Below are positions 1-64,000 of a stretch of DNA of 64,000 nucleotides, one piece after another. The stretch covers positions 1 through 64,000 of the IMG/VR virus record IMGVR_UViG_3300005336_000019; one strand, written 5' to 3'. Positions within the stretch are counted from its first letter, which is position 1; each line of letters opens with the position of its first letter. The stretch comes from a virus. Its lineage: Duplodnaviria > Caudoviricetes. A program made the position numbers and the translations under genes. The notes under the pieces were generated by a model. The model saw nothing but the letters and a program-made list of their open reading frames with translations. It searched no databases and was not told where the DNA came from.

Positions 1-2
1 GG

Positions 3-164
3 TGCGAGGTCGACACGGACGCGGCCGGGAACATCGTCCTGGTCAGGCGGTGCGCCGATCACAACCCGTGCGAGGGTCACGCCGGGGAGGACGCCGATCT
101 GATGAACCCGAACGTCGGGATGGGCGAGACGACCTACTGCGACGGGTCGTGCGTGCGCCGCTGA
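3..164 (+). CDS. 3' end of hypothetical phage protein (CEGH...YCDGSC motif), partial
   Basis: Frame 3 reads CEVDTDAAGNIV...CEGHAGED...MGETTYCDGSCVRR*; GC3-biased. Confidence 0.7.
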   Translation, partial: CEVDTDAAGNIVLVRRCADHNPCEGHAGEDADLMNPNVGMGETTYCDGSCVRR

Positions 165-237
165 CCATCCGCGTGCTTCGGGCGGGCATCCGGGAGACCG
201 GGTGCCCCACCGTGGACCACGGAAGGGAGATCGGCAA

Positions 238-771
238 GTGACCGACATTCAGATCAAGGACGAGAACACGTACCCGCTGAGCCTGTGGCGTGAGGCCCTG
301 GAGGTGGCAGAGGTGGCGGAGTTCTGCCCCACTGACACCCGGGAGTGGAACGGCGGAGAGCTGGGTGCCCTCGGAGCGTGGCTGTGTGACGAGCTGTACG
401 GCAAGCCCGTCAACCCGGACAACGTCCGGGAGGACACGGGTGAGATCGTCACGGAGAACGTCATCGACGGGGCGCTGGCCGTGCTCGACCAGGAGGACCG
501 GGAAACCCTCACTCCGGCCGACCTGCGCAAGGTGATCGAGTCCTACCGGGGCGAGACCTTCGACGACTTCGAAGAGCTGGCCCGGGACTACGCCGAGAAC
601 GACTACATCGGCCCGGACGACGAGAACCCGGCGCTCACGGAGTGGGAGGGGTTCAACTCCCCCGAGGACTTCGAACGCTGGTACACGAAGTACGGCACGG
701 GCGAGGGCGAGGTCTGCGGGGAGATCCGCGCGGGCGGGACCCTGATCTGGTTCGACAAGTTCAAGTGGTGA
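238..771 (+). CDS. ArdA-like antirestriction (acidic DNA-mimic) protein
   Basis: GTG after GGAAGGGAGA; very acidic; ESYRGETFDDFEELARDYAE resembles the ArdA Y.G.(Y/F)...E(D/E)(F/L)A motif. Confidence 0.6.
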   Translation: MTDIQIKDENTYPLSLWREALEVAEVAEFCPTDTREWNGGELGALGAWLCDELYGKPVNPDNVREDTGEIVTENVIDGALAVLDQEDRETLTPADLRKVIESYRGETFDDFEELARDYAENDYIGPDDENPALTEWEGFNSPEDFERWYTKYGTGEGEVCGEIRAGGTLIWFDKFKW

Positions 772-780
772 GGTGACGAG

Positions 781-1023
781 ATGCACGGATCGTATGACGA
801 CATGCGGGACATGCAGTACCGGGAGGAGAACCCGGGGTACGAGCGGGAGGTCGGCCTGACGGCCGGTGACCTGGAGGACTGCGACCCCGAGGTGGCCGTG
901 CTGGTGGCCGAGTCGTACGCCCGGGACAACGCCGCCCGCCGGGAGCAGAACCACCGGACCGAGGTCGCCGGTCTGCGGGCGCTGCTCGAAGAGCACGGGA
1001 TCGAGATCCCGGACCACCTGTGA
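781..1023 (+). CDS. hypothetical protein
   Basis: RBS GAGGTG, GC3 bias. Confidence 0.8.
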   Translation: MHGSYDDMRDMQYREENPGYEREVGLTAGDLEDCDPEVAVLVAESYARDNAARREQNHRTEVAGLRALLEEHGIEIPDHL

Positions 1024-1110
1024 TCACCGCGTGATTCAGGGGCGCACGGGAGGGGGCTCGTGCGCGCCTGTGTCCCACGGTGGGACGTGACGGACGGAAG
1101 GGACGAAGAC

Positions 1111-1668
1111 GTGATCAAGAAGCTGAAGAGGATCCTGGGGCTGGCCCTGGGGCCGTCGGAGTACGCGCCGAACCCGAGCGTGATCGGTTCGGTGGAGCAG
1201 TCGCCGAGCGGGAACGCCGTACTGCGCATCGGCAAGGCGACCGTGCCCGACGAGGGCCACCCGTCGTGGACGCAGACCGAGCACGTGGTGCTGAACGACG
1301 AAGAGCGGGACGAACTGATCGCCGTGCTCGACTCGCAGCGCGGATACCGCACGGTCAAGTGCGGTGACATCGTCGGCGTCGGCTCCATCGTGCTGGCCGT
1401 GCAGTACGCCCACGGCGGGGGCGGCGGAGAGCACCGCATCGGCACGGCCCTGGCGTGGACCGACCACAAGCGGGAGTACGTGGTCTACACCGTCGACCCG
1501 TACGGCGAGGTGAGCAACGGGACGTACACCTTCGACGAGCAGCGGGCGCTGAACGCGTACATCGCCCGGTCGAACGACCACCTGTTCCGTCACTTCAACG
1601 CCAAGCCCCCGGCCATCACGTACGGCCACGTCGCCGAGCGCGACGTGCTGAAGGGAGACAAGGCGTGA
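1111..1668 (+). CDS. hypothetical protein
   Basis: GTG after CGGAAGGGACGAAGA. Confidence 0.8.
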   Translation: MIKKLKRILGLALGPSEYAPNPSVIGSVEQSPSGNAVLRIGKATVPDEGHPSWTQTEHVVLNDEERDELIAVLDSQRGYRTVKCGDIVGVGSIVLAVQYAHGGGGGEHRIGTALAWTDHKREYVVYTVDPYGEVSNGTYTFDEQRALNAYIARSNDHLFRHFNAKPPAITYGHVAERDVLKGDKA

Positions 1669-1994
1669 ACCTGCCCGAGGACGTCGCCGAGGACTGGAAC
1701 GTGGTCATCACCGACCACATGCACTCTTCGGAGAGCCGGGACATCGTCAAGATCGAGAAGATCGACGCCGACGGTCTGATCCTGCGGCCGAAGCGCCCGT
1801 GGTCCAGTCAGGGGCGCAGCTTCCCGACCATGCGCCTGGACTGGGACGGCATGGAGATCGACGGGCTCACCGCCCGGCGGTACACCGTGCCGACCGGGAC
1901 GACGAGCCGCACCACGGCGGGCGTGCGATACGTCAGCCGCACGTACACCTTCCAGCCGCCCGCCGCATGGCTGAACGAGAAGAGGGGCCGATGA
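1665..1994 (+). CDS. hypothetical protein
   Basis: GTGA overlap, RBS AAGGGAGA. Confidence 0.8.
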   Translation: MNLPEDVAEDWNVVITDHMHSSESRDIVKIEKIDADGLILRPKRPWSSQGRSFPTMRLDWDGMEIDGLTARRYTVPTGTTSRTTAGVRYVSRTYTFQPPAAWLNEKRGR

Positions 1995-2263
1995 CCACGG
2001 GACGATACCCGGCGACGTCGTACGACAAGCTGAACGAGGACTGGGACGTGCGGGCGGAGCCGATCACACAGATCCGCCTCGCCTCGGAGCTGGCCCCGTG
2101 CGTGAGCGCCGGGATGGCCGTGCGCGGCGGCCCGCTGCGGGCGCAGCTTCCCGACGGTTCGAGCGGCCGGGAGATCGGCGCGGTGTCGATCGTGTGGAGT
2201 CAGACCGAGCAGGACGACGGCAGTCGTACGGTGCTCGGGTGGTACGAGTCCGGACGGAACTGA
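1991..2263 (+). CDS. hypothetical protein
   Basis: ATGA overlap, RBS GAGGGG. Confidence 0.75.
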   Translation: MTTGRYPATSYDKLNEDWDVRAEPITQIRLASELAPCVSAGMAVRGGPLRAQLPDGSSGREIGAVSIVWSQTEQDDGSRTVLGWYESGRN

Positions 2264-2294
2264 CGTCCGGGTGGCGGCCCGTGCACGGTGCCGC

Positions 2295-2311
2295 TAGTCT
2301 GGCCTAGGCCG
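2295..2311 (+). promoter_or_regulatory. -10 element TAGTCT followed by palindromic operator TGGCCTAGGCCG
   Basis: Member of the recurring TGRCCYRGGYCA family. Confidence 0.65.
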
Positions 2312-2396
2312 ACGGGTTCGGGAGCGGCCGGTCCTCCGGGATCGGCCGCTGACGTGCCGTGTCGGACGGTGAGTTGAATCGGAGAGGGAGAAGAAC

Positions 2397-2747
2397 ATGG
2401 GGACGTACGTCACCGACGGTGAGAACGAGATCGGCGTTGCCCTGACGGAGTCGTGGGCGGCCGTGTGGACCGTCGACACGGAGTACATCGAGGTCATCCG
2501 GCGCGACTTCTGGGACGAGCACGCCGACGAGATCAAGGCGGCGGCCGAGAAGGGCCGGGACTTCACCGACGAGAGCGGCAACAACGGCACCGTCGCGGTG
2601 ATCAGCACGAACGGCGACCTGGACGGCGAGGGGTTCCCGAAGAACTTCAACGACGCCTCGGAGTACGTCGCCGACGAGCTGTCCTCGTGGACCAGGTCGG
2701 ACGGCGGCGCGTACGAGCGGGCCACCATCGAGGGCTACAGCTACTGA
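2397..2747 (+). CDS. hypothetical acidic protein
   Basis: RBS CGGAGAGGGAGAAGA. Confidence 0.85.
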   Translation: MGTYVTDGENEIGVALTESWAAVWTVDTEYIEVIRRDFWDEHADEIKAAAEKGRDFTDESGNNGTVAVISTNGDLDGEGFPKNFNDASEYVADELSSWTRSDGGAYERATIEGYSY

Positions 2748-2760
2748 CGGGAGCGGCGGG

Positions 2761-3213
2761 ATGCAAGGGGAACTGATCCGGTACACGTGGGCTCCGAACC
2801 CCGGGATGGCCTGGGGCCTGGTCCACCTGTCGCAGGGGCGGGACGGCGACATGGTCGGCCCGTTCGTGTACGAGAGCTGGGAGGCGGCCGTGGCGGGCGA
2901 CAAGCGCGCCGGGGACACGCTGTACCGGGTCACCCGGCAGATTCGACCCGCCGACGAGAGCACCGGGACCCCGGATGCCGGGGCCTACGCCTTCGTGTGC
3001 AGTTCGGCCACGGAGTACACCATCTGGACCAAGCCCACGGTCAACGACGTGGGCGGGAGCGAGTACGACGGGGTGTGGTCCTTCCGGGACGCACCGGCCG
3101 CCGTGGAGCGCACCGGATGGGCGAACAAGGAGAACGCTCGGTACGAGGGACCGGATAACCCCCGGTTCGCAACGTTCCTGCTCACGTGGGACGTGACGGA
3201 AGAGGAGAAGTGA
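2761..3213 (+). CDS. hypothetical protein
   Basis: ORF tiling, GC3 bias. Confidence 0.8.
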   Translation: MQGELIRYTWAPNPGMAWGLVHLSQGRDGDMVGPFVYESWEAAVAGDKRAGDTLYRVTRQIRPADESTGTPDAGAYAFVCSSATEYTIWTKPTVNDVGGSEYDGVWSFRDAPAAVERTGWANKENARYEGPDNPRFATFLLTWDVTEEEK

Positions 3214-3214
3214 C

Positions 3215-3772
3215 ATGGCTCAGGTGCTGCGCGGAATCCAGATGTTCGACCGGGGCGACCGGGTCGAGATCGGGGACGGTGAACTGGCCACGGTCGAGCA
3301 CGACATGGGCGGCGAGGTCGTTCACGTGCACCCGGACGGGAGCCGGGGACGATACCCGCATGACGCCGTGCCGGTTGATCGGAACGGCGTGAAGCTGACC
3401 CGGCAGACCGAGAACGGCGAAGAGGTGCAGATCGAGATCTACTCGAACGGCTCCACGCACACCCTGTACGAGTGCTGCGGGTTCGACGAGTGCCGGGAGC
3501 GCATCCTGAACCTCGGTCTCGGCATCGTCCGGGACGAGGTGTTCGCCGGGGACCGGTTCGTGGTCGAGGTCGAGGGTGAGCCGGTCCGGATCACGGTCAA
3601 GCCGCTGGACGACCCGTCGTCCTGCATCTGGTGCTACGGGTGCGGCGACTTCCTCGCGCACGGCGAGGGCTGCGAGTGCGAGGACCGGGGGCACAACCCC
3701 GAGGCCGACCGGGAGCCGATGCGCCCCCTGGTCGTGGAGAACGGGCGACTGGAGCTGACGCCCTTCAACTGA
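3215..3772 (+). CDS. hypothetical Cys-rich protein
   Basis: RBS GAGGAG; CYGC and CEC motifs. Confidence 0.8.
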   Translation: MAQVLRGIQMFDRGDRVEIGDGELATVEHDMGGEVVHVHPDGSRGRYPHDAVPVDRNGVKLTRQTENGEEVQIEIYSNGSTHTLYECCGFDECRERILNLGLGIVRDEVFAGDRFVVEVEGEPVRITVKPLDDPSSCIWCYGCGDFLAHGEGCECEDRGHNPEADREPMRPLVVENGRLELTPFN

Positions 3773-3777
3773 GCGGA

Positions 3778-3837
3778 GACGCCCTAGGGTTCCCGGCCGA
3801 TGCCGGGGGCCCGGGAGTGTCGCTGATCGGGCGATGC
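3778..3837 (+). ncRNA. repeated structured intergenic RNA motif, copy A
   Basis: GACGC-CCTA-11 bp hairpin-GGGA-GTGTC, then an alternative hairpin. Confidence 0.65.
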
Positions 3838-3859
3838 CGGAACGGAGAAGGAGAACGGG

Positions 3860-4450
3860 ATGACCGAGATGGACGTGCTGGAGACGGCGGGCCGGTACCG
3901 GGTGCGTGTGGTTGTTCAGCAGGACTCGCAGGACTGCAACCCCCGCACCGAGCAGGACTGCAACCTGACGAACGTGATCACGCCGAAGGGTCAGCGGTAC
4001 ATCGACGTCGACAAGGACGGCGGCCCGCTGGCCGAGGGGTGGGAGCGGATCGAGGACCGGTACGTGGACGCCGTCCCGGTCTTCACCCGGTGGGCCCGGA
4101 TCTTCCACGGCGCCACCGTCGTCGAGCACCGGCCGCACGACGGCGCCTGGTCGCTGTGGTACGTGATGCCGGGGAAGCTGGCCGAGACGACGTGGCCCGC
4201 CGAGAAGGTCATCGAGTCGGAGCAGACCGAGTACCAGCGGTGGGCCGAGGGTGAGGTGTACGGGCACATCGTCGAGAAGGACGTGACCCGCATTCCCCGG
4301 GACGCCGAGGACCGCGACGACCCGGAGCTGGACGACGAGACCCGCGAGTGGGAGCACGTCGACTCATGCTGGGGTTACATCGGCCGGGAGTACGCCGAGG
4401 AGGCGGCCCGTGAGGCGTTCGCCCCGTACGCCGAGGAGGCCAAGGCGTGA
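3860..4450 (+). CDS. hypothetical phage protein (GEVYG...DSCWGY family)
   Basis: Motif WAEGEVYG...VDSCWGYIG; strong RBS. Confidence 0.85.
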   Translation: MTEMDVLETAGRYRVRVVVQQDSQDCNPRTEQDCNLTNVITPKGQRYIDVDKDGGPLAEGWERIEDRYVDAVPVFTRWARIFHGATVVEHRPHDGAWSLWYVMPGKLAETTWPAEKVIESEQTEYQRWAEGEVYGHIVEKDVTRIPRDAEDRDDPELDDETREWEHVDSCWGYIGREYAEEAAREAFAPYAEEAKA

Positions 4451-4755
4451 AGCGGGAGACGCGGGAGATCGCCCCGCTCACGGTGACCCGGGTCATCCGG
4501 GGCAGGCCGCCGGGCCACGTCGGGCCGTACTGGTTCGGCTTCGACATCAAGGTGAGCGGCCCGGCGGACGGGGCGTACGTGAGTGCCCGCGCTCGGGCCC
4601 TGGCGATGGCTGATGCGCAGGCCCTGTGTGCCGAGGTGAACGCTCCGGATCTGGTGCTCCAGTTCGAGCGGTCCGGTAACTGGGACGACCCCCGCACGTA
4701 CGAATGCACGATCAGCTTCGGTACCAGCCTTTCGGTGGAGGAGGACCCCCTGTGA
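4447..4755 (+). CDS. hypothetical protein
   Basis: GTGA overlap. Confidence 0.75.
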   Translation: MKRETREIAPLTVTRVIRGRPPGHVGPYWFGFDIKVSGPADGAYVSARARALAMADAQALCAEVNAPDLVLQFERSGNWDDPRTYECTISFGTSLSVEEDPL

Positions 4756-5075
4756 GCGGCGAGAACTGGACCCTGCCTGACGGTACGGAACTGGTCTACC
4801 AGGACGGCGACCACGTCACGATCGACATCGACCCCGGATCCCCGTCGGCCCTGCGCCTGCCGTTCCTGAGCGGCTACGTGCGGGGGTACGACGCCGTGAT
4901 CGAGGACGGCGGTCCGGCCCTGGTGGCGTACACGCTGTACAGCGTCGGGAACAACCCGCTGGTCGGCGTGAAGGAGGAACGGCTGAAGAAGACAGTCAGC
5001 CGGTTCGGGATCGGCCACGGCCGGGGTGCCCACGGTGACGGCAAGGCGTGCCACCTGTGCGGTGCGAACCTCTGA
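4752..5075 (+). CDS. hypothetical protein
   Basis: GTGA overlap, RBS GGAGGA. Confidence 0.8.
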   Translation: MSGENWTLPDGTELVYQDGDHVTIDIDPGSPSALRLPFLSGYVRGYDAVIEDGGPALVAYTLYSVGNNPLVGVKEERLKKTVSRFGIGHGRGAHGDGKACHLCGANL

Positions 5076-5081
5076 ACGGGA

Positions 5082-5141
5082 GGCGCCCTAGGGTGACCGG
5101 CTTCGGCCGGTCACCCGGGAGTGTCGCTCGAACGAGCGGAC
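5082..5141 (+). ncRNA. repeated structured intergenic RNA motif, copy B
   Basis: GGCGC-CCTA-GGGTGACCGGC(TTCG)GCCGGTCACCC-GGGA-GTGTC. Confidence 0.65.
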
Positions 5142-5154
5142 GGAGAGGGAGAAG

Positions 5155-5502
5155 ATGCTGACGAGTGAGGGCCTGAACAAGGGCCGTGCATGGGTGGCCA
5201 CGCCGGAGGAATACCTGGAGCGCGCGAAGCCGCACGTCCGGCAGCGCAACGAGCGGAGCATGCAGGGACACCGATTCGACATCATCATCGGTGACCTGTG
5301 CGGGAGCGGCGACTTCGCGTTCCCGTACCCCGGCCACTACGGGACCACGGCCCCGGTGACCGCCTTGCGCCGGGACCAGGCCGAGCACCTGACGGTCGAG
5401 CTGCTGAAGAAGCTGGCCCCGGGTGGTGAGCTGCCGACCGACGCGGCCGAGCTGCTGGACTTCGTGTCCAGCCTGATCCGCAGCGGTTCCGCTCCGGCCT
5501 GA
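5155..5502 (+). CDS. hypothetical protein
   Basis: RBS CGGAGAGGGAGAAG. Confidence 0.8.
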   Translation: MLTSEGLNKGRAWVATPEEYLERAKPHVRQRNERSMQGHRFDIIIGDLCGSGDFAFPYPGHYGTTAPVTALRRDQAEHLTVELLKKLAPGGELPTDAAELLDFVSSLIRSGSAPA

Positions 5503-5507
5503 CGGGA

Positions 5508-5566
5508 TGCGCCCCAGGGCAATCGGCTTCGGCCGGGGGCCCGAGAGCGCCGCTCGTGAGCGGTGT
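5508..5566 (+). ncRNA. repeated structured intergenic RNA motif, copy C
   Basis: TGCGC-CCCA-GGGCAATCGGC(TTCG)GCCGGGGGCCC-GAGA-GCGCC. Confidence 0.6.
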
Positions 5567-5718
5567 GAGCGGAAGGGAGGTGATCGTGATGAGCGAGGAC
5601 GAGTGGGAGAAGGCGGGCCGGGAGGCCGACGAGATCCTACGGAGGCTGAACGGCTGACCCGCCGGGCGACAGCACGATCCCGATGACAGAGAACTGACCC
5701 CGGAAGAGGGAGAAGAGC

Positions 5719-5844
5719 ATGACGCAGGAGAAGCCCGAGATGCCGGACATGATCAACGTTCCGGTTCCGGCCGACCAGCCGCCGCCGGAGGCCATCGCGG
5801 TCACCCCGGAGAACGCGGCGGCGATGGACGCCGACAAGAAGTAG
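5719..5844 (+). CDS. small hypothetical protein (41 aa, MTQEKPEMPD...)
   Basis: RBS CGGAAGAGGGAGAAGA; below the ORF-track cutoff. Confidence 0.7.
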   Translation: MTQEKPEMPDMINVPVPADQPPPEAIAVTPENAAAMDADKK

Positions 5845-5905
5845 CGGGCCGACGGCGCCGCTCGGGGTGGCCGGGAGACCGGCCGCCCCCTCGGAAGGGA
5901 GAGGC

Positions 5906-6274
5906 ATGCACGAACAGGACGTCTGGCGGGTGCGGTTCACCCGGCAGCACGGGGAAGCGTGGTCGCAGACCCTGGAAGGGCTGATCACCTTCCGGTACGG
6001 GGCCAGCGGTACATGGGCCGCACATGCGGCGCTGCTGCACTGGACCTGGATGTGCGGGGTTCCGGGTGCTGCCGAGAACTACCCCATGCGGTACCTCGTT
6101 GAGGCCATCCGCATGAAGGACGGCGAGGAGATCGTCGCCGGGAAGGCGACCGCCGTACGGGACTCCCTGGACGGGAAGTTCCTCAACGAGAACCAGGTGG
6201 ACATTCTTCAGTTCGACCGGGAGGGGACGCTGATCCGCACCCGGGAGAGCTGGACCGAGGCCGTCAGGCACTGA
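5906..6274 (+). CDS. hypothetical protein
   Basis: RBS GGAAGGGAGAGG. Confidence 0.8.
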   Translation: MHEQDVWRVRFTRQHGEAWSQTLEGLITFRYGASGTWAAHAALLHWTWMCGVPGAAENYPMRYLVEAIRMKDGEEIVAGKATAVRDSLDGKFLNENQVDILQFDREGTLIRTRESWTEAVRH

Positions 6275-6290
6275 GAGAAGGGAGTGGGAC

Positions 6291-6512
6291 GTGACCCTCA
6301 CGCTCACGAAGGAACGGGCGCCGGAGCTGAACGGAACGATCGAGATCCGCGCCGAATGGAACCACTCGTGCACGTCGCAGTGCTCGAACCCGTGCACCGT
6401 GAACCGGCTGGCCACGCCCGTCGTCACGGGCCGCATCCCGCAGCAGCCGGGGCCCCAGACGCCCCCGCCGCAGACGCCGAAGGTCCCGCAGCAGCCGGGC
6501 CCCCGGGACTGA
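6291..6512 (+). CDS. hypothetical protein, Pro/Gln-rich tail
   Basis: RBS AAGGGAG; PQQPGP occurs twice. Confidence 0.7.
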   Translation: MTLTLTKERAPELNGTIEIRAEWNHSCTSQCSNPCTVNRLATPVVTGRIPQQPGPQTPPPQTPKVPQQPGPRD

Positions 6513-6540
6513 GACCAGGACGACGGAGAGGCAGAAGATC

Positions 6541-6984
6541 ATGGGTGAGTGGACGCAGCACGGTCAGGTCTGGTCGGACGACGGCGACGTGGGCGGTGAC
6601 ACGCAGATCGGGAAGGCGGCCAGCGTCCGGTTCGTGAACCCGGACTACCCCGGCGCCCGGGTCACGGTGTACGCCTACGCCCACGCCCCCGAGCGGCCGA
6701 TCGAGGCGAAGGTCGGATCGATCGAGGTCCACATGGGCTACGGCCCGGACCTGGGCAACCTCGGGATCGAGTCGCAGGTCTGGTTCGAGATCGACGACGA
6801 CGCCGCCGGGGACGCCGACGAGTGGGACCCGACCTGGTCGGAGATCAAGCACGAGTCGCTGGACTCGTTCATCGGGCCCGGAACGGACGAGCAGCGCGTG
6901 GCCGTGGCCGAGGCGGCGGCACTCGCCTGGATCCGGTCGTACGACCCGAAGAAGTTCATCGACTGGGACGGCAAGCGGTTCTGA
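6541..6984 (+). CDS. hypothetical protein
   Basis: RBS, GC3 bias. Confidence 0.8.
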   Translation: MGEWTQHGQVWSDDGDVGGDTQIGKAASVRFVNPDYPGARVTVYAYAHAPERPIEAKVGSIEVHMGYGPDLGNLGIESQVWFEIDDDAAGDADEWDPTWSEIKHESLDSFIGPGTDEQRVAVAEAAALAWIRSYDPKKFIDWDGKRF

Positions 6985-7059
6985 GCCGGTGCGTTCGAGG
7001 CGCCGGGGGTCCACGGGTTCCCGGCGCCCAGTGCACACCGGACGGAAGGAGAGAGAAGC

Positions 7060-8031
7060 GTGAAGACGATCAGGGACGCCGAACAGACCACCCCGCAGCA
7101 GCTCAAGGGCATGACCCCGCCGGAGGTGGACGAGCTGTTCGCCGCCGTCTGGGACCGGCGGTACGAGCTGCTGGAGGACGTGTACGCCGCCTGGAACGAG
7201 GTGCACTACGCCGTCGGCGACCGCCGGGTCAGCACGCAGACGTGGCGCATGGGCCATGCCGAGGTGCAGGAGAAGGCGGCCGGGACCGAGCGGGGACGCA
7301 AGACGCTCGACCGGGTGAACCGGGCGAAGGGTGCAGTTGCCGAGCTGGACGGCACCGTACTGGTCAAGCTGGAGAACGAGTTCGGCCGCCGGGGCGGATG
7401 GTCCCGGGCCTACCTGGTCACCGACGGGCACGTGCACAGTTCGATGCACTGCTCTTCGTGCAACCGGGGAGAGTTCCCGACCCGGTTCTCCTGGATGATC
7501 GACTACTCCGGGAAGAGCATGGCCGAGATCGTCGAGGCCGCCGGGGAACGGGCCTGCACCATCTGCTACCCGGACGCACCGGTTGCCCGGCGGGACAAGG
7601 GCGAGAACGTGGCCGTGCCCAAGTCGGTGATGCTGACCTCCGAGGAGATCGAGCGGGCCGAGGCCAGGGAGGCGGAGGCCAAGCGCCGGGCGGAGAAGAA
7701 GGTCAAGGCCGCGCTGAACGCGATCACGCAGCCCGACGGCACGCCCCTGCGGGACGAGATGGGCCGCGACGGCAAGCAGAAGGGCTCGGTCGTGAAGACC
7801 TTGCGCACCGCCCGCTCCGAGCTGAAGCGGGAGTGCTGGTACGCATACGCCTGGGGCGACGACGACGGCGCCCACGAGCGGAACATCCAGCATCTGGGCC
7901 GGGCCGTGGCCTGGAAGGAGAACGGTTTGGAGGTCGGTACCGAACCGACCGCCGAGCAGATCGAAGCGGTGATCGTCCCGCTGCGGGACAAGGCCGTCAA
8001 GGAAGTCGACAAGGCCCGAGCCGAGGGCTGA
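7060..8031 (+). CDS. actinophage-type Zn-binding hypothetical protein (HVHSSMHCSSC...ACTICYPDAP)
   Basis: Recognisable motif; strong RBS. Confidence 0.85.
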   Translation: MKTIRDAEQTTPQQLKGMTPPEVDELFAAVWDRRYELLEDVYAAWNEVHYAVGDRRVSTQTWRMGHAEVQEKAAGTERGRKTLDRVNRAKGAVAELDGTVLVKLENEFGRRGGWSRAYLVTDGHVHSSMHCSSCNRGEFPTRFSWMIDYSGKSMAEIVEAAGERACTICYPDAPVARRDKGENVAVPKSVMLTSEEIERAEAREAEAKRRAEKKVKAALNAITQPDGTPLRDEMGRDGKQKGSVVKTLRTARSELKRECWYAYAWGDDDGAHERNIQHLGRAVAWKENGLEVGTEPTAEQIEAVIVPLRDKAVKEVDKARAEG

Positions 8032-8045
8032 AGGAGAGGGAGAAG

Positions 8046-8582
8046 ATGAACGAGACGACGGTACGGATCATCCACTGGATCTGGGGCGAGCCCCGGCTGG
8101 CCGACTTCCTGCGCGGCATCGCCGAGGGGGAGAAGATCCCGCCGCACGACGAGGCGTTCGAGTACGGCGACGACCAGCTCGCCTGCTGGATCTCCGACTT
8201 CGTCTTCCCGGAGGACCGCAGCCGGGGGATCAAGGCGTGGATCGACATCGACGGCGACGAGGCCCGGGTGACCGAGCTGTACGAGGCGCTGACCGAGGGC
8301 CGCAAGTCGCCCGCCGATCGGCTGAAGTGGCTCGACGAGATGGACATCGGCCTGATCCGGGACGCCCTGCTGGGACACAAGGGAGGGTCGGACGTCTACG
8401 TCCACTCCCTGGTCAAGCCGTACCACCCGAACAACATGTACCGGGTGCACGACTCCGGGACCGTGTACGAGCGGGGCTGGACGGCGGCCTCCGGCGCGTG
8501 GGGCCTGGCCGAGAAGGACCGTCAGGTCTGCACGAACCCGGCGGCCTCGCCGTGCGGGTGCAAGGTGGTCCAGCGTGGCTGA
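8046..8582 (+). CDS. hypothetical protein
   Basis: RBS GGAGAGGGAGAAG. Confidence 0.8.
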   Translation: MNETTVRIIHWIWGEPRLADFLRGIAEGEKIPPHDEAFEYGDDQLACWISDFVFPEDRSRGIKAWIDIDGDEARVTELYEALTEGRKSPADRLKWLDEMDIGLIRDALLGHKGGSDVYVHSLVKPYHPNNMYRVHDSGTVYERGWTAASGAWGLAEKDRQVCTNPAASPCGCKVVQRG

Positions 8583-8919
8583 GCTGAGCTGCACCTGTGA
8601 TCCCGGCGAATCGGTCGCCGGGACCCGGCAGGAGATCATCGAGCAGCGGCTGGCCCCGCTCTTCAGCCTCACAGTTCCCGAGGTTCACGCCCTGCTGGAT
8701 CTGCTGGACCGGGCGCTCGACCTCGCGCTCGACATCCCCGACGACGAGCGGAACCCGGAGGGCGGGGAGGCCGAGCGGCTGATGGCGCAGGAGTCCGGCC
8801 GCACCGAGGGCTGGATCAAGAACTTCCTGAGCGCATGGGAGTCAGTGTCCGACGCGCTGGACCGTGAACTGCACGAGAAGCACGGCCCGTGGGGCGGACT
8901 CTTCGGCAAACAGTCCTGA
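8575..8919 (+). CDS. hypothetical protein
   Basis: ORF tiling. Confidence 0.75.
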   Translation: MAELSCTCDPGESVAGTRQEIIEQRLAPLFSLTVPEVHALLDLLDRALDLALDIPDDERNPEGGEAERLMAQESGRTEGWIKNFLSAWESVSDALDRELHEKHGPWGGLFGKQS

Positions 8920-8924
8920 AGAAC

Positions 8925-8953
8925 TGGAACTTCACGGCCTAGGTCAGTAGGAT
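8925..8953 (+). promoter_or_regulatory. promoter TGGAAC-N17-TAGGAT with operator CGGCCTAGGTCA (8935-8946) in the spacer
   Basis: sigma70-like spacing plus palindrome. Confidence 0.65.
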
Positions 8954-8995
8954 TCGAGGGCCCCGGGAGAACCCCGGGGCCGGAGGAGGAACGGC

Positions 8996-9343
8996 ATGCA
9001 GCAGATGGACGAGTACCGGCGCACGGCCGAGTTTGTGGACGTGGTGGCCGGTGAGCCGGGCCAGGTGCACACGGTGTACCGCTTCCCGAACACGGAGGAG
9101 GGGCACGGCCGGGCGATGGAGTACCGCAACGCTTACAACGAGTCCCTGCGCGAAGCGATGAAGATTCCGAAGGCCGATCTGGAGCTGGAGCGGCCCGACT
9201 GGAACCAGCGCCGGGAGGAGTACGACCGGGCCGAGAAGGTCGAGCTGTACCGGTACAACCAGGCGGGCCTGTCCTACGTGCACCCGCCCAAGCTGATCGG
9301 CCCCGGTGACCCGATGCCGACCGACTACCCGCACGACTTCTGA
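8996..9343 (+). CDS. hypothetical protein
   Basis: RBS GGAGGAGG. Confidence 0.8.
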   Translation: MQQMDEYRRTAEFVDVVAGEPGQVHTVYRFPNTEEGHGRAMEYRNAYNESLREAMKIPKADLELERPDWNQRREEYDRAEKVELYRYNQAGLSYVHPPKLIGPGDPMPTDYPHDF

Positions 9344-9354
9344 GGAGATCCGGG

Positions 9355-9663
9355 ATGGCCGAGCTGACCCGCGACACCACGCACTACATCGTCCACTCCA
9401 CGGTCGTCGACCCGGGACCGAACTCCACCTTCGGTACATCGGCACCGATCTCCGGCCCGCACGCCCTGGAGCGGGCGGTCAAGGCCGCGCACGAGGAACT
9501 GAAGGGGCGGCGCCGGGCCTTCGTCACGGCCCGGGATGACGCTTCCCGGATCCTCGCCGTGATCCCGGTCGTGGACTACCCGGTGTTCGGTGACACCCAC
9601 GTCCCCGAGCACGCACAGGACGTCCTCCGGGGCCTGTTCGACGACCTGGACTGGACGGTCTGA
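9355..9663 (+). CDS. hypothetical protein
   Basis: RBS GAGGAG. Confidence 0.8.
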   Translation: MAELTRDTTHYIVHSTVVDPGPNSTFGTSAPISGPHALERAVKAAHEELKGRRRAFVTARDDASRILAVIPVVDYPVFGDTHVPEHAQDVLRGLFDDLDWTV

Positions 9664-9734
9664 CACGGACGAAACCGGGCCCCTGGGAAGGGCTCCCGGT
9701 AGGCGGAACAGGACCGCCCTGACGAGTCCCGTCA
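9661..9734 (+). ncRNA. type II hammerhead ribozyme HH1 (cleavage after GUA, 9701)
   Basis: GGAC-GAAA-stem III CCGGG/CCCGG-UA-stem I GGCGG/CCGCC-CUGACGA-GUCC; all core residues present. Confidence 0.92.
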
Positions 9735-9754
9735 GCACGGAAAGGGAGAAGAAC

Positions 9755-10108
9755 ATGCCGGTGAGCTACGCCTTCAAGAAGCCCGACGGGACCGATCAGG
9801 ACCCGGCCGCCGACCTGAGCCCGGTGCAGCAGGCGTTCCTGGTGCTGAACGAGATGGGAATCGGGATCCCCCGGCTCGACCGCTCCACGCTGGACGAGTT
9901 CGTGCGGCGTGCGGACCTGTTGCAGGCGTACGTCGGCATCGTGTGGCGCAACGGTGACGGAACGCCCCGGATCTTCACCCGGGCGGACTTCACCGAGCTG
10001 CTGCCCGGCGCCCGGACGAACTGGACGGCCCGCAGCAAGCGGGACTTCGACCAGGCCATGAAGAAGGAGATCGACGCGTACTGGAACAGCGTCGACAGTC
10101 GGAAGTGA
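9755..10108 (+). CDS. hypothetical protein (paralog of 18129-18464)
   Basis: Shared GI.R.D..T.DEFVRRADL...Y.G. Confidence 0.85.
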   Translation: MPVSYAFKKPDGTDQDPAADLSPVQQAFLVLNEMGIGIPRLDRSTLDEFVRRADLLQAYVGIVWRNGDGTPRIFTRADFTELLPGARTNWTARSKRDFDQAMKKEIDAYWNSVDSRK

Positions 10109-10117
10109 GGGACGCCT

Positions 10118-10420
10118 GTGGTGGCGGACGAGAAGGGTGACGAGTACGAGGAGACGGCGATCGGCTACGCCATCGGCGTCCTCACGTACATGCAGAACGG
10201 CGGGAAGCTGTCGAGCATCGAGGCGACCGCCTCGGAGATCGTCCGGCTGGCCGGTCGGGAGCTGGCGCAGAAGATGCCGGGCCCGGAGAAGGCCCGAGTG
10301 CTGATGGAGTCCGTCGAGGAGATGCGGCTCCGGCACAACAACCTGAACGCCGACGAGGTGTTCGAGGACATGATGGCGCAGGCGCGGAACGCCGGGCGCC
10401 TTCGGAGCGAGGGGAAGTAG
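10118..10420 (+). CDS. hypothetical protein
   Basis: ORF tiling. Confidence 0.8.
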   Translation: MVADEKGDEYEETAIGYAIGVLTYMQNGGKLSSIEATASEIVRLAGRELAQKMPGPEKARVLMESVEEMRLRHNNLNADEVFEDMMAQARNAGRLRSEGK

Positions 10421-10423
10421 AAC

Positions 10424-10870
10424 GTGGACAGCTTCAGGAACGTGGCCGCCGACGTGGTGACGGCGCACGAGAGCGGGACCTACCGGGCGGGCGCCAACCC
10501 GGCGGCCGATCACGTGGTCGAGGTGATCGGGAAGTACGGCAAGTGGGCGGTGCTCGCCGCCGCCGAGCTGATCAAGGATGACCCGGACACCTTCGAGGAC
10601 ATCCCGGCCGACAAGGTCATGGAGTTCATGGAGGAGAACTACCTGCACTCCGGGGCCACCGTCGGCCACGCGCTGGAGACCTACGCCAAGGACGCCGGGG
10701 ACCACACCGAGCTGGGCCGCCTGTACAACGCGCTCGACAAGGCGGGCGGCGTGGACCGCTTCGACTGGGGCTCGTACGCCGACGACGGCATGACCCCGAC
10801 GATCGGCCTGCACTTCGTCGTGATGCCGGTCCCGGCGGGCGAGTCCGGCACGTTCATCTTCGGGAGCTGA
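10424..10870 (+). CDS. possible ArdA-like C-terminal domain protein
   Basis: FMEENYL...RFDWGSYADD...FIFG resembles the ArdA C-terminal YIDYE.YARD...VF. Confidence 0.45.
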   Translation: MDSFRNVAADVVTAHESGTYRAGANPAADHVVEVIGKYGKWAVLAAAELIKDDPDTFEDIPADKVMEFMEENYLHSGATVGHALETYAKDAGDHTELGRLYNALDKAGGVDRFDWGSYADDGMTPTIGLHFVVMPVPAGESGTFIFGS

Positions 10871-10874
10871 TCAA

Positions 10875-11282
10875 GTGAACGACCTGCTGGACTGGTGGAC
10901 GGTTCCGGGTGCCCGGTGGGGCGTCCGGAACATGGACTTCAAGGTCGAGCTGAAGCGGGACGGGGTGGCCAGCCCGGTCCTGCTGGAGGGATACAGCGAG
11001 GAAGACCTGGCCGCGTTCGACGGCGGGGACTGGCAGTTCGTCATCGTCCGGGTGGTGCCCGTCGACCGGGACCTCACGGACCTGGTGAGCGCCGAACGCT
11101 TCATCCGGGGTGTGGACTGGGGCGACCTGCCGCAGGGCCGCATCGACCGGGAGGACGTGACCGACGCGCAGGTGAAGGAACTGGCCATCGAGTCGGTCCG
11201 GGCTCTGCGCGGCTTCGGGGTCACCGTCGACACGGAGCGGGACAGCGACCTCGCCATCCCGCGCATCACGGCGCCGTTCTGA
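10875..11282 (+). CDS. hypothetical protein
   Basis: ORF tiling. Confidence 0.8.
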   Translation: MNDLLDWWTVPGARWGVRNMDFKVELKRDGVASPVLLEGYSEEDLAAFDGGDWQFVIVRVVPVDRDLTDLVSAERFIRGVDWGDLPQGRIDREDVTDAQVKELAIESVRALRGFGVTVDTERDSDLAIPRITAPF

Positions 11283-11357
11283 ACGAGCCCTGCGGGGCCC
11301 TCGCTGAGGGCCCCGTGGAGTCCGGGTCAGCCCGGTGGAAACGGAAGGGAGAAGAGG

Positions 11358-11567
11358 ATGTTCACGCTGGTGCTGTGCTTCCCGAGGCAGGGGAATCGGC
11401 CTCGGTCGCAGAACTCGGTAACCGCCGGTCACGTGCCGCAGATCGGGTCCACGATCAACACGACGGGCCTGCACTCCGGTACATGGACGGTGCACCACGT
11501 CGGTCAGGACGCCGACGAGGCCACCCTGAGCAACACGGTCTACGTGTACCTGGAGGAGACGGACTGA
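11358..11567 (+). CDS. hypothetical protein
   Basis: RBS CGGAAGGGAGAAGAGG. Confidence 0.75.
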   Translation: MFTLVLCFPRQGNRPRSQNSVTAGHVPQIGSTINTTGLHSGTWTVHHVGQDADEATLSNTVYVYLEETD

Positions 11568-11911
11568 TGGGTCACCGGATCAAGGTCGAGCGGTACGGCG
11601 TCGATCACAGACTGGAGAGCAGCGAGGAGTTCAACGCACCCTCCTGGGAGGGCATCTGGCAGGCCGTCGAGGGCGAGATGGACCGCACCGGGAAAGAGCC
11701 GAGCGGGATGGAGGGCTGGGAGGAGGGCGGCTGCGTCCTGGACCCGGACCACGACTGCGAGGCGGACCCGGCCAAGTGCCAGGAGAACCTGAAGGAAGCG
11801 ATCCGGGACTGGATCAAGTCGGCCTGGGAGCACGACGAGCTGAAGACCGGCAGCTTCCACTTCGGCGGCGTGGACTGGTCGTCGATCACCTTCGGATGGG
11901 ACGGGGAGTAG
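11567..11911 (+). CDS. hypothetical protein
   Basis: TGATG overlap. Confidence 0.8.
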   Translation: MGHRIKVERYGVDHRLESSEEFNAPSWEGIWQAVEGEMDRTGKEPSGMEGWEEGGCVLDPDHDCEADPAKCQENLKEAIRDWIKSAWEHDELKTGSFHFGGVDWSSITFGWDGE

Positions 11912-11914
11912 GGC

Positions 11915-12235
11915 ATGGGCAACGAGGACAAGCTGCGCGTCAAGGAGGCGCCGACCCGGGTGGAAGGGATGCCCGTGATCAAGGGCAGCTTCCTGGGGTG
12001 GCAGCCGAACCTGGTTCTGGCGAAGACGCCGGGCTACTTCGCCTTCGTCATCACATACGACACCAGCCCCGAGCGCAACGGCGACCCGGACGCCTACAAC
12101 GTCCACCTGATGCGGGCCACGTCGCTCGACGGCCGGTGGCTGCGCATCGACAGCCGCCGGGGCCTGTTCCGGAGCGAGGCCGAGGCCGCGTTCAACGAGC
12201 ACGACAAGCTGGCCATCCGGCCGGGGAGGATCTGA
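11915..12235 (+). CDS. hypothetical protein
   Basis: RBS GGGGAG. Confidence 0.8.
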   Translation: MGNEDKLRVKEAPTRVEGMPVIKGSFLGWQPNLVLAKTPGYFAFVITYDTSPERNGDPDAYNVHLMRATSLDGRWLRIDSRRGLFRSEAEAAFNEHDKLAIRPGRI

Positions 12236-12237
12236 GC

Positions 12238-12567
12238 ATGGCAGGCATCCGCATCACCGACCGCGACGGCACGAACGTCCTGCACCCGACGGTGTGGGTC
12301 GACCCGGACGAAGTGCCGGTGATCTTCGTGATCGTGAAGTCCGGGGCGATGGCACTCGCGCACCCGGACTACATCGGCTCGACGCTGTACGACATCGAGC
12401 AGGGTGACCTCCGGATCGAGGAGGCGTGGGACTTCATCCAGGTGAAGACCGAGAAGATGCCGTTCCCCCAGCACTGCCACGTGCGCAGGCTGACCGGCAC
12501 GGGCGGCGGCGCCGAGATCGTCGTCAAGGGTCAGGTCGTGTACCGGATCAGGGGCGTGGACGAGTGA
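12238..12567 (+). CDS. hypothetical protein
   Basis: RBS GGGAGG. Confidence 0.8.
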   Translation: MAGIRITDRDGTNVLHPTVWVDPDEVPVIFVIVKSGAMALAHPDYIGSTLYDIEQGDLRIEEAWDFIQVKTEKMPFPQHCHVRRLTGTGGGAEIVVKGQVVYRIRGVDE

Positions 12568-12878
12568 GCGCCTTCGGCAGGAAGCCCGAGGAGGTCGGCA
12601 AGCGGCCCGAGCCGGGCGCGCTCGACCTGAAGTGGACGTACCTGGGGCCCTACGGCCACAGCGAGTACACCTTCGACATGTACCAGGCGGACGGGTCCGA
12701 CAACCTGTACTTCGTCGACCCGCGCCAGGACCCGCAGCCGTGGGAACTGAGGGACGGCTGCGACGACCTGGCCCTGGACAAGCAGCGCATGACCGAGCTG
12801 CGGGACACACTCACGTACCTGCTGGACAACTGGGGCAGGCCGTGGGCCCGAGAGTCCCACCCGGAAGAGGAGAAGTAA
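12564..12878 (+). CDS. hypothetical protein
   Basis: GTGA overlap. Confidence 0.75.
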   Translation: MSAFGRKPEEVGKRPEPGALDLKWTYLGPYGHSEYTFDMYQADGSDNLYFVDPRQDPQPWELRDGCDDLALDKQRMTELRDTLTYLLDNWGRPWARESHPEEEK

Positions 12879-13214
12879 GTGGCCGAGCTGATCGACATCC
12901 CCAACGTCACCTGCGGGAACGGCCTGCACATGCAGGCGCCAACCCGGGAGCCGGTGTTCCACTTCACGCAGAACGACGGCTTCCACGGGATCATCTACCT
13001 GGACGCCGTGAAGGCGTGGGCACGGGCCATGCGGGAGGACGGGGTCCCCCTGCGGGAGATGGCTCACGACCTCTACGTCCTGCTGCCGGGCAGCCGGGAG
13101 CTGATCCGCTGCACGCTGGTCGTGGCGGACGGGGAGGACGGCCCGGAGATGGAGGTCGAGGCCCTGCGGCCGACGGCCCTGGAGTCGAACACCCTGTACA
13201 CCTGCAAGATCTGA
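12879..13214 (+). CDS. hypothetical protein
   Basis: RBS GAGGAG. Confidence 0.8.
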   Translation: MAELIDIPNVTCGNGLHMQAPTREPVFHFTQNDGFHGIIYLDAVKAWARAMREDGVPLREMAHDLYVLLPGSRELIRCTLVVADGEDGPEMEVEALRPTALESNTLYTCKI

Positions 13215-13287
13215 GCCGGTCGGCTTCCGGGGAGCACGGGCTTCGGTCCGTGCCCCTCGGTGGATCATCGGAACGGAGGAGAAACAG

Positions 13288-13527
13288 ATGCGGTATCGCG
13301 TGTGGACCTACCAGGACGGCGTCGCTCCGCCGGTCGTCCGGGATGCTTCCGGGCGACCGGCTTTCCCGGGCGGCCCCAACCCTGCGAAGGGGGCGCCGGG
13401 CCGGGCTTCCGCGAGGGAGGAGGCTGAAGGACTGTCGGCAGCCGTCGACAGAATCATGCAGCTCATGGAGGGCAACGGCCTGAGCGACGAGGCCGAGAAG
13501 GTCATCGTCCGGGGCAGGGCCACCTAG
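13288..13527 (+). CDS. hypothetical protein
   Basis: RBS GGAGGAG. Confidence 0.7.
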   Translation: MRYRVWTYQDGVAPPVVRDASGRPAFPGGPNPAKGAPGRASAREEAEGLSAAVDRIMQLMEGNGLSDEAEKVIVRGRAT

Positions 13528-13604
13528 GCGCTTCGGGATCACGGCGCCTACCGCACGGCACTTCCGGCACGGGGCCGCTGGGTCCTGGCCGAGGTGGTGA
13601 AGTA

Positions 13605-13877
13605 GTGGCCGGATGGGTTATGCAGATCGGCGAAGACCCTCTCAACATGGTCGTCGCGATGGACTGCTTCACGGTCATGGTCGGTGTTCAGAGCGCCCTG
13701 ATGACGGCCGGTATGCCGCAGTCGCAGGCTCTCGACGCCGCCGAAGAGGCATGGACGACCGTCGAAGAGGGTCGCAACACCTGGACCACCCAGATGGACA
13801 ACGGGGTGGCTCTGAAGGTGTATCGCATGCCGGTATACCGCACGACGGAAACCGGGAACGGAAAGGGGAAGTCATGA
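13605..13877 (+). CDS. hypothetical protein (repeat-domain family)
   Basis: Helix SALMTAG shared in kind with the neighbours. Confidence 0.75.
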   Translation: MAGWVMQIGEDPLNMVVAMDCFTVMVGVQSALMTAGMPQSQALDAAEEAWTTVEEGRNTWTTQMDNGVALKVYRMPVYRTTETGNGKGKS

Positions 13878-14359
13878 GGTACGGAATCACGGTGAACAAC
13901 GGCCGGGTGCTGAGCGGGAACACGGAGGAGGTGAAGGGTCTCATCATCGGCGTCCTGCTGGCCGCCGGGTTCAACGAGCCGGTCTCCGTGCAGGAGAAGG
14001 CGGACGAAGTGCTGCGCCGGGCCGACGCCCTGCCCTCCGACGAGGTGCAGTCGGTGAAGCTGGCCAGCATCGGCGAGATGCTGGTCTGGCGGGAGCGCGG
14101 GCGCCAGGTCCCGAACCGGGCGTACTTCGTGAAGGCCGGGGACCTCGGTCCCGCCTTCCGGGCGACAAGCGAGGCGCCGCTGGTGGCCTACCTGATGGGC
14201 ATCCTGGTCGGCAGCGAGGGCATCGGCCTGGAGCGGTCGGCCGCGCTCGCCGAGGGCGTGGCGCACTGCCTCTCGGAGGGCGGCAGCTACCCCGACCGGG
14301 TCATCACGGAACTGAAGGACGGCAGCAGCCTGCTGGCCTGGTGGGAGGACGAGAAGTGA
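13874..14359 (+). CDS. hypothetical protein, two internal domain repeats
   Basis: ATGA overlap; GVLLAAG and GILVGSEG helices. Confidence 0.8.
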   Translation: MRYGITVNNGRVLSGNTEEVKGLIIGVLLAAGFNEPVSVQEKADEVLRRADALPSDEVQSVKLASIGEMLVWRERGRQVPNRAYFVKAGDLGPAFRATSEAPLVAYLMGILVGSEGIGLERSAALAEGVAHCLSEGGSYPDRVITELKDGSSLLAWWEDEK

Positions 14360-14715
14360 CGCACCACTGGAGCTGGACGGTCCGGGTCAAGCAGGGCGAT
14401 CCGGGATACCGGGTGCACAGCACTGAGGCCCTGATGGCGGCCGTCGCGGGCGCCCTCATGGCAGAGGGCACTGATTCCCGGATGGCCGACACGTTCGCCC
14501 GGTCGGTCCGGGAACGGGCGAACGAACAGTCCCAGCAGCGCCGCATGAACCACGCCACGCCGCCGCTGGAGTACCAGCAGATCCTCGGTGCCACGAAGGT
14601 GCTGCACATCACCTCGGACGACCTCCCGGAGGACCCGGACCGGTACTGCGAGGGCCGCACCGAGTCCGGGAGCCGCTGCCCGAGGCACCTCAACCACCTC
14701 GGGGAGTGCAAGTGA
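14356..14715 (+). CDS. hypothetical protein with C-terminal C/H finger
   Basis: GALMAEG helix; CEGRTESGSRCPRHLNH. Confidence 0.8.
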   Translation: MTHHWSWTVRVKQGDPGYRVHSTEALMAAVAGALMAEGTDSRMADTFARSVRERANEQSQQRRMNHATPPLEYQQILGATKVLHITSDDLPEDPDRYCEGRTESGSRCPRHLNHLGECK

Positions 14716-14939
14716 GGTGGGGTGACGACGCCGACGAGGTCGGCGGCAAGGACCGGAGCTGGATCAACCTGGCTCCGGGGCTGGCGGTCGAGATCGAGTA
14801 CAGCTCGACCAGTTACGAGATGGCGCAGAGCGAGGAAGAGATCGAGGCGAAGCTGACCGGCCAGGTCCGCATCACCCGGGAGAAGATCTTCGCCGCCGAC
14901 TTCCTGATCGACTCGCTGACCGGGGAAGAGAAGGACTGA
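14712..14939 (+). CDS. hypothetical protein
   Basis: GTGA overlap. Confidence 0.7.
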   Translation: MRWGDDADEVGGKDRSWINLAPGLAVEIEYSSTSYEMAQSEEEIEAKLTGQVRITREKIFAADFLIDSLTGEEKD

Positions 14940-14962
14940 TCCGGCCGAGGCTGGCCGGATAC

Positions 14963-15013
14963 CGAGGGGCCCGCTTGACGGCGGGCCCCTTCGCTGTACG
15001 ATGGCCTAGGTCA
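14963..15013 (+). promoter_or_regulatory. hairpin with -35 TTGACG as its loop, -10 TACGAT, operator TGGCCTAGGTCA (15002-15013)
   Basis: GAGGGGCCCGC-TTGACG-GCGGGCCCCTT; 16-nt spacer. Confidence 0.7.
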
Positions 15014-15028
15014 AGGAAAGGGAGAAGC

Positions 15029-15487
15029 GTGAAGGCCATCGAATTCCCGGATGCGCTCCGGGAGTTGAAGATCGAAGGCGCCTCGGTGAAACCGGCCGAG
15101 GGCAAGCCAGGTTCCGGTGTGGAGCACGGCTTCATCGTCACGGGCCAGCATGGCGCCCGCATCGCCTGGCAGGTGGCCACGCAGGAGGACGGCCTGATGG
15201 CCGGTACCGGAAACCCTGCCGCCTACCCATCGGCCGTGGCCGCCGCTCCCGACAGGCTCGTCTGCGCCGACGTCGAGGCGTCCATCGCCTGCTGGATCGG
15301 CCAGAACCTCGGTGAGCACATCAGCGAGATCGTCCGGTACAGCGAGACCCGGGACCGGGGCATCCGCTACGGCCTGCGGCTCGACCTGTACAGCGGGGGC
15401 CGGGTGTTCATCCAGGCCCTGTGGATTCTGGAGCCCGGAGAGGAACCGAACCGGGACAACAAGTACCGCATGCGCAACGCGGTCTGA
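15029..15487 (+). CDS. hypothetical protein
   Basis: RBS GGAAAGGGAGAAG. Confidence 0.8.
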   Translation: MKAIEFPDALRELKIEGASVKPAEGKPGSGVEHGFIVTGQHGARIAWQVATQEDGLMAGTGNPAAYPSAVAAAPDRLVCADVEASIACWIGQNLGEHISEIVRYSETRDRGIRYGLRLDLYSGGRVFIQALWILEPGEEPNRDNKYRMRNAV

Positions 15488-15502
15488 AGAAGGAGAAGAC
15501 GG

Positions 15503-15868
15503 GTGGGCAGGGACATCAGGGTGCACAAGGGGATCTACGCCAAGGGGACCCCCAGGGAGCGGCCGTCGGCATGGATCGAGGTGTCGGTTCCGCTCCAGCT
15601 TGAAGCTCACGAGCTGGTCGACGGACTCGGCGAGAACTTCCTGCGCAACGAGACCGACGTCGACTGGAACGAGCGACCGGCCAACCTCCCGGACTCCCTG
15701 ACTCAGCAGGAGATCGTCCGCATCTACAAGGACGAGCTGATGTACTGGGGCACCAACCTGGGCACCTGGTCCGAGAGTCTGAGCACCGACGAGGCGAAGA
15801 CGGCCCGGGGCTGGCTCATGGACATCGTCCTGGCCGCCTTTCCGGAAATGCGGGGGTACCAGATATGA
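15503..15868 (+). CDS. hypothetical protein
   Basis: RBS AAGGAG. Confidence 0.8.
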   Translation: MGRDIRVHKGIYAKGTPRERPSAWIEVSVPLQLEAHELVDGLGENFLRNETDVDWNERPANLPDSLTQQEIVRIYKDELMYWGTNLGTWSESLSTDEAKTARGWLMDIVLAAFPEMRGYQI

Positions 15869-16215
15869 GCGCCCCGTCCGCAGCGGCCGTCAGCCGCTTC
15901 CTGGGGGAGCGCTTCAACCGGTCCCAGCGTGTCGGTCCCGGGCCGACTGGCGTGACAGCGGGGTTCACGGTACGCCGGGCCCTGGGTGAGGGACTGCGGC
16001 CGACGGACTGGGTGGTCGTCGAGTTCGAGCCCGGCTACCACACGATGGCCCGGTTCAGGTTCGGCGGGAATGCCGAGGGCCTGCTGAAGTACACGCAGAA
16101 GGTGCTCACGGACTACGAGCGGAACCTGAAGGCCCGGTACGACGTGAGCCGCAACGACGAGGACGGCCCGGACCAGTGGAACTGCCTGATCGTCCGGCAC
16201 AAGAAGGCATCGTGA
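15865..16215 (+). CDS. hypothetical protein
   Basis: ATGA overlap. Confidence 0.75.
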   Translation: MSAPSAAAVSRFLGERFNRSQRVGPGPTGVTAGFTVRRALGEGLRPTDWVVVEFEPGYHTMARFRFGGNAEGLLKYTQKVLTDYERNLKARYDVSRNDEDGPDQWNCLIVRHKKAS

Positions 16216-16337
16216 CGGAGCAACGCCGCTGGTGGGAAGAGGGCTGCTACTGCCCGCCCGGGGCCTGCATCTGCGGCACTCCGGCCGATCCGTTCCGGAT
16301 CGAGCCGGAAGAGACGACGGAAAGCGAGAAGGACTGA
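16212..16337 (+). CDS. small Cys-rich protein (41 aa, CYCPPGACIC)
   Basis: GTGA and TGATG overlaps on either side. Confidence 0.65.
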   Translation: MTEQRRWWEEGCYCPPGACICGTPADPFRIEPEETTESEKD

Positions 16338-16642
16338 TGGCACAGACCCACATCGGCCGCCTGGCCACCGAGTTGAAGCAGGCCGCCGCCGCACTGGAGC
16401 AGTTCGAGGAGTTCCGCTCCCCCGTCAACCAGGAGGTCGTCTCGGCCGTCTGGTTCGCCGCTGGGCAGCACGACCAGCACGTGAGGGTCGCGGTCCGCGA
16501 GGAGCACGGCACCTTCTACCGGGGCCGGATCACCGAGGTCGGCACCAAGGGCGGCTGGGAGGTGCTGGCCGACGACGGCGAGCTGGTTCCCAACGTGACG
16601 GCCAGCATGTTCGTCTCGCTCATGCTGGTGCAGCGCCCGTGA
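16337..16642 (+). CDS. hypothetical protein
   Basis: TGATG overlap, RBS AAGGA. Confidence 0.8.
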   Translation: MAQTHIGRLATELKQAAAALEQFEEFRSPVNQEVVSAVWFAAGQHDQHVRVAVREEHGTFYRGRITEVGTKGGWEVLADDGELVPNVTASMFVSLMLVQRP

Positions 16643-16781
16643 ACGAGGAGAGGATGCCCGAGAGAGATCCCACCGACCGCAGCAAGCCGCCGAGGAGGCA
16701 CGAGATGAGCAGCAGCGACGACGCCAAGCACACCCGCCCACTGGAGAAGCGCAAGGACGGCTCCAAGCCGCACCCGCAGTC

Positions 16782-17218
16782 GTGAACTCCGCCGACAGGG
16801 CGAAGGAGTTCGATGCGCTGTGGCGGGAATCCATCGCCCGAGCTGGGCGAAGACCGGACTGGAACGACCTGAGCCTGATCGAGCAGCAGGCGATGTCGTC
16901 GGAGTTCCGGACCGAGATGGACCGGTACGGGGACGAGGATCCCACCGCCGAGAACCGGACGAGGACCGGGCTGTACGCCTCGCCGACGAGTTCGAGGCAT
17001 CCTGGCTGACCTCCTGGCTGAACGCCGGGAGCCGCACGACCACCCTCTCGGGCCGCCTGGCGGGCCGCTGGGGTGACGACTACCGCAACGCACGGGACCG
17101 GGAACAAGGAGAAGATCACGATGGGTGCACGCATCACGACCCCACTCAAGGGAGTCCGGAAGACGTCGGCGTGGCCGTACGCGGAGATGCCGCAGAGCAA
17201 GAAGCCCCGTGCCCGTAA
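16782..17218 (+). pseudogene. hypothetical gene with an apparent 1-nt frameshift near 16978
   Basis: Coding-like GC3 frame switches at TACGCC-TCGCCG; adding one C gives ...GLYALADEFEASWL... Confidence 0.5.
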
Positions 17219-17663
17219 GGGCGGCTGGATCCTGGCGATGTCCATCGAGCCGGAGCTGAGCGGGCTGGTCACGTTCTACCCGGAGGGGACCGACTTCCCG
17301 GTCCCGATGGAGGACCACACCAGCAAGCGCCAGATCCTGCACATCGACAACGGCTCGATCTGGGGCAAGAAGATCACGACCCGCCCCTTCTACCAGGTCG
17401 ACGACAGCAACCAGTGCGAGCGGTTCGCCACCACGTTCTGCTCCCTCGGCTACACCACGAACGAGAAGCTGCTGCCGCACCAGGGCGGCGCCTTCTGGGC
17501 CTTCAACTGGTCCTCGCTCACGGTCGCCACGGTGCACATCGCCTCGCAGGTCGCCGACCACTACTTCAACGACCGGTACGACGAGGCGTGGGCCGTCGGC
17601 AAGGCGTTCGGCGACCAGATCCACGCCGCCGAGAACGCCCACTGGGAAGCCCAGGGGAAGTGA
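17121..17663 (+). CDS. hypothetical protein
   Basis: RBS AAGGAG. Confidence 0.85.
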   Translation: MGARITTPLKGVRKTSAWPYAEMPQSKKPRARKGGWILAMSIEPELSGLVTFYPEGTDFPVPMEDHTSKRQILHIDNGSIWGKKITTRPFYQVDDSNQCERFATTFCSLGYTTNEKLLPHQGGAFWAFNWSSLTVATVHIASQVADHYFNDRYDEAWAVGKAFGDQIHAAENAHWEAQGK

Positions 17664-17667
17664 CCCG

Positions 17668-18045
17668 ATGGTGATGGTCAGCGATCCGGGCACGGTGCAG
17701 ATCCCGCGCTCGGGGACGAACGTCGGCCGGGTCGAGGAGTGGTCCGGCCACCCCGGTACCTGGGACGGCTGGGCCGACATCCCGGGGGCTCCGACCGAGG
17801 AGCTGGTCTGCAACGGCGGCAGCCGGGACTGGTGCCGGTACATGGTCACGAGGCGGTACCTGGACCACCTGCTCGACGAGCTGGGCGGCGCCACCCACTG
17901 GGGGCATGACCGGGACGCGGAGTTCACCGAGAAGTCCCGGATGGTCTCGCACTGCCTGGTCTTCATGAGCGAACTCCTGGCGGCGCACTACCAGGAGATC
18001 CGGCGGGACCGCATGCGGGTTCGCCGGGAGGTACAGCAGGGCTGA
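17668..18045 (+). CDS. hypothetical protein
   Basis: ORF tiling. Confidence 0.75.
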   Translation: MVMVSDPGTVQIPRSGTNVGRVEEWSGHPGTWDGWADIPGAPTEELVCNGGSRDWCRYMVTRRYLDHLLDELGGATHWGHDRDAEFTEKSRMVSHCLVFMSELLAAHYQEIRRDRMRVRREVQQG

Positions 18046-18128
18046 TCCGGCTTCGGCTCGGCGGCGCACGGGCTCTGGTCCGTGCGTCTGCCGTACTGCC
18101 GCCGGGCAGGGAATCGGAAGGGGAAGAG

Positions 18129-18464
18129 ATGCGAGCGTACTTCGAGACCAGCAACGGCGAGACGATCCCGCTGCCGGATCCAATGAGCCCCGAGCAGTCG
18201 GCCATCGTGTACCTCACGGGTGGAACCGGCATCCGCCGGATCGACGACGAGACGATCGACGAGTTCGTACGTCGGGCCGATCTGTACGACACGTACATCG
18301 GCGGGATCAACCTGCTGGAGATCGGGACCGGCAAGCGTGTTCCGATCACTCGCCAGGTCATCACCGAGGCGATGGCCGGTCACCCGGTGCTCTGGACGAA
18401 CGCTGGGCTCATGACCCCGGAATCGTTCGACCGCATGATCCGCGTCGCCAAGTCGGCGCTGTAG
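18129..18464 (+). CDS. hypothetical protein (paralog of 9755-10108)
   Basis: DEFVRRADL motif. Confidence 0.85.
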   Translation: MRAYFETSNGETIPLPDPMSPEQSAIVYLTGGTGIRRIDDETIDEFVRRADLYDTYIGGINLLEIGTGKRVPITRQVITEAMAGHPVLWTNAGLMTPESFDRMIRVAKSAL

Positions 18465-18484
18465 ACCAGGAGAGGGGAAGAGCG

Positions 18485-18910
18485 ATGAGTGAGCCGCTGA
18501 ACACCGACGGCTGGGGAGAGGTGAAGGTCCGGACTCCGGGCTCGTTCGCCGACCCCCGGGAGGTGAACGCGGTGATCCGGGAGCTGTTCTGTCACGACAG
18601 CATCCTGGAGTACCAGCGCAGGATCGCCGAGGCGGCCATGAGGGAAGCCGTGGCGGCCTGGCGCAGGGCGATGGCCAAGAAGGGCCTGAGCGCCGACAGT
18701 GACGCCGGTAAGGCGATCCTGGCGGCCGTGAACGGCGTCCTGGACGGCTTCGACCCGGAGAGCGACGAGTGGGACGGCTTCTTCCCGCCGGTCATGCTCT
18801 GCTCCGAGCACGACAGCCCCGTGAAGCCGAGGTTCGGCAAGGGGATCGTCTTCTCGGCCTGCCCCGGCGTCCCGTGGTGCCGGGCTCACGAACCGGCGCG
18901 TGTCCAGTGA
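18485..18910 (+). CDS. hypothetical protein with C-terminal Zn ribbon
   Basis: CSEH...FSACPGVPWC. Confidence 0.8.
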   Translation: MSEPLNTDGWGEVKVRTPGSFADPREVNAVIRELFCHDSILEYQRRIAEAAMREAVAAWRRAMAKKGLSADSDAGKAILAAVNGVLDGFDPESDEWDGFFPPVMLCSEHDSPVKPRFGKGIVFSACPGVPWCRAHEPARVQ

Positions 18911-19233
18911 GCTACGAATGCCGGGGCTGCGGCGGCACCTGCTGCACGGGGATCGGGAGCGACCCCTGCACCTGCCCGCCGCCGCCCGAGCCGGAAGAGC
19001 AGGAGCTGTACCCCCGGCGGTCGCCGGGGGCGCACGGCAGGCACTGCACCTGGCCGGAGTGTGACGGCTCATGCCTGATCACGGTGACCGTCGAGTGGCG
19101 GGCGCTGGAGGCGTTCTACGAGGCGGCCCGGTGGGGCCGGGCGATGACGCCCAGCACGGCGGGTGAGCGCACCGGGATGGAGCTGGTGGCGCGGATCATC
19201 GAACAGGGCAAGAGGGGTGCGGAACGTGGCTGA
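18907..19233 (+). CDS. hypothetical Cys-rich protein
   Basis: GTGA overlap. Confidence 0.7.
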   Translation: MSYECRGCGGTCCTGIGSDPCTCPPPPEPEEQELYPRRSPGAHGRHCTWPECDGSCLITVTVEWRALEAFYEAARWGRAMTPSTAGERTGMELVARIIEQGKRGAERG

Positions 19234-19326
19234 AGTGATCCGGGCGTTCGCCGGGGTCGTGGCGCTGATCGCCATGAAGAAGACCGAGATCGACCGCCGG
19301 AGGGCGGCCGGAAAGGGGAAGACGGC

Positions 19327-19623
19327 ATGACCACCCAGGACGAGAAGCTGGACATGCGCACGATCCACCTGCTGGCAGCGGCCAAAGAGCTGGCCGACCT
19401 GCTCTACAAGTGGAACGTGATCGACGAGTACGACCTGGTCATCCAGGACGGCCGCAATGGCGGCACCCCGTACCACCACGTGAACGAGGCGCTGGTGGCC
19501 GTGCTGAAGAAGCTCGGCACCGAGAACAAGGACGGCTTCTACGAGGGCGTCACCTCGGGCATGGACCCGCAGGAGGCACTGGACAACGCCATCGCCTACG
19601 AACGCCGCTACGACGAGATCTGA
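19327..19623 (+). CDS. hypothetical protein
   Basis: RBS AAAGGGGAAG. Confidence 0.8.
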   Translation: MTTQDEKLDMRTIHLLAAAKELADLLYKWNVIDEYDLVIQDGRNGGTPYHHVNEALVAVLKKLGTENKDGFYEGVTSGMDPQEALDNAIAYERRYDEI

Positions 19624-19655
19624 GACCGGAAGACACGGAGAGGGAGAGGAAGAAC

Positions 19656-20486
19656 ATGGGCGAGATCAGCAAGTACGAGGGCGGCGGCTCCGGAGCGGAG
19701 CTGAGCAAGCAGGACGGCCTGCCGGACCAGTCGTTCTCCGGGAAGGGTCAGCACTCCGGCCCGGTCCTGCTGGACATCTCGGGTGACTCGATCCACGGCA
19801 CCGTGACGGTGGACGCCGTCGACTTCGCCTCGGTCCGGGTCTACACCCGGTCCACGGTGCAGTCGGTGATCGACGCCGTCCGCAAGACGAAGATCTACCT
19901 GTCCGGCAGCACGCTGACCGTGAAGGTGCCGGACTTCCAGGTCCCACCGACCGTGATCCAAGGAGGTGGCAGCCGGATGGTCTTCTCGGGCAACGTCTCC
20001 TTCGTGTCGGTCGGCCGGGGGGCCACGGTGATCGGCGGCTCCGGCTCCGGGGAGGACATGGTCCGGGTCGAGGTCACGCTGCCCCGACAGTCCGGCATCC
20101 GGGCCGACCTCGGCTCCGGCATGCTCGACGTGCACGGCGACCTCGTCGGCATCGACGGCGACCTGTCCTCGGGCTCGATCGCGGTCCACGGTTCGGTCGG
20201 CAAGGCCCGTGCCGAGCTGTCCTCCGGCTCGTTCCAGATCGGCCGGGTGACGGAGGGGATCGAAGCCACGGCGTCGTCCGGCAGCCTGAACGTGGGCGAG
20301 TACACCGGCTCCCACGCCAAGCTGCGGATCTCCTCCGGCAGCATGAACCTGAACGTCGGTCCGGCCGCCAGCGGCAGCATCGACGTCCGGGTCTCCTCCG
20401 GTTCGGCCAACATCAGCGGAACCCGGGGGCGCACCGACCTGGACATCAGGACGAAGAAGTCCTCCGGCAGCATCAACCTCTACTGA
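19656..20486 (+). CDS. DUF4097-like beta-strand repeat protein
   Basis: Repeated SSGS(I/F/L/M) units. Confidence 0.8.
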   Translation: MGEISKYEGGGSGAELSKQDGLPDQSFSGKGQHSGPVLLDISGDSIHGTVTVDAVDFASVRVYTRSTVQSVIDAVRKTKIYLSGSTLTVKVPDFQVPPTVIQGGGSRMVFSGNVSFVSVGRGATVIGGSGSGEDMVRVEVTLPRQSGIRADLGSGMLDVHGDLVGIDGDLSSGSIAVHGSVGKARAELSSGSFQIGRVTEGIEATASSGSLNVGEYTGSHAKLRISSGSMNLNVGPAASGSIDVRVSSGSANISGTRGRTDLDIRTKKSSGSINLY

Positions 20487-20487
20487 C

Positions 20488-20970
20488 ATGCTGGACGCCG
20501 ACCTCGTCCACGAGACGGGACACTTCAGCTACGCCGACGCCGAGCACCTGGCTGACCTGTGGAACCGGGCCTACCCGGCGATGCGGCAGATCATCACCCG
20601 GTACATCGAGAGCCAGCGGGAGTACATCGAGCGGAGGGGCTGGGTCATCGACCCGAATCACCCCCACGCCGAAGTGCTCCAGGAGCGCGCCACCCCGGAA
20701 CGGAAGGCCCGGTACCGGCTGAAGCTGTCGGAAGAGCTGCGCCGGGACCTCGGCCAGCTCGACCGGGGCACGCACAAGCCGTGCACCCGCAGCCCGGGAT
20801 GCTTCTCGGTGACGGCCGCCTACATGGCGGTGCGGAGCCTGATCAGTCACAGCTCCCTCAACAGTGAGGGGCTGGCCAACATCTACCGCCTGGCCGCCGA
20901 TCTGGCCGAGGCGGAGGAGCGGGTCAACGAGGCCCGCAAGAAGTGGCACCAGGAACAGGAGAAGAAGTGA
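20488..20970 (+). CDS. hypothetical protein
   Basis: ORF tiling. Confidence 0.8.
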   Translation: MLDADLVHETGHFSYADAEHLADLWNRAYPAMRQIITRYIESQREYIERRGWVIDPNHPHAEVLQERATPERKARYRLKLSEELRRDLGQLDRGTHKPCTRSPGCFSVTAAYMAVRSLISHSSLNSEGLANIYRLAADLAEAEERVNEARKKWHQEQEKK

Positions 20971-21209
20971 ACGCAGAAGTCGAGGTCCCCGTCGCCGAGA
21001 GCATCGCCGTGGGTCTGGCGATCGTCTTCTCGGATCTTCCGCAGAGCACCATCACGTGGATGTCCGAGCTGATGGTGCGCACCTGGCACGAGGGGCCGGA
21101 CCGCTCCGACGACCTGCTCTTCAACGCCCTCGACAAGGAGGTCCGGGCGGGCAACGAGGACGCCATCCGCATGGTCCTCGCCGCCGCCCGGCGCGGTCTG
21201 AAGGTCTGA
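20967..21209 (+). CDS. hypothetical protein (paralog of 21308-21529)
   Basis: FSDLPQSTITWM...VRAGNEDAI. Confidence 0.8.
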   Translation: MNAEVEVPVAESIAVGLAIVFSDLPQSTITWMSELMVRTWHEGPDRSDDLLFNALDKEVRAGNEDAIRMVLAAARRGLKV

Positions 21210-21279
21210 CTCCGAGGCCGAAACCCCTGGAAGGGGGTCGTGGGACGAATGGAAGTCCCGCCTGACGATGGCCGTCAGA
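21205..21279 (+). ncRNA. type II hammerhead ribozyme HH2 (cleavage after GUC, 21239)
   Basis: GGCC-GAAA-CCCC/GGGG-UC-stem I GUGGGAC/GUCCCGC-CUGACGA-U-GGCC; outer stem UCUGAC/GUCAGA. Confidence 0.93.
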
Positions 21280-21307
21280 AGAATTCGGAACGGGAGGAGA
21301 ACGCATC

Positions 21308-21529
21308 ATGGAACTGCCCAACCGCGCCGAGGTGCGCAGCCAGATCAGCTCGAAGTTCCCGGGCCTGCCCAACGACACCCTGGACTGGGTGGCGGGCATG
21401 CTCTCCGACAAGATCGAGGCCGACTGGCAGACCGCCGACGCCGAGTTCCACCGCGAGATGGAGCGCGCGATCCGGGCCGGTGAAGAGCACGCGATCCTCG
21501 TGGCCCTCGCCGCGCTCAAGGCCGTCTGA
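21308..21529 (+). CDS. hypothetical protein (paralog of 20967-21209)
   Basis: FPGLPNDTLDWV...IRAGEEHAI. Confidence 0.8.
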   Translation: MELPNRAEVRSQISSKFPGLPNDTLDWVAGMLSDKIEADWQTADAEFHREMERAIRAGEEHAILVALAALKAV

Positions 21530-21544
21530 CCTACGGGTCGCATT

Positions 21545-21601
21545 GAAGGGGCTCCGGTTGCGGCCGGGGCCCCTTCTGCGTATCGTCTTTGACCTAGGCC
21601 A
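21545..21601 (+). promoter_or_regulatory. terminator-like hairpin overlapping promoter TTGCGG-N17-TATCGT, operator TGACCTAGGCCA (21590-21601)
   Basis: GAAGGGGCTCCGGT/GCCGGGGCCCCTTC stem. Confidence 0.7.
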
Positions 21602-21617
21602 TTCGGATGGGAGAGAC

Positions 21618-21902
21618 GTGAGCGAGGACGAATTCGAAGCCCTGGCCGATGAGTTACGGGCTTCATGGAGCGGCGACCGCGAACGCTGGGACGGTCTTCG
21701 CGAGGAGCTGACGGACAAGTCCCTGTGCCTGCGCTGGGACGGCGACCACCGCCTTCTCCTGGAGCAGCACACCAGCAGGCAGACGGCGTTGATCGCCACC
21801 ACGTACGGCCGCAGGCAGGACGACCGGATCCGGTACGCCGTGATCCTGGAGCGCAGCCTGAGATCGGGCCGCATGGAGACCAAGGGGATGGAGCCCTCAT
21901 GA
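21618..21902 (+). CDS. hypothetical protein
   Basis: RBS GGGAGA. Confidence 0.75.
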   Translation: MSEDEFEALADELRASWSGDRERWDGLREELTDKSLCLRWDGDHRLLLEQHTSRQTALIATTYGRRQDDRIRYAVILERSLRSGRMETKGMEPS

Positions 21903-22219
21903 ATCACCCGGAGACCGCAGAGATCGACATTCCGGCCGTGGACGGCACGCTGCTGCACATCGTGCTGAACAAGGAGGAGGGCACCGGGAGGTTCACCTAC
22001 TCCAGCATGGTCGAGGTGCAGCAGCACACCCCGTACGGCCTGCGCCCGCTGGTCACGTACAGCATGGGCGCGGTGCTGCGGGCGCCCCGCAACAAGCCGT
22101 TCCGGCTGCACGACGGGGACGCCGGACTCGTGATCGAGGGCCACTGGCTGATCACGGTCGGGGACTGGATGGAGATGCTGAGCGAGGCCAGCGTCGACAC
22201 GTGGAAGGTGGACATCTGA
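21899..22219 (+). CDS. hypothetical protein
   Basis: ATGA overlap. Confidence 0.75.
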   Translation: MNHPETAEIDIPAVDGTLLHIVLNKEEGTGRFTYSSMVEVQQHTPYGLRPLVTYSMGAVLRAPRNKPFRLHDGDAGLVIEGHWLITVGDWMEMLSEASVDTWKVDI

Positions 22220-22419
22220 TGGCAAGCCTGTCGATCGAGTTCGACAACGACGAGAGCTACCACACGGGACCGCCGCAGGTTCCCCTCGGCAGCGACTTCG
22301 GGTACGCCTCCCTGAAGGGGTACCGGATCGACGAAGGCGGCTTCGTGGTCATGGAGTTCGACAACCACGCCATCCGCAAGGTGCCGGTCCGGCGCCTGCT
22401 GCGCATCACGGAGCTGTGA
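22219..22419 (+). CDS. hypothetical protein
   Basis: TGATG overlap. Confidence 0.75.
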   Translation: MASLSIEFDNDESYHTGPPQVPLGSDFGYASLKGYRIDEGGFVVMEFDNHAIRKVPVRRLLRITEL

Positions 22420-22420
22420 C

Positions 22421-22882
22421 ATGCCGCTGATCTGGACTCAAGGGAACCTGCTGGAGTCGGCGGCGCAAGGACTGGTCAGCCCGGTCAACTGCGTCGGCGT
22501 GCCGGGTGCCGGGCTGGCCCGGCAATTCAAGGACCGCTGGCCCATGCAGGTCGAGGAGTACGTGACCTTCTGCCGGGAGGGCCGGATGAAGCCCGGCCTG
22601 GTGCACGATGCACTTCTGCCGGACGGGCGCCGGATCCTGAGCATCGCCACCAAGCGGCACTGGCGGGACAACTCACGGATCGAGGACGTGGATCGGGGGC
22701 TGGCCGCTCTGAAGGAGTACCTGGACGAGACGGGCCTGATCTCGGTCGCTCTCCCGGCGCTCGGCTGCGGGCTGGGCGGCCTGCCGAAGGCTCTCGTAGC
22801 CCGGCGGGTGCAGTTCTGGCTGGCCGACAATTTCTCCGTGGTCTACGTCTACGGGCTCGACGAGCCGGAGGTGTCGGCGTGA
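22421..22882 (+). CDS. macrodomain ADP-ribosylglycohydrolase (DarG/TARG1-like)
   Basis: GNLLE...VNCVGVPGAGLARQFK...TKRHWR...ALPALGCGLGGL. Confidence 0.9.
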   Translation: MPLIWTQGNLLESAAQGLVSPVNCVGVPGAGLARQFKDRWPMQVEEYVTFCREGRMKPGLVHDALLPDGRRILSIATKRHWRDNSRIEDVDRGLAALKEYLDETGLISVALPALGCGLGGLPKALVARRVQFWLADNFSVVYVYGLDEPEVSA

Positions 22883-23076
22883 GCAAGGAGATCATCCGGG
22901 TGACCGTCGTCTTCGAGTACGAGGTCGACCCGGAGTTGTACCCCGGAGCGAAAACGCCCGGCGAGCGGGCGGAAGTCGACCGGGAGAACTTCGCCAAGAA
23001 CCCGGACCTGGTGGTGGAAACGCTCGCCGACAAGGGAGCGAAGTCCGTCACCCTCGGGTCTTTCACGATCAACTGA
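22879..23076 (+). CDS. hypothetical protein
   Basis: GTGA overlap, RBS GGAGG. Confidence 0.75.
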   Translation: MSKEIIRVTVVFEYEVDPELYPGAKTPGERAEVDRENFAKNPDLVVETLADKGAKSVTLGSFTIN

Positions 23077-23096
23077 TCACCGGAACAGGAGAAGAC

Positions 23097-23702
23097 ATGG
23101 CGATGACCCGCGAAGAGGAGACGGCGCTGGCGAAGGAGATGGCCGAGGAGATGGGCCTGAACCTGCCGTACGCCGCCCAGGTGGGCTTCGAGTACGACGT
23201 GAAGGCGGCCCGGCAGAAGGCCGAGGAACTGCGAGACCTGGCCCGCAGGCGGGAGCAGGAGTCGCGCGACTCGTTCGATCGGTGCGACACGGACGGCGCC
23301 CTCTCGCAGTGGGCGAGCGGGATCAACGCCGAGAAGTACCGGCTCCAGGCCGACATCGTCGAGAACGGCGGCATGTGGTACTTCCCGGCCCTCTTCGACC
23401 TGGAGGGCAACCTGGTTCCGGCCCGGGAGGCGTACGGCCAGTACGGATCCTTCTGGTCTCTGCTGGACGCCGACGGGAACCGCACCGGCCAGACCTTCAA
23501 CGAGTCGAAGGCCCAGAACGACAAGGTGAAGATCCGCAACGATGCCCGGAAGGGCTACTACGTCGGCTCGGTTCTGGCCCCGGCCAGAGTCGTGACGCGC
23601 GGCCAGTCCGTCACCTCGGTCGCCTGCCACATCGACCGGAACGACGGCGGCTGGGACCCGGACGTGATGGTGCTCGACAACGGGAAGGGCGAGCAGGAGT
23701 GA
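23097..23702 (+). CDS. actinophage-type hypothetical protein (SFDRCDTDG.LSQWA family)
   Basis: Recognisable motif; RBS AGGAG. Confidence 0.85.
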   Translation: MAMTREEETALAKEMAEEMGLNLPYAAQVGFEYDVKAARQKAEELRDLARRREQESRDSFDRCDTDGALSQWASGINAEKYRLQADIVENGGMWYFPALFDLEGNLVPAREAYGQYGSFWSLLDADGNRTGQTFNESKAQNDKVKIRNDARKGYYVGSVLAPARVVTRGQSVTSVACHIDRNDGGWDPDVMVLDNGKGEQE

Positions 23703-24019
23703 AGCTGGTCAGCAACACGCCCCGCCTGGAACTGCTGCGGATCGAGCTGACGACCGGCCAGTGCCCGCCGCAGTCATGTCTGGAGTGGGACGAGTTCCTG
23801 CACCTGTACGCCCTGCTGCGGCGACTCCCCGGGGCCGTCCCGGCAGTGCGCTCGGAGGTGCTGACGAAGCTGCTGGGCCGGGGCTTCGAGCACCGGTACG
23901 CCACGAACCTGATGAGCCTGGCAACGGCGGGAACGCAGCCGCTGACCATGCTGGTTCGGCAGGCTGCGTTCCACTCGGAGATCCGGCCCCTTCGCGAAGA
24001 GGAGAAGGTGGACAAGTGA
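23699..24019 (+). CDS. hypothetical protein
   Basis: GTGA overlap. Confidence 0.7.
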   Translation: MKLVSNTPRLELLRIELTTGQCPPQSCLEWDEFLHLYALLRRLPGAVPAVRSEVLTKLLGRGFEHRYATNLMSLATAGTQPLTMLVRQAAFHSEIRPLREEEKVDK

Positions 24020-24420
24020 TGAGCGACCCTGACGACAACAACCCGGACTTCCGGCCCGGCGGGAATGTCCAGGCCGCCGTAGCGCGCATGCTGCTCTGGC
24101 TGGAGCAGTACCCGGACGACGTGAACGTGGCAGCCCAGATCGGAAGTTCGAACGGCTTCATCACGGACGGCTGGCCGTACCGCATGTACGCCGTCGACCG
24201 CCGGGACCTGGCCGCCGTGCTGCGTCTGGTGCAGAAGCTGCCGGACTTCCAGATCTACACAGAGGACGCCTCCACGGTCTGTGAAGCGTGCGACACGAAC
24301 ATCACCTGGGGTGACCAGGACCCCCGGCTGTACTCGCTCGTCGAGGCCGCCGGTCAGCACGTGTGTGACCCGGGGAAGAAGGCGGCGGTCGAACGGGACC
24401 GGGCCGCTCGGAAGGTGTGA
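24019..24420 (+). CDS. hypothetical protein
   Basis: TGATG overlap. Confidence 0.8.
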   Translation: MSDPDDNNPDFRPGGNVQAAVARMLLWLEQYPDDVNVAAQIGSSNGFITDGWPYRMYAVDRRDLAAVLRLVQKLPDFQIYTEDASTVCEACDTNITWGDQDPRLYSLVEAAGQHVCDPGKKAAVERDRAARKV

Positions 24421-24486
24421 GGCGCTTCGGTGGGGTCCGGCTGCGGCCGGGCCTTCGCCGTGGGATCTCACGGAACTGGAGGAGAA

Positions 24487-24759
24487 ATGCACCACAGCGA
24501 GATCGATCACGAGGCCAAGGTCAAGGAGCCCGTGGCCGACCTGGACGACTGGTACGGCGAGCGGCCGTACCTGCTGGAGGGGTTCGTCCCCGTCGACAGC
24601 AGCGACGTCATCGTGCCGGTCGACAGCGACAGCCCGGAGAGCTTCATCCTGGCCCTCACCGAGGGGCAGGCGGTTCAGGCCCTGCTGTCGCTGGCCGAGC
24701 AGATCGGCGACGTCCGGGCCGTGGAGCTGATCCAGCAGCAGGCCGCAACGCCCAAGTAG
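24487..24759 (+). CDS. hypothetical acidic protein
   Basis: RBS GGAGGAG. Confidence 0.8.
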   Translation: MHHSEIDHEAKVKEPVADLDDWYGERPYLLEGFVPVDSSDVIVPVDSDSPESFILALTEGQAVQALLSLAEQIGDVRAVELIQQQAATPK

Positions 24760-24779
24760 CCAGGGCGAGTTCGATCAGA

Positions 24780-24796
24780 TACAGTGGCCTAGGTCA
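24780..24796 (+). promoter_or_regulatory. -10 TACAGT plus operator TGGCCTAGGTCA
   Basis: Palindrome family. Confidence 0.7.
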
Positions 24797-24812
24797 GGGA
24801 AGGAGGAAAGAC

Positions 24813-24896
24813 ATGGCAGAGAAGCTGCCCCAGCGCGAGCCGGGGAAGGCCCTCAAGGAGGCGCGCGAGCGCGAAGAGGGCCAGGGTCAGCGATGA
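24813..24896 (+). CDS. 27-aa peptide MAEKLPQREPGKALKEAREREEGQGQR
   Basis: Perfect SD AAGGAGG, own promoter and downstream hairpin. Confidence 0.7.
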   Translation: MAEKLPQREPGKALKEAREREEGQGQR

Positions 24897-24901
24897 CCTT
24901 C

Positions 24902-24926
24902 AGGGGGCGCCCGACGGGCGCCCCCT
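24902..24926 (+). terminator. GC-rich hairpin
   Basis: AGGGGGCGCCC-GAC-GGGCGCCCCCT. Confidence 0.55.
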
Positions 24927-24962
24927 CATTGATGCAGTGATCGGAACAGGAGAGAGAGACCC

Positions 24963-25397
24963 ATGGAGTTCCACGAGCGCTTCGCCGAGAAGGCTGCCGA
25001 CACCGACTACTCCCGCTACCCCCAGCTCCAGGCGCTGAGCAAGTACGACATCAACGCGACGGCCGAGGCTCTGCGCCTGACCGCGATCCAGCTCGGCACC
25101 CACGTGCGCGGGTGGGGCATGCTGGACGACCTGACGCTCGACGAGCCGACGGTCATCACGGCCCTGCTGGCGCTGAAGCGGCGCTGGGACGACGAGGGGC
25201 ACCTGGTCTCGGTCGACTTCGAGGAGTACTGGGACGCCACCGACACCCACAACTTCCCCTCCTCCCTGCTGGAGGAGATGAAGCGCCACCTCGTCCGCCA
25301 GTTCCTGGAGGGCAAGAAGGCCGAGCACGTCGCGGTCAGCAACCCGTACGGGATCTGGCTGTTCGACAAGGCCGTCCTGGAGGGGATCTTCAAGTGA
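24963..25397 (+). CDS. hypothetical protein
   Basis: RBS AGGAGA. Confidence 0.8.
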   Translation: MEFHERFAEKAADTDYSRYPQLQALSKYDINATAEALRLTAIQLGTHVRGWGMLDDLTLDEPTVITALLALKRRWDDEGHLVSVDFEEYWDATDTHNFPSSLLEEMKRHLVRQFLEGKKAEHVAVSNPYGIWLFDKAVLEGIFK

Positions 25398-25678
25398 TCG
25401 ACTCCCTCTCGAACCTGCCGACCGGGGTCAACGAGCTGTACCCCAACTGGCAGGCCGCCTTCGCCGAGATCACCGTCCGCCCCCGGGAGGATGCGGGTCG
25501 GAAGCCGGAGATGCCCCTGCTCTCCCGTGGGCACTGCTTCGCGGACGACCGGGGTGACGTCTGGACGGTCCTTCGCGCTACCGTCGTGACGGAGACCGAC
25601 GAGTTCAGCGGTGACGAGCTTCCATACCGCTACGCCTACGTCTACGAGGTCGTGAGCGGCAGGCGTCAGCTCGACTGA
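25394..25678 (+). CDS. hypothetical protein
   Basis: GTGA overlap. Confidence 0.75.
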   Translation: MIDSLSNLPTGVNELYPNWQAAFAEITVRPREDAGRKPEMPLLSRGHCFADDRGDVWTVLRATVVTETDEFSGDELPYRYAYVYEVVSGRRQLD

Positions 25679-25684
25679 GCCACC

Positions 25685-25757
25685 CAAGGGGCGGCCCCGG
25701 ATCGGGGTCGCCCCTTGTTGTGTTTCCAGCGTGACCTAGGCCGGTTGATGATAGACT
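25685..25757 (+). promoter_or_regulatory. terminator hairpin, operator TGACCTAGGCCG (25732-25743) and -10 TAGACT
   Basis: CAAGGGGCGGCCCCG/CGGGGTCGCCCCTTG followed by a T-rich tract. Confidence 0.7.
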
Positions 25758-25779
25758 CCCGTGCACGGAAGGAGAGGAA

Positions 25780-26274
25780 ATGGCAAACGACTTGGTGAGA
25801 TTCCCGGAGGCCGGGGATCACTGGGAGGAGATACCGGGGCCCGGCATGTACGTGCTGGCGGTTCTCCCCAGGAAGGCTGAGCCCGACCAGTGCGCCGTGG
25901 GCGCCGCCATCCTCATGCTGCGCCCACAGGGGCGCCTGCTCACCCCGGTCGACCCGCTGTGGCCGACGGAGGAGAGCCGGAACTACGACGCCAGCCTGCT
26001 GGAGGAGGCGGCACAGCTCTTCGAGGAGAGGGGCGAGCGGGTCAAGGCCGCGACGATACGGGCCCAGTTCCCCACCACGGACCTGTCGGTCGAGGTCGTC
26101 CAGGCCACACACATGGGCTCGACAGCGCGCACCCTGCGCAGCACGAAGACCGGCGAGTACTGGCAGGCCCGATGGGAAGACCTCACGCCGTCCGGAATCC
26201 TGCACCTGCACCAGATCCACACCTGCTTCGTACGGCCGCCCGTACTGATCACGTTCCTGGGGGACGAGGACTGA
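25780..26274 (+). CDS. hypothetical protein
   Basis: RBS AAGGAGAGG. Confidence 0.8.
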   Translation: MANDLVRFPEAGDHWEEIPGPGMYVLAVLPRKAEPDQCAVGAAILMLRPQGRLLTPVDPLWPTEESRNYDASLLEEAAQLFEERGERVKAATIRAQFPTTDLSVEVVQATHMGSTARTLRSTKTGEYWQARWEDLTPSGILHLHQIHTCFVRPPVLITFLGDED

Positions 26275-26654
26275 TGAAGCTGTTCGGCAAGAAGAAGCCG
26301 GAAGACGAGAAGCCGCCGACCGGCCAGAGGCCCCGCATCCGGGGGCACGTCGAAGCGTTCTACGTCCAGCGGGCGTCGGAGGCATTCATCGAGGTCATCA
26401 TGAAGGCTTCCGACGCGCAGCGCCCCGGCAGGATCGGAGCCGACCACAGTTCCGACGTGGACCGGGCACAGGTGCTGGAGGCTGCCGTCTCGGTGGCCGC
26501 TCTGCACTGCAACGAAGATCTGCTTTCCCGGCTGTACTCCTTCCGGGACGCCGTGCTCGAACTCACCATGGGCGGCGGCTCGGAAGCCGAAGTACGCGCC
26601 ACCCGAGAGCACTTCACGAAGGGGTGCCGGGAAGCGCTCGGCACCGACCAGTAG
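26274..26654 (+). CDS. hypothetical protein
   Basis: TGATG overlap. Confidence 0.8.
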   Translation: MKLFGKKKPEDEKPPTGQRPRIRGHVEAFYVQRASEAFIEVIMKASDAQRPGRIGADHSSDVDRAQVLEAAVSVAALHCNEDLLSRLYSFRDAVLELTMGGGSEAEVRATREHFTKGCREALGTDQ

Positions 26655-26675
26655 AACCGGAGAGGGAGAAGAGCA

Positions 26676-27191
26676 GTGCGACTCATGCACCAGCACGACC
26701 TGGGCGGACCGGGCCGGGTGATCGTCATGGCAGGTGACCTCCCCGTCACCATCACGGTCGACGAACGGGCCGAGTACCGCTCGGTGGACGTCCTGGCCGA
26801 TCGCGGCCTGGCCGCCTGGGCAGGACCCATCGGCCCGGGAGGCGTCTCGTTCGGGGTCGAGGTCGGCAGGCCCACCCTGATCAACACCCTGCGCGACAAG
26901 CTGGGTCTGCGTATGGGTACCTCAGTGTCCGGCGGCGGCTCGGTCTCCTCGTCCGGGCGCGGCTCGATCGCGGCCGGGGGGAGCATCGTCAACTGTGCCA
27001 CCGGCCGGGGTGCGAAGGTCACCGTGAGCGGAGCGGAGCAGAAGCAGCCGGAGGTCGGCGTACATCTGACTGTTCCCAGGCTGTGCATCTTCGAGATCCG
27101 GTCCCACGGCGGCATCCGCGTTCTGCACGACGGTATCGAGCTGTCCTTCCAGGCGGCCGAGGAGCGCGGGCTTCTGGCGGCGGCCCGATGA
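26676..27191 (+). CDS. hypothetical protein
   Basis: RBS CGGAGAGGGAGAAGA. Confidence 0.8.
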   Translation: MRLMHQHDLGGPGRVIVMAGDLPVTITVDERAEYRSVDVLADRGLAAWAGPIGPGGVSFGVEVGRPTLINTLRDKLGLRMGTSVSGGGSVSSSGRGSIAAGGSIVNCATGRGAKVTVSGAEQKQPEVGVHLTVPRLCIFEIRSHGGIRVLHDGIELSFQAAEERGLLAAAR

Positions 27192-27406
27192 TCTCGGCGG
27201 TCGGCGACTTCCTCGTGGAGCGGTTCCCCGGAGCGGGCCCGAACCGCCGGGTGGCACGCATCGTCAGCAGCCAGCCGGAGGAGGGGCGCCTTCGGGTGTC
27301 CCGGACCGTCCAGGCGGGAGGCCGTCGCTACACGGTGGCCTTCCACTTCCCTCCCGGCATCCGGCAGGGCCGGGCCATCGCCTGGCCGAGGGAGGCGGAG
27401 CGCTGA
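27188..27406 (+). CDS. hypothetical protein
   Basis: ATGA overlap. Confidence 0.65.
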   Translation: MISAVGDFLVERFPGAGPNRRVARIVSSQPEEGRLRVSRTVQAGGRRYTVAFHFPPGIRQGRAIAWPREAER

Positions 27407-27831
27407 TGAGCCTGCGCCAGGAAGCCGAAGCACTGTTCTTCGGAGTCGGAGTCCAGGAGCTGTACGGCCACTGGTCCTGGGCCGACCGGGGCTCGATGTT
27501 CATTCGGTTCGGCGAGTGGGAGCCGGGCCAGGCGCCCGACACCTGGGCCTACCGGGTTCACGCACCTCACCCGCTTGACAGTGATCGCCGGATCGACAAG
27601 GTGATCACGTACTCGGTGCTGTACACAGCAGCCGAGCTGATCGCCTACGAGAACGCCGACACCGAGAAGCCGTTCCACCCGCCGAGCGAAGAAACCGGTC
27701 GAGCCTGTTCCATGTGGGTCTTCAGCGACGAACTCGGCACGTTCGACCCTCACACTCTGGACCAGGTTCTCCAGGTTGCCGTGTTCGGCGGCGTGAAGTA
27801 CCCCCACTTCGAGCCCCGCAACCGGGGCTGA
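27406..27831 (+). CDS. hypothetical protein
   Basis: TGATG overlap. Confidence 0.8.
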   Translation: MSLRQEAEALFFGVGVQELYGHWSWADRGSMFIRFGEWEPGQAPDTWAYRVHAPHPLDSDRRIDKVITYSVLYTAAELIAYENADTEKPFHPPSEETGRACSMWVFSDELGTFDPHTLDQVLQVAVFGGVKYPHFEPRNRG

Positions 27832-27849
27832 CGGAAAGCGAGAAGAGAC

Positions 27850-28179
27850 GTGAAGCACGAGTTCGCCATCGACTACGCCGGGCTCACTCCGCAGCAGAAG
27901 CTCGTGATTCTGGAGGAGATGGGATTCAAGGAGATTCCGCCCTCCGAGCACGGCACGAACTGTCTGTCCCGGCAGGGCAGCGGCATCATCTGCGACTGTC
28001 TCCAGGGCGTGACGACCTGGGGCGCTCCGCAGGACGTGAAGAAGTACCTGGGCGAGACGCACGAGGAACGCGCCGAGTTTGCGGCCCGGCGCCAGCTCTA
28101 CCTGAACGAGGGCGAGGGTGAGAGCCCCGGATCCTGGATCTATCACCTGGAGAAGAACGCCCCCCGCTACTGGCACTGA
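27850..28179 (+). CDS. hypothetical protein
   Basis: Purine-rich RBS. Confidence 0.8.
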   Translation: MKHEFAIDYAGLTPQQKLVILEEMGFKEIPPSEHGTNCLSRQGSGIICDCLQGVTTWGAPQDVKKYLGETHEERAEFAARRQLYLNEGEGESPGSWIYHLEKNAPRYWH

Positions 28180-28194
28180 GGAACGGAGAAGAGC

Positions 28195-28497
28195 ATGGCG
28201 AAGATCGATGTGAACGAGGTCCAGGGCCTCTTCCGGGTCGGTCTGGCCACGGACCAGAAGGGCAACGAGGTCTACGTGCTGGAGATCCTGGGGATCCCGG
28301 TTCTGTACGCCGACGCCCACGAGTTCGAGGCGGGCCACCAGGACGCCGAGGACTGGCAGGAGACCTTCGAGACGCGACTGGCCCGGATGCTGGCCAAGGT
28401 GCTGACGGAGGGCTACGACCACGACTTCGTGAAGTGGCGCACCGAATCGCCGACCGGCCGTGACGTGTACCGCCTCGGCCCCTTCGGGGAGTCGTGA
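28195..28497 (+). CDS. hypothetical protein (tandem paralog 1)
   Basis: VLEILGIPV motif. Confidence 0.8.
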   Translation: MAKIDVNEVQGLFRVGLATDQKGNEVYVLEILGIPVLYADAHEFEAGHQDAEDWQETFETRLARMLAKVLTEGYDHDFVKWRTESPTGRDVYRLGPFGES

Positions 28498-28769
28498 TGG
28501 ACGCCATCCGGATCGGGAAGACCGAGGAGAACGGCCAGCCCCTGATCGTCGTCGAGCTGTTCGGTGTTCCGCTGGCCAGTTCGGTGCACAAGGTCGCCGA
28601 GTACGACGAGGACCCCGAAGGGTTCACGAAGTGGTGGCGGGAGTACTTCGCCCGTCAGATCGTCAGCATGCTGGCGGAGGAACTGCACCAGGAGCGCCGG
28701 GTCACCGGCTGGCTGATGGCCACGAGGCTGTCACCGAGGCCGCCCGGCCTGCCGGTGGAGGAGGCGTGA
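28494..28769 (+). CDS. hypothetical protein (tandem paralog 2)
   Basis: VVELFGVPL motif. Confidence 0.8.
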   Translation: MMDAIRIGKTEENGQPLIVVELFGVPLASSVHKVAEYDEDPEGFTKWWREYFARQIVSMLAEELHQERRVTGWLMATRLSPRPPGLPVEEA

Positions 28770-29050
28770 ACCCCGAACTGTTCAAGGCGGGAAGCGTCGA
28801 GCTGCCGAACGGCGGGTGCATCACCGTCGTGGAATTCATGGGGCATCCGATCGCCGAGGGCCCGGCCGAGGCCCTGGATGGCGAGGGTGCGGCCGAGAGG
28901 GTTCAGGAGGCTTTCTGTGCTGCTCTCGTCGCCGCCCTGTCCATGGTGATGGGGAGCGAGCAGTTCGGCCGGTACGCGCCCAGGGAGTGGACGTACTGGC
29001 ACCCGATGGCCCCGCCCCTGGCGAGGCTTCCGAAGGGAGAAGAGGGATGA
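28766..29050 (+). CDS. hypothetical protein (tandem paralog 3)
   Basis: VVEFMGHPI motif. Confidence 0.8.
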   Translation: MNPELFKAGSVELPNGGCITVVEFMGHPIAEGPAEALDGEGAAERVQEAFCAALVAALSMVMGSEQFGRYAPREWTYWHPMAPPLARLPKGEEG

Positions 29051-29295
29051 AGGGAATGGACGGGCAGCTCATGCGAGCCGTGGCCCGGCTCCACGACGAC
29101 GAGCTGGAAACCCGGCGCCGCTGGGCCCAGCACATCCGGGAGGAGTTCGGGAAGTACCACGACCACTCCGGCGGCGGCGAGTGCGGCGCCTGCGGGGCGA
29201 TCCAGGCGGCGAACTGGATGGACCCGGACTATGTCAAGGATGGCCCGCTGGCGGAGCCGTTCGGGACCTGGCGGGACCGTCACCCCAGCATGTGA
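29047..29295 (+). CDS. hypothetical protein
   Basis: ATGA overlap. Confidence 0.75.
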   Translation: MKGMDGQLMRAVARLHDDELETRRRWAQHIREEFGKYHDHSGGGECGACGAIQAANWMDPDYVKDGPLAEPFGTWRDRHPSM

Positions 29296-29296
29296 T

Positions 29297-29366
29297 CTGA
29301 CCAGAGGCCGAAACCGGGCAGCCAGCCCGGTCGTGCAGTGAGACTGCACCTGACGATGGCCGTCAG
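29297..29366 (+). ncRNA. type II hammerhead ribozyme HH3 (cleavage after GUC, 29332)
   Basis: GGCC-GAAA-CCGGGC/GCCCGG-UC-stem I GUGCAG/CUGCAC-CUGACGA-U-GGCC; outer stem CUGAC/GUCAG. Confidence 0.93.
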
Positions 29367-29382
29367 TGAGAGAGGAAGGGTG

Positions 29383-29577
29383 ATGGCGAAGCGACAGAAG
29401 ACGGTGGACTCGGTCTACGACTGGGCCGCCCGTCATGATGTACCGGCACCCGACGCCTTCGCGGTGAGCCACGTCGGGCTCGACGGTCACGACAGGCTTC
29501 TCAGGCTGGCCGCTGCGCGCTGGCGCCGCCTGGTGGCGACGAAGAAGACGGGCTTCCCGCTCATCGACGGGGACTGA
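29383..29577 (+). CDS. hypothetical protein
   Basis: RBS GAGGAAGG. Confidence 0.7.
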   Translation: MAKRQKTVDSVYDWAARHDVPAPDAFAVSHVGLDGHDRLLRLAAARWRRLVATKKTGFPLIDGD

Positions 29578-29637
29578 AGCAGCTCGGAAGGTGTCCGGAA
29601 GCCGGGCGAACTGATTCGGAAGGGACGAGGAAGAGGC

Positions 29638-30114
29638 ATGGAACTCACGGAACCGAAGCGTGGCGACAAGGTCGTCTACCAGGGACAGCTCCGCACGATC
29701 GAGGGGTTCGACGAGGATCACGGCACCCACCTGGGGATGGGCGCCTGGATCTCGATCAACGAGTACGAGAAGAACGGTGATGGTGTGTGGGTTCGCGCCG
29801 ATTCGCCCCGTACCTACCTGATCGGCGAGCCCTACGAGAACTACCGCTCCTCGCGCACGGGTGTCGCCGTGATCCGGCCCGCCGTCTACCAGAGGGGCAG
29901 CACGGAGAAGGTCATCACCACCTCCCCCTGCTGCACCCTGAACGTCCGGCACCTCAACTACGCGGACGTCAACTCCGACCTGGCCAAGAGGACCGGCGGC
30001 TGGAGCGAGACGTGCACGCAGTGCGGCTGGCACTACGCGGTCTCCCTCGTCTCCCAGACCAACGACCCCCGCCTCGGCCTGTACGGCGTGCGCTGGGAGT
30101 CCAAGGGGTTCTGA
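29638..30114 (+). CDS. hypothetical protein
   Basis: RBS GAGGAAGAGG. Confidence 0.8.
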   Translation: MELTEPKRGDKVVYQGQLRTIEGFDEDHGTHLGMGAWISINEYEKNGDGVWVRADSPRTYLIGEPYENYRSSRTGVAVIRPAVYQRGSTEKVITTSPCCTLNVRHLNYADVNSDLAKRTGGWSETCTQCGWHYAVSLVSQTNDPRLGLYGVRWESKGF

Positions 30115-30129
30115 AAGGGTCGAATCAAC

Positions 30130-30663
30130 ATGAATCAGGCACAACAGCAGGAAGCGGAGATCTTCGACGTTGACGGCACCCTGTGCGACGTCAGCAGCGT
30201 GCGCCACTACGTCACTCCTCCGAACCGCGACTTCCACTCCTTCCACATGGCTTCCGCCTTCTGCCCGCCACACCCCGAGGTAGTCGAGCGGGTGCACGAG
30301 GCCAAGGCGAAAGGCCGGGCCGTCCTCGTAGTGACCGCCCGCATGGCCCGGTACCGGACCCTCACCCGGAAGTGGCTGGAGAGCTGCCAGATCCCGTTCG
30401 ACAGCATCTGGACGCGGGCGAACGACGACTTCCGCAAGGACGCGATCGTGAAGCGGGAGATCCTGGCGAAGATCCGGGCCAACGGGTTCGTCGTGATGAA
30501 GGCGCACGACGACAACCCGGCCGTGGTCGAGGTCTGGGAGGACGAGGGGATCGAGACCAAGATCGTGCCCGGCTGGGACGATCAGTTCACTGGCCTCCTG
30601 CTGCCGCAGGACGGCTTGACCGTGGTCAGGGAGTCTGACCGCATCGGAAAGGGAGAGAAGTGA
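30130..30663 (+). CDS. HAD phosphatase resembling the T4 PNK 3'-phosphatase domain
   Basis: FDVDGTL, VTAR, D.RKD..VK, DDNP.VV..W motifs. Confidence 0.85.
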   Translation: MNQAQQQEAEIFDVDGTLCDVSSVRHYVTPPNRDFHSFHMASAFCPPHPEVVERVHEAKAKGRAVLVVTARMARYRTLTRKWLESCQIPFDSIWTRANDDFRKDAIVKREILAKIRANGFVVMKAHDDNPAVVEVWEDEGIETKIVPGWDDQFTGLLLPQDGLTVVRESDRIGKGEK

Positions 30664-30926
30664 CCATCAAGATCAAGCCGCTGGGCAAGCGGCCCGACTA
30701 CTTCGACGGCGAGTTCGAGGCGACCGAGATCCGCCACGAGCCCTACGACTGGGACGTCTGGCCGACCGGCCCCGTCTTCCCAGAGGGGCACATCTTCCAG
30801 GACAAGGACGGCAACGCCTACGAGATCGTCGTCCCCCGTACCGTCCAGGAGTCCAGGCCCGCCCACTCCGTCCGGTACGTCCACGTCTACCTGTGCCGCC
30901 CGGCCGACCCGAAGGACGCCGTCTGA
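30660..30926 (+). CDS. hypothetical protein
   Basis: GTGA overlap. Confidence 0.75.
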   Translation: MTIKIKPLGKRPDYFDGEFEATEIRHEPYDWDVWPTGPVFPEGHIFQDKDGNAYEIVVPRTVQESRPAHSVRYVHVYLCRPADPKDAV

Positions 30927-31417
30927 TGCTCTCCGTCACCGACGTGCTGACCCTCATGGCCGAGGGCAAGCCGCTCCCGCAGCAGGAGTTCCCCGACATC
31001 ACCCAGGAGCAGATCGACGACCTCCAGGAGTTCGAACCCGCCCTGCTGAACCGGCTGATCGAGTCGGAGCAGGGCGGCGAGGAGTCCGTCGATACCGTCC
31101 TGGCCGAACTCCAGCAGAAGGTGGACCAGCACGGCTGGTACCCGGTGGTCGCCACTCTCTGCTGGCAGTTCGCGCACCGGTACCACGAGGACATGGTGCC
31201 GGTGAACCTCCAGCTCTCCGACGGCACGGTGGGACTGCTGAAGATGCTCCCCATCGCCAGCCGGGCAGAGGAGAAGGACGAGGGTGCCTGGACGATTCCG
31301 TTCGCCATGCTGGCCAGCCTGGGCGAGGAGGAGGCTCTGGCGTTCACCGTCGGCGCCGCCATGTGCGCGGCCGTCGGATTCATCCAGTCCACCCTGGAAG
31401 AGGAGGCCCGAGGGTGA
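30926..31417 (+). CDS. hypothetical protein
   Basis: TGATG overlap. Confidence 0.8.
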   Translation: MLSVTDVLTLMAEGKPLPQQEFPDITQEQIDDLQEFEPALLNRLIESEQGGEESVDTVLAELQQKVDQHGWYPVVATLCWQFAHRYHEDMVPVNLQLSDGTVGLLKMLPIASRAEEKDEGAWTIPFAMLASLGEEEALAFTVGAAMCAAVGFIQSTLEEEARG

Positions 31418-31839
31418 GCACCGACGACATCTACCTCTGCCCGACCTGCGGAAAGCCGTTCGACAAGAGCGACCGGCTCTTCGATTTCGCCATCGCGGCG
31501 CACGAGAAGGACCACACGCCGCAGCGGAACAACCCGGCGAACATGATCCGCTGGAACGAGGACGGCCTGATGTGGTGCTGCGTCCTGTGCGGTGCACCGA
31601 TGCACATCGGCGAGTACACAGCCCGCCAGATGATCATCGGTCACTGCCGGGTGGTGCACGACTCCGTGACCGCAGGCTCTTCTTCCGCCCCCGTTACGGC
31701 CGGGGGCGGCCGGAGTTCCAGCGGCTCGCGCGGGTTCGGCGAGGCGGTCGGCGACATCGTCGAGGACTGCGCCGAGGGAATCGGCAAGGTCTTCAAGGCC
31801 ATCGGGGAAGCTGTCGGCGACGCCTTCTCCGGCAACTAG
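31414..31839 (+). CDS. C2H2-type zinc-finger hypothetical protein
   Basis: CPTCGKPF...H...H and CVLC...H...H. Confidence 0.75.
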   Translation: MSTDDIYLCPTCGKPFDKSDRLFDFAIAAHEKDHTPQRNNPANMIRWNEDGLMWCCVLCGAPMHIGEYTARQMIIGHCRVVHDSVTAGSSSAPVTAGGGRSSSGSRGFGEAVGDIVEDCAEGIGKVFKAIGEAVGDAFSGN

Positions 31840-31939
31840 CCGGAGAACATCCGGATGGCGGCCGTCTCGACCATCGTCTTGACGGCCGCCACCTCGATCG
31901 TGTTCTATGTAGTCACACACCCGGAAAGGTGAGAGAAAA

Positions 31940-33052
31940 GTGGCGCGAGAAGAGAACCTTTCGACCATCGAGAGGATGCTGGGATTCGAGTTCGTCTCGG
32001 ACCCCCGCAAGGCGCGGTTCCCGATCCCGGAGACGCCGCAGGAGTACCTGAAGAAGAACCCCGAGCGGCCCTACCCGCACCCGTCCATGAAGATCACCCC
32101 CGAGATGGCGCGCGACGTCCTCAAGTACCGGGTGATCCGCGTCGAGCGGATGCCGCGCGAGCTGCGTCACCCCGAGGTCACGGCCAACCGCCGCTTCCTC
32201 ATCACGACGCTCAACGGCACCAAGAAGAACAAGGGCCTCGTCTCCATCGTTGCCGACGGCGGCTGGGACGACCGGATCTCCACCTCCGTGGTCTTCACGG
32301 AGGACGGCTTCCTGCTCGACGGCCAGCACCGGTTCGCCGCCTGCGCCCTGTCGGGCAAGACGATCGAGGTCCCGGTCACCACGAACGGCCAGTGGGGCAC
32401 CTTCTCCGTGCTCGACACGGGCCGTGGCCGCAACGCCGGTCAGCTCCTCGGTGACATCCCCTACCCGGACCAGTCGGCCGCCGCCGCCAAGCTCATCCTC
32501 CCGGTCATCCGGGGCACCGAGCGCACCGAGTGGACCGTCGCCGACGCCAGCAACCAGGAGATCTACGAGCTGGTCCACGGCTGGCCCTTCTTCCACGAGA
32601 CGTGGGAGGGCTCCGGCTCCTGGATGAAGCACGTGCTCCAGGCGGCGGCCAGCCGGATCCCGCCGAGCGCCCTGGCGGCCTCCGTCATGATGGCGCTGGC
32701 GGCCGGTGCGAACGCCTCGCACGTCCAGGAGTTCCTGAACGGCCTGAAGCCGGGCTACCGCGACGGCTTCCCCCGGATCGGGCCCAAGGGCGAGGACCCG
32801 CGTCACCTGCTGCGCCGCCAGTACATGAACAAGGGCAACCGGAAGCCCACCGACAAGGACCGCCGCGACCAGGTCAGTCACGTCCGCAAGGCGATGGACG
32901 TCTGGCTGGAGTGGAGGGCCCACGAGGAGGGTGACCCGAAGGCGAAGGTCGTCGAGCTGCTGAAGCTCCAGGCCGCCGCCGAGAACGCCGACCTGCCCGA
33001 GGTCTGGCACGCCGACGCCGTTCGTCAGTTCCACAGCGAGAGGGTTTCCTGA
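31940..33052 (+). CDS. DGQHR / ParB-like N-terminal domain protein
   Basis: LLDGQHRFAA and DTGRGR motifs. Confidence 0.75.
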   Translation: MAREENLSTIERMLGFEFVSDPRKARFPIPETPQEYLKKNPERPYPHPSMKITPEMARDVLKYRVIRVERMPRELRHPEVTANRRFLITTLNGTKKNKGLVSIVADGGWDDRISTSVVFTEDGFLLDGQHRFAACALSGKTIEVPVTTNGQWGTFSVLDTGRGRNAGQLLGDIPYPDQSAAAAKLILPVIRGTERTEWTVADASNQEIYELVHGWPFFHETWEGSGSWMKHVLQAAASRIPPSALAASVMMALAAGANASHVQEFLNGLKPGYRDGFPRIGPKGEDPRHLLRRQYMNKGNRKPTDKDRRDQVSHVRKAMDVWLEWRAHEEGDPKAKVVELLKLQAAAENADLPEVWHADAVRQFHSERVS

Positions 33053-33054
33053 AC

Positions 33055-33465
33055 ATGGCCGAGATCTGGCTGCGTCCCGAGTTCCAGGGGCGCGAGAAGG
33101 AGCTGGAGACCCGGGTCGACTTCGAGCGGCGTACGGGCATCTCCGCCCAGTCCCTGTCCTCCAAGTTCTCCAACTACGCCGACCGGCTGCCGAAGCTGGT
33201 CAAGCGCAACGGCAAGCTGAAGTACTTCGTCGCCGTCGAACTCGACGAGTTCGTGGGCTGGATCGAGGCTCACGCGGGCACCCGCTCCGAGGCTGACGTC
33301 CGCCGTGCCGAACTGGCCCGGGTCCAGAACGCGATCGAGGACACGATGGAGCGGGTCGCCGACCGGCAGCGCGACCTCGACAAGGCGAAGCGCGACCTGG
33401 CCAAGTACCAGCGCCAGGCGAAGACCCTGAAGTCCGACATCGAGTTCCTGGACCAGGTCGAGTAA
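33055..33465 (+). CDS. AlpA/excisionase-like wHTH plus coiled-coil protein
   Basis: FERRTGISAQSL...KYF...ELDEF; C-terminal heptads. Confidence 0.6.
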   Translation: MAEIWLRPEFQGREKELETRVDFERRTGISAQSLSSKFSNYADRLPKLVKRNGKLKYFVAVELDEFVGWIEAHAGTRSEADVRRAELARVQNAIEDTMERVADRQRDLDKAKRDLAKYQRQAKTLKSDIEFLDQVE

Positions 33466-33507
33466 CACCGCAGAATCCGGCCGCTTTTCGGTGGCTGGCG
33501 AGCAGCG

Positions 33508-33534
33508 AGAGAGGGCCCTCCGGGGCCCTCTTTT
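33508..33534 (+). terminator. intrinsic terminator
   Basis: AGAGGGCCC-TCCG-GGGCCCTCT-TTT. Confidence 0.75.
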
Positions 33535-33569
33535 CGTGGTACCGTATTGCTCAAGGGAAGGAGAATACC

Positions 33570-33770
33570 GTGGAGTTCACGGTCGAGGTATTCGACTACG
33601 GACGGTATGGCTGCACGGTGAAGGAGCCCCGCACGGGGCTCTCTGGTGAGGGTGACACCAAGGAAGAAGCGATGGACGATCTCCGGAGGAAACTCTGGAG
33701 CCACATCGAGTACGACTTCGTCCCGCCCGAAGAGGGTCCGACCCGCAGCATCGAGAAGATCACCATCTGA
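33570..33770 (+). CDS. stand-alone HicB-like protein
   Basis: GLSGEGDTKEEAMDDLR motif; no adjacent HicA. Confidence 0.6.
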   Translation: MEFTVEVFDYGRYGCTVKEPRTGLSGEGDTKEEAMDDLRRKLWSHIEYDFVPPEEGPTRSIEKITI

Positions 33771-33781
33771 AGGAGACCGTC

Positions 33782-34069
33782 GTGTACACCCTGGTCAGGC
33801 ACAACCTCTGGACGATCGAGTGCTTCCCCCGCTTCCGGCGGGGGCTGGAGCCGCTGCTCATCAGTCCGATGACAGCACGGCGTGTGCGCGAGGAGGGCGG
33901 GGTCCTCTTCTCCACTCCGGAGGAGGCATGGGACGCGGCTGAGGGGTTCATGTACCCGGCCGGGGACACGACGGTTCCGGCCAATCCGGTCGGATCTTTC
34001 AAGGACATCTTCTTCCTGCGCCAGCCGCTTTTCGTTCCGGAATTTTCCGGCGATCTCATCGCGGCATAG
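33782..34069 (+). CDS. hypothetical protein
   Basis: RBS AAGGAG. Confidence 0.75.
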   Translation: MYTLVRHNLWTIECFPRFRRGLEPLLISPMTARRVREEGGVLFSTPEEAWDAAEGFMYPAGDTTVPANPVGSFKDIFFLRQPLFVPEFSGDLIAA

Positions 34070-34137
34070 GCTGGGTGCAGGTGCAGGTCAACGCGGGTAA
34101 CATCCTGCACTGTTTCCGGCAGTGAGGGAGTTGAGCA

Positions 34138-34608
34138 ATGGCACGCGTTCACGGTGTGTATCTGAGGAAGCCTCCGAAGGGTCCATCGTCCTACACCTCG
34201 AAGGAAGCGGCACTGGCCGCTTCGCCCACCCTGGTCGTGCCGGATGCGGCCTTCCCGAAGAACAAGGTCGAGTCGGTCAGGAACGCGGCCTTCCGGGTGA
34301 ACTCGGGAGGCCGTGGCGACTGGTCGCCGGGGCAGTTCTTCGCGATCTGGGACTACGCACAGGATGTCGTCCTGCGCGTACGCCGGGACGAGGACGGTGA
34401 CGGCCCGGTCGAGGTCATCGGCTTCGTCAAGGAGGGCGAGGTCATCGGGAGCACCGGGGAATCCGTCGGCTCCCTGGAGGCGGTCCTGAAGGAAGAGGAC
34501 GTCGAGACCGGCGGGTGGGTGCTGCTGATCGGCATCCACCCGAACGTGCCCGAGGGCTGGGAAGAAGTGGTGAGCGCTCCGGGCAGCCGGAAGCGCAAGA
34601 AGAGCTGA
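34138..34608 (+). CDS. hypothetical protein
   Basis: RBS GAGGGAG. Confidence 0.8.
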   Translation: MARVHGVYLRKPPKGPSSYTSKEAALAASPTLVVPDAAFPKNKVESVRNAAFRVNSGGRGDWSPGQFFAIWDYAQDVVLRVRRDEDGDGPVEVIGFVKEGEVIGSTGESVGSLEAVLKEEDVETGGWVLLIGIHPNVPEGWEEVVSAPGSRKRKKS

Positions 34609-34650
34609 AGGGCGGGGCCTCGCACGGCCCCGCCACGGAAGGGAGACAGG

Positions 34651-34815
34651 GTGGAAACGCGCGTCGTGATCAGGGACAACCTGACCGAGAAGACGATCGA
34701 GCTGATCGCGGATCTCAGCCCCGAGGATGTCGGGCTGATCAACGGAATCGGCGAGCGGGTGGCGCAGGGAACCGGCTGGGATGTGACGGTCCTGGCGGTT
34801 GAGGCGGAGAAGTGA
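34651..34815 (+). CDS. small hypothetical protein (54 aa)
   Basis: RBS CGGAAGGGAGA; GTGA overlap with the next gene. Confidence 0.7.
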   Translation: METRVVIRDNLTEKTIELIADLSPEDVGLINGIGERVAQGTGWDVTVLAVEAEK

Positions 34816-35321
34816 GCCTCGATCCTCACGAGCTGGGATGGCACGAGTTCTGGCTGAGGATCGGGGTGATCTTCTTCATTCTGCTGCTCCTGCTGCTGGC
34901 CGTTCTGGTCGTGGGCCGGATCCTGCTGACCGCCTATGACCTGGCCCACTGGGTGAAGAGGAAGATCCACGGGGAGGAAGAAGAGATGTCGCCTGTGCGC
35001 ATGCACCGAGCCCTGCTGAGCCTGATCCCGGTCTCGCGCCGGAACCAGGCGGAGAAGCTGCTGAGGGGGCTCCTGGCGGCCGACGAGAGCGGTCGTGAGG
35101 TGTTCGTTGCGGAGTACGACGGCCAGCCCGCCAGCGTCCACGTGAGCGCCGAGGCGGCGATGTCCGCCTGCGCCCGGCACCTGTCGGCCGAGCCCGGTCC
35201 GGATGTCCCGTGGGACTGGTTCGAGGACGAGTACGGCTGGGTGATGCGGCGGATCGATCTCGACACCGACAAGCCGCTCAGCCTGCTGGGCGGCAAGGTG
35301 ACCCGGACTGAGGTCGAGTGA
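34812..35321 (+). CDS. membrane protein
   Basis: N-terminal TM helix IGVIFFILLLLLLAVLVVG. Confidence 0.75.
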   Translation: MSLDPHELGWHEFWLRIGVIFFILLLLLLAVLVVGRILLTAYDLAHWVKRKIHGEEEEMSPVRMHRALLSLIPVSRRNQAEKLLRGLLAADESGREVFVAEYDGQPASVHVSAEAAMSACARHLSAEPGPDVPWDWFEDEYGWVMRRIDLDTDKPLSLLGGKVTRTEVE

Positions 35322-35403
35322 GGGAAGTTCTGAGCTAGGCATGAGGTTCAACTTCGCCTCATCGCAGTAGAGTTGAAGAACGCCAACGGGAAGAGAGAAG
35401 AAC

Positions 35404-35738
35404 GTGAACGGCATGAAGAAGATCGCCACGGTCACCGGCTCGGCAGCCCTTGCCCTGGCCCTGCTGACGGGCTGCGGCTCCAACGACAAGCGCGACGTCG
35501 AGGGCGTGAAGTCGATGGACCCCGACTACATCGAGGTCTACAACAACACCGACGGCCGCCCGAACGTGGTCCTGCTCTGCATCCGGGGCGTCGGCTTCGC
35601 GTCGGCTTCGCCTCGACCACGCGCGACTACACGTCCCTCATGCCCATCGAGAAGTGGGACGACTTCTGCAAGACGAAGATGAAGGAGCGTTCGGTCCAGG
35701 ACGACCAGCGCGGCGAGAACGGCAACGGCCCGAGCTGA
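35404..35738 (+). pseudogene. lipoprotein frameshifted by an 11-bp tandem duplication
   Basis: Lipobox LLTGC; GCGTCGGCTTC x2 at 35588-35609; removing one copy joins the two frames. Confidence 0.75.
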
Positions 35739-35755
35739 CCGGCCAGCAGGCACTG

Positions 35756-35788
35756 AGAAGGGGCGTCCCGCAAGGGGCGCCCCTTCTC
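35756..35788. terminator. bidirectional terminator hairpin
   Basis: GAGAAGGGGCGTCCC-GCAA-GGGGCGCCCCTTCTC between convergent genes. Confidence 0.75.
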
Positions 35789-35804
35789 TGCGTTCCGGCT
35801 CCGC

Positions 35805-36095
35805 TCAGACGCCGTGCACCGACAGGCCGGGAACCCAGAACCGGGTGTCCCCCGTCTCGGTGTGCTGGAGCTGCACACGATCGGCCAGCATCAGCAGGTC
35901 GTCCGCGTGCCGGTACTGCACGGCCAGCGCCACCAGGAAGGCGCTGTACTCCCGGACGTCGGCCTCCAGGTAGAGGCAGTCCGCCCCGTTGTCGGGGTGC
36001 GGCCCCCGCTTCAGCCCGCGCCACGTCAGGTTGGCGAAGGTCAGGGCGCGGCCGACTGCATCCCGGCTGAGGCTTATCCGCGTATCCGAGTCCAC
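35805..36095 (-). CDS. hypothetical protein
   Basis: RBS GAGGGGG; upstream -10 TAGAAT. Confidence 0.75.
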   Translation of the reverse strand: MDSDTRISLSRDAVGRALTFANLTWRGLKRGPHPDNGADCLYLEADVREYSAFLVALAVQYRHADDLLMLADRVQLQHTETGDTRFWVPGLSVHGV

Positions 36096-36220
36096 TTTTT
36101 ACCCCCTCGTTTCTCCTCTTTTCCTGCCTGTATTCTACCCCTATCCCCTGGTCAGAGCGATAGAAGAGGTTCAAGTTGCAACCGCTGAACGTGGTGGAGC
36201 AGGAGTTCGAAGGGGCTGCG

Positions 36221-36421
36221 ATGATGGTGGCAGTCCCCCAGACCGGCACCTTTCTTCAGGATCCCCACGTGCCCATGCCGTCGCCCCTGCGCGCCCTCCT
36301 GTATGCCACCATCGCCACCCTCCTCGCCGTCTCCCTGTACGTATGCGTCGAGGCGGCCGTCATGATCTACGACTTCTACCAGATCATCCAGTGGTTGGGG
36401 GCGCTTGCGGAGCATCCCTGA
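36221..36421 (+). CDS. small membrane protein
   Basis: Hydrophobic helix; RBS AAGGGG. Confidence 0.6.
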   Translation: MMVAVPQTGTFLQDPHVPMPSPLRALLYATIATLLAVSLYVCVEAAVMIYDFYQIIQWLGALAEHP

Positions 36422-36455
36422 GACACTGCCCGTACGAATCGAAGGGGAGGTCGAG

Positions 36456-36632
36456 ATGACCACGCAAGCCAGCTCCAGCGGGTGCAGCAGCACCACGACC
36501 GGGATCCGTGGATCCCTCACCGGCCGCGTCGCCCGCGAACCGGTGCGGAACTACTGGCCGGATCACGACATGACCCCGAGGACCGACTTCATCAGCGAGC
36601 GGAACCGCACCGCTTTGATGTGGCGACTCTGA
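36456..36632 (+). CDS. small hypothetical protein
   Basis: RBS GGGGAGG. Confidence 0.55.
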   Translation: MTTQASSSGCSSTTTGIRGSLTGRVAREPVRNYWPDHDMTPRTDFISERNRTALMWRL

Positions 36633-36686
36633 CACCCTTTTCCCGGTAGGATTTCCCCAGGAAAACGGAGAAGAGGGGACCGGGAA

Positions 36687-37205
36687 ATGTCGAAGTGGCC
36701 TCAGCCTCACGAGGGCGTCACCGGAATCAAGCGGACCCGGGACGATCTGCTCGCCCTCGACGAGGCCGCCATGCAGCGGCGGGTGGTGATCCTTCAGATC
36801 GCCACCGAGCTGTGGAGAGCGGCGCTGAACGGCGCCCACACCGAGAGCGGCCGGGAGCTGTACGAGCGGATGGCAAATCCCCGGATGGGTGATCTCGTGG
36901 TCGAGACCGTCGGCATGCGAACGCCGCTCGGCCGGGACTCCGACGGCGATGCACGGGCAGTCACCTGCTTCGGCATTCTGCTGGGCCAGCGCACCGAGTG
37001 GTCATGCACCGATGAAAAGTGGCGCGAGTACCAGGCGGAGGCGGAGGCGGAGGGCTACACCCTGGCCGACGCCGACCGGATCACTGACGAGGGCGCCTAC
37101 GTGCAGTACGGCCCGGAACCGCAGGACATCTGCCGCTGGGCGAACTGCTCCCTCATCGCGCTACCGACCGGCATGCTCTACCACACGGCCGACCAGAACC
37201 CCTGA
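36687..37205 (+). CDS. hypothetical protein
   Basis: RBS; upstream -10 TAGGAT. Confidence 0.8.
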   Translation: MSKWPQPHEGVTGIKRTRDDLLALDEAAMQRRVVILQIATELWRAALNGAHTESGRELYERMANPRMGDLVVETVGMRTPLGRDSDGDARAVTCFGILLGQRTEWSCTDEKWREYQAEAEAEGYTLADADRITDEGAYVQYGPEPQDICRWANCSLIALPTGMLYHTADQNP

Positions 37206-37370
37206 GTTCTTCCCGGCTGTTCGGACTCTTCCGGATCTCTTGCCCGGCGGACCGGGCGGGCGCAATGATGGATCTGCTCACGAGGCGCCTGCGGTGACCC
37301 GGACGGCCCTCCAGAACCCCGCTGCCCGGCCTTGCCCGGCCGACTTCACCGGCAGCGGGGTTCGCCCATC

Positions 37371-38135
37371 TCAGCTCACGTCCATGTTCGGGTACTTCTT
37401 CTTCACGGCCGCCTTCACTTTGGCCTCTTCGCCTTCCTTGCCGAACTGCTTCACGCGGGCGAGCGCGGCACGGGCCCGAGCGGGCGTGTCGATGGGGTAC
37501 CGGCGGCCCGGCAGGGCGAAGTCGGAGGAGTCCAGGGCGTTGCGCTTCTTGGCGTCGAGAGGGGCTTCCTGAAGGTCGCTCTCCCCCATGTAGCTGTACT
37601 CGTCCTCGTCGGGGTCGCCGTATTCGTAGTCGTCGACCGGCTGCACCTCCATCGGGTCGCCGTACTGGTCCTCGATCGCCTGCTGAAGATCGTCGAGGGT
37701 GTCGCCGTCCACGAACTGGCTCAGCACGGCGAGCGCCATGCGCGCGTCCTCCTCGCAGGGGAAGGCGCTCATGTTCTCGCGCACGAACTCGGCGGCTGCC
37801 TCCTTCTGCTCCTCCTCGTCGCCCTCGCCCTTCTTCTGGAGCCACGGGGGCAGCGCTTCGAGCAGGCCGGACTTCTCCAGGGTGGCGCGCGGCCGGATCT
37901 GCGGGCTCGTCGCCTCCTGTGCCGTCTCCCAGGGCCGCTGCGACTCGTCCATGCCGCGCTTGCGGTTGGCCGTGCCGCCGGGGTAGTCGGCCTCCTGCTG
38001 GGTCCGGAAGCCGATGCCGTTCCGGGTGAACCTCTTGTCCTTCACCGCCGTGCGCAGACCCATCGGCATGTCCGAACTGGCCGCCTCGCTCAGGCCGGTC
38101 GTCTTCAGGCTGTGACTGTCGTATCCGTTGGCCAC
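37371..38135 (-). CDS. protein with C-terminal DUF6582-like domain
   Basis: KRNALDSSDFALPGRRYPIDTPARARAAL. Confidence 0.7.
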   Translation of the reverse strand: MANGYDSHSLKTTGLSEAASSDMPMGLRTAVKDKRFTRNGIGFRTQQEADYPGGTANRKRGMDESQRPWETAQEATSPQIRPRATLEKSGLLEALPPWLQKKGEGDEEEQKEAAAEFVRENMSAFPCEEDARMALAVLSQFVDGDTLDDLQQAIEDQYGDPMEVQPVDDYEYGDPDEDEYSYMGESDLQEAPLDAKKRNALDSSDFALPGRRYPIDTPARARAALARVKQFGKEGEEAKVKAAVKKKYPNMDVS

Positions 38136-38250
38136 TGCTCCACCTCATTTCCGGGCGTGCCCGTATCAGCAAGAGCGTATCCGTGGGAACGGCGAACGGC
38201 CCGCCTCCAGGGTCTGGGGAGACGGGCCGTTCTGTCCTGCGCGGTGTAGG

Positions 38251-38967
38251 TCAGGCGTTCTGCGCGGCGTTCCCGGCAGCGACGGCGGCGTTGATGAACG
38301 CCTCCACGTTGCCGTGCTCGACGTTCACGCGGGCCTTGCGCTTGCGCAGCTCCCACGTGGTGGTCGGGCGGCCGGAGCCGTCGAGGACCCGGTCGAGGAC
38401 GCAGACGATCACGCAGTTCTCGCGGCCGACCAGCGAGGGACGGATGCAGAACTGCTTGTTGTTGGCCGTGGGCTCGCCGTCGTAGACGGTGAACAGGACG
38501 TTGCTCGCGCCCTGGAAGCCCTGGTCCTTCATCGCCTTGTTCTTCTTCTTGAACGCGGCGACCTGGACCACGATGCGGTGGAACTCGGCGGGGATCTGGT
38601 CGAGGTGCAGGATCACGGCCTCGTCGTCGCCGTCCTGGGCCTCGGCCCCGGTGATGGCGTCACCCGTGTGCCGCACCGAGCCGTCGCCGGGCTGGCCGTG
38701 CAGGGGGTTCTTGTAGTTCTCGTCCCAGCCGACGCAGAGGGTGACCGGGTCGTTGTCCTGGAAGAGGACGGCGGCGGCGTCGAGGTCCGCGCCCGCCTTC
38801 TTCGAGGCTCGGCCGAAGATGCCTCCACGGCCCTTGGTGCTGGCGTCCCACGCGGCGCCGACCGAGATGGTTCCGGTGACCTGGGCGACGTCGTCCATGC
38901 CCAGTACGGGCAGTCCCGCCGGGGCGAGCTGCGCGTCCGACAGGGTTTCCTTGGTCATGTCCGCCAT
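38251..38967 (-). CDS. terD: TerD/TerZ-family stress protein
   Basis: GAAWD, DLDAAA, HTGDAITG, DDEAV..HL..IP motifs. Confidence 0.9.
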   Translation of the reverse strand: MADMTKETLSDAQLAPAGLPVLGMDDVAQVTGTISVGAAWDASTKGRGGIFGRASKKAGADLDAAAVLFQDNDPVTLCVGWDENYKNPLHGQPGDGSVRHTGDAITGAEAQDGDDEAVILHLDQIPAEFHRIVVQVAAFKKKNKAMKDQGFQGASNVLFTVYDGEPTANNKQFCIRPSLVGRENCVIVCVLDRVLDGSGRPTTTWELRKRKARVNVEHGNVEAFINAAVAAGNAAQNA

Positions 38968-39122
38968 TACTTGGTCCTCCCGACCCGGAAACCGTTCAGG
39001 GTGCCGTCGTTGTCGGGCCCCTTGCCCCGGTCACCCGCCGGGATACCGCTGCTGCCGTTGCCGGACCCGCTGGATCCGGAACCGCCGGAGCTGCCACTTC
39101 CGTTCTGGAATTCGAGCGTCAC
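38967..39122 (-). CDS. 51-aa Gly/Ser-rich peptide coupled to terD
   Basis: RBS GAGGAAAGGGAAGA; TAATG overlap; MTLEFQNGSGSSGGSGSSGSGNGSSG... Confidence 0.7.
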   Translation of the reverse strand: MTLEFQNGSGSSGGSGSSGSGNGSSGIPAGDRGKGPDNDGTLNGFRVGRTK

Positions 39123-39163
39123 GCTCTTCCCTTTCCTCGGCTTATTCTGCCGTTTTTCCGTTG

Positions 39164-39204
39164 CTGCCTAGGCCAGTCTATCCACATCAACATGTTTGCC
39201 GCAA
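39164..39204 (-). promoter_or_regulatory. promoter TTGCGG-N18-TAGACT plus operator TGGCCTAGGCAG
   Basis: Same layout as 2295-2311. Confidence 0.7.
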
Positions 39205-39349
39205 GCTCGTCTTGGCGATCTGCATCACAGAGAGTTCTATGGTTTCACGTCATTCGGTGAACGATGAACCGAGAGTGACACGTGCAGGTCAACGGCGATA
39301 TGATGCCTATCATGATCCCCGTGCTCCGGGGACAAGGAAGGGAGAGAAC

Positions 39350-40108
39350 GTGAACGAGAAGCAGCCCTGGACGGGTATCGCCCCGTCGCCGACGGTTCTC
39401 GGTCAGCTCGACTACGAAGAGATGGCGGTCCTGGCCCTGCTCTCCTGGTCGACCGCCGCCAACAGGCCCGTGACGTCGCTCGACGTAGCCAACCTCGAAG
39501 ACCGCGACGGCAAGAAGCTGGGCCAGGCCGAGGCGAGGGACATCGTGCGCCAGCTCGGTGACCTGAAGATCGTGTCGGTGTACGGCATGGGCAACGAGCG
39601 CCCCATGTCGGTGCGGCTCGGCGGCTTCGTGCCCCGGGTGCCCCGCAAGTTCGACGACCGGCGTCCGGCACCTCAGCGCTCCATCCCGGCGCCGCGCAGT
39701 GCGCCCGCCGCATCCCGGCGTCCCGAGACCCGCAGCAAGCCACCGCAGGGCAAGCGGGGCGGCACTCCTCCGTGGGTACTGAAGGAACGCCGGGTGGAGA
39801 CCGGCCTGGCCGTCAGCCCCCGCACTCCGGACTACGTCCTGCCGGAGGCGACGCGGCTGCGTGAGGAGCAGATCCGGATCGAGAGCGGCGACTTCTCCGG
39901 CACGCTCGTCGAGCAGGCTCAGGCCCGGCTCGCCGTGCTGGAGGGCAGGATCCGCCTGTACGAGAAGTGGCTGCGTGACGAGCCCCGCCACCCGGGGCTG
40001 CCCGAGGCGCTGGCCAAGAAGCGCAAGGCGGTGCCGGAGATGAAGTTCCAGATCGAGCGGGCCGCCGTGAAGCAGGCCGAGCTGGCGGCGGAGGCGAGTG
40101 GTGACTGA
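39350..40108 (+). CDS. putative wHTH DNA-binding protein
   Basis: RBS AAGGGAGA; N-terminal wHTH-like pattern. Confidence 0.7.
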   Translation: MNEKQPWTGIAPSPTVLGQLDYEEMAVLALLSWSTAANRPVTSLDVANLEDRDGKKLGQAEARDIVRQLGDLKIVSVYGMGNERPMSVRLGGFVPRVPRKFDDRRPAPQRSIPAPRSAPAASRRPETRSKPPQGKRGGTPPWVLKERRVETGLAVSPRTPDYVLPEATRLREEQIRIESGDFSGTLVEQAQARLAVLEGRIRLYEKWLRDEPRHPGLPEALAKKRKAVPEMKFQIERAAVKQAELAAEASGD

Positions 40109-40550
40109 CTATCAGGAGCAGGCCCGGCGTGAGCGGGAGGCGAGCCGGGCCCGGCGACGGCACTTCCAGCAGATGGACGAGCGGATGCGTCTCGACGGTG
40201 AGCGCGCCACCCGCCTGCTGCTGGACGAGTTCTTCCCGGCGGGGGCGCCCGAGGGCCTGCTGGAACGCATCTGCACCAGCCGGAACCGCCTGGTCAAGGA
40301 GATCGTCTCGCTGGAGAAGGTCGTCAGGGAGATGCACGACGGCATCAACCGGATCAAGAACGAGGCTGATCAGCGCTGGGTGGACGGGTTCAACGAGTGC
40401 GCCCAGCAGGTGCGTGCACATGCCGAGGAGCTGGGCGTGAGCGAGCCCGTCGTCAACAGCCTGCTCCGCAACCAGGTCAGGATGCAGGAAGCCGAGCAGG
40501 CCGAGAAGAACCAGGCCGCCACCCAGCAGGTGGAGTGGTCGCGGACCTGA
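40098..40550 (+). CDS. hypothetical coiled-coil protein
   Basis: ORF tiling. Confidence 0.75.
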   Translation: MVTDYQEQARREREASRARRRHFQQMDERMRLDGERATRLLLDEFFPAGAPEGLLERICTSRNRLVKEIVSLEKVVREMHDGINRIKNEADQRWVDGFNECAQQVRAHAEELGVSEPVVNSLLRNQVRMQEAEQAEKNQAATQQVEWSRT

Positions 40551-40648
40551 CACCCTTGCCGGGTGGCGAAGTTCCGGCCCCCGTCCTGGGCCGAGCCCGA
40601 ACCGGGTGAGGACACGATCGAGATCGAGTACACCGATGGCTCAACGAC

Positions 40649-40697
40649 GAAGGAGCTGCACCTTCCGCTTGCGTGGCGGATCAGGTGCAGCTCCTTC
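40649..40697. terminator. long inverted repeat between convergent gene blocks
   Basis: GAAGGAGCTGCACCT / AGGTGCAGCTCCTTC, perfect 15 bp. Confidence 0.7.
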
Positions 40698-40708
40698 CGG
40701 CGTCTGCG

Positions 40709-40975
40709 TCAGGCCGTGGCCTCGGCGGTGTCCTCCTGCTTCTTGCCGACGAAGAAGTAGCCGTTCTTGCGCGGCGTCCCCTTGCCGGTGTTGCGGTCCT
40801 TGTGCAGGTACTTCACGCCGACGTTGCGGTGGTTCTTCCCGCTCGGGTGGCTGACGATGTTGGCCTTCAGGTAGCCCGGCACGTACGAGGTGACCAGGAT
40901 CTGACGCCCGCCGTCACGCGGATCGGCCGACTCGTAGATGTTGCCCTTCTCGACCCGGTAATTCTCGTCGCTCAC
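40709..40975 (-). CDS. hypothetical protein
   Basis: RBS AAGGGGAGA. Confidence 0.75.
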   Translation of the reverse strand: MSDENYRVEKGNIYESADPRDGGRQILVTSYVPGYLKANIVSHPSGKNHRNVGVKYLHKDRNTGKGTPRKNGYFFVGKKQEDTAEATA

Positions 40976-41760
40976 GAACTCTCCCCTTCCGAAGGGATGG
41001 CGGAGACCGCTCTGATCTCCAGCCGCTGACCGCAGAGGGCCAGGATCTTCTCCGCCCACCCGATGGTGAGCGTCGCCTGCCCCGTGAGCATCTGGCTCAC
41101 GTGCTTGGTGCTCAGTCCGAGGTGCCGGGCCACGTCGGCGTCGTTCAGGTGGGACGCCTCGACGGCCGCCTTCACCTGGGCCCGCATGCTGTCCCGGGCG
41201 CCGGGCTGACCGCGCCCGGCGAGGACGTCCGACAGTTCCGCCCGGCGCTCTTCCCACCACCACGACTGCGGCGGCCCGAAGGGTGCCGTGAGGGTGTTCC
41301 AGTACTCCAGCAGGGCGTAGATCTGCTCGATGAACTCTTCGGCCCTCTGGGCGTTCTCGAAGCGCTGCATGTACCGGACGTGGGGAAGGATCTCGACCCC
41401 GGCCAGGGCGCCGATCTCCTTCAGACTCTCGTAGGGCACATACGTGCCCTTCTCGCTGATCCGCCAGTCGCGGATCGCCCGAGCGTACCGTTCGGCCACG
41501 GACTCCGCCGCCTGGGCTCGCCGGTTCAGCTTCTGGATCGTCTGCCGGGCCTCGGCCAGCTCTGCCGCCGCCCGCACCGGGTCCCCGGTGTGCAGCAGGG
41601 CGCCGATCTTCTCGTACAGCGCGCTGCGCACCGAGCTGTCCGTGGTGGCCTCGTGCACCAGCCGGTTGACCTCGCTCATGAGGGCGGCGAGTGCCGGGTC
41701 GCAGCGGTGGCACCAGCCGTGGTCCGCGCAGTGCCGGGTCGTCTGGCAGGGGTCAGTCAT
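40972..41760 (-). CDS. protein with C-terminal XRE-family HTH
   Basis: LNDADVARHLGLSTKHVSQMLTG. Confidence 0.8.
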   Translation of the reverse strand: MTDPCQTTRHCADHGWCHRCDPALAALMSEVNRLVHEATTDSSVRSALYEKIGALLHTGDPVRAAAELAEARQTIQKLNRRAQAAESVAERYARAIRDWRISEKGTYVPYESLKEIGALAGVEILPHVRYMQRFENAQRAEEFIEQIYALLEYWNTLTAPFGPPQSWWWEERRAELSDVLAGRGQPGARDSMRAQVKAAVEASHLNDADVARHLGLSTKHVSQMLTGQATLTIGWAEKILALCGQRLEIRAVSAIPSEGESS

Positions 41761-42073
41761 CGCCCTCCCCTTCCGCGACCATCTCGTACAGGTGCCAGAC
41801 CAGACCGGCCGGGTCCCGGTCTGTGGTACCGCGCCACTTCGCCTTCTCCGGGAGCGGCTGACCGGTCCCGAACACTTGGAAGGTGCGCTGAAGCAGCGTG
41901 CCGTTCGGCGCTGGGGTGATGTCCTCGGCCCAGAACTCCACGACCGGCATCTTGCCGGGCACCCACTCCTGGGTGGCCACCTTCTTCACGACGCCGTGGA
42001 CCACGTGCCGGTGCTCCTGGTCGTCGACCGGAACCTCGTACCGGAACATCCGCCGCACGCTCTTCTCCTTCAT
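41753..42073 (-). CDS. hypothetical phage protein (F.V.GTG.P...VWHLYE family)
   Basis: Recognisable motif. Confidence 0.8.
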   Translation of the reverse strand: MKEKSVRRMFRYEVPVDDQEHRHVVHGVVKKVATQEWVPGKMPVVEFWAEDITPAPNGTLLQRTFQVFGTGQPLPEKAKWRGTTDRDPAGLVWHLYEMVAEGEGDD

Positions 42074-42894
42074 CGCTTGATCCCCATCTCTTTGCGCAGC
42101 CTGTCGGCCGTCTCCTGCGCCGTCCTGGCGGCCCGGTCCAACTCCCTGACGGCAGACTCTGCCCGATCCTTCGCCCTGTCCAGGCGGAGGCGCCCCTGGA
42201 CGAGGGCCTGAAGGGCTTCAGCAGCCCCCTCCGGCTCCAGCTTGTCCTCCCAGGAGTACTCGGCCAGGCCGACCCCCAGAGCGGCCTCCAGGCGGTCCAT
42301 GAGTTCGAGGCGCCGCCGGTCCTTCTCGTTGAAGGTGCCCCGCTGGCGCTGCGCCTGCCGCTCCTGGTCGTGGAACTTCTGCCGCAGCTCCCGCTCCTGC
42401 CTCTGGAGCGCGTTCGTCCGGGTGGTCTCGGTGTTCTTCAGCAGGGTGATGAGCAGGCCCGGCGTGATCTGCGCCTCCCGCTCCTCCGGCTTCACGAGCA
42501 CTTTGAACCGGCGCCCCCGCGTGCCGGGCATCATCAGGCCCCAGCCCTTGGGCAGCTCGTCGTCCTGCACGATCCCCTCGTGCGGCACGACCAGCCAGAA
42601 GATGTTGCAGTATGGCCACCACGCCTCGGCCTTCTTCGGCTCTTTCAGCTCCCGGAGCCAGTCGGCGCGGCTCACCTTCAGCTCGCAGACCTCGACGATC
42701 CCGGCGCCGCGCGAAGCCCACAGTCCGATGTGCACGGCGTCGGCCCGGCGCCCGGAGTGGCCGGGCGCGGTGACCTCGGTCAGGTACACGGCTCCGGCCC
42801 CGGCAAGGTCGAGCTGATCTTTGTCGCTGATGAAGTGCTGGCGGAGCTTGTCGTCCAGCTCGGCCGTGGTCATGCCGTTCGGCGTGGCCATCAC
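42070..42894 (-). CDS. MmcB-like PD-(D/E)xK nuclease
   Basis: RRADA...ELKVSRADWLREL...FWLVVP. Confidence 0.75.
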   Translation of the reverse strand: MMATPNGMTTAELDDKLRQHFISDKDQLDLAGAGAVYLTEVTAPGHSGRRADAVHIGLWASRGAGIVEVCELKVSRADWLRELKEPKKAEAWWPYCNIFWLVVPHEGIVQDDELPKGWGLMMPGTRGRRFKVLVKPEEREAQITPGLLITLLKNTETTRTNALQRQERELRQKFHDQERQAQRQRGTFNEKDRRRLELMDRLEAALGVGLAEYSWEDKLEPEGAAEALQALVQGRLRLDRAKDRAESAVRELDRAARTAQETADRLRKEMGIKR

Positions 42895-42912
42895 GCTTCC
42901 CCTCTCCCGGCG

Positions 42913-43620
42913 CTAGGCGCCTATCTCGTCCCTGTCCTTGGGCAGCATGCCCTTCGGCTTCGCCTTCGGGTCGCCGATCGTGTCGTCGTCCCAGGCGGCC
43001 GGGGGCGGCCACTCCTGCTCGATCGCCCAGTTCCTGGCCTGCGTCACCCCACCTGGCGTCACCCCGAGGCTCAGCGGATCCACGTTCCACAGCCGGTTGT
43101 AAGCGGCGTGGATCGCCTGATCCATGGAGGCGCGGATGCGCACCCTGTTGCCGTTGCGGATGCTGTCGATGGTGAAGACGCTGGCGTTCATCTCGCGCGC
43201 CATGACCTTCAGCGAGAAGCCTCGCCTGCTCAGAGCCCTGATTCTGCGCTGCGCCGTCAGGGCCGGAACGATGCCGTCACACCCGACGAACTCCTTGCGG
43301 GGAACGGGCACTCCGAGGATGGCGGCGGCCGTGTCGCGGTGAATCCGGGCCACCCGGCCGGAGATCACCTGACCGACGATCGAGCGGGAGACTCCGGCCA
43401 GCCGGGCGATGTCCGTCACGAACATGCCCGCTTCGGTCAGCAGCTTCCCGTGGGCTCGCGCCTCGTCGGCCGGAACCCGTGCACTCTCGCCTCGCTCCTG
43501 CCCGATCCGGCTGAGCTTCTGGGACCGGTAGTACGCCTCCTTGCACTCGGTCCTCTCGCAGCCGTACCGGCCGCAGGAAGCCATGCCGTGTCTGACGTTC
43601 GACTTCTTGGGCCGTTCCAC
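42913..43620 (-). CDS. double-HTH DNA-binding protein with N-terminal Cys motif
   Basis: HG...YGC...C; IARLAGVSRS; RRIRAL...GFS; PPPAAWDDDTI. Confidence 0.8.
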   Translation of the reverse strand: MERPKKSNVRHGMASCGRYGCERTECKEAYYRSQKLSRIGQERGESARVPADEARAHGKLLTEAGMFVTDIARLAGVSRSIVGQVISGRVARIHRDTAAAILGVPVPRKEFVGCDGIVPALTAQRRIRALSRRGFSLKVMAREMNASVFTIDSIRNGNRVRIRASMDQAIHAAYNRLWNVDPLSLGVTPGGVTQARNWAIEQEWPPPAAWDDDTIGDPKAKPKGMLPKDRDEIGA

Positions 43621-43639
43621 GTCCTTCACCCTTTCCGGT

Positions 43640-44164
43640 TCAGCGGTAGTACGACTGCCGCAACTCCTCGTAGTGCGCCTCCTCCGCCTCCTGCTGCTCG
43701 CGGTCGAAGTCGGCCTCCGTGCAGCCCTCTTCCCCGCAGGGCCACGGATGGATCTTCTGCCCGTCGGGATAGCACCCCCGGCACCACGGCTGGTGATCGA
43801 TGCAGAGATGCCCGAGGTCACCGCTGCGCTCGCAGAATTCCTTCGGCAGGTGACAGGTGTGCTCGGCGTTCTCCGACTCGATCAGCTTCGTTCCGTGAGG
43901 GCAGTAGACGCCCCACTCGACCTTCCGCACCGTGACCATGGGGGCAGGATGAATCTTGCCGTCGGGCGTCTTCACCTGAACGCGGTCGTCGCCCTTGTTC
44001 AGCAGCGAGCCGGTCACCTGACGCCCCTTGGAGGTCACGGTGACCATGCCTCCGATCCTCGGCCACGCGCACCCCGGATCGCCGCACTTCTCGACGGGCC
44101 CCTCGTGCCGGTCGAGCTGATCGCCGGACCCGCGCACGTAGTGCGCGGTGCCCATGCCGTCCAT
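43640..44164 (-). CDS. hypothetical Cys-rich protein
   Basis: TGATG overlap. Confidence 0.75.
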   Translation of the reverse strand: MDGMGTAHYVRGSGDQLDRHEGPVEKCGDPGCAWPRIGGMVTVTSKGRQVTGSLLNKGDDRVQVKTPDGKIHPAPMVTVRKVEWGVYCPHGTKLIESENAEHTCHLPKEFCERSGDLGHLCIDHQPWCRGCYPDGQKIHPWPCGEEGCTEADFDREQQEAEEAHYEELRQSYYR

Positions 44165-44577
44165 CAGACGAGTCCCTTCCTGCGCCGGATGTCGTAGATC
44201 CACGCCGCCACGACGGCGGCCGTCTGGATCAGCTCGGTCTCCAGCTTCTCCAGGTCTCCGGCAGCGGCTTCGGCCAGCGCCTCGTAGACCTCCTCCAGGA
44301 GTATGAAGTCCCAGGCCACGTGCTTGTGATCACCCTCGGGCGGGCACTTGCTGCACCGGCCTACGGTCCGGCTGGGGGTCTCACGTTCGTCGTTGACCCC
44401 CTTCATGATCTGGGCCTTGTACTCGTAGTGGTGGTGCGTCACGAACGCGATGTCGCGAGGGTCGATGTCCGGGTGGATCTGGTCGCCCCACTTCTTGAGC
44501 TGGCGGGCGCGCTCGTCGTCCACCTTCTCGGCGAAGTCCTTCATGCCGGGCACCGAGAACAGCGTCGGGTAGCTCAT
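44164..44577 (-). CDS. MazG-like nucleotide pyrophosphohydrolase
   Basis: ERARQ..KWG; ILLEEVYEAL; ELIQTAAV. Confidence 0.7.
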   Translation of the reverse strand: MSYPTLFSVPGMKDFAEKVDDERARQLKKWGDQIHPDIDPRDIAFVTHHHYEYKAQIMKGVNDERETPSRTVGRCSKCPPEGDHKHVAWDFILLEEVYEALAEAAAGDLEKLETELIQTAAVVAAWIYDIRRRKGLV

Positions 44578-45044
44578 GTCCGATCCTCCTCACTCACGGA
44601 GCCGCCGGGCAGCAGCTCCCCCAGTCGGTCGGCGGGGCCCGGCTTGCCCTTGCCCCACTCGGCCATCCCCTTCATCGACATGGCCAGGAAGTCGGCGTCG
44701 TTGGCCGACAGGCGGATCTCCACCTTCCGGCCGACCGCATCCTTCGTTCCGTCCGTGATGCGCACCTCGAAGCAGAGCGCCGTGTCGGGTTCCCGCTCCC
44801 GGTACCAGGCGAGTTCGCGAGGGAAGACGGCGCTGATCACCTGACCCAGCCACGTGGCCGACCGGCGCTCGCGGCGCATGGACTCCATGCGGAGCTTCGC
44901 GTACGCGAGGTGCACGATGTGATCGATCTCCTGAGCCGGGTTCGTGTGGCTCCAGTCCGTCCCGGTCCACTCGTCGAGCACCTTGCGCACGTCAGCCAGT
45001 GCACCCAGCGCCAGGTCAGCGCGTGTCGGTTCACCCTTCCTCAT
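44574..45044 (-). CDS. hypothetical protein
   Basis: ORF tiling. Confidence 0.75.
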   Translation of the reverse strand: MRKGEPTRADLALGALADVRKVLDEWTGTDWSHTNPAQEIDHIVHLAYAKLRMESMRRERRSATWLGQVISAVFPRELAWYREREPDTALCFEVRITDGTKDAVGRKVEIRLSANDADFLAMSMKGMAEWGKGKPGPADRLGELLPGGSVSEEDRT

Positions 45045-45201
45045 CGCCGGGCTCCTTCGACAGGCTCGTCTTCACCGGCCCCTGCTCCGGCTTCATGCCG
45101 AGCTGGGTCAGTCTTCTGTACAGCTCGGCCGAGCCGACGAGCAGGCCCGACAGGATCGCCGCGCCCGCCATACCGACACCGAGGATCCGCCCCGCGTCCA
45201 T
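45031..45201 (-). CDS. small membrane protein (56 aa)
   Basis: TGATG overlap; RBS GGAGGAG. Confidence 0.65.
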   Translation of the reverse strand: MDAGRILGVGMAGAAILSGLLVGSAELYRRLTQLGMKPEQGPVKTSLSKEPGDEEG

Positions 45202-45491
45202 CACTCCTCCCGCCGGGTGACGACCATGACGCCCCGGGCATCGAAACGCACGACGTTCCGGCCGCCCGCCCGCATGGCCTCCATCAGGTCGTCCCGCTGC
45301 CTCTTCTCGTCGAGGCGCGAGCGCAGCGCGTGCATGGCGTCGTCGGCCACGGCGAACTCCATGACCGCCCCGGTCTCCAGCCGGACCCCGGGCAGCGTGC
45401 GCCCGAGGAAGCAGCTCTTGTTCTGGCAGCGGGCGATCGTCGGGTACATCAGCCCGTGCAGCAGGCGGACCATGCTGACACGTTCGCTCAC
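45201..45491 (-). CDS. hypothetical protein
   Basis: GTGA overlap. Confidence 0.75.
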   Translation of the reverse strand: MSERVSMVRLLHGLMYPTIARCQNKSCFLGRTLPGVRLETGAVMEFAVADDAMHALRSRLDEKRQRDDLMEAMRAGGRNVVRFDARGVMVVTRREE

Positions 45492-45688
45492 GGTGTCACC
45501 TCGATCTCGTTCAGCAGCCGGTGGTCGTGGATCTGGTCGTACAGCTCACGCAGGCGCTCGGCCGCCAGGTCGTCGGTCTTCTTCAGGGCGTTCTTCACCC
45601 AGACCCGGAGCTGGTCCCAGCAGGAGGTGCACAGGTACTGCCTGCGCCTGCGTTCCGCCCCGCAGCAGGGGCACGGCGTGGGGTTCAC
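45488..45688 (-). CDS. small Zn-finger protein
   Basis: CPCC...CTSCW. Confidence 0.75.
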   Translation of the reverse strand: MNPTPCPCCGAERRRRQYLCTSCWDQLRVWVKNALKKTDDLAAERLRELYDQIHDHRLLNEIEVTP

Positions 45689-46212
45689 TGCTTCTCCCCC
45701 ATGGCCACGGCCCTGTAGGCGCGCTCGGCCAGGATCTGGAGGTGGTCCAGGATGTCCTGCGGGGCACCTTCCTCCTCGGCCTGGCGGATCACATACGCCA
45801 CGGCGGCCGGGTCCTCCCGGTTCTCCCGCACCCGGCGCACGAAGCGGTGCTGCCAGTAGGCGCTCTCCTGCTTCATGCGCCACTCGCGCAGCGCGCGGAG
45901 CTGAATGCGAGCCCGCGTCCGGCAGTTCATGTCCGGGCAGCCGCCGTCGTGCGCGAAGTTGTGCAGGATGTCGATCCCGCTGATGATCTGCGGGGCCTTC
46001 TGGCCGTCGGGTGCCGGGAGGATGTTCACCTCGGTCGACTCGCCGATGCGCCAGCCCTGGCCCCAGTCGAGCAGCACGGTGCGCACCGGGTACGGGATGT
46101 AGTCGATCTCGTCGTGGATCTTCACGAGGAAACCGGCCGCGCTCTCACCATCCGGGTCGATCAGCTCCACGTACTTGCCGAGGTACTGGTCGAGATCGTT
46201 GATGTCGGTCAC
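45685..46212 (-). CDS. hypothetical protein
   Basis: GTGA overlap. Confidence 0.8.
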   Translation of the reverse strand: MTDINDLDQYLGKYVELIDPDGESAAGFLVKIHDEIDYIPYPVRTVLLDWGQGWRIGESTEVNILPAPDGQKAPQIISGIDILHNFAHDGGCPDMNCRTRARIQLRALREWRMKQESAYWQHRFVRRVRENREDPAAVAYVIRQAEEEGAPQDILDHLQILAERAYRAVAMGEKQ

Positions 46213-46472
46213 GTGTCCCTCCGGTTCATGATCGCGAGACGCGCCTGGGAGGCCCAGTTCCTGCGGCCCGGCACGATCTCCCGGTGCATCCGATCGGAGA
46301 AGGCTTCGCCGAGACTCGCGCCTTCCGGCCGGTTGTCCAGCAGCTCGATCGCCACGGTGACCAGCTCCAGCGCTTCCTCGTCGCTGAGCCCGGGGTAGAT
46401 CTTCCGGACCTCGTCCGTGATCGTCCCGAGCAGCTTAATCACGGGCCACCCGTCGTCGGGTCCGGTGTTCAC
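46209..46472 (-). CDS. hypothetical protein
   Basis: GTGA overlap. Confidence 0.75.
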   Translation of the reverse strand: MNTGPDDGWPVIKLLGTITDEVRKIYPGLSDEEALELVTVAIELLDNRPEGASLGEAFSDRMHREIVPGRRNWASQARLAIMNRRDT

Positions 46473-46912
46473 AGCCGGTCCGCCGTCAGGCCGACGACCG
46501 TCTCACCGGCCGCCACGACGTCCAGCTTCTGGATCACCGTCAGGTGGCCGTTGCGGATCTCCTGGCGGGTACCGGGCGAGCACGGGTGGACGAGGGCGGC
46601 ACCGGTCGTGCCGACGTAGACGATCCGGTCGGCGGCGTACGCGAGATCGGTGAGGCGGCCGTCGAAGGCGCTGCGGTCCAGCCGCCCCTCGACCTCGGCC
46701 ATGGAGGCGAAGACGACGATGGGGCGCCCTTCGCGGGCGACCTCCGCCTTCAGTGCGTCCACATCCACGTCGCCGCTGAAGTGCCGCATGTCGAAGGCGA
46801 TGCCCGCCTTCGAGACGATCTCGCGGATCCGGCTGTAGTCCGGCCCGGCCATCAGGACCAGAGCCGGTTGGCTGGCATCGCCGAGCAGGTGGTACGGGGC
46901 AACCTGTCCCAT
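46469..46912 (-). CDS. hypothetical protein
   Basis: RBS CGGAGAGGGAAGA. Confidence 0.8.
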   Translation of the reverse strand: MGQVAPYHLLGDASQPALVLMAGPDYSRIREIVSKAGIAFDMRHFSGDVDVDALKAEVAREGRPIVVFASMAEVEGRLDRSAFDGRLTDLAYAADRIVYVGTTGAALVHPCSPGTRQEIRNGHLTVIQKLDVVAAGETVVGLTADRL

Positions 46913-46961
46913 GTTCTTCCCTCTCCGAAGTTCCTTGCCAGTAAGGCAAGTTGGTCCTTCG

Positions 46962-46982
46962 ATTCTAACATGGCCCAGGCCA
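46962..46982 (-). promoter_or_regulatory. operator TGGCCCAGGCCA upstream of -10 TAGAAT
   Basis: Palindrome family. Confidence 0.65.
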
Positions 46983-47027
46983 TTGAGGATACGAGAACGG
47001 GCCCCTCCGTCAGGAGAGGCCCGTCAC

Positions 47028-47540
47028 TCAGCCGATCCGGCCGCCCGGCCAGACGAACGTTTTGATCTCGGTGTTCTTCAAGATCTTCAAGCACCCTGCG
47101 CAGGGCTGCTCGGTGATGTACATCGTGGCACCGACCAGGCGGCTGCGATCCGAGACATCCAGCAGGGCGTTCATCTCGGCGTGCACCGCGATGCACGTGC
47201 CGGGCCCGGTGTCGTACGAACTCCCGGGGGCCACCGACCAGGTGCAGGGCCACATCTCGCCGCAGGCGCACTGGCCGGTGAAAACCCGGCACTTGCAGTC
47301 CGGCGGGTGTGGCGGCCCAGGGCACCGCGAGATCTCGTAGTGCCTGCCGCGCGGGCACTCACCGGCCAGGCAGCTCTCGCCACCGCGCGGGCCGCCGTTG
47401 TAGCCGCAGCCGATGACCCGATGAGCCTCATCCAGCAGAACGGCCCCGACCTGTCGCCTGGTGCAGTCACCCCGGAGGGAGACGGCCTCGGCGATGCCGA
47501 GGGCCCAGGCGTCCCAGTCGGGGCGCTCCGCCGTTCTCAC
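47028..47540 (-). CDS. dCMP deaminase (ComEB-like)
   Basis: RPDWD...CTRRQVGA...GYNG...HAEMNAL...PCAGC. Confidence 0.92.
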
Positions 47541-47743
47541 GAAGTGACCGTGACGCCCTGCGCCTCGATCCCCTTCTTGCCCTGCTGGGTCTCGAAGACC
47601 ACCCGCTGACCCTCCTCCAGGCTGCGGTAGCCCTGGGCGTTGATCTGCGAGTAGTGCACGAAGACGTCGGGGCCACCGCCGTCCTGGGCGATGAAGCCGA
47701 AGCCCTTTTCGGCGTTGAACCACTTCACGGTGCCAGCAGGCAT
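47537..47743 (-). CDS. cspA: cold-shock protein
   Basis: [15 protein letters not shown]...DVFVHYS. Confidence 0.95.
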
Positions 47744-47811
47744 GTTTCTCTCCGGTCTCTCTGCTGTCTTGCCGGAGGAAATCTACCCTGTTTTCTCGGC
47801 CCGTGGTGGGG

Positions 47812-48054
47812 TCACTTCTCGTCGGGAAGCTGGTCCACGTAGGCGGCCTTCGAGCGCCAGCGCGTCGGGCATGCCGTGCACCGGATCTCGGAGTAGTCGC
47901 TGGGGGTGCGGTGGTAGCCGTTGAAGGCGGAGTAGTTCGCCTTCCTGACCGTCACCACCCAGTGGCCGAAGTGCTGCTTTCGGTTCCGGCATGCCGTTCC
48001 GGACCGGCCACGGTCGCTGACATGGCCGTGGCTGTCCCAGCCGGATCCGGTCAC
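47812..48054 (-). CDS. hypothetical protein (NYSAFNG...S...C..C...WR family)
   Basis: Recognisable motif. Confidence 0.8.
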   Translation of the reverse strand: MTGSGWDSHGHVSDRGRSGTACRNRKQHFGHWVVTVRKANYSAFNGYHRTPSDYSEIRCTACPTRWRSKAAYVDQLPDEK

Positions 48055-48482
48055 TTCATCTCCCCCGTCTCGTCGGTGGGCTTCATCTCCTGGGCGGCGC
48101 GCAGCGCACGGGCGGCGTCCTTCAGGAACTGCTCGACGTCACCGTTGCCCTCCAGGAACTCGATGTCGCCGAGGTCGCACAGCTCCTGGATGTTGCGCTG
48201 GGCCGACTTGATCCGGCGCAGCGCCTCGTCCAGGTTGCCGTGCAGGCTGCGCGCGGCCTGACGCATGAGCCGGTTCGTCCCGGCGATCTCGGTGGCCTCG
48301 TTGAAGATGTACTCGGCCTCGCTGTCGCCGCCTTCGGGCGCCTCGCCGAAGTCCAGGTCGGGCCCGAACGCGTAGCCGGTACCGCCCTTGCGGATGGCTT
48401 CACGCACCTCGCCCCAACGGGCGGTGTCGAGCGATCCGAGGATGGTGGCGACGTCGTACTCGCTCTCGATCTTCGTCGTCAC
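48051..48482 (-). CDS. hypothetical protein
   Basis: GTGA overlap. Confidence 0.8.
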   Translation of the reverse strand: MTTKIESEYDVATILGSLDTARWGEVREAIRKGGTGYAFGPDLDFGEAPEGGDSEAEYIFNEATEIAGTNRLMRQAARSLHGNLDEALRRIKSAQRNIQELCDLGDIEFLEGNGDVEQFLKDAARALRAAQEMKPTDETGEMK

Positions 48483-48691
48483 TGGCCACCGCCGTGGCCG
48501 AAGTTGCGCAGGGTGTGGCCGTTGCCGCCGTTCGCGTACGGGTCCGGGGTGACAGCCCGCTTCATGGTGCCGGTGGTCTCGTCGCGCACCATCGGCGCCG
48601 GGGCCGGGTGCGTCTCGCCGCCCTTGCCGCTGGTCGGCTGCTTCCAGGTCGAGCTGTCCACGGGCGCCTGCCCGCCGTCGTACGTGCCCAT
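48479..48691 (-). CDS. hypothetical protein
   Basis: RBS GAGGAGA. Confidence 0.7.
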   Translation of the reverse strand: MGTYDGGQAPVDSSTWKQPTSGKGGETHPAPAPMVRDETTGTMKRAVTPDPYANGGNGHTLRNFGHGGGQ

Positions 48692-48791
48692 CGCTTCTCT
48701 CCTCGTCCGATGACGGAACCCCCGATCGCCAGACCGGGGGTTCCGTGGGTTGCGATTCTTCAACTGTACCGAACTGTAGCTGAGTTGACTA

Positions 48792-49016
48792 CTACCCGAA
48801 GTGCATGACCGCGCGAATCGCCTTCACGTCGAACTCGGGGCCGCGATCCAGTTCCTTCACGAAGATCCGCACTTCTTCGGCCGTCGCCTTCGGGTACCGG
48901 CCGATCGCCTCTCGGATCAGTGCGGCCGTCGCCTCGTCCGGCATGTCCTCGGGACCCGGCGGCTGCCGCTTGATCGGCCGGTGCTTGCGCCTTCCGTCGT
49001 AGTACTCGCCGTACAT
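48792..49016 (-). CDS. hypothetical protein
   Basis: RBS GGGAGG. Confidence 0.75.
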   Translation of the reverse strand: MYGEYYDGRRKHRPIKRQPPGPEDMPDEATAALIREAIGRYPKATAEEVRIFVKELDRGPEFDVKAIRAVMHFG

Positions 49017-49025
49017 GACCCCTCC

Positions 49026-49316
49026 CTACCGGGTGAAGACCTCAAGGAGGAAGCTGCGGTCCTTGTCGTCGATCATGGCCTGAGCGAAGTCCTCCATGTA
49101 GATCGGCGGATGGTTGGACAGGAAAAGCTCGCTGAAGGTGATCTTCTGGAACGGGTCGGTATGGCGGGGGATGATCCGGTAGACCTGATCGGTGCCGACC
49201 CGGCGCACGTAGATGCGGCCGTTGCCGTACCCCTCCCGGTCCAACGTCATGACGATGTCGCGGAACTCGGTCGCGCCCTCGACCCGCGTCAGGTTCTTCT
49301 CCTGCCAGGTCATCAC
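49026..49316 (-). CDS. hypothetical protein
   Basis: ORF tiling. Confidence 0.75.
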   Translation of the reverse strand: MMTWQEKNLTRVEGATEFRDIVMTLDREGYGNGRIYVRRVGTDQVYRIIPRHTDPFQKITFSELFLSNHPPIYMEDFAQAMIDDKDRSFLLEVFTR

Positions 49317-49840
49317 TTCTCACCCTTCTCCAGCTCGGCCTGAACCTGGTCGGCGAGACCCTTGGTGCCCTTGTAGACATGCAGGCGGTTGACGTAGTTC
49401 CGCATGTACTCGCCCGCGTCGTACGCCTCCTTGACCGCTCGGGCCAGCTCCTGCTCCTCGCTGGGCGTCAGGCGGCGCAGCACCTCGTCGCTGCTGTAGC
49501 CCGTGGTGCTGACGGTGAGCTGACCGTTGCCGCCACCCGACACGCTGTCCCAGGCGATCATCAGGTTTCCGGTCCCGCTGTGGATGCCGGTGACGACGCC
49601 GTGCTTCACCTTGAGGTAGCCGTTGTTCTTGCTCTCGACCACCGTGATGGGGATGTTGACGGCCTTCTTCTTCACGCGCATCACGCGGTCGATATCGGCG
49701 ACCAGCTTGGCCCTGGTGGGCTGCTTCAGGTCGCGGCCGTCCACCTCGGTCAGCCAGTCACCGTCGTCGTTCACGCGCAGCTTGAACCAGGCCCCAGCGT
49801 GCTTGATGACCCCTGCCTTGTACTCCGCCACGCCGCTCAC
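49313..49840 (-). CDS. hypothetical protein
   Basis: GTGA overlap. Confidence 0.8.
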   Translation of the reverse strand: MSGVAEYKAGVIKHAGAWFKLRVNDDGDWLTEVDGRDLKQPTRAKLVADIDRVMRVKKKAVNIPITVVESKNNGYLKVKHGVVTGIHSGTGNLMIAWDSVSGGGNGQLTVSTTGYSSDEVLRRLTPSEEQELARAVKEAYDAGEYMRNYVNRLHVYKGTKGLADQVQAELEKGEK

Positions 49841-50154
49841 CGACCGAACTGCGAGTCGAAAGGCGTGTCGTCCCACGGCTCCGGGTCGTCCGACGTGTCG
49901 CGCGTAGCCGTGTAGACCCACGTCCAGTAGACGTACCCCTTCTGCACGGGCACCTGCTTGGCGCTCTCGACCCAGTACGTCTGCCCCTCCAGCGTGGTGA
50001 ATCCGTCACCCTTGTGCAGGAAGGGGAGGCTGGGCACCGTCTGGCCGGGCGCCGAAGGGGTGATCATGATCCGGTATTGCTGGGGCCAGCCGGATGACAT
50101 GCCGGTCCGCTTCGGCAGCTCAATCACTGTGATCTCGTCGATCTCGTGGTCCAC
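49837..50154 (-). CDS. hypothetical protein
   Basis: RBS AAAGGA. Confidence 0.8.
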   Translation of the reverse strand: MDHEIDEITVIELPKRTGMSSGWPQQYRIMITPSAPGQTVPSLPFLHKGDGFTTLEGQTYWVESAKQVPVQKGYVYWTWVYTATRDTSDDPEPWDDTPFDSQFGR

Positions 50155-50298
50155 TTTTCCTTTTCCTCTCCGATACGAGAATGCGGGGGTCGCCTACTAC
50201 GACCGCAGGGGATCTTTCACCAGGAGAGCTGCCACGCAGATCACTGGAGTTGGCCTCACCCTGCCCAAGCGGAGTAAGGATTTCCGCAGGCACCGCCG

Positions 50299-50371
50299 TG
50301 CTCCTGGCAGGAATTGAACCTGCGACATCCGGATCCGGAATCCGGCGCTCTATCCCCTGAGCTACAGGAGC
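50299..50371 (-). tRNA. tRNA-Arg(CCG)
   Basis: Cloverleaf; anticodon arm CCGGA-TTCCGGA-TCCGG; no encoded CCA. Confidence 0.93.
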
Positions 50372-50380
50372 TTTCCTCTC

Positions 50381-50776
50381 TCACCAGATGTCGTACAGCA
50401 TCCGGCGAGGAACCTTCTCGGCCTTCTCGTACAGCCGACGTTCGAGTTCGCCCTTCGTGCGGCGCCCGGCTTCCAGCTTGCTCTTCACGTAGCGCCGGTT
50501 GGCGCGCTCGTGCTTACCAGCCCAGTAGGTCCGGCTGGAACTGGGGGTCCAGGCCCCGGTGTAGGTCCACCAGCGAGCGGTACGCCTCACCTTCCGGGGC
50601 TGCGGCCTGCGGCCCTGCCTCTCGGCGTCACGGAGTTCCGCAGCGCTGTAGCGCAGGTCGTAGACCTCGTGCTCGCGCACCGGAGTGATCGGCCGCTTGC
50701 GCCAGTACATCCTGTAGCCGTCAGGCCAGTCGCGCTGGTCGAACTTTCCGGGCGTGTGATGCGTCGTCTTGCCCAT
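50381..50776 (-). CDS. basic Arg/Trp-rich hypothetical protein within the tRNA cluster
   Basis: RBS AGGAGG; ends ...RMLYDIW. Confidence 0.8.
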   Translation of the reverse strand: MGKTTHHTPGKFDQRDWPDGYRMYWRKRPITPVREHEVYDLRYSAAELRDAERQGRRPQPRKVRRTARWWTYTGAWTPSSSRTYWAGKHERANRRYVKSKLEAGRRTKGELERRLYEKAEKVPRRMLYDIW

Positions 50777-50877
50777 CGGAATTCATCCTCCTAGGGCCGC
50801 GAATTTCGCGGACCTAGGTGAATCCGGTGACGATGTCCATCACCCCTCCAAGCTGTTCAGGCACGGTTGTTCCCAAG

Positions 50878-50975
50878 TGCGCGAGGCAGGGATCGAACCT
50901 GCACTGGACGTCTCCACAGGGCCTTTCCGAGTGCCCTGTTCGCCGGGCTCTGACTCGGAGTTCCCTTACACGCGC
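50878..50975 (-). ncRNA. tRNA-like RNA with aberrant D and anticodon arms
   Basis: Acceptor GCGCGTG/CTCGCGC; canonical T arm GCAGG-TTCGATC-CCTGC; 10-nt anticodon-position loop. Confidence 0.75.
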
Positions 50976-51066
50976 GACCGCACTGCGCAATGCGGTCCTT
51001 TACCACCGACTGTAATTCCGACCGGGTTTTTCAGACCACGGAAGGATATGGTGTCGTCGGCACACG

Positions 51067-51139
51067 CTCTCCTGACTGGACTTGAACCAGTAACATCCGG
51101 ATTAACAATCCGGCGCTCTGCCGGTTGAGCTACAGGAGA
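51067..51139 (-). tRNA. tRNA-Asn(GTT)
   Basis: Cloverleaf; loop TTGTTAA. Confidence 0.95.
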
Positions 51140-51274
51140 TCGAATCTGAAATTGTAGTGGGCCTCATCCCTAGCACCACGCGGCGCACCGACCTTGTTCT
51201 GCTGCGCTTCTCAACTGTTCCGGTTGTCGGGCGGATGGCAACCGGACCGCACTCCTATCTCCGCCACGTGCACG

Positions 51275-51346
51275 CTCCCCCGTCTGGACTTGAACCAAAA
51301 CTTCCGATTCCAGAGACCGGCGGTCTGCCAATTAACCTACGGGGGA
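51275..51346 (-). tRNA. tRNA-Gln(CTG)
   Basis: Cloverleaf; loop CTCTGGA. Confidence 0.93.
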
Positions 51347-51459
51347 TCGCTCTTGAATTGTTGGCAACCGGACGGCAATGCTTCCACGCATGGACTATCT
51401 TCGCATGTATGTCCCACCCGCCACAGTGGGGCTGCGTTGATAGCTTACCGTCCGGCCAG

Positions 51460-51535
51460 TGGCCCCGGCCCGATTTGAACGGGCGACCTCTCGCTTTTCA
51501 GGCGAGCGCTCTTTCGCGAACTGAGCTACAGGGCC
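51460..51535 (-). tRNA. tRNA-Phe(GAA)
   Basis: Cloverleaf; loop CTGAAAA. Confidence 0.93.
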
Positions 51536-51686
51536 TTGCACCCCTTGATGTATAGCTGGGCAGGGGCCGCCCTCCACTCGCCTCCCGGAGAAGGTTGGCT
51601 CATGGACTCGCTTTGCCTCACTCTCTGCCCGGTGGATAGTGGCCTTGTGAGCCACGAACTCCACCGGAATCTGCCTCCGAAGCCAG

Positions 51687-51760
51687 CGGTCCCGACGGGA
51701 TTTGAACCCGCGACCTCTCGGATGACAACCGAGTGCTCTGCCGAACTGAGCCACGAGACC
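51687..51760 (-). tRNA. tRNA-Asp(GTC)
   Basis: Cloverleaf; loop TTGTCAT. Confidence 0.95.
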
Positions 51761-51855
51761 ATTGCTTCTTACCGCTGTTGAGTTGAAAAGGGAGCCCCGC
51801 TTTCCCGGCCTCCGCCTTACGGCGGGGCTCCCGATAGACCCGTCAGGGGGTCTCG

Positions 51856-51929
51856 TGGAGATGGAGGGATTCGAACCCCCGTCCTTCCGATCCGTAGTCG
51901 GCTGCCCCATCCAACTGGGCCACACCTCC
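51856..51929 (-). tRNA. tRNA-Arg(ACG)
   Basis: Cloverleaf; loop CTACGGA. Confidence 0.93.
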
Positions 51930-52019
51930 ATCAGCCTTTCACCCTTCGCGCCAAGCGTGACCAAGGCAGGATCCAGGCCGACCGCATCCAAGCCCCAGGA
52001 AGCCGTGAGGATGCGGCAG

Positions 52020-52092
52020 TACGCCCTACTGGACTTGAACCAGTGACACGAGGATTAAGAATCCCCTGCTCTGCCAACTGAGCTAAGGGCGC
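52020..52092 (-). tRNA. tRNA-Lys(CTT)
   Basis: Cloverleaf; loop TTCTTAA. Confidence 0.95.
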
Positions 52093-52099
52093 GCGTTCT

Positions 52100-52222
52100 T
52101 CAGTTCTGTCTGTCGTCCTTGGGGCCCCAGTAGTGGCCCGTGTAGACGTGGACGGGGTATCCGTCCTTCTGCACCTTCTTCAGGTGCCCTTCGTACGTCC
52201 GAGCCTTGCACTTACAGCTCAC
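52100..52222 (-). CDS. small hypothetical protein (40 aa, MSCKCKARTY...)
   Basis: RBS AAGAAGGT before GTG. Confidence 0.6.
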   Translation of the reverse strand: MSCKCKARTYEGHLKKVQKDGYPVHVYTGHYWGPKDDRQN

Positions 52223-52378
52223 GATCGCACCTTCTTTCTTGTCCCGATTCCAACAGGAACCCCTGGTTTCCCGGGACAGCGTTCCACCAGGGGTCTGCCT
52301 AGCGTCCGGCCGGTTCTGTCCTCCCGATCCTTCTGCTGGCATACGGCTTACGGATTATGAGTCCGCGCCGCACCTTCG

Positions 52379-52452
52379 TATCCCTGACTGGACTTGAACC
52401 AGTGGCCTTTCCCTTATGAGGGGAGTGCTCTGACCGACTGAGCTACAGGGAT
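52379..52452 (-). tRNA. tRNA with CAT anticodon (elongator Met or Ile2)
   Basis: Cloverleaf; loop CTCATAA; lacks initiator hallmarks. Confidence 0.92.
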
Positions 52453-52457
52453 CTGCG

Positions 52458-52530
52458 AGCCCCCGACCGGAATTGAACCGATGGCATCCGACTTACGAAG
52501 ACGGCGCTCTACCGACTGAGCTACGGAGGC
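52458..52530 (-). tRNA. tRNA-Thr(CGT)
   Basis: Cloverleaf; loop TTCGTAA. Confidence 0.93.
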
Positions 52531-52798
52531 ATGAACTCCGGGTCCTAGGAGGGACGCAGACTTGCATGGGATAGCGAGCTGAGAAACAACGCTAGGCCCC
52601 GGAGTTCTGTCGGGAGAATCCTGCCCGATCTTTAATCGACCACCCGCTGGATCGATGGACAGGTTCCTCCCTTTGCGAGACACCAACCTCGCGATTCCCA
52701 GGCTGTAGACCTGGCGGCAGCGGGAACTGCGGACTCCGGGCGGAGTGGACGACGTCGTAAGGGAAAGAGGTACTTCCGATACGCCGCCCGGAGTCCAG

Positions 52799-52873
52799 TC
52801 GGAATGGCGGGATTTGAACCCGCGACCTCTCGCTCCCGAAGCGAGTGCTCTACGCAAGCTGAGCCACATTCCG
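52799..52873 (-). tRNA. tRNA-Pro(CGG)
   Basis: Cloverleaf; loop TTCGGGA. Confidence 0.95.
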
Positions 52874-52922
52874 ATTGAAGGTTCCCCAGGGTGACGGGGG
52901 GGTTGTAACCCCGGGGAACCAG

Positions 52923-52997
52923 CAGGGATAGCAGGATTTGAACCTACGACACGCCGCTTTGGAGACGGCTGCTCTGGCCGAACTGAGCTATATCCCT
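52923..52997 (-). tRNA. tRNA-Trp(CCA)
   Basis: Cloverleaf; loop CTCCAAA. Confidence 0.95.
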
Positions 52998-53086
52998 TTG
53001 CCCGCCGGGAAGGTTTCCCCTCCCGGCTACAAGTACTACTCTACCGCAGAACTTCGCTATCTCATAGCGGTTTTCGGTGACGAGCC

Positions 53087-53713
53087 TCACGCACGACGGA
53101 GGAAAGAGAAGCCCGTTCCACTGCTCGTGCACGTCTGAAGCGCCACCGAAGCGCCGAGACCGGCCGACGGGAAGGTGCCACCCTGGCTGCCCCGCTTCGC
53201 CCAGCCGTGGCCGTACACCCGGTACGTGCCCGCCAGGGCGCCCGAGCCGATGACCACCTTCCGGCCCACGGGCAGGTCATCCATCCAGGACCAGCCCATG
53301 TAGTTGTGCCCCGCCAGCGTCCTCACCCCTGCCGGGTAGTACAGCGTCAGCTTGCCCTGGTCGATGCAGCGCTGGGCCGACGCAACGGCCGACCCGCAGA
53401 AGACGTACCCGCCGATCCGGGTGACCGGCTCGGCGGGCTTCCTCTTCACCGTCTTGGTCGGCTTCGACTTGGGCTTCACCACGGGCTTCGGCTTGACCGT
53501 GGGAGCCTTCGTGCGGACCGGCGGAGTGAGGGTCGGCCGGGGCTCGGGTTTCGGTCCCTCGATCCGGCCGAGCGGTGGCAGCTCGATGCGCACGGAGGCG
53601 ACCGCTCGCGCCGTGGCCGGTCGCTCCTCCGTTCCGGCCGCCGTGGCGGCCGTGCAGGTCGAGGCCACCAGGACCCCGGCAGCACTGAGCGCCAGCAGTC
53701 GTCTCCGTCTCAC
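53087..53713 (-). CDS. secreted sortase-fold protein
   Basis: Signal peptide; Pro/Lys linker; LAGH and LQTC motifs. Confidence 0.65.
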   Translation of the reverse strand: MRRRRLLALSAAGVLVASTCTAATAAGTEERPATARAVASVRIELPPLGRIEGPKPEPRPTLTPPVRTKAPTVKPKPVVKPKSKPTKTVKRKPAEPVTRIGGYVFCGSAVASAQRCIDQGKLTLYYPAGVRTLAGHNYMGWSWMDDLPVGRKVVIGSGALAGTYRVYGHGWAKRGSQGGTFPSAGLGASVALQTCTSSGTGFSFLRRA

Positions 53714-53732
53714 GTCGTTCCGCCTTTCCGGA

Positions 53733-54197
53733 TCACCGCACGTCGGTGATCTCGATGTCGTAGGGCAGCGCCTTCACTGCCTCTTCGATGTCCCATTCGA
53801 CCGGATTCGCGTCAGCGTCGTGACCGATCTTGACCTTGAGCACCACCAGCAGCTCCCGGTGCCGGGGCTTCGGCTTCGGTTCGGGGTTGCCCCAGCCGCG
53901 CTCCTGGAGGGCCACCAGCAAGGGCAGCTCCTTGATCCAGCCGATGGGGTTGCTGCGCGCCGCCTCCAGCCGGGCCAGCTCGCCCTCGTAGGCGTCGGTC
54001 GCGGCGTCCCCGCTCGGGCCCGGCCCCAGCAGGTACGAGGAGATCAGAAGGTCGAGGTGGGCCAGCGCCCGGTCGGCCATGGTCAGGTACCGGTAGGTGT
54101 TCTGGGCGTGCTTGATGTCCATGTCGGCAACCCGGTGGATCCGGCCCGGACCGTCCACCCAGTACTCGTCCTGGAACAGCAGCTCTCTGCGGTCCAT
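53733..54197 (-). CDS. hypothetical protein
   Basis: TGATG overlap. Confidence 0.8.
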   Translation of the reverse strand: MDRRELLFQDEYWVDGPGRIHRVADMDIKHAQNTYRYLTMADRALAHLDLLISSYLLGPGPSGDAATDAYEGELARLEAARSNPIGWIKELPLLVALQERGWGNPEPKPKPRHRELLVVLKVKIGHDADANPVEWDIEEAVKALPYDIEITDVR

Positions 54198-54631
54198 CAG
54201 TCTCCCCTCCTTCCCAGCAGTTTGCCCAGCAGGTTCCAGCTCCGGCCGCCGGACTCCATCTCGCCCGGCTGCGGGCCGCTTCCTGGGGTGTCGTCACTGA
54301 TCTGCCAGCCCGGCATCCCGCTGAAGCGGGGGCCCATGGCCTCGTCGTGCATCCGGGGCGGGCTCGTCACGAGAACCGTGTACAGCCGCCTCGGGGCCAG
54401 CTTGCCCAGGTGCAGCCAGTAGACGGGGAACCCCTTGACGTGCTCGATCCGCAGCAGGCGGTCGTCGGCGAGCGGCTGCATGCCGACACCTGTGAGGTAC
54501 AGGCCCATCTCGATGGTCTGGCCGGTGTGCACCAGCTTGATCGACGAGCCGCCGGTCGTGATGATGCAGGGCTCGCCGACGTTGAGGCTCTTCAGGTCGA
54601 GGCGACCGGTGTTCACCCGCACTGGATCCAC
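54197..54631 (-). CDS. hypothetical protein
   Basis: ORF tiling. Confidence 0.75.
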   Translation of the reverse strand: MDPVRVNTGRLDLKSLNVGEPCIITTGGSSIKLVHTGQTIEMGLYLTGVGMQPLADDRLLRIEHVKGFPVYWLHLGKLAPRRLYTVLVTSPPRMHDEAMGPRFSGMPGWQISDDTPGSGPQPGEMESGGRSWNLLGKLLGRRGD

Positions 54632-55005
54632 CTCCAGGAATCAGAGGGAAGCGGCCAGTACCAGCGGAAGCTGTTGCCGTCCGAGTCGGCTCGTTCCACC
54701 CTGACACCGCCGAGCGGATCCAGCTCCAGCCAGTACTCCCGCCAGGGCGTCAGGGCGGCGACGTCCAGCCAGCCGTCCCGGTCGATGGGCGACATGTGCT
54801 CGTCGTACCCGCGCGTGATGCAGTGGATGGTCACCCACGGACCGGGCGTACCGATGCCGATCCCCGCCTGGTCCGGGTGGCCGAGTTCGCTGACGATGAC
54901 CATGTCGCCGCCGACTCCAAGGTGCCGACGGCCGCCGATCAGCGGCTTGCGGTTGATCCGGTCGGCCATGGTGCGCAGGTCCAGGCGGGTGCCGTCGATC
55001 CTCAT
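54613..55005 (-). CDS. hypothetical protein
   Basis: ATGA overlap. Confidence 0.75.
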   Translation of the reverse strand: MRIDGTRLDLRTMADRINRKPLIGGRRHLGVGGDMVIVSELGHPDQAGIGIGTPGPWVTIHCITRGYDEHMSPIDRDGWLDVAALTPWREYWLELDPLGGVRVERADSDGNSFRWYWPLPSDSWRWIQCG

Positions 55006-55223
55006 ACGCCCACCGGCCGGATGTCCTCGATCGCGTCGTCGATGGCCTCGATGACGCTCTTCAGCGCATCGGCCGCGCTGGCGTAGGCGCCGTCGCGCAG
55101 CTCGACGGGCAGGCGCTTGACGTCCGCCAGCAGCCTGCTGCGCAGAACCTCGAACCGCTCCTTCGGGGACTCTGCCTCCTCCAGCAGATCCTCGTAGTAC
55201 TTCTCGCGTCCCTTGCGTGCCAC
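55002..55223 (-). CDS. hypothetical protein
   Basis: RBS AAGGAG. Confidence 0.8.
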   Translation of the reverse strand: MARKGREKYYEDLLEEAESPKERFEVLRSRLLADVKRLPVELRDGAYASAADALKSVIEAIDDAIEDIRPVGV

Positions 55224-55278
55224 GTCGTCTCCTTCCGAAAGCCCCGGTTCTCAACCGGGGCTCCGTTTCCTTCTGTTG

Positions 55279-55307
55279 AGATTACCAGATGGCCTGGGCC
55301 ATGTCAG
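55279..55307 (-). promoter_or_regulatory. promoter CTGACA-N17-TAATCT with operator TGGCCCAGGCCA in the spacer
   Basis: Palindrome at 55290-55301. Confidence 0.65.
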
Positions 55308-56830
55308 CTTCCCTGGACCGCCCTGGGCCGGTACGTCACACCCTGCTTCTTCGGGTGCATCGGGGTGACGTTCGTCTTCTCCTGCTCGATCTCTTCCATC
55401 ATGACGATCTCTTCGAGGACGTCCCCGGTGAACACGTCGCCGACCGGTTCGCAGTACTCGCGCTCCAGCGAGACGTACTCCTCGTTCATCCGTTCCGCCG
55501 TCCGGCCGACCTCGGCAAGGATTTGATCCAGCGGCCTCTTCTCATCCTGGGCCGCCGACTCGGTGGCCCGGCTGACAAGCGCCAGCATCCGACGCATGGT
55601 GCGCTCCCGCAGGATGCGCGCTGCGACGAGCGGCTTGGTCGTGTCGTCGAAGGCGACCGCTTCCAGTTCGAGGGCGTAGGGCAGCACCTTCTCGAAGGTG
55701 CTTACCCCCATCTCCTCAACCTCGGCCGCCACCATGTCCGGCGTGATCACGTTCTCCTGCCGGGCCAGCCGGGCAGCCGCCTTGATGATCACGTTCATGC
55801 GGCTGTCGGTCTGGATGTCGACCTCGGCGATCCCGTAGGAGTGGCCGTACCGCAGAATCGATCCGACCAGGCTGCGCTCGACGGACTCCTGACTGAAGCC
55901 GCTGAACACCACTGGCTTCTCGCGGTGCTCCTCCTCGACCAGGATCACCATCTCGGGCCGCTTCTTGATCGGCGTGAAGGGCACGATCTCGAACTCGTCG
56001 AGACCGAATCCGTGATCACGGTGATCGGAGAAGTCGGCGCCGTCGGCCATGAGCGGCGAGCACACCACCTTGACCTTGGTCACCACATTGCTCAGGTGCT
56101 TGTGCACCTCCTCGGCGAACTCCAGGCCGGTGCGGTCGCAGTCGGCCACGATGATCACCTCGGAGGCGCCCTTGAAGTAGCGGCCGTACTCCAGCCGCCA
56201 CTTCGACTTGCCCGCACCCGAGACGATGGTCGTCACCGCTTCATCGGGGAAGTCCCGCCTCATCCGGTCGGCGTCCTTCTCGCCCTCCATGAGCCAGATC
56301 CGGCGCCCGGCCTTCGCCGCCTCGATCACCTTCGCCAGGTTGTAGAGCACCCGGCGCACCGAGGAGGGCAGACCCCACTTCTTACCGAACTTCTTGCTGG
56401 CGTCCGGCACCCACTGGGCGAACGGCTGCGGGCAGCCGTCACCCTTGCGCGAGCACCGCGCGACCGCGTAGAGGAAGTTCCCGTTCTCGTCCGAATACCG
56501 GTACTCGGCCGACTTGTGGCCGCCGCAGCCGTTCTTCTGGCAGGGCATCCACAGGTCGGCCGCGAGCTGACGGTCCTCGTCCCCCATCTGGCCGCCGTTG
56601 TCGAACAGGTCGGGCCAGTTGAGGTCGAGCGCGATGCGGATGTCGTCGGTGGCGCACCGGGCGTGACAGTTGAGCACCGCGCCCTTCTCGCCCTGGGTGA
56701 TGCTGAGGGAAGCGTTCCGGTCCTCGTGTGCCGGGCACTGGGCGGTGTAGTACCCACCGTGCTGCTTGACCCGACTTCCGCTCCTGTCCAGCGCCGCGAG
56801 TACGTTCCTGAGTCCTGACCCTCGTGCCAT
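55304..56830 (-). CDS. DNA primase (Zn finger + Toprim) with DnaB-NTD-like C-terminus
   Basis: CPAHEDRNASLS, CHARC, EGEKDA, ADCD..G motifs. Confidence 0.9.
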   Translation of the reverse strand: MARGSGLRNVLAALDRSGSRVKQHGGYYTAQCPAHEDRNASLSITQGEKGAVLNCHARCATDDIRIALDLNWPDLFDNGGQMGDEDRQLAADLWMPCQKNGCGGHKSAEYRYSDENGNFLYAVARCSRKGDGCPQPFAQWVPDASKKFGKKWGLPSSVRRVLYNLAKVIEAAKAGRRIWLMEGEKDADRMRRDFPDEAVTTIVSGAGKSKWRLEYGRYFKGASEVIIVADCDRTGLEFAEEVHKHLSNVVTKVKVVCSPLMADGADFSDHRDHGFGLDEFEIVPFTPIKKRPEMVILVEEEHREKPVVFSGFSQESVERSLVGSILRYGHSYGIAEVDIQTDSRMNVIIKAAARLARQENVITPDMVAAEVEEMGVSTFEKVLPYALELEAVAFDDTTKPLVAARILRERTMRRMLALVSRATESAAQDEKRPLDQILAEVGRTAERMNEEYVSLEREYCEPVGDVFTGDVLEEIVMMEEIEQEKTNVTPMHPKKQGVTYRPRAVQGS

Positions 56831-56893
56831 TCGCACAACCTCTCTCACCGGGCGCCGCGTACGCCCCACCGGTAGCGGGGCGTGCGACGACCA

Positions 56894-57475
56894 TCATGCC
56901 GGGCGATAGACCGGACCGCTCGGGTCGAACACGACAGGAACCTCGAAGCCCTCGGCGTCGTAGACGATCGTGTCGCCGCCGACGCGGATCACTTCGCTGG
57001 ACAGCCGCTTCGCCGTCTCGCTTTCGAGGTCGGCGAGGGTCAGGATCGGGGCCGTCGTCTCATCGCTGAGGCGGCCGAGTTCGGAGGGGCTGAGTCCAGG
57101 AGCGTACACCAGCTCAGCCTTGTTAACGTGCTCCCGGCCGGTGCCGGAGGCGTACATGACGAGTCGCAGATGGCGCATCTCCTTGGCCGCCATGCGCCCG
57201 TCCCCGCCGCCCAGGATCTGGCCGACCGATGACCACACCTCGTCGTCGGACCGAAGCCCCGGCAGCAGCACGAGCACCTTCATTCCGCAGATCGCCGCGT
57301 TCAGCAGCATCTGCGCGCAGAGGACGTCCGGCCTGCCTCCCGAGTCGTTCGACACAAGCGACGTGACCGCGCCCTCCTTCAGTCCCCATCCGGGCCGCGC
57401 CAGAGCGATGGGCCCCACAGACACAACCATCTCTTCACCCTTTCCGAGGGGTGAACCAACATCAACTTGGTTCAC
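56894..57475 (-). CDS. degenerate DnaB/RecA-fold protein
   Basis: GLKEGAVTSL...GRP...AQMLLNAA..GMKV aligns to the DnaB H1/H1a region. Confidence 0.55.
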   Translation of the reverse strand: MNQVDVGSPLGKGEEMVVSVGPIALARPGWGLKEGAVTSLVSNDSGGRPDVLCAQMLLNAAICGMKVLVLLPGLRSDDEVWSSVGQILGGGDGRMAAKEMRHLRLVMYASGTGREHVNKAELVYAPGLSPSELGRLSDETTAPILTLADLESETAKRLSSEVIRVGGDTIVYDAEGFEVPVVFDPSGPVYRPA

Positions 57476-57479
57476 CCAC

Positions 57480-57502
57480 AGCCTACTACATGGCCTGGGC
57501 CA
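57480..57502 (-). promoter_or_regulatory. operator TGGCCCAGGCCA upstream of -10 TAGGCT (probably leaderless start)
   Basis: Palindrome at 57491-57502; GTG start 4 nt after the -10. Confidence 0.65.
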
Positions 57503-57509
57503 CTTCTAC

Positions 57510-57537
57510 TGGCAAGCCCCTCGAAAGGGGCTTGCCA
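57510..57537. terminator. hairpin terminator
   Basis: TGGCAAGCCCCT-CGAA-AGGGGCTTGCCA. Confidence 0.65.
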
Positions 57538-57637
57538 CCCGTCACCCATGGCTGCCATACTCTACATGCCGCCCCACGAGGGGCAGGAAGTGGGGCCAGG
57601 CCATCCGGTGGACACCGGACGCCTGGCCTTCGCGCTT

Positions 57638-58084
57638 CTACCGGAGCTTCGCCCGGAACCGGGCGCCCCCGATGATCTCCTCGTCGGTCGCCTCGACAAC
57701 CTTCTTCGTCAGCTCGCGGATCGGGCCGAAGCCGTTGTACGAGAAGTTCTTCGGCACGTTCATCGCCTGTTGCTTGCCCATCTCCAGCAGGCCGACGACG
57801 CTCAGCAGCCAGCCGTCGCAGACGGCGTACTTCGCAGCCTCGATGGTCCAGATGTCGAACCATTCCCGGATCGCGTCACGCCGTCCCCGCAGGTGGGCCG
57901 TCTTCAGCCACTTCCGGTACTTCTCGGCCTTCCCGTCGGCCTCCAGGTACTTTTCGTTGATCCACTTGCGTTCGGAGATCACGAGGCTGACGTCCCGGGG
58001 CTCCATCACGAAGAGGTCGCCGGGCGGAGCCAGCCGTCCGAGCGGACCGAGATCGTCGCAGACCAGGAACTCTCCCGTGATCAC
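57638..58084 (-). CDS. hypothetical protein
   Basis: GTGA overlap with dnaB. Confidence 0.8.
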   Translation of the reverse strand: MITGEFLVCDDLGPLGRLAPPGDLFVMEPRDVSLVISERKWINEKYLEADGKAEKYRKWLKTAHLRGRRDAIREWFDIWTIEAAKYAVCDGWLLSVVGLLEMGKQQAMNVPKNFSYNGFGPIRELTKKVVEATDEEIIGGARFRAKLR

Positions 58085-59442
58085 GACGAGATCCCGGCGA
58101 GCATGTCGGACGGGTTGAGGAACCGGCTGTGGGCGCCGTCGAACAGCATCACCCGCTCGGCCGTCTTGCCCCCTCGGTTCTTCGCGAGGATCAGGTCGGC
58201 CTCCTTGCCGCGCGCCGTGTCGGGATCGATCTTGAACGGCAGGTGGACCAGGATGACCACGTTCGCGTCCTGCTCGATCTGGCCGGACTGGCGCAGGTCG
58301 GTCAGCTTCGGCTTGCCGTCGTCGCGACCGGCCGACTCACGGTTGAGCTGAGCCAGCGCGATGATGATGACCCGGAGCGTACGGGCCAGCCTGCGCAGCC
58401 CTTCCGAGACGATCGCCACGTCCACCGTCGGGTTGCCGGTCGGCTTGTCCGGCTTCACGAGCTGGAGGTAGTCGATCACGAAGACCTTCGCACCCTTCTC
58501 CCGGGCCGACTTGCGGACCTTCAGCGCGATCTCTCCGAGCGTCTGGCCCGGGTCGTCGTCGACCGTCATCGGGTAGTCGGCCTGGCTGGCGTCGTACTCG
58601 ATCAGTCGCTCGATCGCCTCGGCGTCCACCCGGCCGTCACGGATGTCCTCGAAGGGGATGCCGGTCTCGGCCGACGCGTTGCGCTGGCCCAGCTCCTCCT
58701 TCGGCATCTCCAACGAGAAGATCTCCGTGGCCATCCCCTGGTGCGCCACGTTCCGCGCGACCTGGGCGCCGACGGTGGTCTTGCCGTGGCCGGGCCGCCC
58801 GGCGATCACGATGAACTGGCCCAGCCGCATGCCGCCGGTCAGTTCGTCGATGTCGTGCAGCCCCATCGGGATGCCCTTCTCCATGGTCCGCCCGTGGAGG
58901 ATGTGCCCCAGGGCAGCCTCGGAGACCTGCGATGCGGAGAAGGTGGTCTCCACCTTCGTGGAGGTGTCGATGACCTCCGACACCACCACCGAGACCTCCC
59001 CGGCGATCTCGCCGTAGGACCCGCCGCCCGCCTGGACCCGGCCGGAGGACTCCACCAGCACCTTGTGCAGCATGCGCCGCCGGTACAGGTCGAGCAGGCT
59101 CCGCGCCCCGCCGTGCGAGGCCGCGAGGTTCCCGGCCTTCGACGGCAGGCTGTGCACGTGGTCGAACAGCTCGGCGGTCAGCTCCCCCTCCTGCCGCAGG
59201 GCGCCGACGACCGCCACCGGGTCGGTGTGGCCGCCGTCGATGAAGCAGGACAGGAACGCCTCGTACACCTTGCGGTTCAGCGGGTCGTGGAACACTTCCG
59301 GCCCGGCGTCCCGCAGGATGTCGGTGACTTCGTCACGACAGTCGAGCGGGTGGCCGTCGGAGACGAGCAGTTCCCCCAGAACGGCCGTCTCCGCGTGCGG
59401 GTCGACCATGGTTCCGCCCGCAATGGCGCGTACTTCACCCAC
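58081..59442 (-). CDS. dnaB: replicative DNA helicase
   Basis: AGRPGHGKT, FSLEM, VIDYLQL, AQLNR, DLRQSGQIEQDA, KNRGG. Confidence 0.96.
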   Translation of the reverse strand: MGEVRAIAGGTMVDPHAETAVLGELLVSDGHPLDCRDEVTDILRDAGPEVFHDPLNRKVYEAFLSCFIDGGHTDPVAVVGALRQEGELTAELFDHVHSLPSKAGNLAASHGGARSLLDLYRRRMLHKVLVESSGRVQAGGGSYGEIAGEVSVVVSEVIDTSTKVETTFSASQVSEAALGHILHGRTMEKGIPMGLHDIDELTGGMRLGQFIVIAGRPGHGKTTVGAQVARNVAHQGMATEIFSLEMPKEELGQRNASAETGIPFEDIRDGRVDAEAIERLIEYDASQADYPMTVDDDPGQTLGEIALKVRKSAREKGAKVFVIDYLQLVKPDKPTGNPTVDVAIVSEGLRRLARTLRVIIIALAQLNRESAGRDDGKPKLTDLRQSGQIEQDANVVILVHLPFKIDPDTARGKEADLILAKNRGGKTAERVMLFDGAHSRFLNPSDMLAGISS

Positions 59443-59465
59443 GTTTGTTCTCCTTATCCGTTTCT

Positions 59466-60410
59466 TCAGCTCTTCAGCAGGTTGGCCCGGTCACGCTGGG
59501 CCTGGTACTCACGCAGCCTCGCGTCGATCTTCTCCTGCTCCTCGGGGCTGATGTCCAGGCCGGGCCGCTGGTGGAACTGCTTCGGCGGCACGTACCGGTT
59601 GAGCTGGTCGTCTTCCTTCGGTGCCTCGGGCATCACGGTGCGCGTCTTCGGCGGCTTGCCAAGGTCCCCCGCCTTGCTGATCAGCAGTCGCTCCGGGGCA
59701 TTGACCCGGGGGTTCAGCTCGGCCGCCATCCGCAGCGCCAGTTCGCGCGGGTTCCATCCGGCCTCCAACGCCGGGCGCACCGCAGCGGCAACACGCTCGC
59801 AGGCGGCCGACATCAGGCGCAGCCGGGGCTCGGTGTTCCGTGCGGTGATCTCTTCCAGCTCGACGACGAACTCCGCCTCGGCGCCGGTCGGCCCGGAATC
59901 CTCCAGGGCCGACATGTCGAACTCGGGCTCCGGCTCCTCGGCCTCTTCGTCCATGAGGACGATCGCCTGCGCCTGCGCTTCCTGCTGGCGGGCGCCCTTA
60001 CGGGGCCTGCGGTTCAGCGGCACCGTCACGAAGACCACGCTGCGGCTCTTCTTTTTGCTGATCGCGGCGGCCTCGGCCATCACGCTCTTGGGTCCGGCGT
60101 ACTCCTCCGGCGGCACCACGACGAACTCGAAGTCGGCACCCTCGCCGGACTGCGGGTTGTTGAGCCTGCGCAGGATTCCCTTCTTAGCCAGGGCCTGCAT
60201 CGCCTTGTGCGCAGTGCTCACCGACACGAGGCCGTTGGAGATCTCGTTGACCCAGGCGGCGGTCGCGCGGAAGCCGGTCTCGGGCACACCTCCGTGGGTG
60301 TGCTTCAGGTTGCCCTTGATGATCGAGTAGATCCGGTACTCGGTGGACGTCACGTCCGGGTGCAGCAGCACCCAGTCGTCGACCACGGTGAAGTGCCTTG
60401 AATCCGACAT
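59466..60410 (-). CDS. putative replication initiator (N-terminal wHTH)
   Basis: FTVVDDWVL...EYRIY...VSVSTAHKAMQALAKKGIL; lies upstream of dnaB. Confidence 0.7.
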   Translation of the reverse strand: MSDSRHFTVVDDWVLLHPDVTSTEYRIYSIIKGNLKHTHGGVPETGFRATAAWVNEISNGLVSVSTAHKAMQALAKKGILRRLNNPQSGEGADFEFVVVPPEEYAGPKSVMAEAAAISKKKSRSVVFVTVPLNRRPRKGARQQEAQAQAIVLMDEEAEEPEPEFDMSALEDSGPTGAEAEFVVELEEITARNTEPRLRLMSAACERVAAAVRPALEAGWNPRELALRMAAELNPRVNAPERLLISKAGDLGKPPKTRTVMPEAPKEDDQLNRYVPPKQFHQRPGLDISPEEQEKIDARLREYQAQRDRANLLKS

Positions 60411-60481
60411 GGCTTCCGCTGTAACCTTTCAGTCAGTTTGCTTGATCGAGGCCCCAGTTCACGCTGGGGCCTTCTCCTTTC

Positions 60482-60877
60482 TCAGGAGAAGGCTGCCACC
60501 AGCTTGCCGTTCGGGCGCCGGTAAGCGTCCAGCTCGTCGCGGATGTCGGGCGGGTACGCCTCCATCTGAAGCCGGACCTTGCCGCTGCGGTACACGGCGA
60601 CCTTCGTGATCGCCTCGATGTCCAGCAGGAACTGCATTGGCTTCTTCCACTCGCCGTCCTCGCCGAACAGGGCGTCGGCCCAGTCCTTCGAGATGGTGAC
60701 GCGCATCCTGTCGGAGTCCTCCATCGTCGCGGCGGAGGCGATCCGCGCGTACAGGCCCAGGGCCTCGAACTCCTCGCTGAGCTTCGCCACCACCCAGATG
60801 GGGAACGGCGCCGTCTGGGCGTACTGCCCGAACTCGTTCATCAGGGTCGCGTCGATGACGCTGGCCTCGTGTCCCAT
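60482..60877 (-). CDS. hypothetical protein, possible wHTH paralog of the initiator N-terminus
   Basis: RBS AAAGGAG; PIWV...LGLYARI...KPMQFLL. Confidence 0.7.
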   Translation of the reverse strand: MGHEASVIDATLMNEFGQYAQTAPFPIWVVAKLSEEFEALGLYARIASAATMEDSDRMRVTISKDWADALFGEDGEWKKPMQFLLDIEAITKVAVYRSGKVRLQMEAYPPDIRDELDAYRRPNGKLVAAFS

Positions 60878-60899
60878 GCCGGTCACTCCTTTCCGTAGT

Positions 60900-61290
60900 T
60901 GCGACTCTAGCAGAATGATCTCGGCAGTGCAGCTAGAAGTCGCCCCCTTGTCCACCAGAAGGTACTCCCTCTATCCGCGTATGAGAAGGGTGCGACAGGG
61001 AGAGCGGGGTCACATTGATGACATGTTCACGCTAGTAGAGATGTCCAAATTTGCCATGAAATACCCTTGACCTCTCGTTGCCAAAGTAGGCCATATGGTT
61101 GACCATATGAGGTCAACGTCCCTGGCAGAAAATGACAGAGTCGGTAGCCCACCTGACCTGGGGAAACGTCGATTTTCCACCCCCTATAGAAGTATCTAGA
61201 AGTCCTCCTCTTCAGGCTTGGCTCCAGCCATGCCAGGCACATGCCGGAGTGGGTTCCCCACCCACCGGCCCGCACCTGACCTGTCTTCCG
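60900..61290. other. putative replication origin / divergent control region
   Basis: Non-coding and AT-enriched; CCATATG x2, CACCTGACCTG x2, TAGAAGT repeats; adjacent to the replication module. Confidence 0.45.
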
Positions 61291-61583
61291 CCAAGCCTTC
61301 ATCGTCGTCCTCAGCGCGTCGGCGCTCCGCGCCGCCGGAGGAGGGATGGACTCGCTGCGCTCGAAAGACCTCTGGGCTTCTGTTGTCTGCCGGGTGCGGG
61401 GTGCTGGCGGGGCTCGCGCTGCGGGTGAGGCAGGAAGGTGGCTGGGCGCCCGGCTGCGGGCCGGTGGCGGGTGCGGCGCCCCTCGGGTGGTCGGCGAGCG
61501 CAGTCGGCCGCCTGCGAGCCGCAGGGGCCTGAAGGCGTACGTGAGAAGTAGGGTGGCCGGGTTTCCCCGACTGGAGGTTGATC

Positions 61584-61859
61584 ATGGCAATACCGACCGG
61601 CGCCTACGCCGTCACGTACCGGCTGTGGCTGTTCAACGACACGGACCCCGAGAACCCGGTGGACACCGGCATCGAGCAGACCTTCCCGCTCACGAACGGC
61701 TTCGGCTCGACGGTGACGGAGAACGAGGACGCGGCAGCCGAGGCGGCGATGGGCGCCTGGAAGGCGTCGATGGAGGCGGCATATCCCGGTGTGACGGTGA
61801 ACGCGAACCGGCAGTACCTGGTGCGCACCGAGACTGACGCGTGGCCCTGGTCCTCCTGA
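61584..61859 (+). CDS. hypothetical protein
   Basis: RBS GGAGG. Confidence 0.75.
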   Translation: MAIPTGAYAVTYRLWLFNDTDPENPVDTGIEQTFPLTNGFGSTVTENEDAAAEAAMGAWKASMEAAYPGVTVNANRQYLVRTETDAWPWSS

Positions 61860-61861
61860 TT

Positions 61862-61873
61862 CGGCCCAGGCCA
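61862..61873 (+). promoter_or_regulatory. operator CGGCCCAGGCCA near -10 TATCCT
   Basis: Palindrome family. Confidence 0.55.
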
Positions 61874-61932
61874 TCAAGATCCGCTGATATCCTCTCCGTT
61901 GGGGAATGGGCCCCGACGGAGAGGATGAGATC

Positions 61933-62307
61933 ATGGGAGCGATGGACGCGGCGGACCGCAAGGTGAACGCGGTGAAGGATCTGCTGTACACGGAGGGGGT
62001 CCGCAGCAATGAGCATGTCCACCTGGACGTATACCCGTCGGCCGACCGCCTGACGGTGACGACCTCGGTTCACCGGCACCACTACGACTGCGAGGGATGC
62101 CGCAGCAGGACGCTCGGCGCGAAGATCATGGAGGGTCTGAAGCGCGGCCTCCCCCCGACGTGCCCGCAGTGCCGGATCCACAACGAGTCGATGGAGTTCG
62201 AGCAGCGGGCGCTCCTCAAGCGGATCGCAGCCGTGCTCAGCCGGGAGTTCACGGTCACCGACGAGTACGCGGGCTCGGTGGTCGCGTCGGTGGGCATCGC
62301 CGTCTGA
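61933..62307 (+). CDS. hypothetical Zn-binding protein
   Basis: CEGC...CPQC; RBS GGAGAGG. Confidence 0.75.
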   Translation: MGAMDAADRKVNAVKDLLYTEGVRSNEHVHLDVYPSADRLTVTTSVHRHHYDCEGCRSRTLGAKIMEGLKRGLPPTCPQCRIHNESMEFEQRALLKRIAAVLSREFTVTDEYAGSVVASVGIAV

Positions 62308-62386
62308 ACTTCTTGAAATGGCAGCCAAGTTCAGAATAGGCTCCTCATAGGAGGTGGGCGCGGCCCACCAGTGGGAGGGAGAGACC

Positions 62387-62707
62387 ATGGTCATCCTGGT
62401 GTCGCCGGACTCGCGCGGCCGGATCAACCTGAACCGGGTGGTTCAGGACCGGCAGTACGCGGTGACGGTCGACGGGGACGGCGTGATCACGCTGACGCCC
62501 TCGGTCGTGATCAGTGAGCGCGAACTGCTGGACCTGACCGCTGTTCGGCCGGTGCTGTCTCCGGAGGAGGCGTTCGGCCAGCGCGGCGCGGTCGAGGCGG
62601 CGCAGGCCGTGCAGGACAACCGCGCGTCCCGCAGTGCGGGGGACTGGGGGCGCCGGATTTCCACCCCGGCTGACCTGAGTGCGCTGATCTGGGGGGACGC
62701 GGCATGA
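62387..62707 (+). CDS. AbrB/MraZ-like antitoxin
   Basis: DSRGRINL...Y.V.V..DG.ITLTP; promoter TTGAAA-N18-TAGGCT upstream. Confidence 0.7.
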   Translation: MVILVSPDSRGRINLNRVVQDRQYAVTVDGDGVITLTPSVVISERELLDLTAVRPVLSPEEAFGQRGAVEAAQAVQDNRASRSAGDWGRRISTPADLSALIWGDAA

Positions 62708-63009
62708 GGTTCACGCTGGAGATCACCCCGGCCGCCGAGAAGGGGATCAAGAAGATCCGCAAGTCCGGCGACCGGGGCAAGTTGAAACAGGTCCAGTCCG
62801 CGCTGGAGAAGCTGGCCGACAATCCGGCCCATCCCGGTCTGAACACGCACCGGATGAAGCCCGAGCCCCGCTTCGGAAACCGCGACGACCTGTGGATCTC
62901 GTACATCCGCATCGGCCCCGGCGGCGAGCGCATCCTGTGGGCGTACGGCGAACAGGGTGAAGAGGTCAAGGTCATCGAGGTCGAGTACATCGGCCGCCAC
63001 ATCGACTGA
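62704..63009 (+). CDS. RelE/ParE-family toxin
   Basis: EITPAAEK...L..LADNP.HPGL..H...RILW...IEV.YIGRH. Confidence 0.8.
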   Translation: MRFTLEITPAAEKGIKKIRKSGDRGKLKQVQSALEKLADNPAHPGLNTHRMKPEPRFGNRDDLWISYIRIGPGGERILWAYGEQGEEVKVIEVEYIGRHID

Positions 63010-63151
63010 CTGCCCAGATCCTCAACTCCCTTGTGGTAGAGTAGTTTTCAGGAGAAAGGGAGGAGCCCCGGGGGCGCCCGCGCTCCGGCCAAGAACAACG
63101 GCACCCCGGGGCTTTCGGCCCATCTCACATCGGAATCGGACGGAGAAGAGC

Positions 63152-63907
63152 TTGACCACGCTCAGCATCGACAACATGCCCGAGGTCGTCCACGAGCCGT
63201 ACGCCTTCCTGCTCGACAAGACGGGCGTCGAGCCCATCGTCGAGCGCAACGGCTACGGCAAGATCCTGCTCACCCACCTGGGCGAGCGGACGAAGATGAC
63301 CATCAAGTTCCGCCTCGACGGCCGGAAGTGGCGCTGGGAGAAGTCCCACCTCTTCATCGACGGCAAGGCCAAGCCCCTGGCCAGCGGATGGGACATGTAC
63401 GTCTCCATCTACAAGGACCCGGACAACGGCCGCAAGGACTTCGTCCCGGCGGGCGCCAAGAAGGCCAAGCTGCCCGAGATGCGCACCGTGGAGAACGAGG
63501 AGCACCTGCCCTCGACGGTGGCCGAGTGCCTGCGCAGCATGCGCGGCGCCAGCACCAAGACGACCACGGTCGTCACGGCCTCGATCTCGCTCGACGGCAA
63601 GCAGTACATCCTGAGCGTCACCGACACCGACGAGGACGGCGACGAGAGCACGGTCGCCCTCACCTTCGGGTTCGTCGGCGGCGGCTCCGGGTCGATGGAC
63701 TGGACGATCACGGGTGGGCTGGCGGTCAACCGCCGGGGCTACGACGTGACCAACCACCTTCACTGCGACCTGAACACGTTCCTCATGGACCTGCTCGGCG
63801 CCCAGTCGCGGGCCGCTCAGGTGCCGTTCGTCCCGGGCGGATCCGCCCAGCAGGCGGCGACCACGAACTCGGTCAACGTCCGCAAGTCCACCGTCTTCCG
63901 GATCTGA
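63152..63907 (+). CDS. hypothetical protein
   Basis: TTG after CGGAGAAGAG. Confidence 0.8.
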   Translation: MTTLSIDNMPEVVHEPYAFLLDKTGVEPIVERNGYGKILLTHLGERTKMTIKFRLDGRKWRWEKSHLFIDGKAKPLASGWDMYVSIYKDPDNGRKDFVPAGAKKAKLPEMRTVENEEHLPSTVAECLRSMRGASTKTTTVVTASISLDGKQYILSVTDTDEDGDESTVALTFGFVGGGSGSMDWTITGGLAVNRRGYDVTNHLHCDLNTFLMDLLGAQSRAAQVPFVPGGSAQQAATTNSVNVRKSTVFRI

Positions 63908-64000
63908 GGAGAGCCGTGCGACGCATCGACGAGCCGGACCGTGGCGACCTGGCCCGCGCCTACCTGGGCAGGGCCAGGGAGCACGCCGACTTCCTGAACG

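Follow-up and report, generated by a model that had tools for sequence, protein, structure and literature searches.

In the early mRNA of the Bacillus phage SP82, intercistronic stem-loops are cut by the host RNase III, and what stabilises the product downstream of the cut is located at its new 5' end, namely a purine-rich ribosome-binding stretch and not a hairpin. RNase III requires little sequence specificity, and a helix of about 14-15 pairs is short for the enzyme. The RNase III sites of T7 early mRNA (R1.1 type) are repeated intercistronic hairpins of a polycistronic phage transcript, in which an upper and a lower stem flank an internal loop, and a cut in this loop gives rise to a 3' hairpin with a protective effect (general features in parts of PMC1540722). 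According to the same parts of that source, internal loops limit cutting by E. coli RNase III to one strand, leaving protective 3' hairpins, and the base pairs excluded from the proximal and distal boxes are rules for the E. coli enzyme, placed relative to a known cut site. In S. coelicolor, the rpsO-pnp hairpin is a mapped substrate of RNase III (AbsB); the enzyme prefers a G-C duplex and cuts both sides of the [4/4] internal loop of this intergenic hairpin, and RNase J is a 5'-3' exonuclease with a preference for 5'-monophosphate ends (sections of PMC10126417). The PeSL cassettes of T4-type phages are repeats between the stop codon and the Shine-Dalgarno sequence among small orphan early genes; they carry a strong sigma-70 promoter and a terminating stem-loop, and recombination between copies adds or removes genes (portions of PMC2839356).

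The window, i.e. the whole stretch of 64,000 nucleotides that was analysed (IMG/VR record IMGVR_UViG_3300005336_000019), is part of the genome of a cluster-BM-like Streptomyces phage with about 90% identity to JustBecause. In a full-text search of the literature no intergenic RNA motif was found reported for this phage cluster, and the genome announcement of Satis and JustBecause (PMC6687918) mentions none. Exactly three copies of the element are present in the window. Their parts are P0, P1 and P2 of a long hairpin, an internal loop, and a second hairpin, B:

3770..3837, + strand: copy 1, stop TGA at 3770-3772; 76.2 bits in the covariance model
3774-3776 with 3823-3825, + strand: copy 1, 5' and 3' strands of P0 of the long hairpin (predicted fold)
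3778-3782 with 3817-3821, + strand: copy 1, 5' and 3' strands of P1
3783-3786 opposite 3813-3816, + strand: copy 1, internal loop, CCTA opposite GGGA
3787-3797 with 3802-3812, + strand: copy 1, P2 with terminal loop 3798-3801
3817-3824 with 3830-3837, + strand: copy 1, hairpin B, GUGUCGCU/GGCGAUGC
3844..3862, + strand: purine-rich ribosome-binding site and ATG (3860) of a 196-aa gene after copy 1
5073..5141, + strand: copy 2, stop TGA at 5073-5075; 84.9 bits in the covariance model
5077-5080 with 5127-5130, + strand: copy 2, P0
5082-5086 with 5121-5125, + strand: copy 2, P1
5087-5090 opposite 5117-5120, + strand: copy 2, internal loop, CCTA opposite GGGA
5091-5101 with 5106-5116, + strand: copy 2, P2 with terminal loop TTCG 5102-5105
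inside 5121-5141, + strand: copy 2, hairpin B, stem interrupted by a single unpaired G
5142..5157, + strand: ribosome-binding site and ATG (5155) of a 115-aa gene after copy 2
5500..5566, + strand: copy 3, stop TGA at 5500-5502; 69.7 bits in the covariance model
5503-5506 with 5553-5556, + strand: copy 3, P0
5508-5512 with 5547-5551, + strand: copy 3, P1
5513-5516 opposite 5543-5546, + strand: copy 3, internal loop, CCCA opposite GAGA
5517-5527 with 5532-5542, + strand: copy 3, P2 with two A/G mismatches and terminal loop TTCG 5528-5531
5547-5554 with 5559-5566, + strand: copy 3, hairpin B, GCGCCGCU/AGCGGUGU
5571..5657, + strand: ribosome-binding site 5571-5580 and small conserved ORF, ending at 5657, after copy 3

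The preliminary description had placed a three-copy structured motif here; all three copies were recovered at their positions on the + strand with every feature it had listed, including the downstream re-pairing of the 3' strand of the lower stem in copies 1 and 3. The TGAs of copies 1, 2 and 3 are the in-frame stops of ORFs 3215-3772, 4752-5075 and 5155-5502, respectively, and the copies occupy the whole gap from stop codon to ribosome-binding site. In each copy, the 5' block (CG(G)GA after the stop TGA, then a 5-nt stem strand) is followed by CCYA, an 11-bp stem capped by a loop of 4 nt, GRGA, the strand complementary to the 5-nt one and GCU. The small ORF after copy 3 has candidate starts at GTG 5586 or ATG 5589, and its peptide is also found 3' of the element in JustBecause, Kela, Satis and IMG/VR contigs. 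A fourth copy lies about 11 kb upstream in related complete genomes, at a position equivalent to one preceding the start of this contig.

The three copies exceed chance: a gapped pattern of both conserved blocks gave three forward and no reverse matches in the 76.5-kb record, and the reversed-pattern control gave 0 and 0. Searched singly with mismatches, the short blocks were no commoner than in shuffles (20 compared with 24.7 expected, and 31 compared with 41.9 expected). The E values of the window copies in the covariance model ranged from 2e-19 to 1.5e-15, and their antisense strands scored 21.8-25 bits. The folding stability z of the 56-nt core was -2.97 for copy 1 and -4.07 for copy 2; the core of copy 3 (z -0.31) was no more stable than shuffled sequence.

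The search for homologs, which had been suggested as a check, resulted in 45 instances (42 unique) from 6 isolate phages, IMG/VR contigs and metagenome contigs. There were 2-5 copies per genome, in every case on the gene strand and always with the same orthologous genes downstream. The first viral scan listed 27 loci; judged by eye, 9 matches, distributed over 6 loci and 4 contigs, are real and the others are due to chance. A loose pattern matched at least 123 loci in metagenome contigs, and among the matches listed only 9 reached 30 bits or more. In genome contigs, at least 120 loci were matched, and all 120 listed scored 24.4 bits or less in the covariance model. The best score in three Streptomyces genomes was 25.9 bits; no copy of the element was found in the cellular genomes scored with the model, and a host origin was rejected on the scores of the three genomes and the listed genome-contig loci. 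The earlier statement that the motif could not be matched to the cores of known ribozymes was borne out, and no Rfam family of any kind was matched by the element: at gathering scores only tRNAs were detected in the 64 kb, and a permissive search of 3700-5700 (E up to 10) gave nothing better than E = 1, with a microRNA model. The element looks like an apparently new RNA family, structured and about 70 bases long, situated between presumably early genes of large Streptomyces phages.

The long hairpin is composed of the variable 11-bp top stem P2, the conserved 4x4 loop CCYA/GRGA and the lower stem P1/P0, with about 23 predicted pairs. Its pairing was counted in 36 sequences (35 distinct rows, 805 cells). 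The paired fraction was 92.2% of the cells compared with 82.1% in shuffles, none of the 500 shuffles matched the observed value, and slid controls gave 39-49%. Changes on both sides were detected in 13 of the 23 pairs. G-U pairs were retained: pair 11-59 was G-U in 31 and pair 15-54 was U-G in 29 of the 35 distinct rows. P2 is supported by compensatory changes. P1 and P0 are supported more weakly: P1 hardly varies in its 5' strand and its apparent support is mostly G-U wobble, pairs 9-61 and 3-67 are broken in 10 and 19 of the 35 rows, respectively, and the G-C to C-G swap of pair 4-66 in P0 may be a single event within one orthologous group. The helix remaining without P1 and P0 has about 14-15 pairs. 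In the upstream copies (c0) the top stem is longer, and the helix length is thus not constant.

Hairpin B begins exactly with the first base after the loop, re-uses the 3' strand of P1 and is followed, usually within 10 nt, by the downstream ribosome-binding site. MAFFT left the 3' strands out of register, and hairpin B was counted by a custom script anchored at the helix base. At least five consecutive pairs were present in 34 of the 42 unique instances; the mean of the shuffles was 12.9, their maximum was 23, and 0/500 reached 34. Hairpin B is supported by compensatory change, U-A being exchanged for C-G at positions 59 and 61. In Kela an insertion widens the loop of hairpin B and the stem is kept; the hybrid copy of this phage has G-C and U-A, and the similar hybrid of an IMG/VR contig has G-U and U-G. 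It had been proposed that a cut in GRGA would leave a new 5' hairpin, and that hairpin turned out to be the part best supported by compensatory changes.

The reading of variable stems around a conserved CCYA/GRGA loop, made from three copies, held for the larger set: the 4x4 loop is present in 42/42 unique instances, and in 33 of them the loop with its closing pairs is CCCUAG/CGGGAG. In the variants, opposite positions changed together, U15/G55 to C/A in 4 instances and C13/A57 to G/G in 2, and A57 is replaced by G in 3/42 unique instances. The terminal loops of both hairpins vary in sequence and length, and the conserved unpaired positions are few, about eight in the loop plus one or two bulges. 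To our knowledge, neither the K-turn nor other named loop motifs appear to fit this loop.

A sequence that is near-invariant precisely in the loop and the pairs closing it, with variable stems, would be expected if the element served as operator, with a sequence-specific RNA-binding protein or an endoribonuclease, from an early phage orphan or from the host, reading the loop and the 5' block and repressing, activating or cutting the flanking cistrons. The joint changes at opposite loop positions suggest a structured non-canonical helix as read by proteins, the merely 2-5 copies per genome always precede the same orthologous genes, and 54/57 ORFs near the copies have no Pfam match, leaving room for an RNA-binding protein. 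The near-invariant loop and the 5' block (GGAGNCGCC) also appear to exceed the needs of RNase III and would suit a sequence-specific protein better. However, no candidate protein was found, PHROGs and Pfam gave a function for none of the proteins neighbouring the copies, and an operator alone would leave hairpin B and the balance of the folds unexplained. We consider an operator rather unlikely.

A conserved internal loop between variable helices is also compatible with a new self-cleaving ribozyme cut in or near GRGA, which was one half of the preliminary dual reading; with no described family matched, its class would be new. This half was not supported. Only hairpins are present, with neither a junction nor a pseudoknot, both terminal loops are free to vary, the conserved unpaired positions are limited to those counted above, and A57 tolerates replacement by G, which makes a ribozyme barely credible. 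The other half, RNase III, found support as far as sequence goes, with a predicted helix of about 23 pairs, a conserved 4x4 loop, an intercistronic position and no room for a promoter.

All the strong matches were in the sense orientation (66-85 bits), and the antisense strands of the same instances scored 15-32 bits in the covariance model. Sense-only strong matches and conserved G-U pairs indicate that the element acts as sense-strand RNA, and it most likely punctuates polycistronic early transcripts. Features of the REP/attC type act as DNA and have a helix independent of the G-U pairs of one strand, which is not the pattern of these pairs and scores. The element might instead be no more than a DNA-level repeat for recombination or at gene boundaries, comparable to the T4-type promoter-stem-loop cassettes and without an RNA function of its own. 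In favour of this, Kela and one IMG/VR contig have no 115-aa gene (5155-5502) between copies 2 and 3. In its place they carry a hybrid element in which the 5' part of copy 2 is fused to the 3' part of copy 3 inside the shared CCGCTCG. In addition, public metagenome run assemblies break at the copies. Nevertheless, the strand asymmetry and the conserved sense-strand G-U pairs indicate RNA, P2 and hairpin B are kept by compensatory change that recombination homology does not need, and a promoter is absent, unlike in PeSLs; a purely DNA-level repeat is highly improbable. The hybrids without the intervening gene mean that the repeats also mark gene gain or loss, for which they provide homology as a side effect, in the variable arm of the phage. 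In this recombination between copies, giving insertion or deletion, and in its place among small orphan early genes the element is similar to PeSLs; it differs from them in having no promoter-like hexamers, no U-tract and a variable spacing of its blocks.

Several other candidates were rejected. For a promoter, the spacing of the flanking blocks varies (about 23-28 nt), the TAGGGT-like hexamer is not conserved (CAGGGC, TAGGCG or TAGGTT stands in its place in some copies), and 0 sigma-70-like sites were detected in a scan of 1-12000. In five phage records no sigma factor (sigma70_r2 domain) was found; T7-type polymerase was not found in the phage either, a weak negative since the control search was silent everywhere. 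An intrinsic terminator would agree with the G+C-rich hairpin, but there is no U-tract, and 0 terminator-like sites were detected in 1-12000; the 10 nt that follow hairpin B contain 0.7 T on average and 3 at most (42 instances). A small ORF across the element (ORF 5507-5686), like the start of JustBecause gene 304 inside hairpin B, was rejected as the changes are compensatory rather than codon-like, and at the equivalent place copy 1 lacks a start codon.

The explanation that we favour, tentatively and with less than even confidence, is a processing and stability site of the host RNase III type. During transcription of the genes, which are presumably early and co-transcribed, the element would first fold as a single long hairpin, irregular and with about 23 pairs (P0, P1, CCYA/GRGA, P2). 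The host RNase III would recognise the two-turn G+C-rich helix and cut at the conserved internal loop, and the upstream mRNA would be left with a terminal P2 hairpin as a block to 3' exonucleases. The released 3' strand of P1 would then refold with the next segment into hairpin B at the extreme 5' end of the downstream mRNA, where it could shield the 5'-monophosphate end from RNase J. The enzyme would be the host's because no phage-encoded RNase III was found in the five phage records. With 23 predicted pairs the helix is above the 20 bp of RNase III sites, the lowest 9 pairs (P1, P0) being weakly supported, and the internal loop CCYA/GRGA is the putative cut site.

Like the T7 sites, the element is a repeated intercistronic hairpin with an upper and a lower stem flanking an internal loop, where the cut is only proposed in our case. 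In contrast to T7, the host and phage group are different, the helix is G+C-rich and without sequence likeness, and the loop is symmetric, 4x4 and near-invariant. We know of no T7 site with an overlapping covarying second hairpin on the lower stem, which the element has. With rpsO-pnp the element shares the genus of the host, the intergenic position and the [4/4] loop, its own cut being again a proposal. The two are not homologous (25.9 bits or less in three Streptomyces genomes with the covariance model), and in the rpsO-pnp spacer of one Streptomyces genome no sequence resembling the element was seen by eye. Cleavage of rpsO-pnp destabilises pnp mRNA, whereas stabilisation is proposed for the element. 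The SP82 sites offer a parallel for the proposed stabilisation at a new 5' end, which here would come from hairpin B and not from a purine-rich stretch.

Hairpins that are not cut at all could also occupy such gaps, as 3' exonuclease barriers, weak U-less terminators or attenuators, or insulators against misfolding of cistrons. Unrelated long hairpins were found in the same stop-to-ribosome-binding-site slot in this arm of the genome, at 5842-5908, 6982-7062, 11280-11360, 13212-13290 and 18043-18131, therefore intergenic hairpins are a general habit of this phage, and the stems of the element are G+C-rich and stable. On the other hand, the element has no U-tract, whereas hairpins with T-rich tails were seen by eye elsewhere in the genome, near 21545-21580 and 25685-25725. 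A barrier also has no need of a conserved loop sequence, or of a second, overlapping hairpin preserved through compensatory changes, and passive hairpins are in our opinion unlikely.

The five bases common to P1 and hairpin B paired equally often with either partner, in 163/175 and 162/175 cells, respectively. In predicted energy, the long hairpin and the fold of P2 plus B differed by 1.1 kcal/mol on average, and the long hairpin had the lower value in 26/36. Such nearly isoenergetic folds might act as a translation-sensing switch: a ribosome at the upstream stop would cover the 5' strand of P0/P1, the long hairpin would flip to P2 plus B, and translation of the upstream gene would set how accessible the downstream ribosome-binding site is or how far the RNA is exposed to nucleases. 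In 45/45 instances the CGC in the 5' strand of P1 follows the end of the nearest stop triplet at a distance of 4-12 nt, and P0 therefore starts 0-5 nt past the stop. However, the ribosome-binding site is sequestered by neither predicted fold, the proximity of the stop codon may just reflect the tight gene packing of phages, and the evidence for the lower stem is weak; a switch of this kind is improbable. A two-state RNA device new to phages, in which a terminating ribosome or a dedicated phage protein at the CCYA/GRGA loop would choose the fold and hence whether the transcript is cut, is fairly improbable; if it existed, the lifetime of the early cistron mRNA would be coupled to translation of the upstream neighbour. 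It is even less likely that the loop forms the core of a new self-cleaving motif of very small size.

Next to nothing is known of the expression of the hundreds of orphan early genes in large actinophages, and the covariation-supported element offers a concrete, inexpensive way to test for mRNA processing during infection by Streptomyces phages. Should it prove to be cut, the element would be a compact natural substrate to define recognition by Streptomyces RNase III. Operon engineering in Streptomyces could benefit from a part with which cistrons are separated and stabilised.

In one RNA-library run, two short contigs from a close relative were detected, corresponding to 3937-4087 and 5516-5687, where the contig ends, including that at 5516, give no information on RNA ends and the RNA library may contain DNA. 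Among the sequence variants in DNA runs, those within the element were confined to the P2 loop of copy 1.

Each of the three copies of the element, a predicted two-hairpin RNA of about 70 nt (+ strand, 3770-3837, 5073-5141 and 5500-5566), was found to occupy the entire gap from an in-frame TGA to the next ribosome-binding site. The copies are real and in register, as the preliminary description had proposed. A gapped two-block pattern gave three forward and no reverse matches in the 76.5-kb record, and no matches with the reversed-pattern control. Short blocks searched singly with mismatches were no more frequent than expected by chance; the distinctive feature is the blocks in combination, not the single blocks. 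The full spacers of copies 1, 2 and 3 were predicted to fold with -43.9, -41.8 and -41.4 kcal/mol (z -2.4, -3.9 and -1.1, respectively), and the core of copy 3 alone gave a z of -0.31. Contigs from public metagenome runs end at copies 2 and 3 (5064-5114, 5510-5516), as expected for assembly at repeats. Unrelated long hairpins lie in the same stop-to-RBS slot at 5842-5908, 6982-7062, 11280-11360, 13212-13290 and 18043-18131; the one at 6982-7062 is also conserved in the Streptomyces phages JustBecause, Kela and Satis, though with changes.

The stop codon is followed by P0, an unpaired A, P1, the loop region and P2, which together form the long hairpin:

P0 (lower stem): alignment columns 3-6 paired with 64-67
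P1 (lower stem): columns 8-12 (G-N-C-G-C) paired with 58-62 (G-Y-G-Y-C)
4x4 region: CCYA (13-16) facing GRGA (54-57)
P2 (top stem): 11 pairs and a loop of at least 4 bases

The pairs of the long helix were counted in 36 sequences (35 distinct rows), leaving out six unique instances found later. The cells were paired in 92.2% of cases compared with 82.1% in shuffles, none of 500 shuffles reached 92.2%, and sliding the partner lowered the pairing to 39-49%. Two-sided changes were detected in 13 of the 23 pairs, and the pairing and covariation signal comes mostly from P2. As the 5' strand of P1 is almost invariant, P1 varies mainly between G-U and G-C, and its pair 9-61 is not formed in 10 of 35 rows. 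Within P0, G-C is swapped for C-G at pair 4-66 in seven rows, which may represent one event, and 19 of 35 rows lack pair 3-67.

The internal loop with its closing pairs reads CCCUAG/CGGGAG in 33 of 42 unique instances; the variants were CCCCAG/CGAGAG (n=4), CGCUAG/CGGGGG (n=2), CCCCAG/CGGGAG (n=2) and CCCUAG/CGGGGG (n=1). When no bulges are assumed, the double changes affect facing positions (15 with 55, 13 with 57), and that at 15/55 puts C-A in place of a U-G opposition, an exchange by which a wobble pair is commonly replaced like for like. Therefore, the 4x4 loop described earlier is at least as good a fit as the structure drawn by folding programs, with three pairs and two bulged A's. The retention of CTAG in the loop is notable since CTAG is strongly avoided across the window (24 seen, about 195 expected; approximately eight-fold depleted). 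It is chiefly on account of this near-invariant loop sequence that recognition by a sequence-specific protein is considered a strong rival to the processing reading discussed below. Among the 24 window CTAGs, 13 lie within CCTAGG. Seven CCTAGG occur in intergenic spacers in the near-palindrome G-R-CCTAGG-Y-C (2301-2310, 8936-8945, 15003-15012, 21591-21600, 24786-24795, 25733-25742, 39165-39174), often directly after a -10-like hexamer or directly before a ribosome-binding site, and may be an operator or transcript-start motif.

The second hairpin, B, begins at G58, the first base past the loop, and shares with the long hairpin the 3' strand of P1, as well as that of P0 in longer forms. The proposed ability of the lower-stem 3' strand to pair downstream was borne out: with a custom script anchored at G58 (ungapped), at least five consecutive pairs were counted in 34 of 42 unique instances, while shuffling of the downstream bases gave 12.9 such instances on average and at most 23, with 0 of 500 shuffles reaching 34. 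The remaining eight were mostly B helices broken by one bulge or mismatch. One of these eight, from a 260-kb phage, was unclear and was excluded from the pair table. Of the 175 cells formed by bases 58-62 in 35 instances, 163 showed a pair with the B partner and 162 a pair with the P1 partner. Covariation with these bases was observed only for the B partner (positions 59 and 61 carry U-A, U-G or C-G), and such swaps occur also inside orthologous groups, e.g. GUGCC/GGCAC and GUGUC/GACAC in upstream copies. Predicted energies of the two alternatives, the long hairpin and P2 plus B, lay on average 1.1 kcal/mol apart, and the long hairpin was lower in 26 of 36. A conserved gene of about 22 aa lies 3' of copy 3 (5589-5657, +; 6373-6474 in JustBecause), and its annotated start in JustBecause, a GTG within hairpin B, was probably placed too far upstream.

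Nineteen sequences were used to build a covariance model, whose matches lay on the gene strand only in all phage records with copies. Strong plus weaker copies numbered 3 in this record, 3 + 1 in JustBecause, 2 + 1 in Kela, 2 + 1 and one doubtful in Satis, 4 + 1 in the 260-kb IMG/VR phage, and 3 + 1, 2 + 1 and 3 + 1 in three further IMG/VR records. Copy 2 matched by blastn only six cluster-BM isolates. Model scoring of pattern-scan matches added at least nine instances from metagenomes and seven viral ones, resulting in at least 45 instances and 42 unique sequences, many of them orthologues, so that the counts overstate independent events. No convincing instance from a cellular genome was among the matches listed. 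In relatives (L049, L048, L047, L079, L080), a more divergent copy, c0, precedes copy 1 by about 11 kb, at a position beyond the start of this contig. Its top stem is longer, its hairpin B is short with a GCCC loop, and in most genomes another hairpin follows, with a T-rich tail and the look of a genuine terminator.

The window covers the first 64 kb of the 76.5-kb IMG/VR fragment. Among 50,697 phage records, its region 3200-6200 matched six Streptomyces phages and no others, the best being JustBecause (90% covered, 89.8% identical) and the second Kela. Cluster BM was founded on JustBecause and Satis, two lytic-looking siphoviruses of about 185 kb, whose genome announcement makes no mention of intergenic motifs (PMC6687918). 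All genes of the first 26 kb are small and on the + strand; 54 of its 57 ORFs lacked a Pfam match at a threshold of E 0.01, and a Macro-domain protein (22421-22882, +, E 4e-12) was the sole confident domain. From this gene make-up and the place near a genome end, we infer an early-gene arm. Eleven tRNA genes are clustered at 50299-52997 (- strand).

The gene of 115 aa that separates copies 2 and 3 (5155-5502) is absent from Kela and from one IMG/VR contig (L340). Both carry in its place a single copy-2/copy-3 hybrid element (5891-5975 in Kela), joined within the shared CCGCTCG, with G-U and U-G at the base of B in the IMG/VR hybrid versus G-C and U-A in Kela. Similar modular shuffling is described for T4-type PeSLs which, as characterized there (PMC2839356), have a promoter, whereas this element does not.

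The element was suggested earlier to be a new ribozyme or an RNase III site. The ribozyme proposal was not sustained: the Rfam search gave no match, and ribozyme architecture is absent. A terminator was rejected because no U-tract follows the element; by eye, hairpins with T-rich tails are present elsewhere in the same genome. A promoter was also rejected, as the spacing of the conserved blocks varies (about 23-28 nt) and no sigma-70-like site was detected in 1-12000. The strand asymmetry and G-U pairs argue against a DNA-level repeat alone. The element resembles phage RNase III sites in its two stems with a loop between, intercistronic place and lack of a promoter, and also one mapped Streptomyces RNase III substrate as outlined in a review (PMC10126417). 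Hairpin B, which would sit as a cap at the new 5' end, is second only to P2 among the helices in conservation. Due to these likenesses and the conserved hairpin B, a processing and stability site is tentatively favoured, with the element as a candidate RNase III site by geometry. No recognizable RNase III was found in five phage records, so a host enzyme would have to act.

Follow-up and report, generated by a model that had tools for sequence, protein, structure and literature searches.

What do self-cleaving RNA motifs set between phage genes do to the messages that carry them? The question is raised by a 64-kb Streptomyces phage fragment (the window, positions 1–64,000 of a 76.5-kb record), in which three type II hammerheads (HH1, HH2 and HH3) lie on the + strand, each ending 13–29 nt before the start of the next gene. 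Hammerheads of this class and topology, their occurrence in phages and the idea of transcript processing were already published in 2011 (PMC3088659). That report describes clusters around prophage genes in which several like-oriented copies border single genes or short phage-gene blocks, and proposes that they cut long phage transcripts. The catalytic core and the topology, with stems I and III capped and stem II open, are the same in that family (RF02276) and in the window. Self-processing of a multi-gene transcript, already proposed for those prophage clusters, is the standard and a plausible reading.

The reading that we favor, and hold to be reasonably probable, is that cis-acting type II hammerheads cut multi-gene phage mRNAs, after which a hairpin formed by the tail of each element would insulate the downstream cistron. 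Two features discussed below go beyond the original prediction for this locus: a conserved built-in hairpin that, according to predicted folds, can hide the ribozyme’s own catalytic core, and an upstream stop codon, UGA, that lies inside the 5′ CUGAC of the outer stem.

Anatomy and detection of the hammerheads

The three elements and their flanking open reading frames (ORFs) are as follows.

9355–9663, + strand: ORF of 102 aa upstream of HH1; stop UGA at 9661–9663, inside the outer-stem CUGAC
9660–9735, + strand: HH1, type II hammerhead (descriptor, fold, covariance model R1, orthologs); outer stem CUGAC/GUCAG; stem II GGAC/GUCC; stem III 9675–9700; predicted cleavage after A9701; stem I 9702–9718; core CUGACGA 9719–9725
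9755–10108, + strand: ORF of 117 aa downstream of HH1
20943–21209, + strand: ORF of 88 aa upstream of HH2; stop UGA at 21207–21209, inside the outer-stem CUGAC
21206–21278, + strand: HH2, type II hammerhead (descriptor, fold, R1, orthologs); stem II GGCC/GGCC; extra U after A9; predicted cleavage after C21239; core 21262–21268
21308–21529, + strand: ORF of 73 aa downstream of HH2
28816–29295, + strand: ORF of 159 aa upstream of HH3; stop at 29293–29295, ending 1 nt before the outer stem
29297–29366, + strand: HH3, type II hammerhead (descriptor, fold, Rfam score of 31.7 bits, orthologs); stem II GGCC/GGCC; extra U after A9; predicted cleavage after C29332; core 29350–29356
29383–29577, + strand: ORF of 64 aa counted from its ATG; in-frame GTG at 29380

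All three share one layout, which runs from the 5′ side through CUGAC, a short bulge, the 5′ strand of stem II, GAAA, the stem III hairpin and U-H, and then through the stem I hairpin, CUGACGA, (U), the 3′ strand of stem II and GUCAG, the parenthetic U being one extra base between A9 and G10.1 in HH2 and HH3. A strict descriptor (CUGANGA, GAAA, an A15.1-U16.1 pair, H17 not G, and stem minima of 4/3/4 bp) matched exactly three times across both strands of the window, and found the same three and none further in the whole record. In 200 shuffled versions of the window that kept its dinucleotide content, it gave a single match overall. Minimum free energy (MFE) folds gave the three-way junction at every site (z = −2.07, −2.32 and −4.03), so that on descriptor, shuffles and folds the three hammerheads are real, and the new 5′ ends predicted from them, at 9702, 21240 and 29333, agree with those expected originally. 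The proposed placement between a stop codon and the next ribosome-binding site (RBS) also holds, with the correction that the stops before HH1 and HH2 fall inside the outer stem and that before HH3 just outside it; the RBS of the 117-aa ORF, GGAAAGGGAG, occupies part of the 19-nt spacer 3′ of HH1. The ORFs of 102, 88 and 64 aa have no match in Pfam or PHROG, and that of 117 aa none in PHROG.

Covariance models recognize the sites to different degrees. An Rfam search at gathering level returned 11 matches, all tRNA, and no hammerhead. In the Rfam check suggested earlier, RF02276 gives the three sites scores (HH3 31.7, HH2 24.6 and HH1 16.6 bits) that are all below its gathering score of 37 bits, which counts against the favored reading. 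A custom model, R1, built from 23 HH3-like sequences, gave 87.1 bits to HH3, itself in the training set, and, outside training, 53.6 bits (E = 4e-13) to HH2 and 23.7 bits (E = 1.2e-4) to HH1. With its best background match, which lacks the core, at 19.3 bits, R1 separates the three hammerheads from background. Relative to the 2011 description, the elements of this phage group differ in a 4-bp stem II (GGCC) with a 5-bp outer helix, in the extra U after A9, and in scores under the RF02276 threshold (PMC3088659).

Orthologs and family covariation

The Streptomyces phages Kela, JustBecause and Satis have three hammerhead copies each in the same array. HH1 has orthologs in all three, and further ones in IMG/VR contigs from this phage group; those of HH3 occur in six of six related phage records. 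For HH2, orthologs were found in Kela and JustBecause, with compensatory changes that turn stem II from GGCC/GGCC into GACC/GGUC and a stem I A-U pair into G-C. At the HH1 site H17 is A, U, U and C across the four phages, never G. Some observations weigh against the favored reading: U/U replaces the G10.1-C11.1 pair in the HH1 orthologs of Kela and JustBecause, that of Satis has a stem II bulge, and the lineage of HH1 (Kela, JustBecause, Satis and the IMG/VR contigs) showed no change that was compensatory. Moreover, HH2 is cleanly absent from Satis, where the ortholog of the 73-aa ORF directly follows the upstream stop with no hammerhead between these orthologous genes, and is therefore dispensable there.

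More broadly, the window hammerheads are members of a subfamily that is widespread among phages and covaries strongly in stems I and III. In a 114-sequence family alignment (A3), whose fitting to the model favors pairing counts, 99.0% of stem cells are paired versus 68.9% in shuffles and 500 are doubly changed versus 162, values reached by none of 500 shuffles; H17 is C in 107 members, A in five, U in two and G in none. The earlier description of stems I and III as paired and covarying across copies is upheld, but not that they differ completely in sequence, since stem III of HH1 and HH3 has CCGGG/CCCGG in common.

A predicted tail hairpin that can hide the core

The five bases after stem II (N′UCAG) are complementary to core positions C3–N7, and N′ covaries with N7, whereas in the published consensus loop I forms a pseudoknot with the 3′ tail (PMC3088659). 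In each window copy the complementarity defines an alternative hairpin.

9719–9735, + strand: HH1 alternative hairpin; core C3–G8 with CGUCAG, 6 bp, 5-nt loop
21262–21278, + strand: HH2 alternative hairpin; CUGACG, loop AUGGC, CGUCAG
29350–29366, + strand: HH3 alternative hairpin; CUGACG, loop AUGGC, CGUCAG

The HH1 hairpin alone has a predicted energy of −7.0 kcal/mol, and folds of the 3′ products of HH1 and HH2 are predicted to contain the tail hairpin and to leave the RBS open, while the MFE fold of the HH3 3′ product does not use it. The tail is GUCAG in 43 of 73 unique sequences with C at N7, AUCAG in 13 of 46 (and never GUCAG) with U, CUCAG in one of seven with G and UUCAG in one of ten with A. 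Doubly changed cells number 30 at the N7-N′ column pair, whereas shuffles give 14.4 ± 2.6 (0 of 500 reach the observed value). In bacterial-genome matches that leave N7 and N′ unconstrained, the two are Watson-Crick partners in 12 of 15, and of the 53 members with the perfect hairpin, 23 lack a 5′ partner for the tail within 75 nt. Against the proposed role, the tail is missing in about a quarter of family members; an underpowered tree-aware test of N7/N′ counted eight changes per state on the best tree but only one independent pair on supported branches.

The stop codon, the outer stem and translation

Of the 12 copies in the four phages, 11 have as their upstream stop the UGA that lies within the 5′ CUGAC. 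In the wider family 129 unique members have an upstream open frame, and in 97 of them the stop starts 2–15 nt before stem II. The main text of the 2011 report contains none of the terms “stop codon”, “ribosome”, “translation” or “Shine-Dalgarno” (PMC3088659). This geometry suggests an alternative that we consider unlikely, namely that the hammerhead does not cut constitutively but acts as a switch that responds to translation: GUCAG would have two possible partners, the 5′ CUGAC, which extends stem II and yields the active fold, and the core CUGAC, which yields an inactive one, and a ribosome terminating on the UGA would unwind the outer stem and stem II, making cutting or product release depend on how much the upstream gene is translated. 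In keeping with it, besides the stop position, the active and core-sequestered folds are nearly isoenergetic, with the active fold ahead by 1.5–2.8 kcal/mol in HH2 and HH3; among family members the median is −2.0 kcal/mol with an outer stem (active fold favored in 22 of 29) and +1.3 kcal/mol without one (6 of 24), although these energies leave out tertiary contacts and kinetics. Of 26 cases in which the 5′ copy is present, 17 have a UGA stop 7–13 nt before stem II, and the copy tracks N7, CUGAU accompanying AUCAG (14 U-A versus 42 C-G at the column pair). Yet the outer stem is not family-wide (55.3% paired versus 52.3% in shuffles), any intergenic element adjoins a stop codon in compact phage genomes, and Satis keeps the CUGAC stop context with no hammerhead behind it, so that CUGAC may simply be the gene end. 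Against the favored reading, on the other side, stem II plus the outer stem form a 9-bp duplex of about −11 kcal/mol, which would slow product release.

Less likely readings: cassette linkers, relics and rejoined ends

It is distinctly less probable that the hammerheads chiefly link exchangeable gene cassettes or travel with them as passengers, RNA cutting being of little consequence for the phage and the conserved 17–20 nt of core, stem II and tail serving as short homologies for gain, loss and duplication of small genes. Several observations fit such exchange. In place of the single HH3 of the window, Satis has two HH3-type copies with an extra gene between them; HH2 is either present or cleanly missing; and the homology shared by the window and Satis starts again precisely with the first base of HH1. 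In a relative’s contig 20955–21205 is replaced, the right border falling on the first base of HH2, and other viral contigs hold multi-copy clusters, for instance five copies in 2.2 kb. Phage gene borders are mosaic junctions in any case, however, and in very different phages compensatory change has preserved the catalytic core, the NUH site and all three helices, upkeep that a mere recombination linker would not need.

That the motifs are inactive look-alikes or decaying relics, as the sub-threshold Rfam scores and the HH1 lineage, with its lack of compensatory change and its defective 10.1/11.1 pair in some relatives, might suggest, is very improbable given the shuffle control, the compensatory changes in orthologs and the family-wide covariation.

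Least credible is that the cut ends are healed and rejoined, a phosphatase removing the cyclic or 3′ phosphate and a ligase joining or circularizing the fragments. The gene behind this idea lies 764 nt downstream of HH3, close to the 0.8 kb originally noted.

30130–30663, + strand: stand-alone PNKP-type HAD 3′-phosphatase domain, 177 aa, DVDGT motif

Its product scores 66.2 bits against PF25109 (cut-off 27.6), matches phrog_415 (E = 4.7e-39) and aligns with residues 161–294 of T4 polynucleotide kinase and with the isolated phosphatase domain 5uj0; it shares the HAD phosphatase domain and DVDGT motif of T4 Pnkp but is a phosphatase domain only, neither the Pfam search nor the T4 alignment finding a kinase domain. 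A phosphatase and ligase of the T4 type usually serve to counter host tRNA nucleases, and 11 tRNA genes are present in this phage. The phosphatase is a neighbor whose functional tie to the ribozymes is unsupported, synteny reflecting only shared ancestry in one phage group. An ORF of the RNA_ligase family (PF09414) occurs in Kela and JustBecause, but about 57 kb away, and is absent from Satis. Nor does the suggested ligation or circularization by RtcB find support: RtcB was not found in the record or in three complete relatives, and spliced or circular hammerhead products were, as the 2011 study reports, sought and not detected (PMC3088659).

A proposed model for processing of the phage messages

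In the favored reading, the hammerheads would be transcribed within multi-gene phage mRNAs, though probably not in one. The labeling of the array as early is unsupported, and its description as a single transcript sits poorly with a strong terminator-like hairpin between HH2 and HH3, which implies that the array probably comprises more than one transcription unit.

25685–25717, + strand: intrinsic-terminator-like hairpin; 15 bp, 12 of them G-C, then a T-rich tail

The array also has many long intergenic hairpins, which could be sites for protein nucleases. A 253-nt contig from an RNA library spans the HH1 site (9564–9815) and counts against cutting; it could be uncut RNA or carried-over DNA.

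After transcription the three-way junction would form, favored in this phage group by pairing of the 5′ CUGAC, with its upstream stop, to GUCAG, which would lengthen stem II before cutting. Given the chemistry of the class, the RNA would then cut itself after the NUH site, leaving an upstream message ending in the stem III hairpin and a 2′,3′-cyclic phosphate and a downstream one beginning with a 5′-OH and the stem I hairpin, an end that, we infer, may protect the downstream cistron. Such ends have a precedent in Desulfovibrio vulgaris, where three type II hammerheads near hypothetical and phage-like genes cleave in vivo, with 5′-OH and 2′,3′-cP ends detected by cyPhyRNA-seq (PMC8782182); there the host belongs to another phylum and the copies to separate loci, not one gene array. 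Once freed, GUCAG could fold back on the leftover core CUGACG and form another hairpin, immediately 5′ of the free RBS, which would lock the cut by stopping re-pairing and religation.

Cuts by RNase III between the early genes of T7 leave hairpin-ended messages with separate fates. The proposed inter-cistron cuts would likewise leave hairpin-ended messages, but hammerheads need no protein enzyme and yield 5′-OH and cyclic phosphate ends, whereas RNase III yields 5′-P and 3′-OH. Synthetic insulators of the RiboJ type combine a self-cleaving hammerhead with a hairpin behind it, so that the downstream gene always has the same leader irrespective of the upstream sequence. The window elements resemble these in placing a hammerhead, of predicted cleavage here, and then a hairpin ahead of the RBS, and differ in being natural and type II, with the hairpin made from the spent core and not from added sequence. 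Each downstream cistron would thereby acquire a defined, structured 5′-OH leader independent of the sequence upstream, and the stability and translation of neighboring phage cistrons would be uncoupled.

Three hammerheads in an array of small genes

The record, whose first 64 kb form the window, spans 76.5 kb, is estimated to be ~40% complete and has a G+C content of 67%. Between positions 9000 and 31000 the window is 81-83% identical to six ~185-kb Streptomyces phage genomes (Kela, JustBecause, Satis, Kradal, Quantum and EhyElimayoE), where the matching region is a long same-strand run of small genes, nearly all annotated as hypothetical. The GenBank entries of Kela, JustBecause and Satis hold only CDS lines, with no RNA feature at the hammerhead sites, and PHROGs gave no match for the six genes that flank the hammerheads in the window. 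The three hammerheads of the original prediction are confirmed by direct reading of the sequence, by a strict descriptor and by minimum free energy (MFE) folding:

9660-9735, + strand: HH1, cleavage triplet GUA, predicted cut after A9701
21206-21278, + strand: HH2, cleavage triplet GUC, predicted cut after C21239
29297-29366, + strand: HH3, cleavage triplet GUC, predicted cut after C29332

From 5′ to 3′, their common layout runs through CUGAC, a bulge of 2-5 nt, one strand of a 4-bp stem II, GAAA, stem III with its capping loop, U with a base other than G, stem I with its capping loop, CUGACGA, the other strand of stem II and GUCAG. HH2 and HH3, unlike HH1, have one additional U that separates A9 from G10.1. 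CUGACGA and GAAA supply the core C3-U4-G5-A6-N7-G8-A9/G12-A13-A14 in every copy, the A15.1-U16.1 pair is present, H17 is not G, and a G10.1-C11.1 pair closes stem II beside A9 in all three. The topology is type II throughout, with loops closing stems I and III and stem II opening to the flanks, and upon this plan each copy bears an extra outer helix formed by the 5′ CUGAC and the tail GUCAG, a combination proposed earlier and legible at all three sites. The stem II bulge of HH2-type copies could pair with loop I, the combination being UCC/GGA for the window and a contig and CCC/GGG for Kela, JustBecause and a contig; these five sequences amount to a single event at most, and HH3 showed no similar pairing.

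The strict descriptor, run on both strands, matched these three sites only, in the window and in the whole record, and found a single match in 200 dinucleotide-preserving shuffles; MFE folding returned a three-way junction for each sequence. At the gathering level Rfam reported no ribozyme, only 11 tRNAs (clustered at 50299-52997 on the - strand), and against Hammerhead_II (RF02276) the copies scored below threshold at 31.7 (HH3), 24.6 (HH2) and 16.6 bits (HH1), the gathering value of 37 bits being that of one curated model built on the pseudoknot form and not a biochemical criterion of the class. A permissive Rfam scan of 9000-31000 gave one hammerhead match and four chance matches to unrelated families, and the RF02276 search of the whole record missed HH2 and returned a 13.3-bit match at 6847-6900 that neither the descriptor nor R1 confirmed. 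R1 is a covariance model trained on 23 equal-length homologs of HH3, a choice made because MAFFT aligned the three copies poorly; outside its training set it gave 53.6 bits to HH2 and 23.7 bits to HH1, its best background match (19.3 bits) being devoid of a core.

Conservation among related phages

The cores are conserved in related genomes, as the original prediction implied: all three hammerheads have orthologs in both Kela and JustBecause, and Satis has an HH1 ortholog and two HH3-type copies, without HH2. Among HH2 orthologs, stem II changes from GGCC/GGCC to GACC/GGUC and one stem I pair from A-U to G-C; among HH3-type copies, stems I and III are quite different in sequence with pairing kept. 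The cleavage base of HH1 varies across the four phages (A, U, U and C), no compensatory change appears among the orthologs compared, the G10.1-C11.1 pair is replaced by U/U in Kela and JustBecause, and stem II of the Satis ortholog has a bulge. Judged from these sequences, HH2 and HH3 are very likely active and HH1 is likely so, with less certainty, since the compensatory changes seen in the orthologs of the former are absent from the HH1 lineage.

HH2 is cleanly missing from Satis between orthologous genes (Satis 23585-23611 versus window 21216-21295), where the ...CUGAC stop context is retained and the RBS and start codon follow directly; HH2 is thus dispensable in that phage. The HH3 locus, a single copy in the window, Kela and JustBecause, is duplicated in Satis (31167-31550), where two HH3-type hammerheads 312 nt apart surround one extra small gene (CDS 248).

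A wider subfamily with a tail complementary to the catalytic core

Three pattern scans of IMG/VR yielded 90, 85 and 96 stretches, and a full hammerhead was present in 51, 76 and 68, respectively, of the 80 loci fetched from each. BLAST found close look-alikes in cultured Burkholderia phages and another Streptomyces phage, and a scan of bacterial genomes gave 15 stretches from several phyla. The stem covariation claimed in the original prediction extends from the HH2 and HH3 orthologs to the family at large: with 114 sequences aligned by fitting to the model, pairing is seen in 99.0% of the stem cells (68.9% in shuffles), 500 are doubly changed (162 in shuffles), and 14 of the 17 pairs have changes on both sides. 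Stem II was preset by the search patterns except for the GACC/GGUC variants, in which a GACC 5′ strand accompanies every GGUC 3′ strand of the IMG/VR scan. H17 is C in 107 of the 114, A in 5, U in 2 and never G. A low-GC viral contig (L014/L015) holds five hammerheads of this subfamily within ~2.2 kb, each followed by a tiny ORF, and is an extreme case of the same gene punctuation.

The five-base tail after stem II is complementary to the core itself. When the tail was left free in the scan, it was GUCAG in 43 of 73 unique sequences with N7=C, AUCAG in 13 of 46 with N7=U (GUCAG in none), CUCAG in 1 of 7 with N7=G and UUCAG in 1 of 10 with N7=A; its first base (N′) tracks N7, so that all 58 NUCAG tails complement C3-U4-G5-A6-N7. 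The N7-N′ combinations in the 114-row alignment are C-G (49), U-A (26), U-G (7), A-U (2), G-C (2) and others (26). Doubly changed cells number 30 where shuffles give 14.4 ± 2.6, and none of 500 shuffles reached the observed value; related sequences inflate these counts. Among the bacterial matches, obtained with both positions free, the two bases are Watson-Crick partners in 12 of 15. On a tree built from these short sequences there are 8 changes per state and 1 independent pair on supported branches, which yields no significance; the occurrence of the same stem I sequence with both N7/N′ states suggests, short of proof, repeated events.

As G8 and the last C of stem II can also pair, the result is a 6-bp hairpin with a 5-nt loop (-7.0 kcal/mol), whose geometry recurs in HH1 despite a different stem II. 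The core-tail pairing is incompatible with the catalytic fold and must therefore be an alternative state. The outer stem was rejected as a family-wide feature (55.3% paired versus 52.3% in shuffles): among 53 members with a perfect core-tail hairpin, 29 also have a 5′ CUGAN near stem II, as in the outer stem of the window copies, and 23 have no 5′ partner within 75 nt. By nearest-neighbour energies little separates the two folds: HH2 and HH3 of the window prefer the active one by 1.5-2.8 kcal/mol, and the median active-versus-sequestered energy is -2.0 with an outer stem and +1.3 without. In the 3′ cleavage products, the core-tail hairpin is predicted for HH1 and HH2, not for HH3.

Position between stop codon and ribosome-binding site

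Each window hammerhead lies between a stop codon and the next RBS, an arrangement noted in the original prediction and borne out in the window sequence. Across the family, 129 unique members are preceded by an open frame of 40 codons or more, and in 97 of these the stop of that frame begins 2-15 nt before stem II, most commonly as a UAG that shares its G with the start of stem II; the next start codon is mostly 17-31 nt 3′ of stem II. Among the Streptomyces phages, the window included, 11 of 12 copies have as their upstream stop a UGA within the 5′ CUGAC, the exception being HH3 of the window, as judged from the CDS ends of the three relatives, the hammerhead coordinates and the window ORFs.

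Mosaic borders coincide with hammerhead edges in three comparisons. Homology between the window and Satis restarts at the first base of HH1 (window 9659), and a relative's contig from run X2 replaces 20955-21205, its right border being the first base of HH2. As the ribozyme begins at the stop codon, this coincidence may be no more than ordinary gene-border mosaicism.

Proposed self-cleavage and its consequences for the transcript

Hammerhead cleavage leaves 2′,3′-cyclic phosphate and 5′-OH ends, and RNase E and RNase J prefer 5′-monophosphate ends, a preference that may make the downstream message more stable in this phage. The hammerheads would cut multi-gene phage transcripts between cistrons, leaving stem III at the 3′ end of the upstream fragment and stem I at the start of the downstream one. 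Once the halves part, the latter would adopt the core-tail hairpin with its RBS free, blocking re-pairing and religation and providing a fixed leader. Synthetic insulators consist of a ribozyme plus a hairpin, and the likeness here lies in a hammerhead whose core-tail hairpin would fix the leader.

With the outer stem included, stem II comprises 9 bp (~-11 kcal/mol), and the halves may therefore require assistance to separate, for which a ribosome terminating at the UGA inside the outer stem would be the obvious candidate. Ribosome-assisted release leads in turn to a rival reading, in which the ribozyme acts as a translation-sensitive switch. A further reading, less likely than not, is that of a naturally bistable phage hammerhead subfamily in which a conserved 3′ tail (N′UCAG and the last C of stem II) forms a 6-bp hairpin with C3-G8 that covaries at the otherwise free N7 and would serve as the ribozyme's own off-state or product trap; in Streptomyces phages the 5′ CUGAC with its upstream stop would compete for the tail, and terminating ribosomes could tip the ribozyme into its cutting or its silent fold or promote product release.

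Returning to cleavage between cistrons, a contig from an RNA library spans the HH1 site and could be uncut RNA or DNA. In one RNA-Seq run, assembled into Logan contigs, the fraction of sampled words present is 0.17, and these contigs, which by their nature do not report transcript ends, gave no usable starts or ends. A strong terminator-like hairpin at 25685-25717 (+ strand; 15 bp, 12 of them G-C, with a T-rich tail) separates HH2 from HH3, and the array is therefore probably covered by more than one transcript. The promoter scan was uninformative, with 1 site against 1.2 expected. The designation of the array as early is not supported. Another strong hairpin, a chance 'mir-612' match in Rfam, lies at 24891-24943.

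In many further intergenic gaps of the array, on the + strand, an RBS is preceded by a long, imperfect, GC-rich stem-loop, with 15-25 nt between the two:

3773-3859, 5076-5154, 5503-5636, + strand: intergenic stem-loops with a shared motif around the hairpin
2264-2396, 6985-7059, 8920-8995, 11283-11357, 13215-13287, 18046-18128, + strand: other intergenic stem-loops

The R1 search rejected these as hammerheads; their possible roles include RNase III-type processing, stabilisation and attenuation.

The phosphatase and the proposed RNA end healing

The PNK-type HAD phosphatase of the original prediction is present after HH3:

30130-30663, + strand: PNKP-type HAD phosphatase of 177 aa (PF25109, 66.2 bits; DVDGT motif; phrog_415)

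Its DVDGT (DxDGT motif) aligns with 5uj0 and 1ltq, the alignment being confined to residues 161-294 of T4 Pnkp (1ltq). The protein thus has the HAD phosphatase domain in common with T4-type Pnkp but lacks the kinase domain, none being found among its Pfam matches. Pfam likewise identified no RNA ligase, kinase or RNase among 123 crude ORFs of the window, a rough, GC3-based set with some antisense calls. RtcB (PF01139) is found in none of four phage records, namely the 76.5-kb record and the complete genomes of Kela, Satis and JustBecause, and the proposed RtcB ligation is not supported. An ORF of the RNA_ligase family (PF09414; ~300 aa) occurs ~57 kb away in Kela (86372-86959, - strand) and JustBecause (86492-87079, - strand), and neither in Satis nor in the window's record. 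The neighbourhood of the phosphatase is conserved within this one phage group only, and no support was seen for a functional tie to the ribozyme ends; the earlier interpretation is thus partly supported, for the hammerheads, their covariation and the phosphatase domain, and is unsupported for RtcB, the phosphatase tie and the early label. The T4 phosphatase has a role in tRNA repair, and by analogy such a role is at least as likely for the phage enzyme.

Other annotated genes include, between HH2 and HH3, a Macro-domain protein at 22421-22882 (+ strand; PF01661, E 4.3e-12; phrog_335 'phosphatase'), annotated as an ADP-ribosyltransferase at the orthologous position in relatives, and, on the opposite strand (-), a TerD-domain protein (38251-38967), a cold-shock-domain protein (47537-47743) and a DnaB-type helicase (58081-59442).

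Significance

Hammerheads are the best-studied small ribozymes, and finding them in phages is in itself expected. Natural type II hammerheads are described by Perreault et al. (2011, PMC3088659) as often clustered around prophage genes, with a proposal that they process long phage transcripts into gene-length mRNAs and with no spliced or circular products detected. A 2019 review (PMC6765202) considers the hammerhead role in bacteria and phages still undefined, another study (PMC8782182) reports that three type II copies near phage-like genes of D. vulgaris cleave in vivo, and a 2026 paper refers to the occurrence of hammerheads in DNA phages as previously reported. A literature search of incomplete coverage turned up no account of such ribozymes in Streptomyces phages, nor of a tail that pairs with the core or of a stop codon overlapping the element, and an earlier description is therefore possible. 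The features that merit a specialist's attention are the tail, which covaries with N7 and can sequester its own core, and the placement of a stop codon within the helix; the placement of the ribozymes and the tail suggest a natural counterpart to the ribozyme-plus-hairpin insulators of synthetic biology. Satis, Kela and JustBecause, grown on S. lividans or S. scabiei, offer a cultured, tractable system with three conserved sites, a presence/absence control at HH2 and one natural duplication, in which the placement of the ribozymes and their core-pairing tail lead to testable hypotheses on how RNA self-cutting may set the fate of neighbouring cistrons.

Follow-up and report, generated by a model that had tools for sequence, protein, structure and literature searches.

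A predicted type II hammerhead ribozyme with a core-complementary 3' tail at a stop codon of a Streptomyces phage relative

A stretch of viral DNA of 64,000 nt, referred to here as the window, carries at positions 9660-9735 of its plus strand the sequence of a complete type II hammerhead ribozyme, in which stems I and III are capped and a two-part stem II is open. We consider it probable, at roughly 0.8, that this is a functional type II hammerhead acting in a polycistronic message of a Streptomyces phage of about 185 kb from the group of JustBecause, Kela, and Satis, whose cleavage, product fate, and any response to translation we infer. This reading is based on the motif itself, its conservation, the covariation of the stems among paralogues, the family-wide position of the upstream stop codon, and the complementarity between the tail and the catalytic core.

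The window comprises the initial 64 kb of an IMG/VR virus record that is 76.5 kb long and estimated to be about 40% complete. Over positions 9000-10400, its closest named relatives were the Streptomyces phages JustBecause and Kela, of about 185 kb each and with 77% DNA identity; further named relatives of the window were Satis, Kradal, Quantum, and EhyElimayoE. The G+C content of the DNA here was 67%. The ribozyme lies on the same (plus) strand as both of its conserved flanking genes, 9355-9663 and 9755-10108, and the end-to-end alignment of these ORFs with annotated proteins of relatives indicated that they are real genes. Searches of Pfam and PHROGs with eight flanking proteins, including the products of these two genes, gave no match. 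Because no promoter-like or terminator-like site was detected in 8800-10500, the two genes are probably co-transcribed. The element did not qualify as an intrinsic terminator, as no U run was present 3' of stem III or of the tail. Elsewhere in the window, a cluster of 11 tRNA genes (50299-52997) was located on the minus strand, opposite to the genes that bear the hammerheads.

The original prediction, which was made from the sequence alone, had described a hammerhead with a GUA cleavage site at 9661-9734 and had placed the UGA stop codon of gene 9355-9663 in the outer part of stem II. Every element was recovered base for base where it had been drawn: the core, the GAAA, the GUA site, and the topology were all present, and the UGA at 9661-9663 lies inside the UGAC at 9661-9664. 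The outer helix can be lengthened by one more pair, C9660-G9735, to CUGAC/GUCAG. The pairs adjoining the core are all standard in the window copy, namely G9726-C9670 (10.1-11.1), G9702-C9718 (1.1-2.1), and A9674-U9700 (15.1-16.1), and C9730 is bulged in the active hammerhead fold. The MFE structure of 9661-9734 was exactly the hammerhead three-way junction with an unpaired core (-32.4 kcal/mol), and that of the whole stop-to-start stretch, 9660-9757, was also the hammerhead fold (-35.4 kcal/mol). The coordinates are summarized in Table 1.

Table 1 Features of the ribozyme at 9660-9735, its flanking genes, and the two paralogous copies in the window.
Feature	Positions	Strand	Details and basis
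Upstream gene	9355..9663	+	102 aa; ORF list; aligns over its full length with JustBecause gene 295 at 86% aa identity, same stop
'Clamp' CUGAC, 5' strand of outer stem II	9660..9664	+	Holds the stop; pairs with GUCAG 9731-9735; MFE fold
Stop UGA of gene 9355-9663	9661..9663	+	Within the outer stem II strand of the ribozyme
Stem II internal loop AC	9665..9666	+	Sequence
GGAC, 5' strand of inner stem II	9667..9670	+	C9670 = 11.1; sequence, MFE fold
Core G12 A13 A14 A15.1 (GAAA)	9671..9674	+	Invariant in all orthologues
Stem III hairpin	9674..9700	+	A15.1-U16.1, CCGGG/CCCGG, internal loop, CCCU/AGGG, GGGA tetraloop 9685-9688
Predicted cleavage site, H17 = A9701	9701..9702	+	Cut between 9701 and 9702; hammerhead consensus
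Stem I hairpin	9702..9718	+	GGCGG 9702-9706 / CCGCC 9714-9718, 7-nt loop AACAGGA
Core C3-A9, CUGACGA	9719..9725	+	N7 = C; aligns to the RF02276 consensus
GUCC, 3' strand of inner stem II	9726..9729	+	G9726 = 10.1; sequence, MFE fold
Tail CGUCAG	9730..9735	+	Partner: CUGAC 9660-9664 (active) or core CUGACG 9719-9724 (masked)
RBS GGGAG (9744-9748) and ATG start (9755-9757) of downstream gene	9744..9757	+	Sequence
Downstream gene	9755..10108	+	117 aa; 73% aa identity to Satis gene 299, end to end
HH-C, paralogous type II hammerhead	21206..21278	+	Descriptor; R1 49.2 bits
HH-B, paralogous type II hammerhead	29297..29366	+	RF02276 31.7 bits (match at 29306); R1 82 bits

The fold energy of 9661-9734 was ordinary for G+C-rich DNA (z = -1.22), as 20 of 200 shuffles folded equally well. 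The best match of the ribozyme in Rfam was the type II hammerhead family RF02276, with 16.6 bits against a gathering cut-off of 37 bits; at the gathering threshold, Rfam returned 11 tRNAs and no hammerhead in the window. A strict type II descriptor, comprising the core, GAAA, U-H, and three stems, matched the window three times, at 9667, 21216, and 29306 and always on the plus strand, and gave no match on either strand of 200 dinucleotide-preserving shuffles of the window. This descriptor overlooks copies with bulged stems, such as the Satis orthologue, and some covariance-model matches. A covariance model termed R1, built from eight paralogous sequences without the 9660-9735 copy, recovered that copy at 21.5 bits, with a rough E value of 0.003 for the whole window. 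In the alignment of the eight paralogues, both sides had changed in 10 of 18 pairs and 144 of 144 cells were paired; the latter figure holds partly by construction, since the paralogues were selected with a descriptor that demands pairing, whereas the count of double changes does not. The covariation score of this alignment was reached by none of 500 shuffles, and slid registers came nowhere near it. Inner stem II, for instance, occurred as GGCC/GGCC, GACC/GGUC, and GGAC/GUCC. In the 9660-9735 copy, stems I and III are invariant among its four orthologues and therefore provide no compensatory change of their own. On this sequence evidence, we concluded that the hammerhead at 9660-9735 is real and of a class already known, within a subclass that the Rfam threshold misses.

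Several weaker matches in the window were rejected. The RF02276 matches at 6847-6900 (13.3 bits, E 4.5) and 28000-28022 (9.2 bits) failed the descriptor, the R1 matches at 54878 and 40498 (E >2) were without stems I and III, and a match to RF01783 (b55) within stem III was dropped at 19.6 bits against a threshold of 70. The stretch at 54878-54901 (+) resembles both stem II strands of the Streptomyces clade and the core (R1 10.5 bits, E 2.1), and may be a remnant or a chance likeness.

JustBecause, Kela, and Satis carry the same ribozyme, with 92% identity, in the corresponding intergenic gaps; in the comparison with the same relatives, identity was 67-88% for the flanking genes and 68% for the spacer. 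The stem III hairpin at 9674-9700 was 100% identical to those of all three phages. Differences among the orthologues were confined to the loops, H17, or the edge of stem II, and the core and stems I and III were unchanged. All 13 invariant core positions were intact in five phages. H17 was A in the window, U in JustBecause and Kela, and C in Satis, and never G. The orthologues of JustBecause and Kela (L001:2163-2237 and L002:2163-2237) place a U opposite a U at 10.1/11.1, next to the core, and Perreault et al. 2011 (PMC3088659) treated such a mispair adjoining the core as a ground for discarding candidates. In another register, these two orthologues form a 5-bp stem II with an unpaired U on each side, and many paralogues have an additional U or C between A9 and stem II.

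These features bear on the possibility that the sequence is hammerhead-like and no longer cleaves, being either a relic or a structured spacer of stabilizing hairpins only. The U-U mispair of the two orthologues, the sub-threshold Rfam score, the short stem I (5 bp), and the lack of the classical type II pseudoknot between loop I and the tail are all consistent with such a loss, as is a contig from an RNA library that spans the cleavage site. However, the core has remained intact in five phages despite the divergence of its flanks, H17 has been only A, U, or C, and two better-scoring paralogues are present in the same genome. We therefore regard a non-cleaving element as very improbable.

The library contig itself can be read in two ways. 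Part of the stretch was present in 20 of the 24 sequencing runs listed, all of them DNA except X19 (recorded as RNA) and X20 (guessed to be RNA, probably DNA), and the run data are contigs, in which RNA ends are not visible. RNA-seq library X19 contained a 253-nt contig, from a close relative, matching 9564-9815 with three differences and unbroken over the cut site, which represents either an uncut transcript or DNA carry-over in the library. The X20 contig over 9646-9841 was from a more distant relative. A loose end in X19 at 29337, 4 nt from the predicted cut of HH-B, was not counted as evidence.

The window contains three hammerheads in total, all on the plus strand and 8-12 kb apart. In HH-C, the CUGAC at 21206-21210 contains the stop UGA (21207-21209) of ORF 20943-21209, the predicted cut follows 21239, and the tail GUCAG is at 21274-21278. 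In HH-B, the CUGAC is at 29297-29301, the predicted cut follows 29332, and the tail GUCAG is at 29362-29366; the in-frame stop UGA (29293-29295) of ORF 28816-29295 lies 2 nt before the CUGAC, and the UGA of the helix is out of frame. Each relative gave two or three matches to R1 and three to five to RF02276, with at least three ribozymes at syntenic gaps. Satis gene 248 (72 codons) has one ribozyme on each side. The GenBank records of JustBecause and Satis list coding genes only, with an RNA feature at none of the six ribozyme-bearing gaps examined. Denser arrays were observed in other IMG/VR contigs. On a 33.8-kb contig (L160 / L041), R1 gave seven matches. Six of them fell within about 2.3 kb, with a single match in each gap between very small ORFs; the remaining one was weak and lay on the minus strand about 19 kb away. 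An 18.8-kb contig (L183, L190, L191, L463) carried at least five hammerheads within 4 kb.

We then considered the position of the stop codon. In the 9660-9735 copy, the first base of the stop lies 10 nt before G12. The stop annotated by the depositors was the UGA of CUGAC in six of six cases (JustBecause genes 295, 251, and 269; Satis genes 300, 248, and 249), and this UGA served as the in-frame stop in 17 of 19 clade members, the other two, including HH-B, stopping 4-5 nt upstream. In Satis, which has no homologue of gene 9355-9663, the same UGAC is joined to the stop of another gene, the one that precedes it; hence, the junction of ribozyme and stop outlives the gain and loss of genes. The unit that is missing in Satis (L003:1469-1902 compared with 8996-9755 of the window) spans exactly from one UGA to the next.

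The same juxtaposition was common across the family. Two scans of IMG/VR, whose patterns specified no more than the core, GUC, GAAAC, and GGCC as the stem II strand and left the tail and 5' flank free, yielded at least 193 distinct type II hammerheads at 175 loci or more, picked regardless of their flanks. The upstream stop, taken from the longest frame, began 5-13 nt before G12 in 161 of the 193 matches listed, the commonest classes being a one-base overlap with stem II (UAG, 48) and direct abutment (34). The corresponding fractions among the matches listed were 101/147 in a third scan with the stem II strand AGGC and 65/69 in a first, tail-biased scan. That first scan is uninformative on the tail, because both CUGACGA and GUCAG were fixed in its pattern. 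The base directly 5' of stem II was nearly always A among the matches listed (IMG/VR loci L199-L447), supplied by the stop codon (overlapping UAG, or abutting UAA or UGA) or by a short spacer (CA, for example). UAG was the commonest stop (64/161 among the matches listed), which is unusual for phages. In a class with a 21-23-nt hairpin I (e.g. L454, L457, L479, L484), one group of related contigs had the stop 23 or 34 nt upstream and not at the stem. The phrase 'built onto the stop codon' in the original prediction is accordingly true of this locus, but it describes a family-wide habit that is not special to it.

Such a habit is expected of a constitutive processing element with no link to translation, in which the stop would have come to lie in stem II through tight packing and through a strand that needs the sequence CUGAC to match the tail. 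The register recurs on many unrelated contigs. Neighbouring JustBecause genes without a hammerhead between them are mostly separated by -8 to +14 nt, and since genes in these phages overlap or lie only a few bases apart, compaction alone predicts the juxtaposition. In addition, the conserved stem II strand GGCCGAAAC contains no stop triplet, so that a stop at -6/-7 is simply at the closest possible position. In HH-B, the in-frame stop precedes the CUGAC and the helix UGA is not used, and among the matches listed a 5' CTGA was no commoner with a tail (14/67) than without one (21/126). On the other hand, compactness does not extend to the 3' side of the ribozyme, where the first ATG lies at a median distance of 21 nt among the 193 matches listed. 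Moreover, all 16 of the 16 clade members aligned have an unchanged CUGAC/GUCAG helix, while every other helix covaries, and this helix is retained even where its UGA is not a stop. Genome compaction explains the juxtaposition as well as regulation does, and we give a purely constitutive element a chance only a little short of even.

In the GGCC scans, the sequence of the 3' tail, the five nt following stem II, depended on the core base N7. Among the 105 listed copies with U7, AUCAG occurred in 24, GUCAG in 2, another NUCAG in 1, and no tail in 78; among the 88 listed copies with C7, the counts were 0, 41, 1, and 46, respectively. The association was strong (Fisher p = 3e-16 for the listed matches, treated without regard to shared ancestry), and its pattern, in which A-U and G-C are common, G-U is rare, and A-C is absent, is that expected if the tail pairs with C3-N7. 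In the AGGC scan, the 141 U7 copies listed included 9 with AUCAG and 5 with GUCAG. Near-identical paralogues on the 18.8-kb contig combined C7 with GUCAG, U7 with AUCAG, and U7 with GUCAG, which amounts to compensatory change within one contig. Where the tail was displaced, its preceding base was C in 12 of 14 cases among the matches listed and would extend the helix to G8. The tail was missing in 124 of the 193 family members listed and is thus an optional feature that marks a subclass. No 5' partner for the tail was enriched outside the Streptomyces clade in the CTGA comparison given above, and the core is the only consistent partner of the tail across the family. Among the 61 tail-bearing copies listed, 58 had an MFE fold that pairs the core, with a median cost of 1.7 kcal/mol to free it.

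A pairing of the tail with loop I was also considered. The GUCAG of the 9660-9735 copy has no complement in its loop I, AACAGGA, and a Watson-Crick pseudoknot between tail and loop I was rejected for the family, in which loop I varies (UNAYG-like) and the tail is constant. Among the matches listed, the classical pseudoknot between loop I and the tail was confined to a separate class, with a hairpin I of 21-23 nt and a stem II of 3 bp, in which it takes the place of the masking tail.

In the Streptomyces clade, the tail can pair with a second partner, the clamp. The clamp helix never covaries because its sequence is held by a chain of constraints, from the core CUGAC to the tail GUCAG, from the tail to the clamp CUGAC, and from the clamp to a UGA that is usable as a stop. 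By the same token, the outer strand may carry its UGA as a by-product, as this strand must match the tail, which in turn matches a core CUGAC that itself contains UGA. The covarying core-complementary tail, together with its second, stop-codon partner in the clade, is a more interesting feature than the overlap with the stop.

According to the hammerhead consensus, the transcript of the polycistronic message would most likely cut itself between A9701 and G9702. Hammerhead cleavage leaves a 2',3'-cyclic phosphate and a 5'-hydroxyl. The upstream message would keep its stop codon and end in the strong stem III hairpin with the cyclic phosphate, and the downstream message would begin with the 5'-hydroxyl on a fully paired stem I hairpin. 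RNases that depend on the 5' end act poorly on an RNA whose 5' end is paired and lacks a monophosphate. In the 3' product, CGUCAG would pair with CUGACG of the core to form a second hairpin adjoining stem I, hiding the core and leaving the RBS free, and this hairpin should make the cleavage irreversible. Consistent with these steps, the predicted 3' products of all three window copies were two abutting hairpins (stem I and core-tail), and in the 9660-9735 copy the RBS was unpaired and the predicted 5' product ended in stem III. Before the cut, the tail would pair with the CUGAC at 9660-9664, which would lengthen stem II and favour the active fold. As modelled, the best reading is a processing element whose tail would trap the cut product and in which the clamp of the clade happens to hold the stop.

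The original prediction had further proposed that a terminating ribosome disrupts the fold and thereby couples cleavage to translation of the upstream gene. The bacterial ribosome reaches about 9 nt 3' of the A-site codon, and with the stop 10 nt before G12, a ribosome terminating here must open the clamp and inner stem II and cover G12-A13, whatever the origin of the arrangement. Since the clamp strand contains the upstream stop, such a ribosome should also free the tail and hand it over to the core. The coupling would therefore be mechanically sound, and we hold it to be plausible, although the odds are against it.

Extended to the tail, this idea becomes a switch made of the clamp CUGAC with its stop, the core CUGACG, and the tail CGUCAG. 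A ribosome occupying the stop would leave the core masked by the tail and the message uncut; in the absence of translation, the tail would close the clamp and cleavage would follow. Fold predictions were consistent with two competing states. For 9660-9757, the active fold (-35.4 kcal/mol) and the masked core-tail fold (-34.2 kcal/mol) differed by 1.2 kcal/mol, and for HH-B the values were -34.5 and -35.3 kcal/mol, respectively. When the stop and the next 15 nt were masked, the core-tail hairpin was the best predicted fold in all three window copies; in the 9660-9735 copy, CUGACG at 9719-9724 paired with CGUCAG at 9730-9735. In HH-C (21206-21311), the stem II internal loop UCCGA can pair with the downstream GGGAGG RBS region in the MFE structure (-43.8 kcal/mol, versus -34.4 for the core-free fold), a pairing not seen in the other two window copies. 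The positions of the stops also fit a switch: 17 of the 19 clade members stop at the UGA of CUGAC, the two others are still within reach of the ribosome, and in Satis a different upstream gene has been joined to the same UGAC. However, these are computations, and nearest-neighbour energies leave out tertiary contacts. A ribosome on the stop would block the active fold even without a tail, and most tail-bearing relatives have no clamp, which suggests that the primary role of the tail lies elsewhere than in gating. A ribosome-gated switch is therefore a tentative reading that we judge doubtful.

The proposed switch would resemble known systems in part. In trp-type attenuation, a ribosome-dependent leader chooses between 1:2, 2:3, and 3:4 pairing. 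Likewise, the position of the ribosome would here choose between two mutually exclusive helices, but the proposed output is self-cleavage rather than transcription termination, and there is no leader peptide. In hammerheads of viroids and satellite RNAs, such as satRPV, inactive alternative folds sequester the ribozyme and control the timing of cleavage. Like them, the present element has a rival pairing that ties up part of the ribozyme. Theirs operate in the rolling-circle replication of circular RNAs, whereas ours involves a 3' tail of 5-6 nt beside a stop codon in a phage mRNA.

Among described hammerheads, the closest are those of RF02276 (clan CL00010; PMC3088659), which share the catalytic core, the permutation, and the intergenic phage setting on the coding strand; the 9660-9735 copy differs in scoring 16.6 bits against the cut-off of 37. 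A pseudoknot between loop I and the 3' tail is the tertiary contact that has been reported for most type II members. Unlike these, the 9660-9735 copy has no such pseudoknot; an internal loop and the outer CUGAC/GUCAG helix prolong its stem II, and its tail is complementary to the catalytic core. Clustered prophage hammerheads that bracket single genes have also been described (Perreault et al. 2011, PMC3088659, Figure 3), with the proposal that they cut long transcripts into gene-length messages. The elements reported here are similar in that several occur per genome, on one strand, and bracket small genes of unknown function, and Satis gene 248 is enclosed by two copies in the same manner. 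They differ in residing in a Streptomyces phage of 185 kb and lytic type, and in the spacing of the window copies, which lie 8-12 kb apart. In the main text of PMC3088659, the term 'stop codon' occurs 0 times, and neither masking by a tail nor a stop-codon register is described. Passages of PMC3088659, PMC8782182, PMC6765202, and PMC13725137 likewise contained no stop-codon register or core-masking tail in phage type II hammerheads, and no literature on this subclass was found among the main texts of freely accessible articles. A review (PMC6765202) still describes the role of hammerhead ribozymes in bacteria and phages as unresolved.

The subclass described here is invisible at the standard database threshold. 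Its covarying core-complementary tail and stop-holding clamp make the regulation of cleavage a simple bench question, and the tail-bearing ribozyme could also find use as a compact insulator in synthetic operons. It is conceivable from these models, though we think it rather unlikely, that this phage hammerhead subclass is a translation-sensing ribozyme, in which the tail, covarying with N7, toggles between the core (off) and the CUGAC stop strand (on). If so, ribosomes terminating upstream would keep the message uncut and a loss of translation would lead to its cleavage; the 3' product would then be held by its tail as a double hairpin at the 5' end, which would prevent both re-ligation and decay. 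Should trapping the product be all that the tail does, this would still account for the way in which a reversible ribozyme gives a phage message a clean and stable 5' end.
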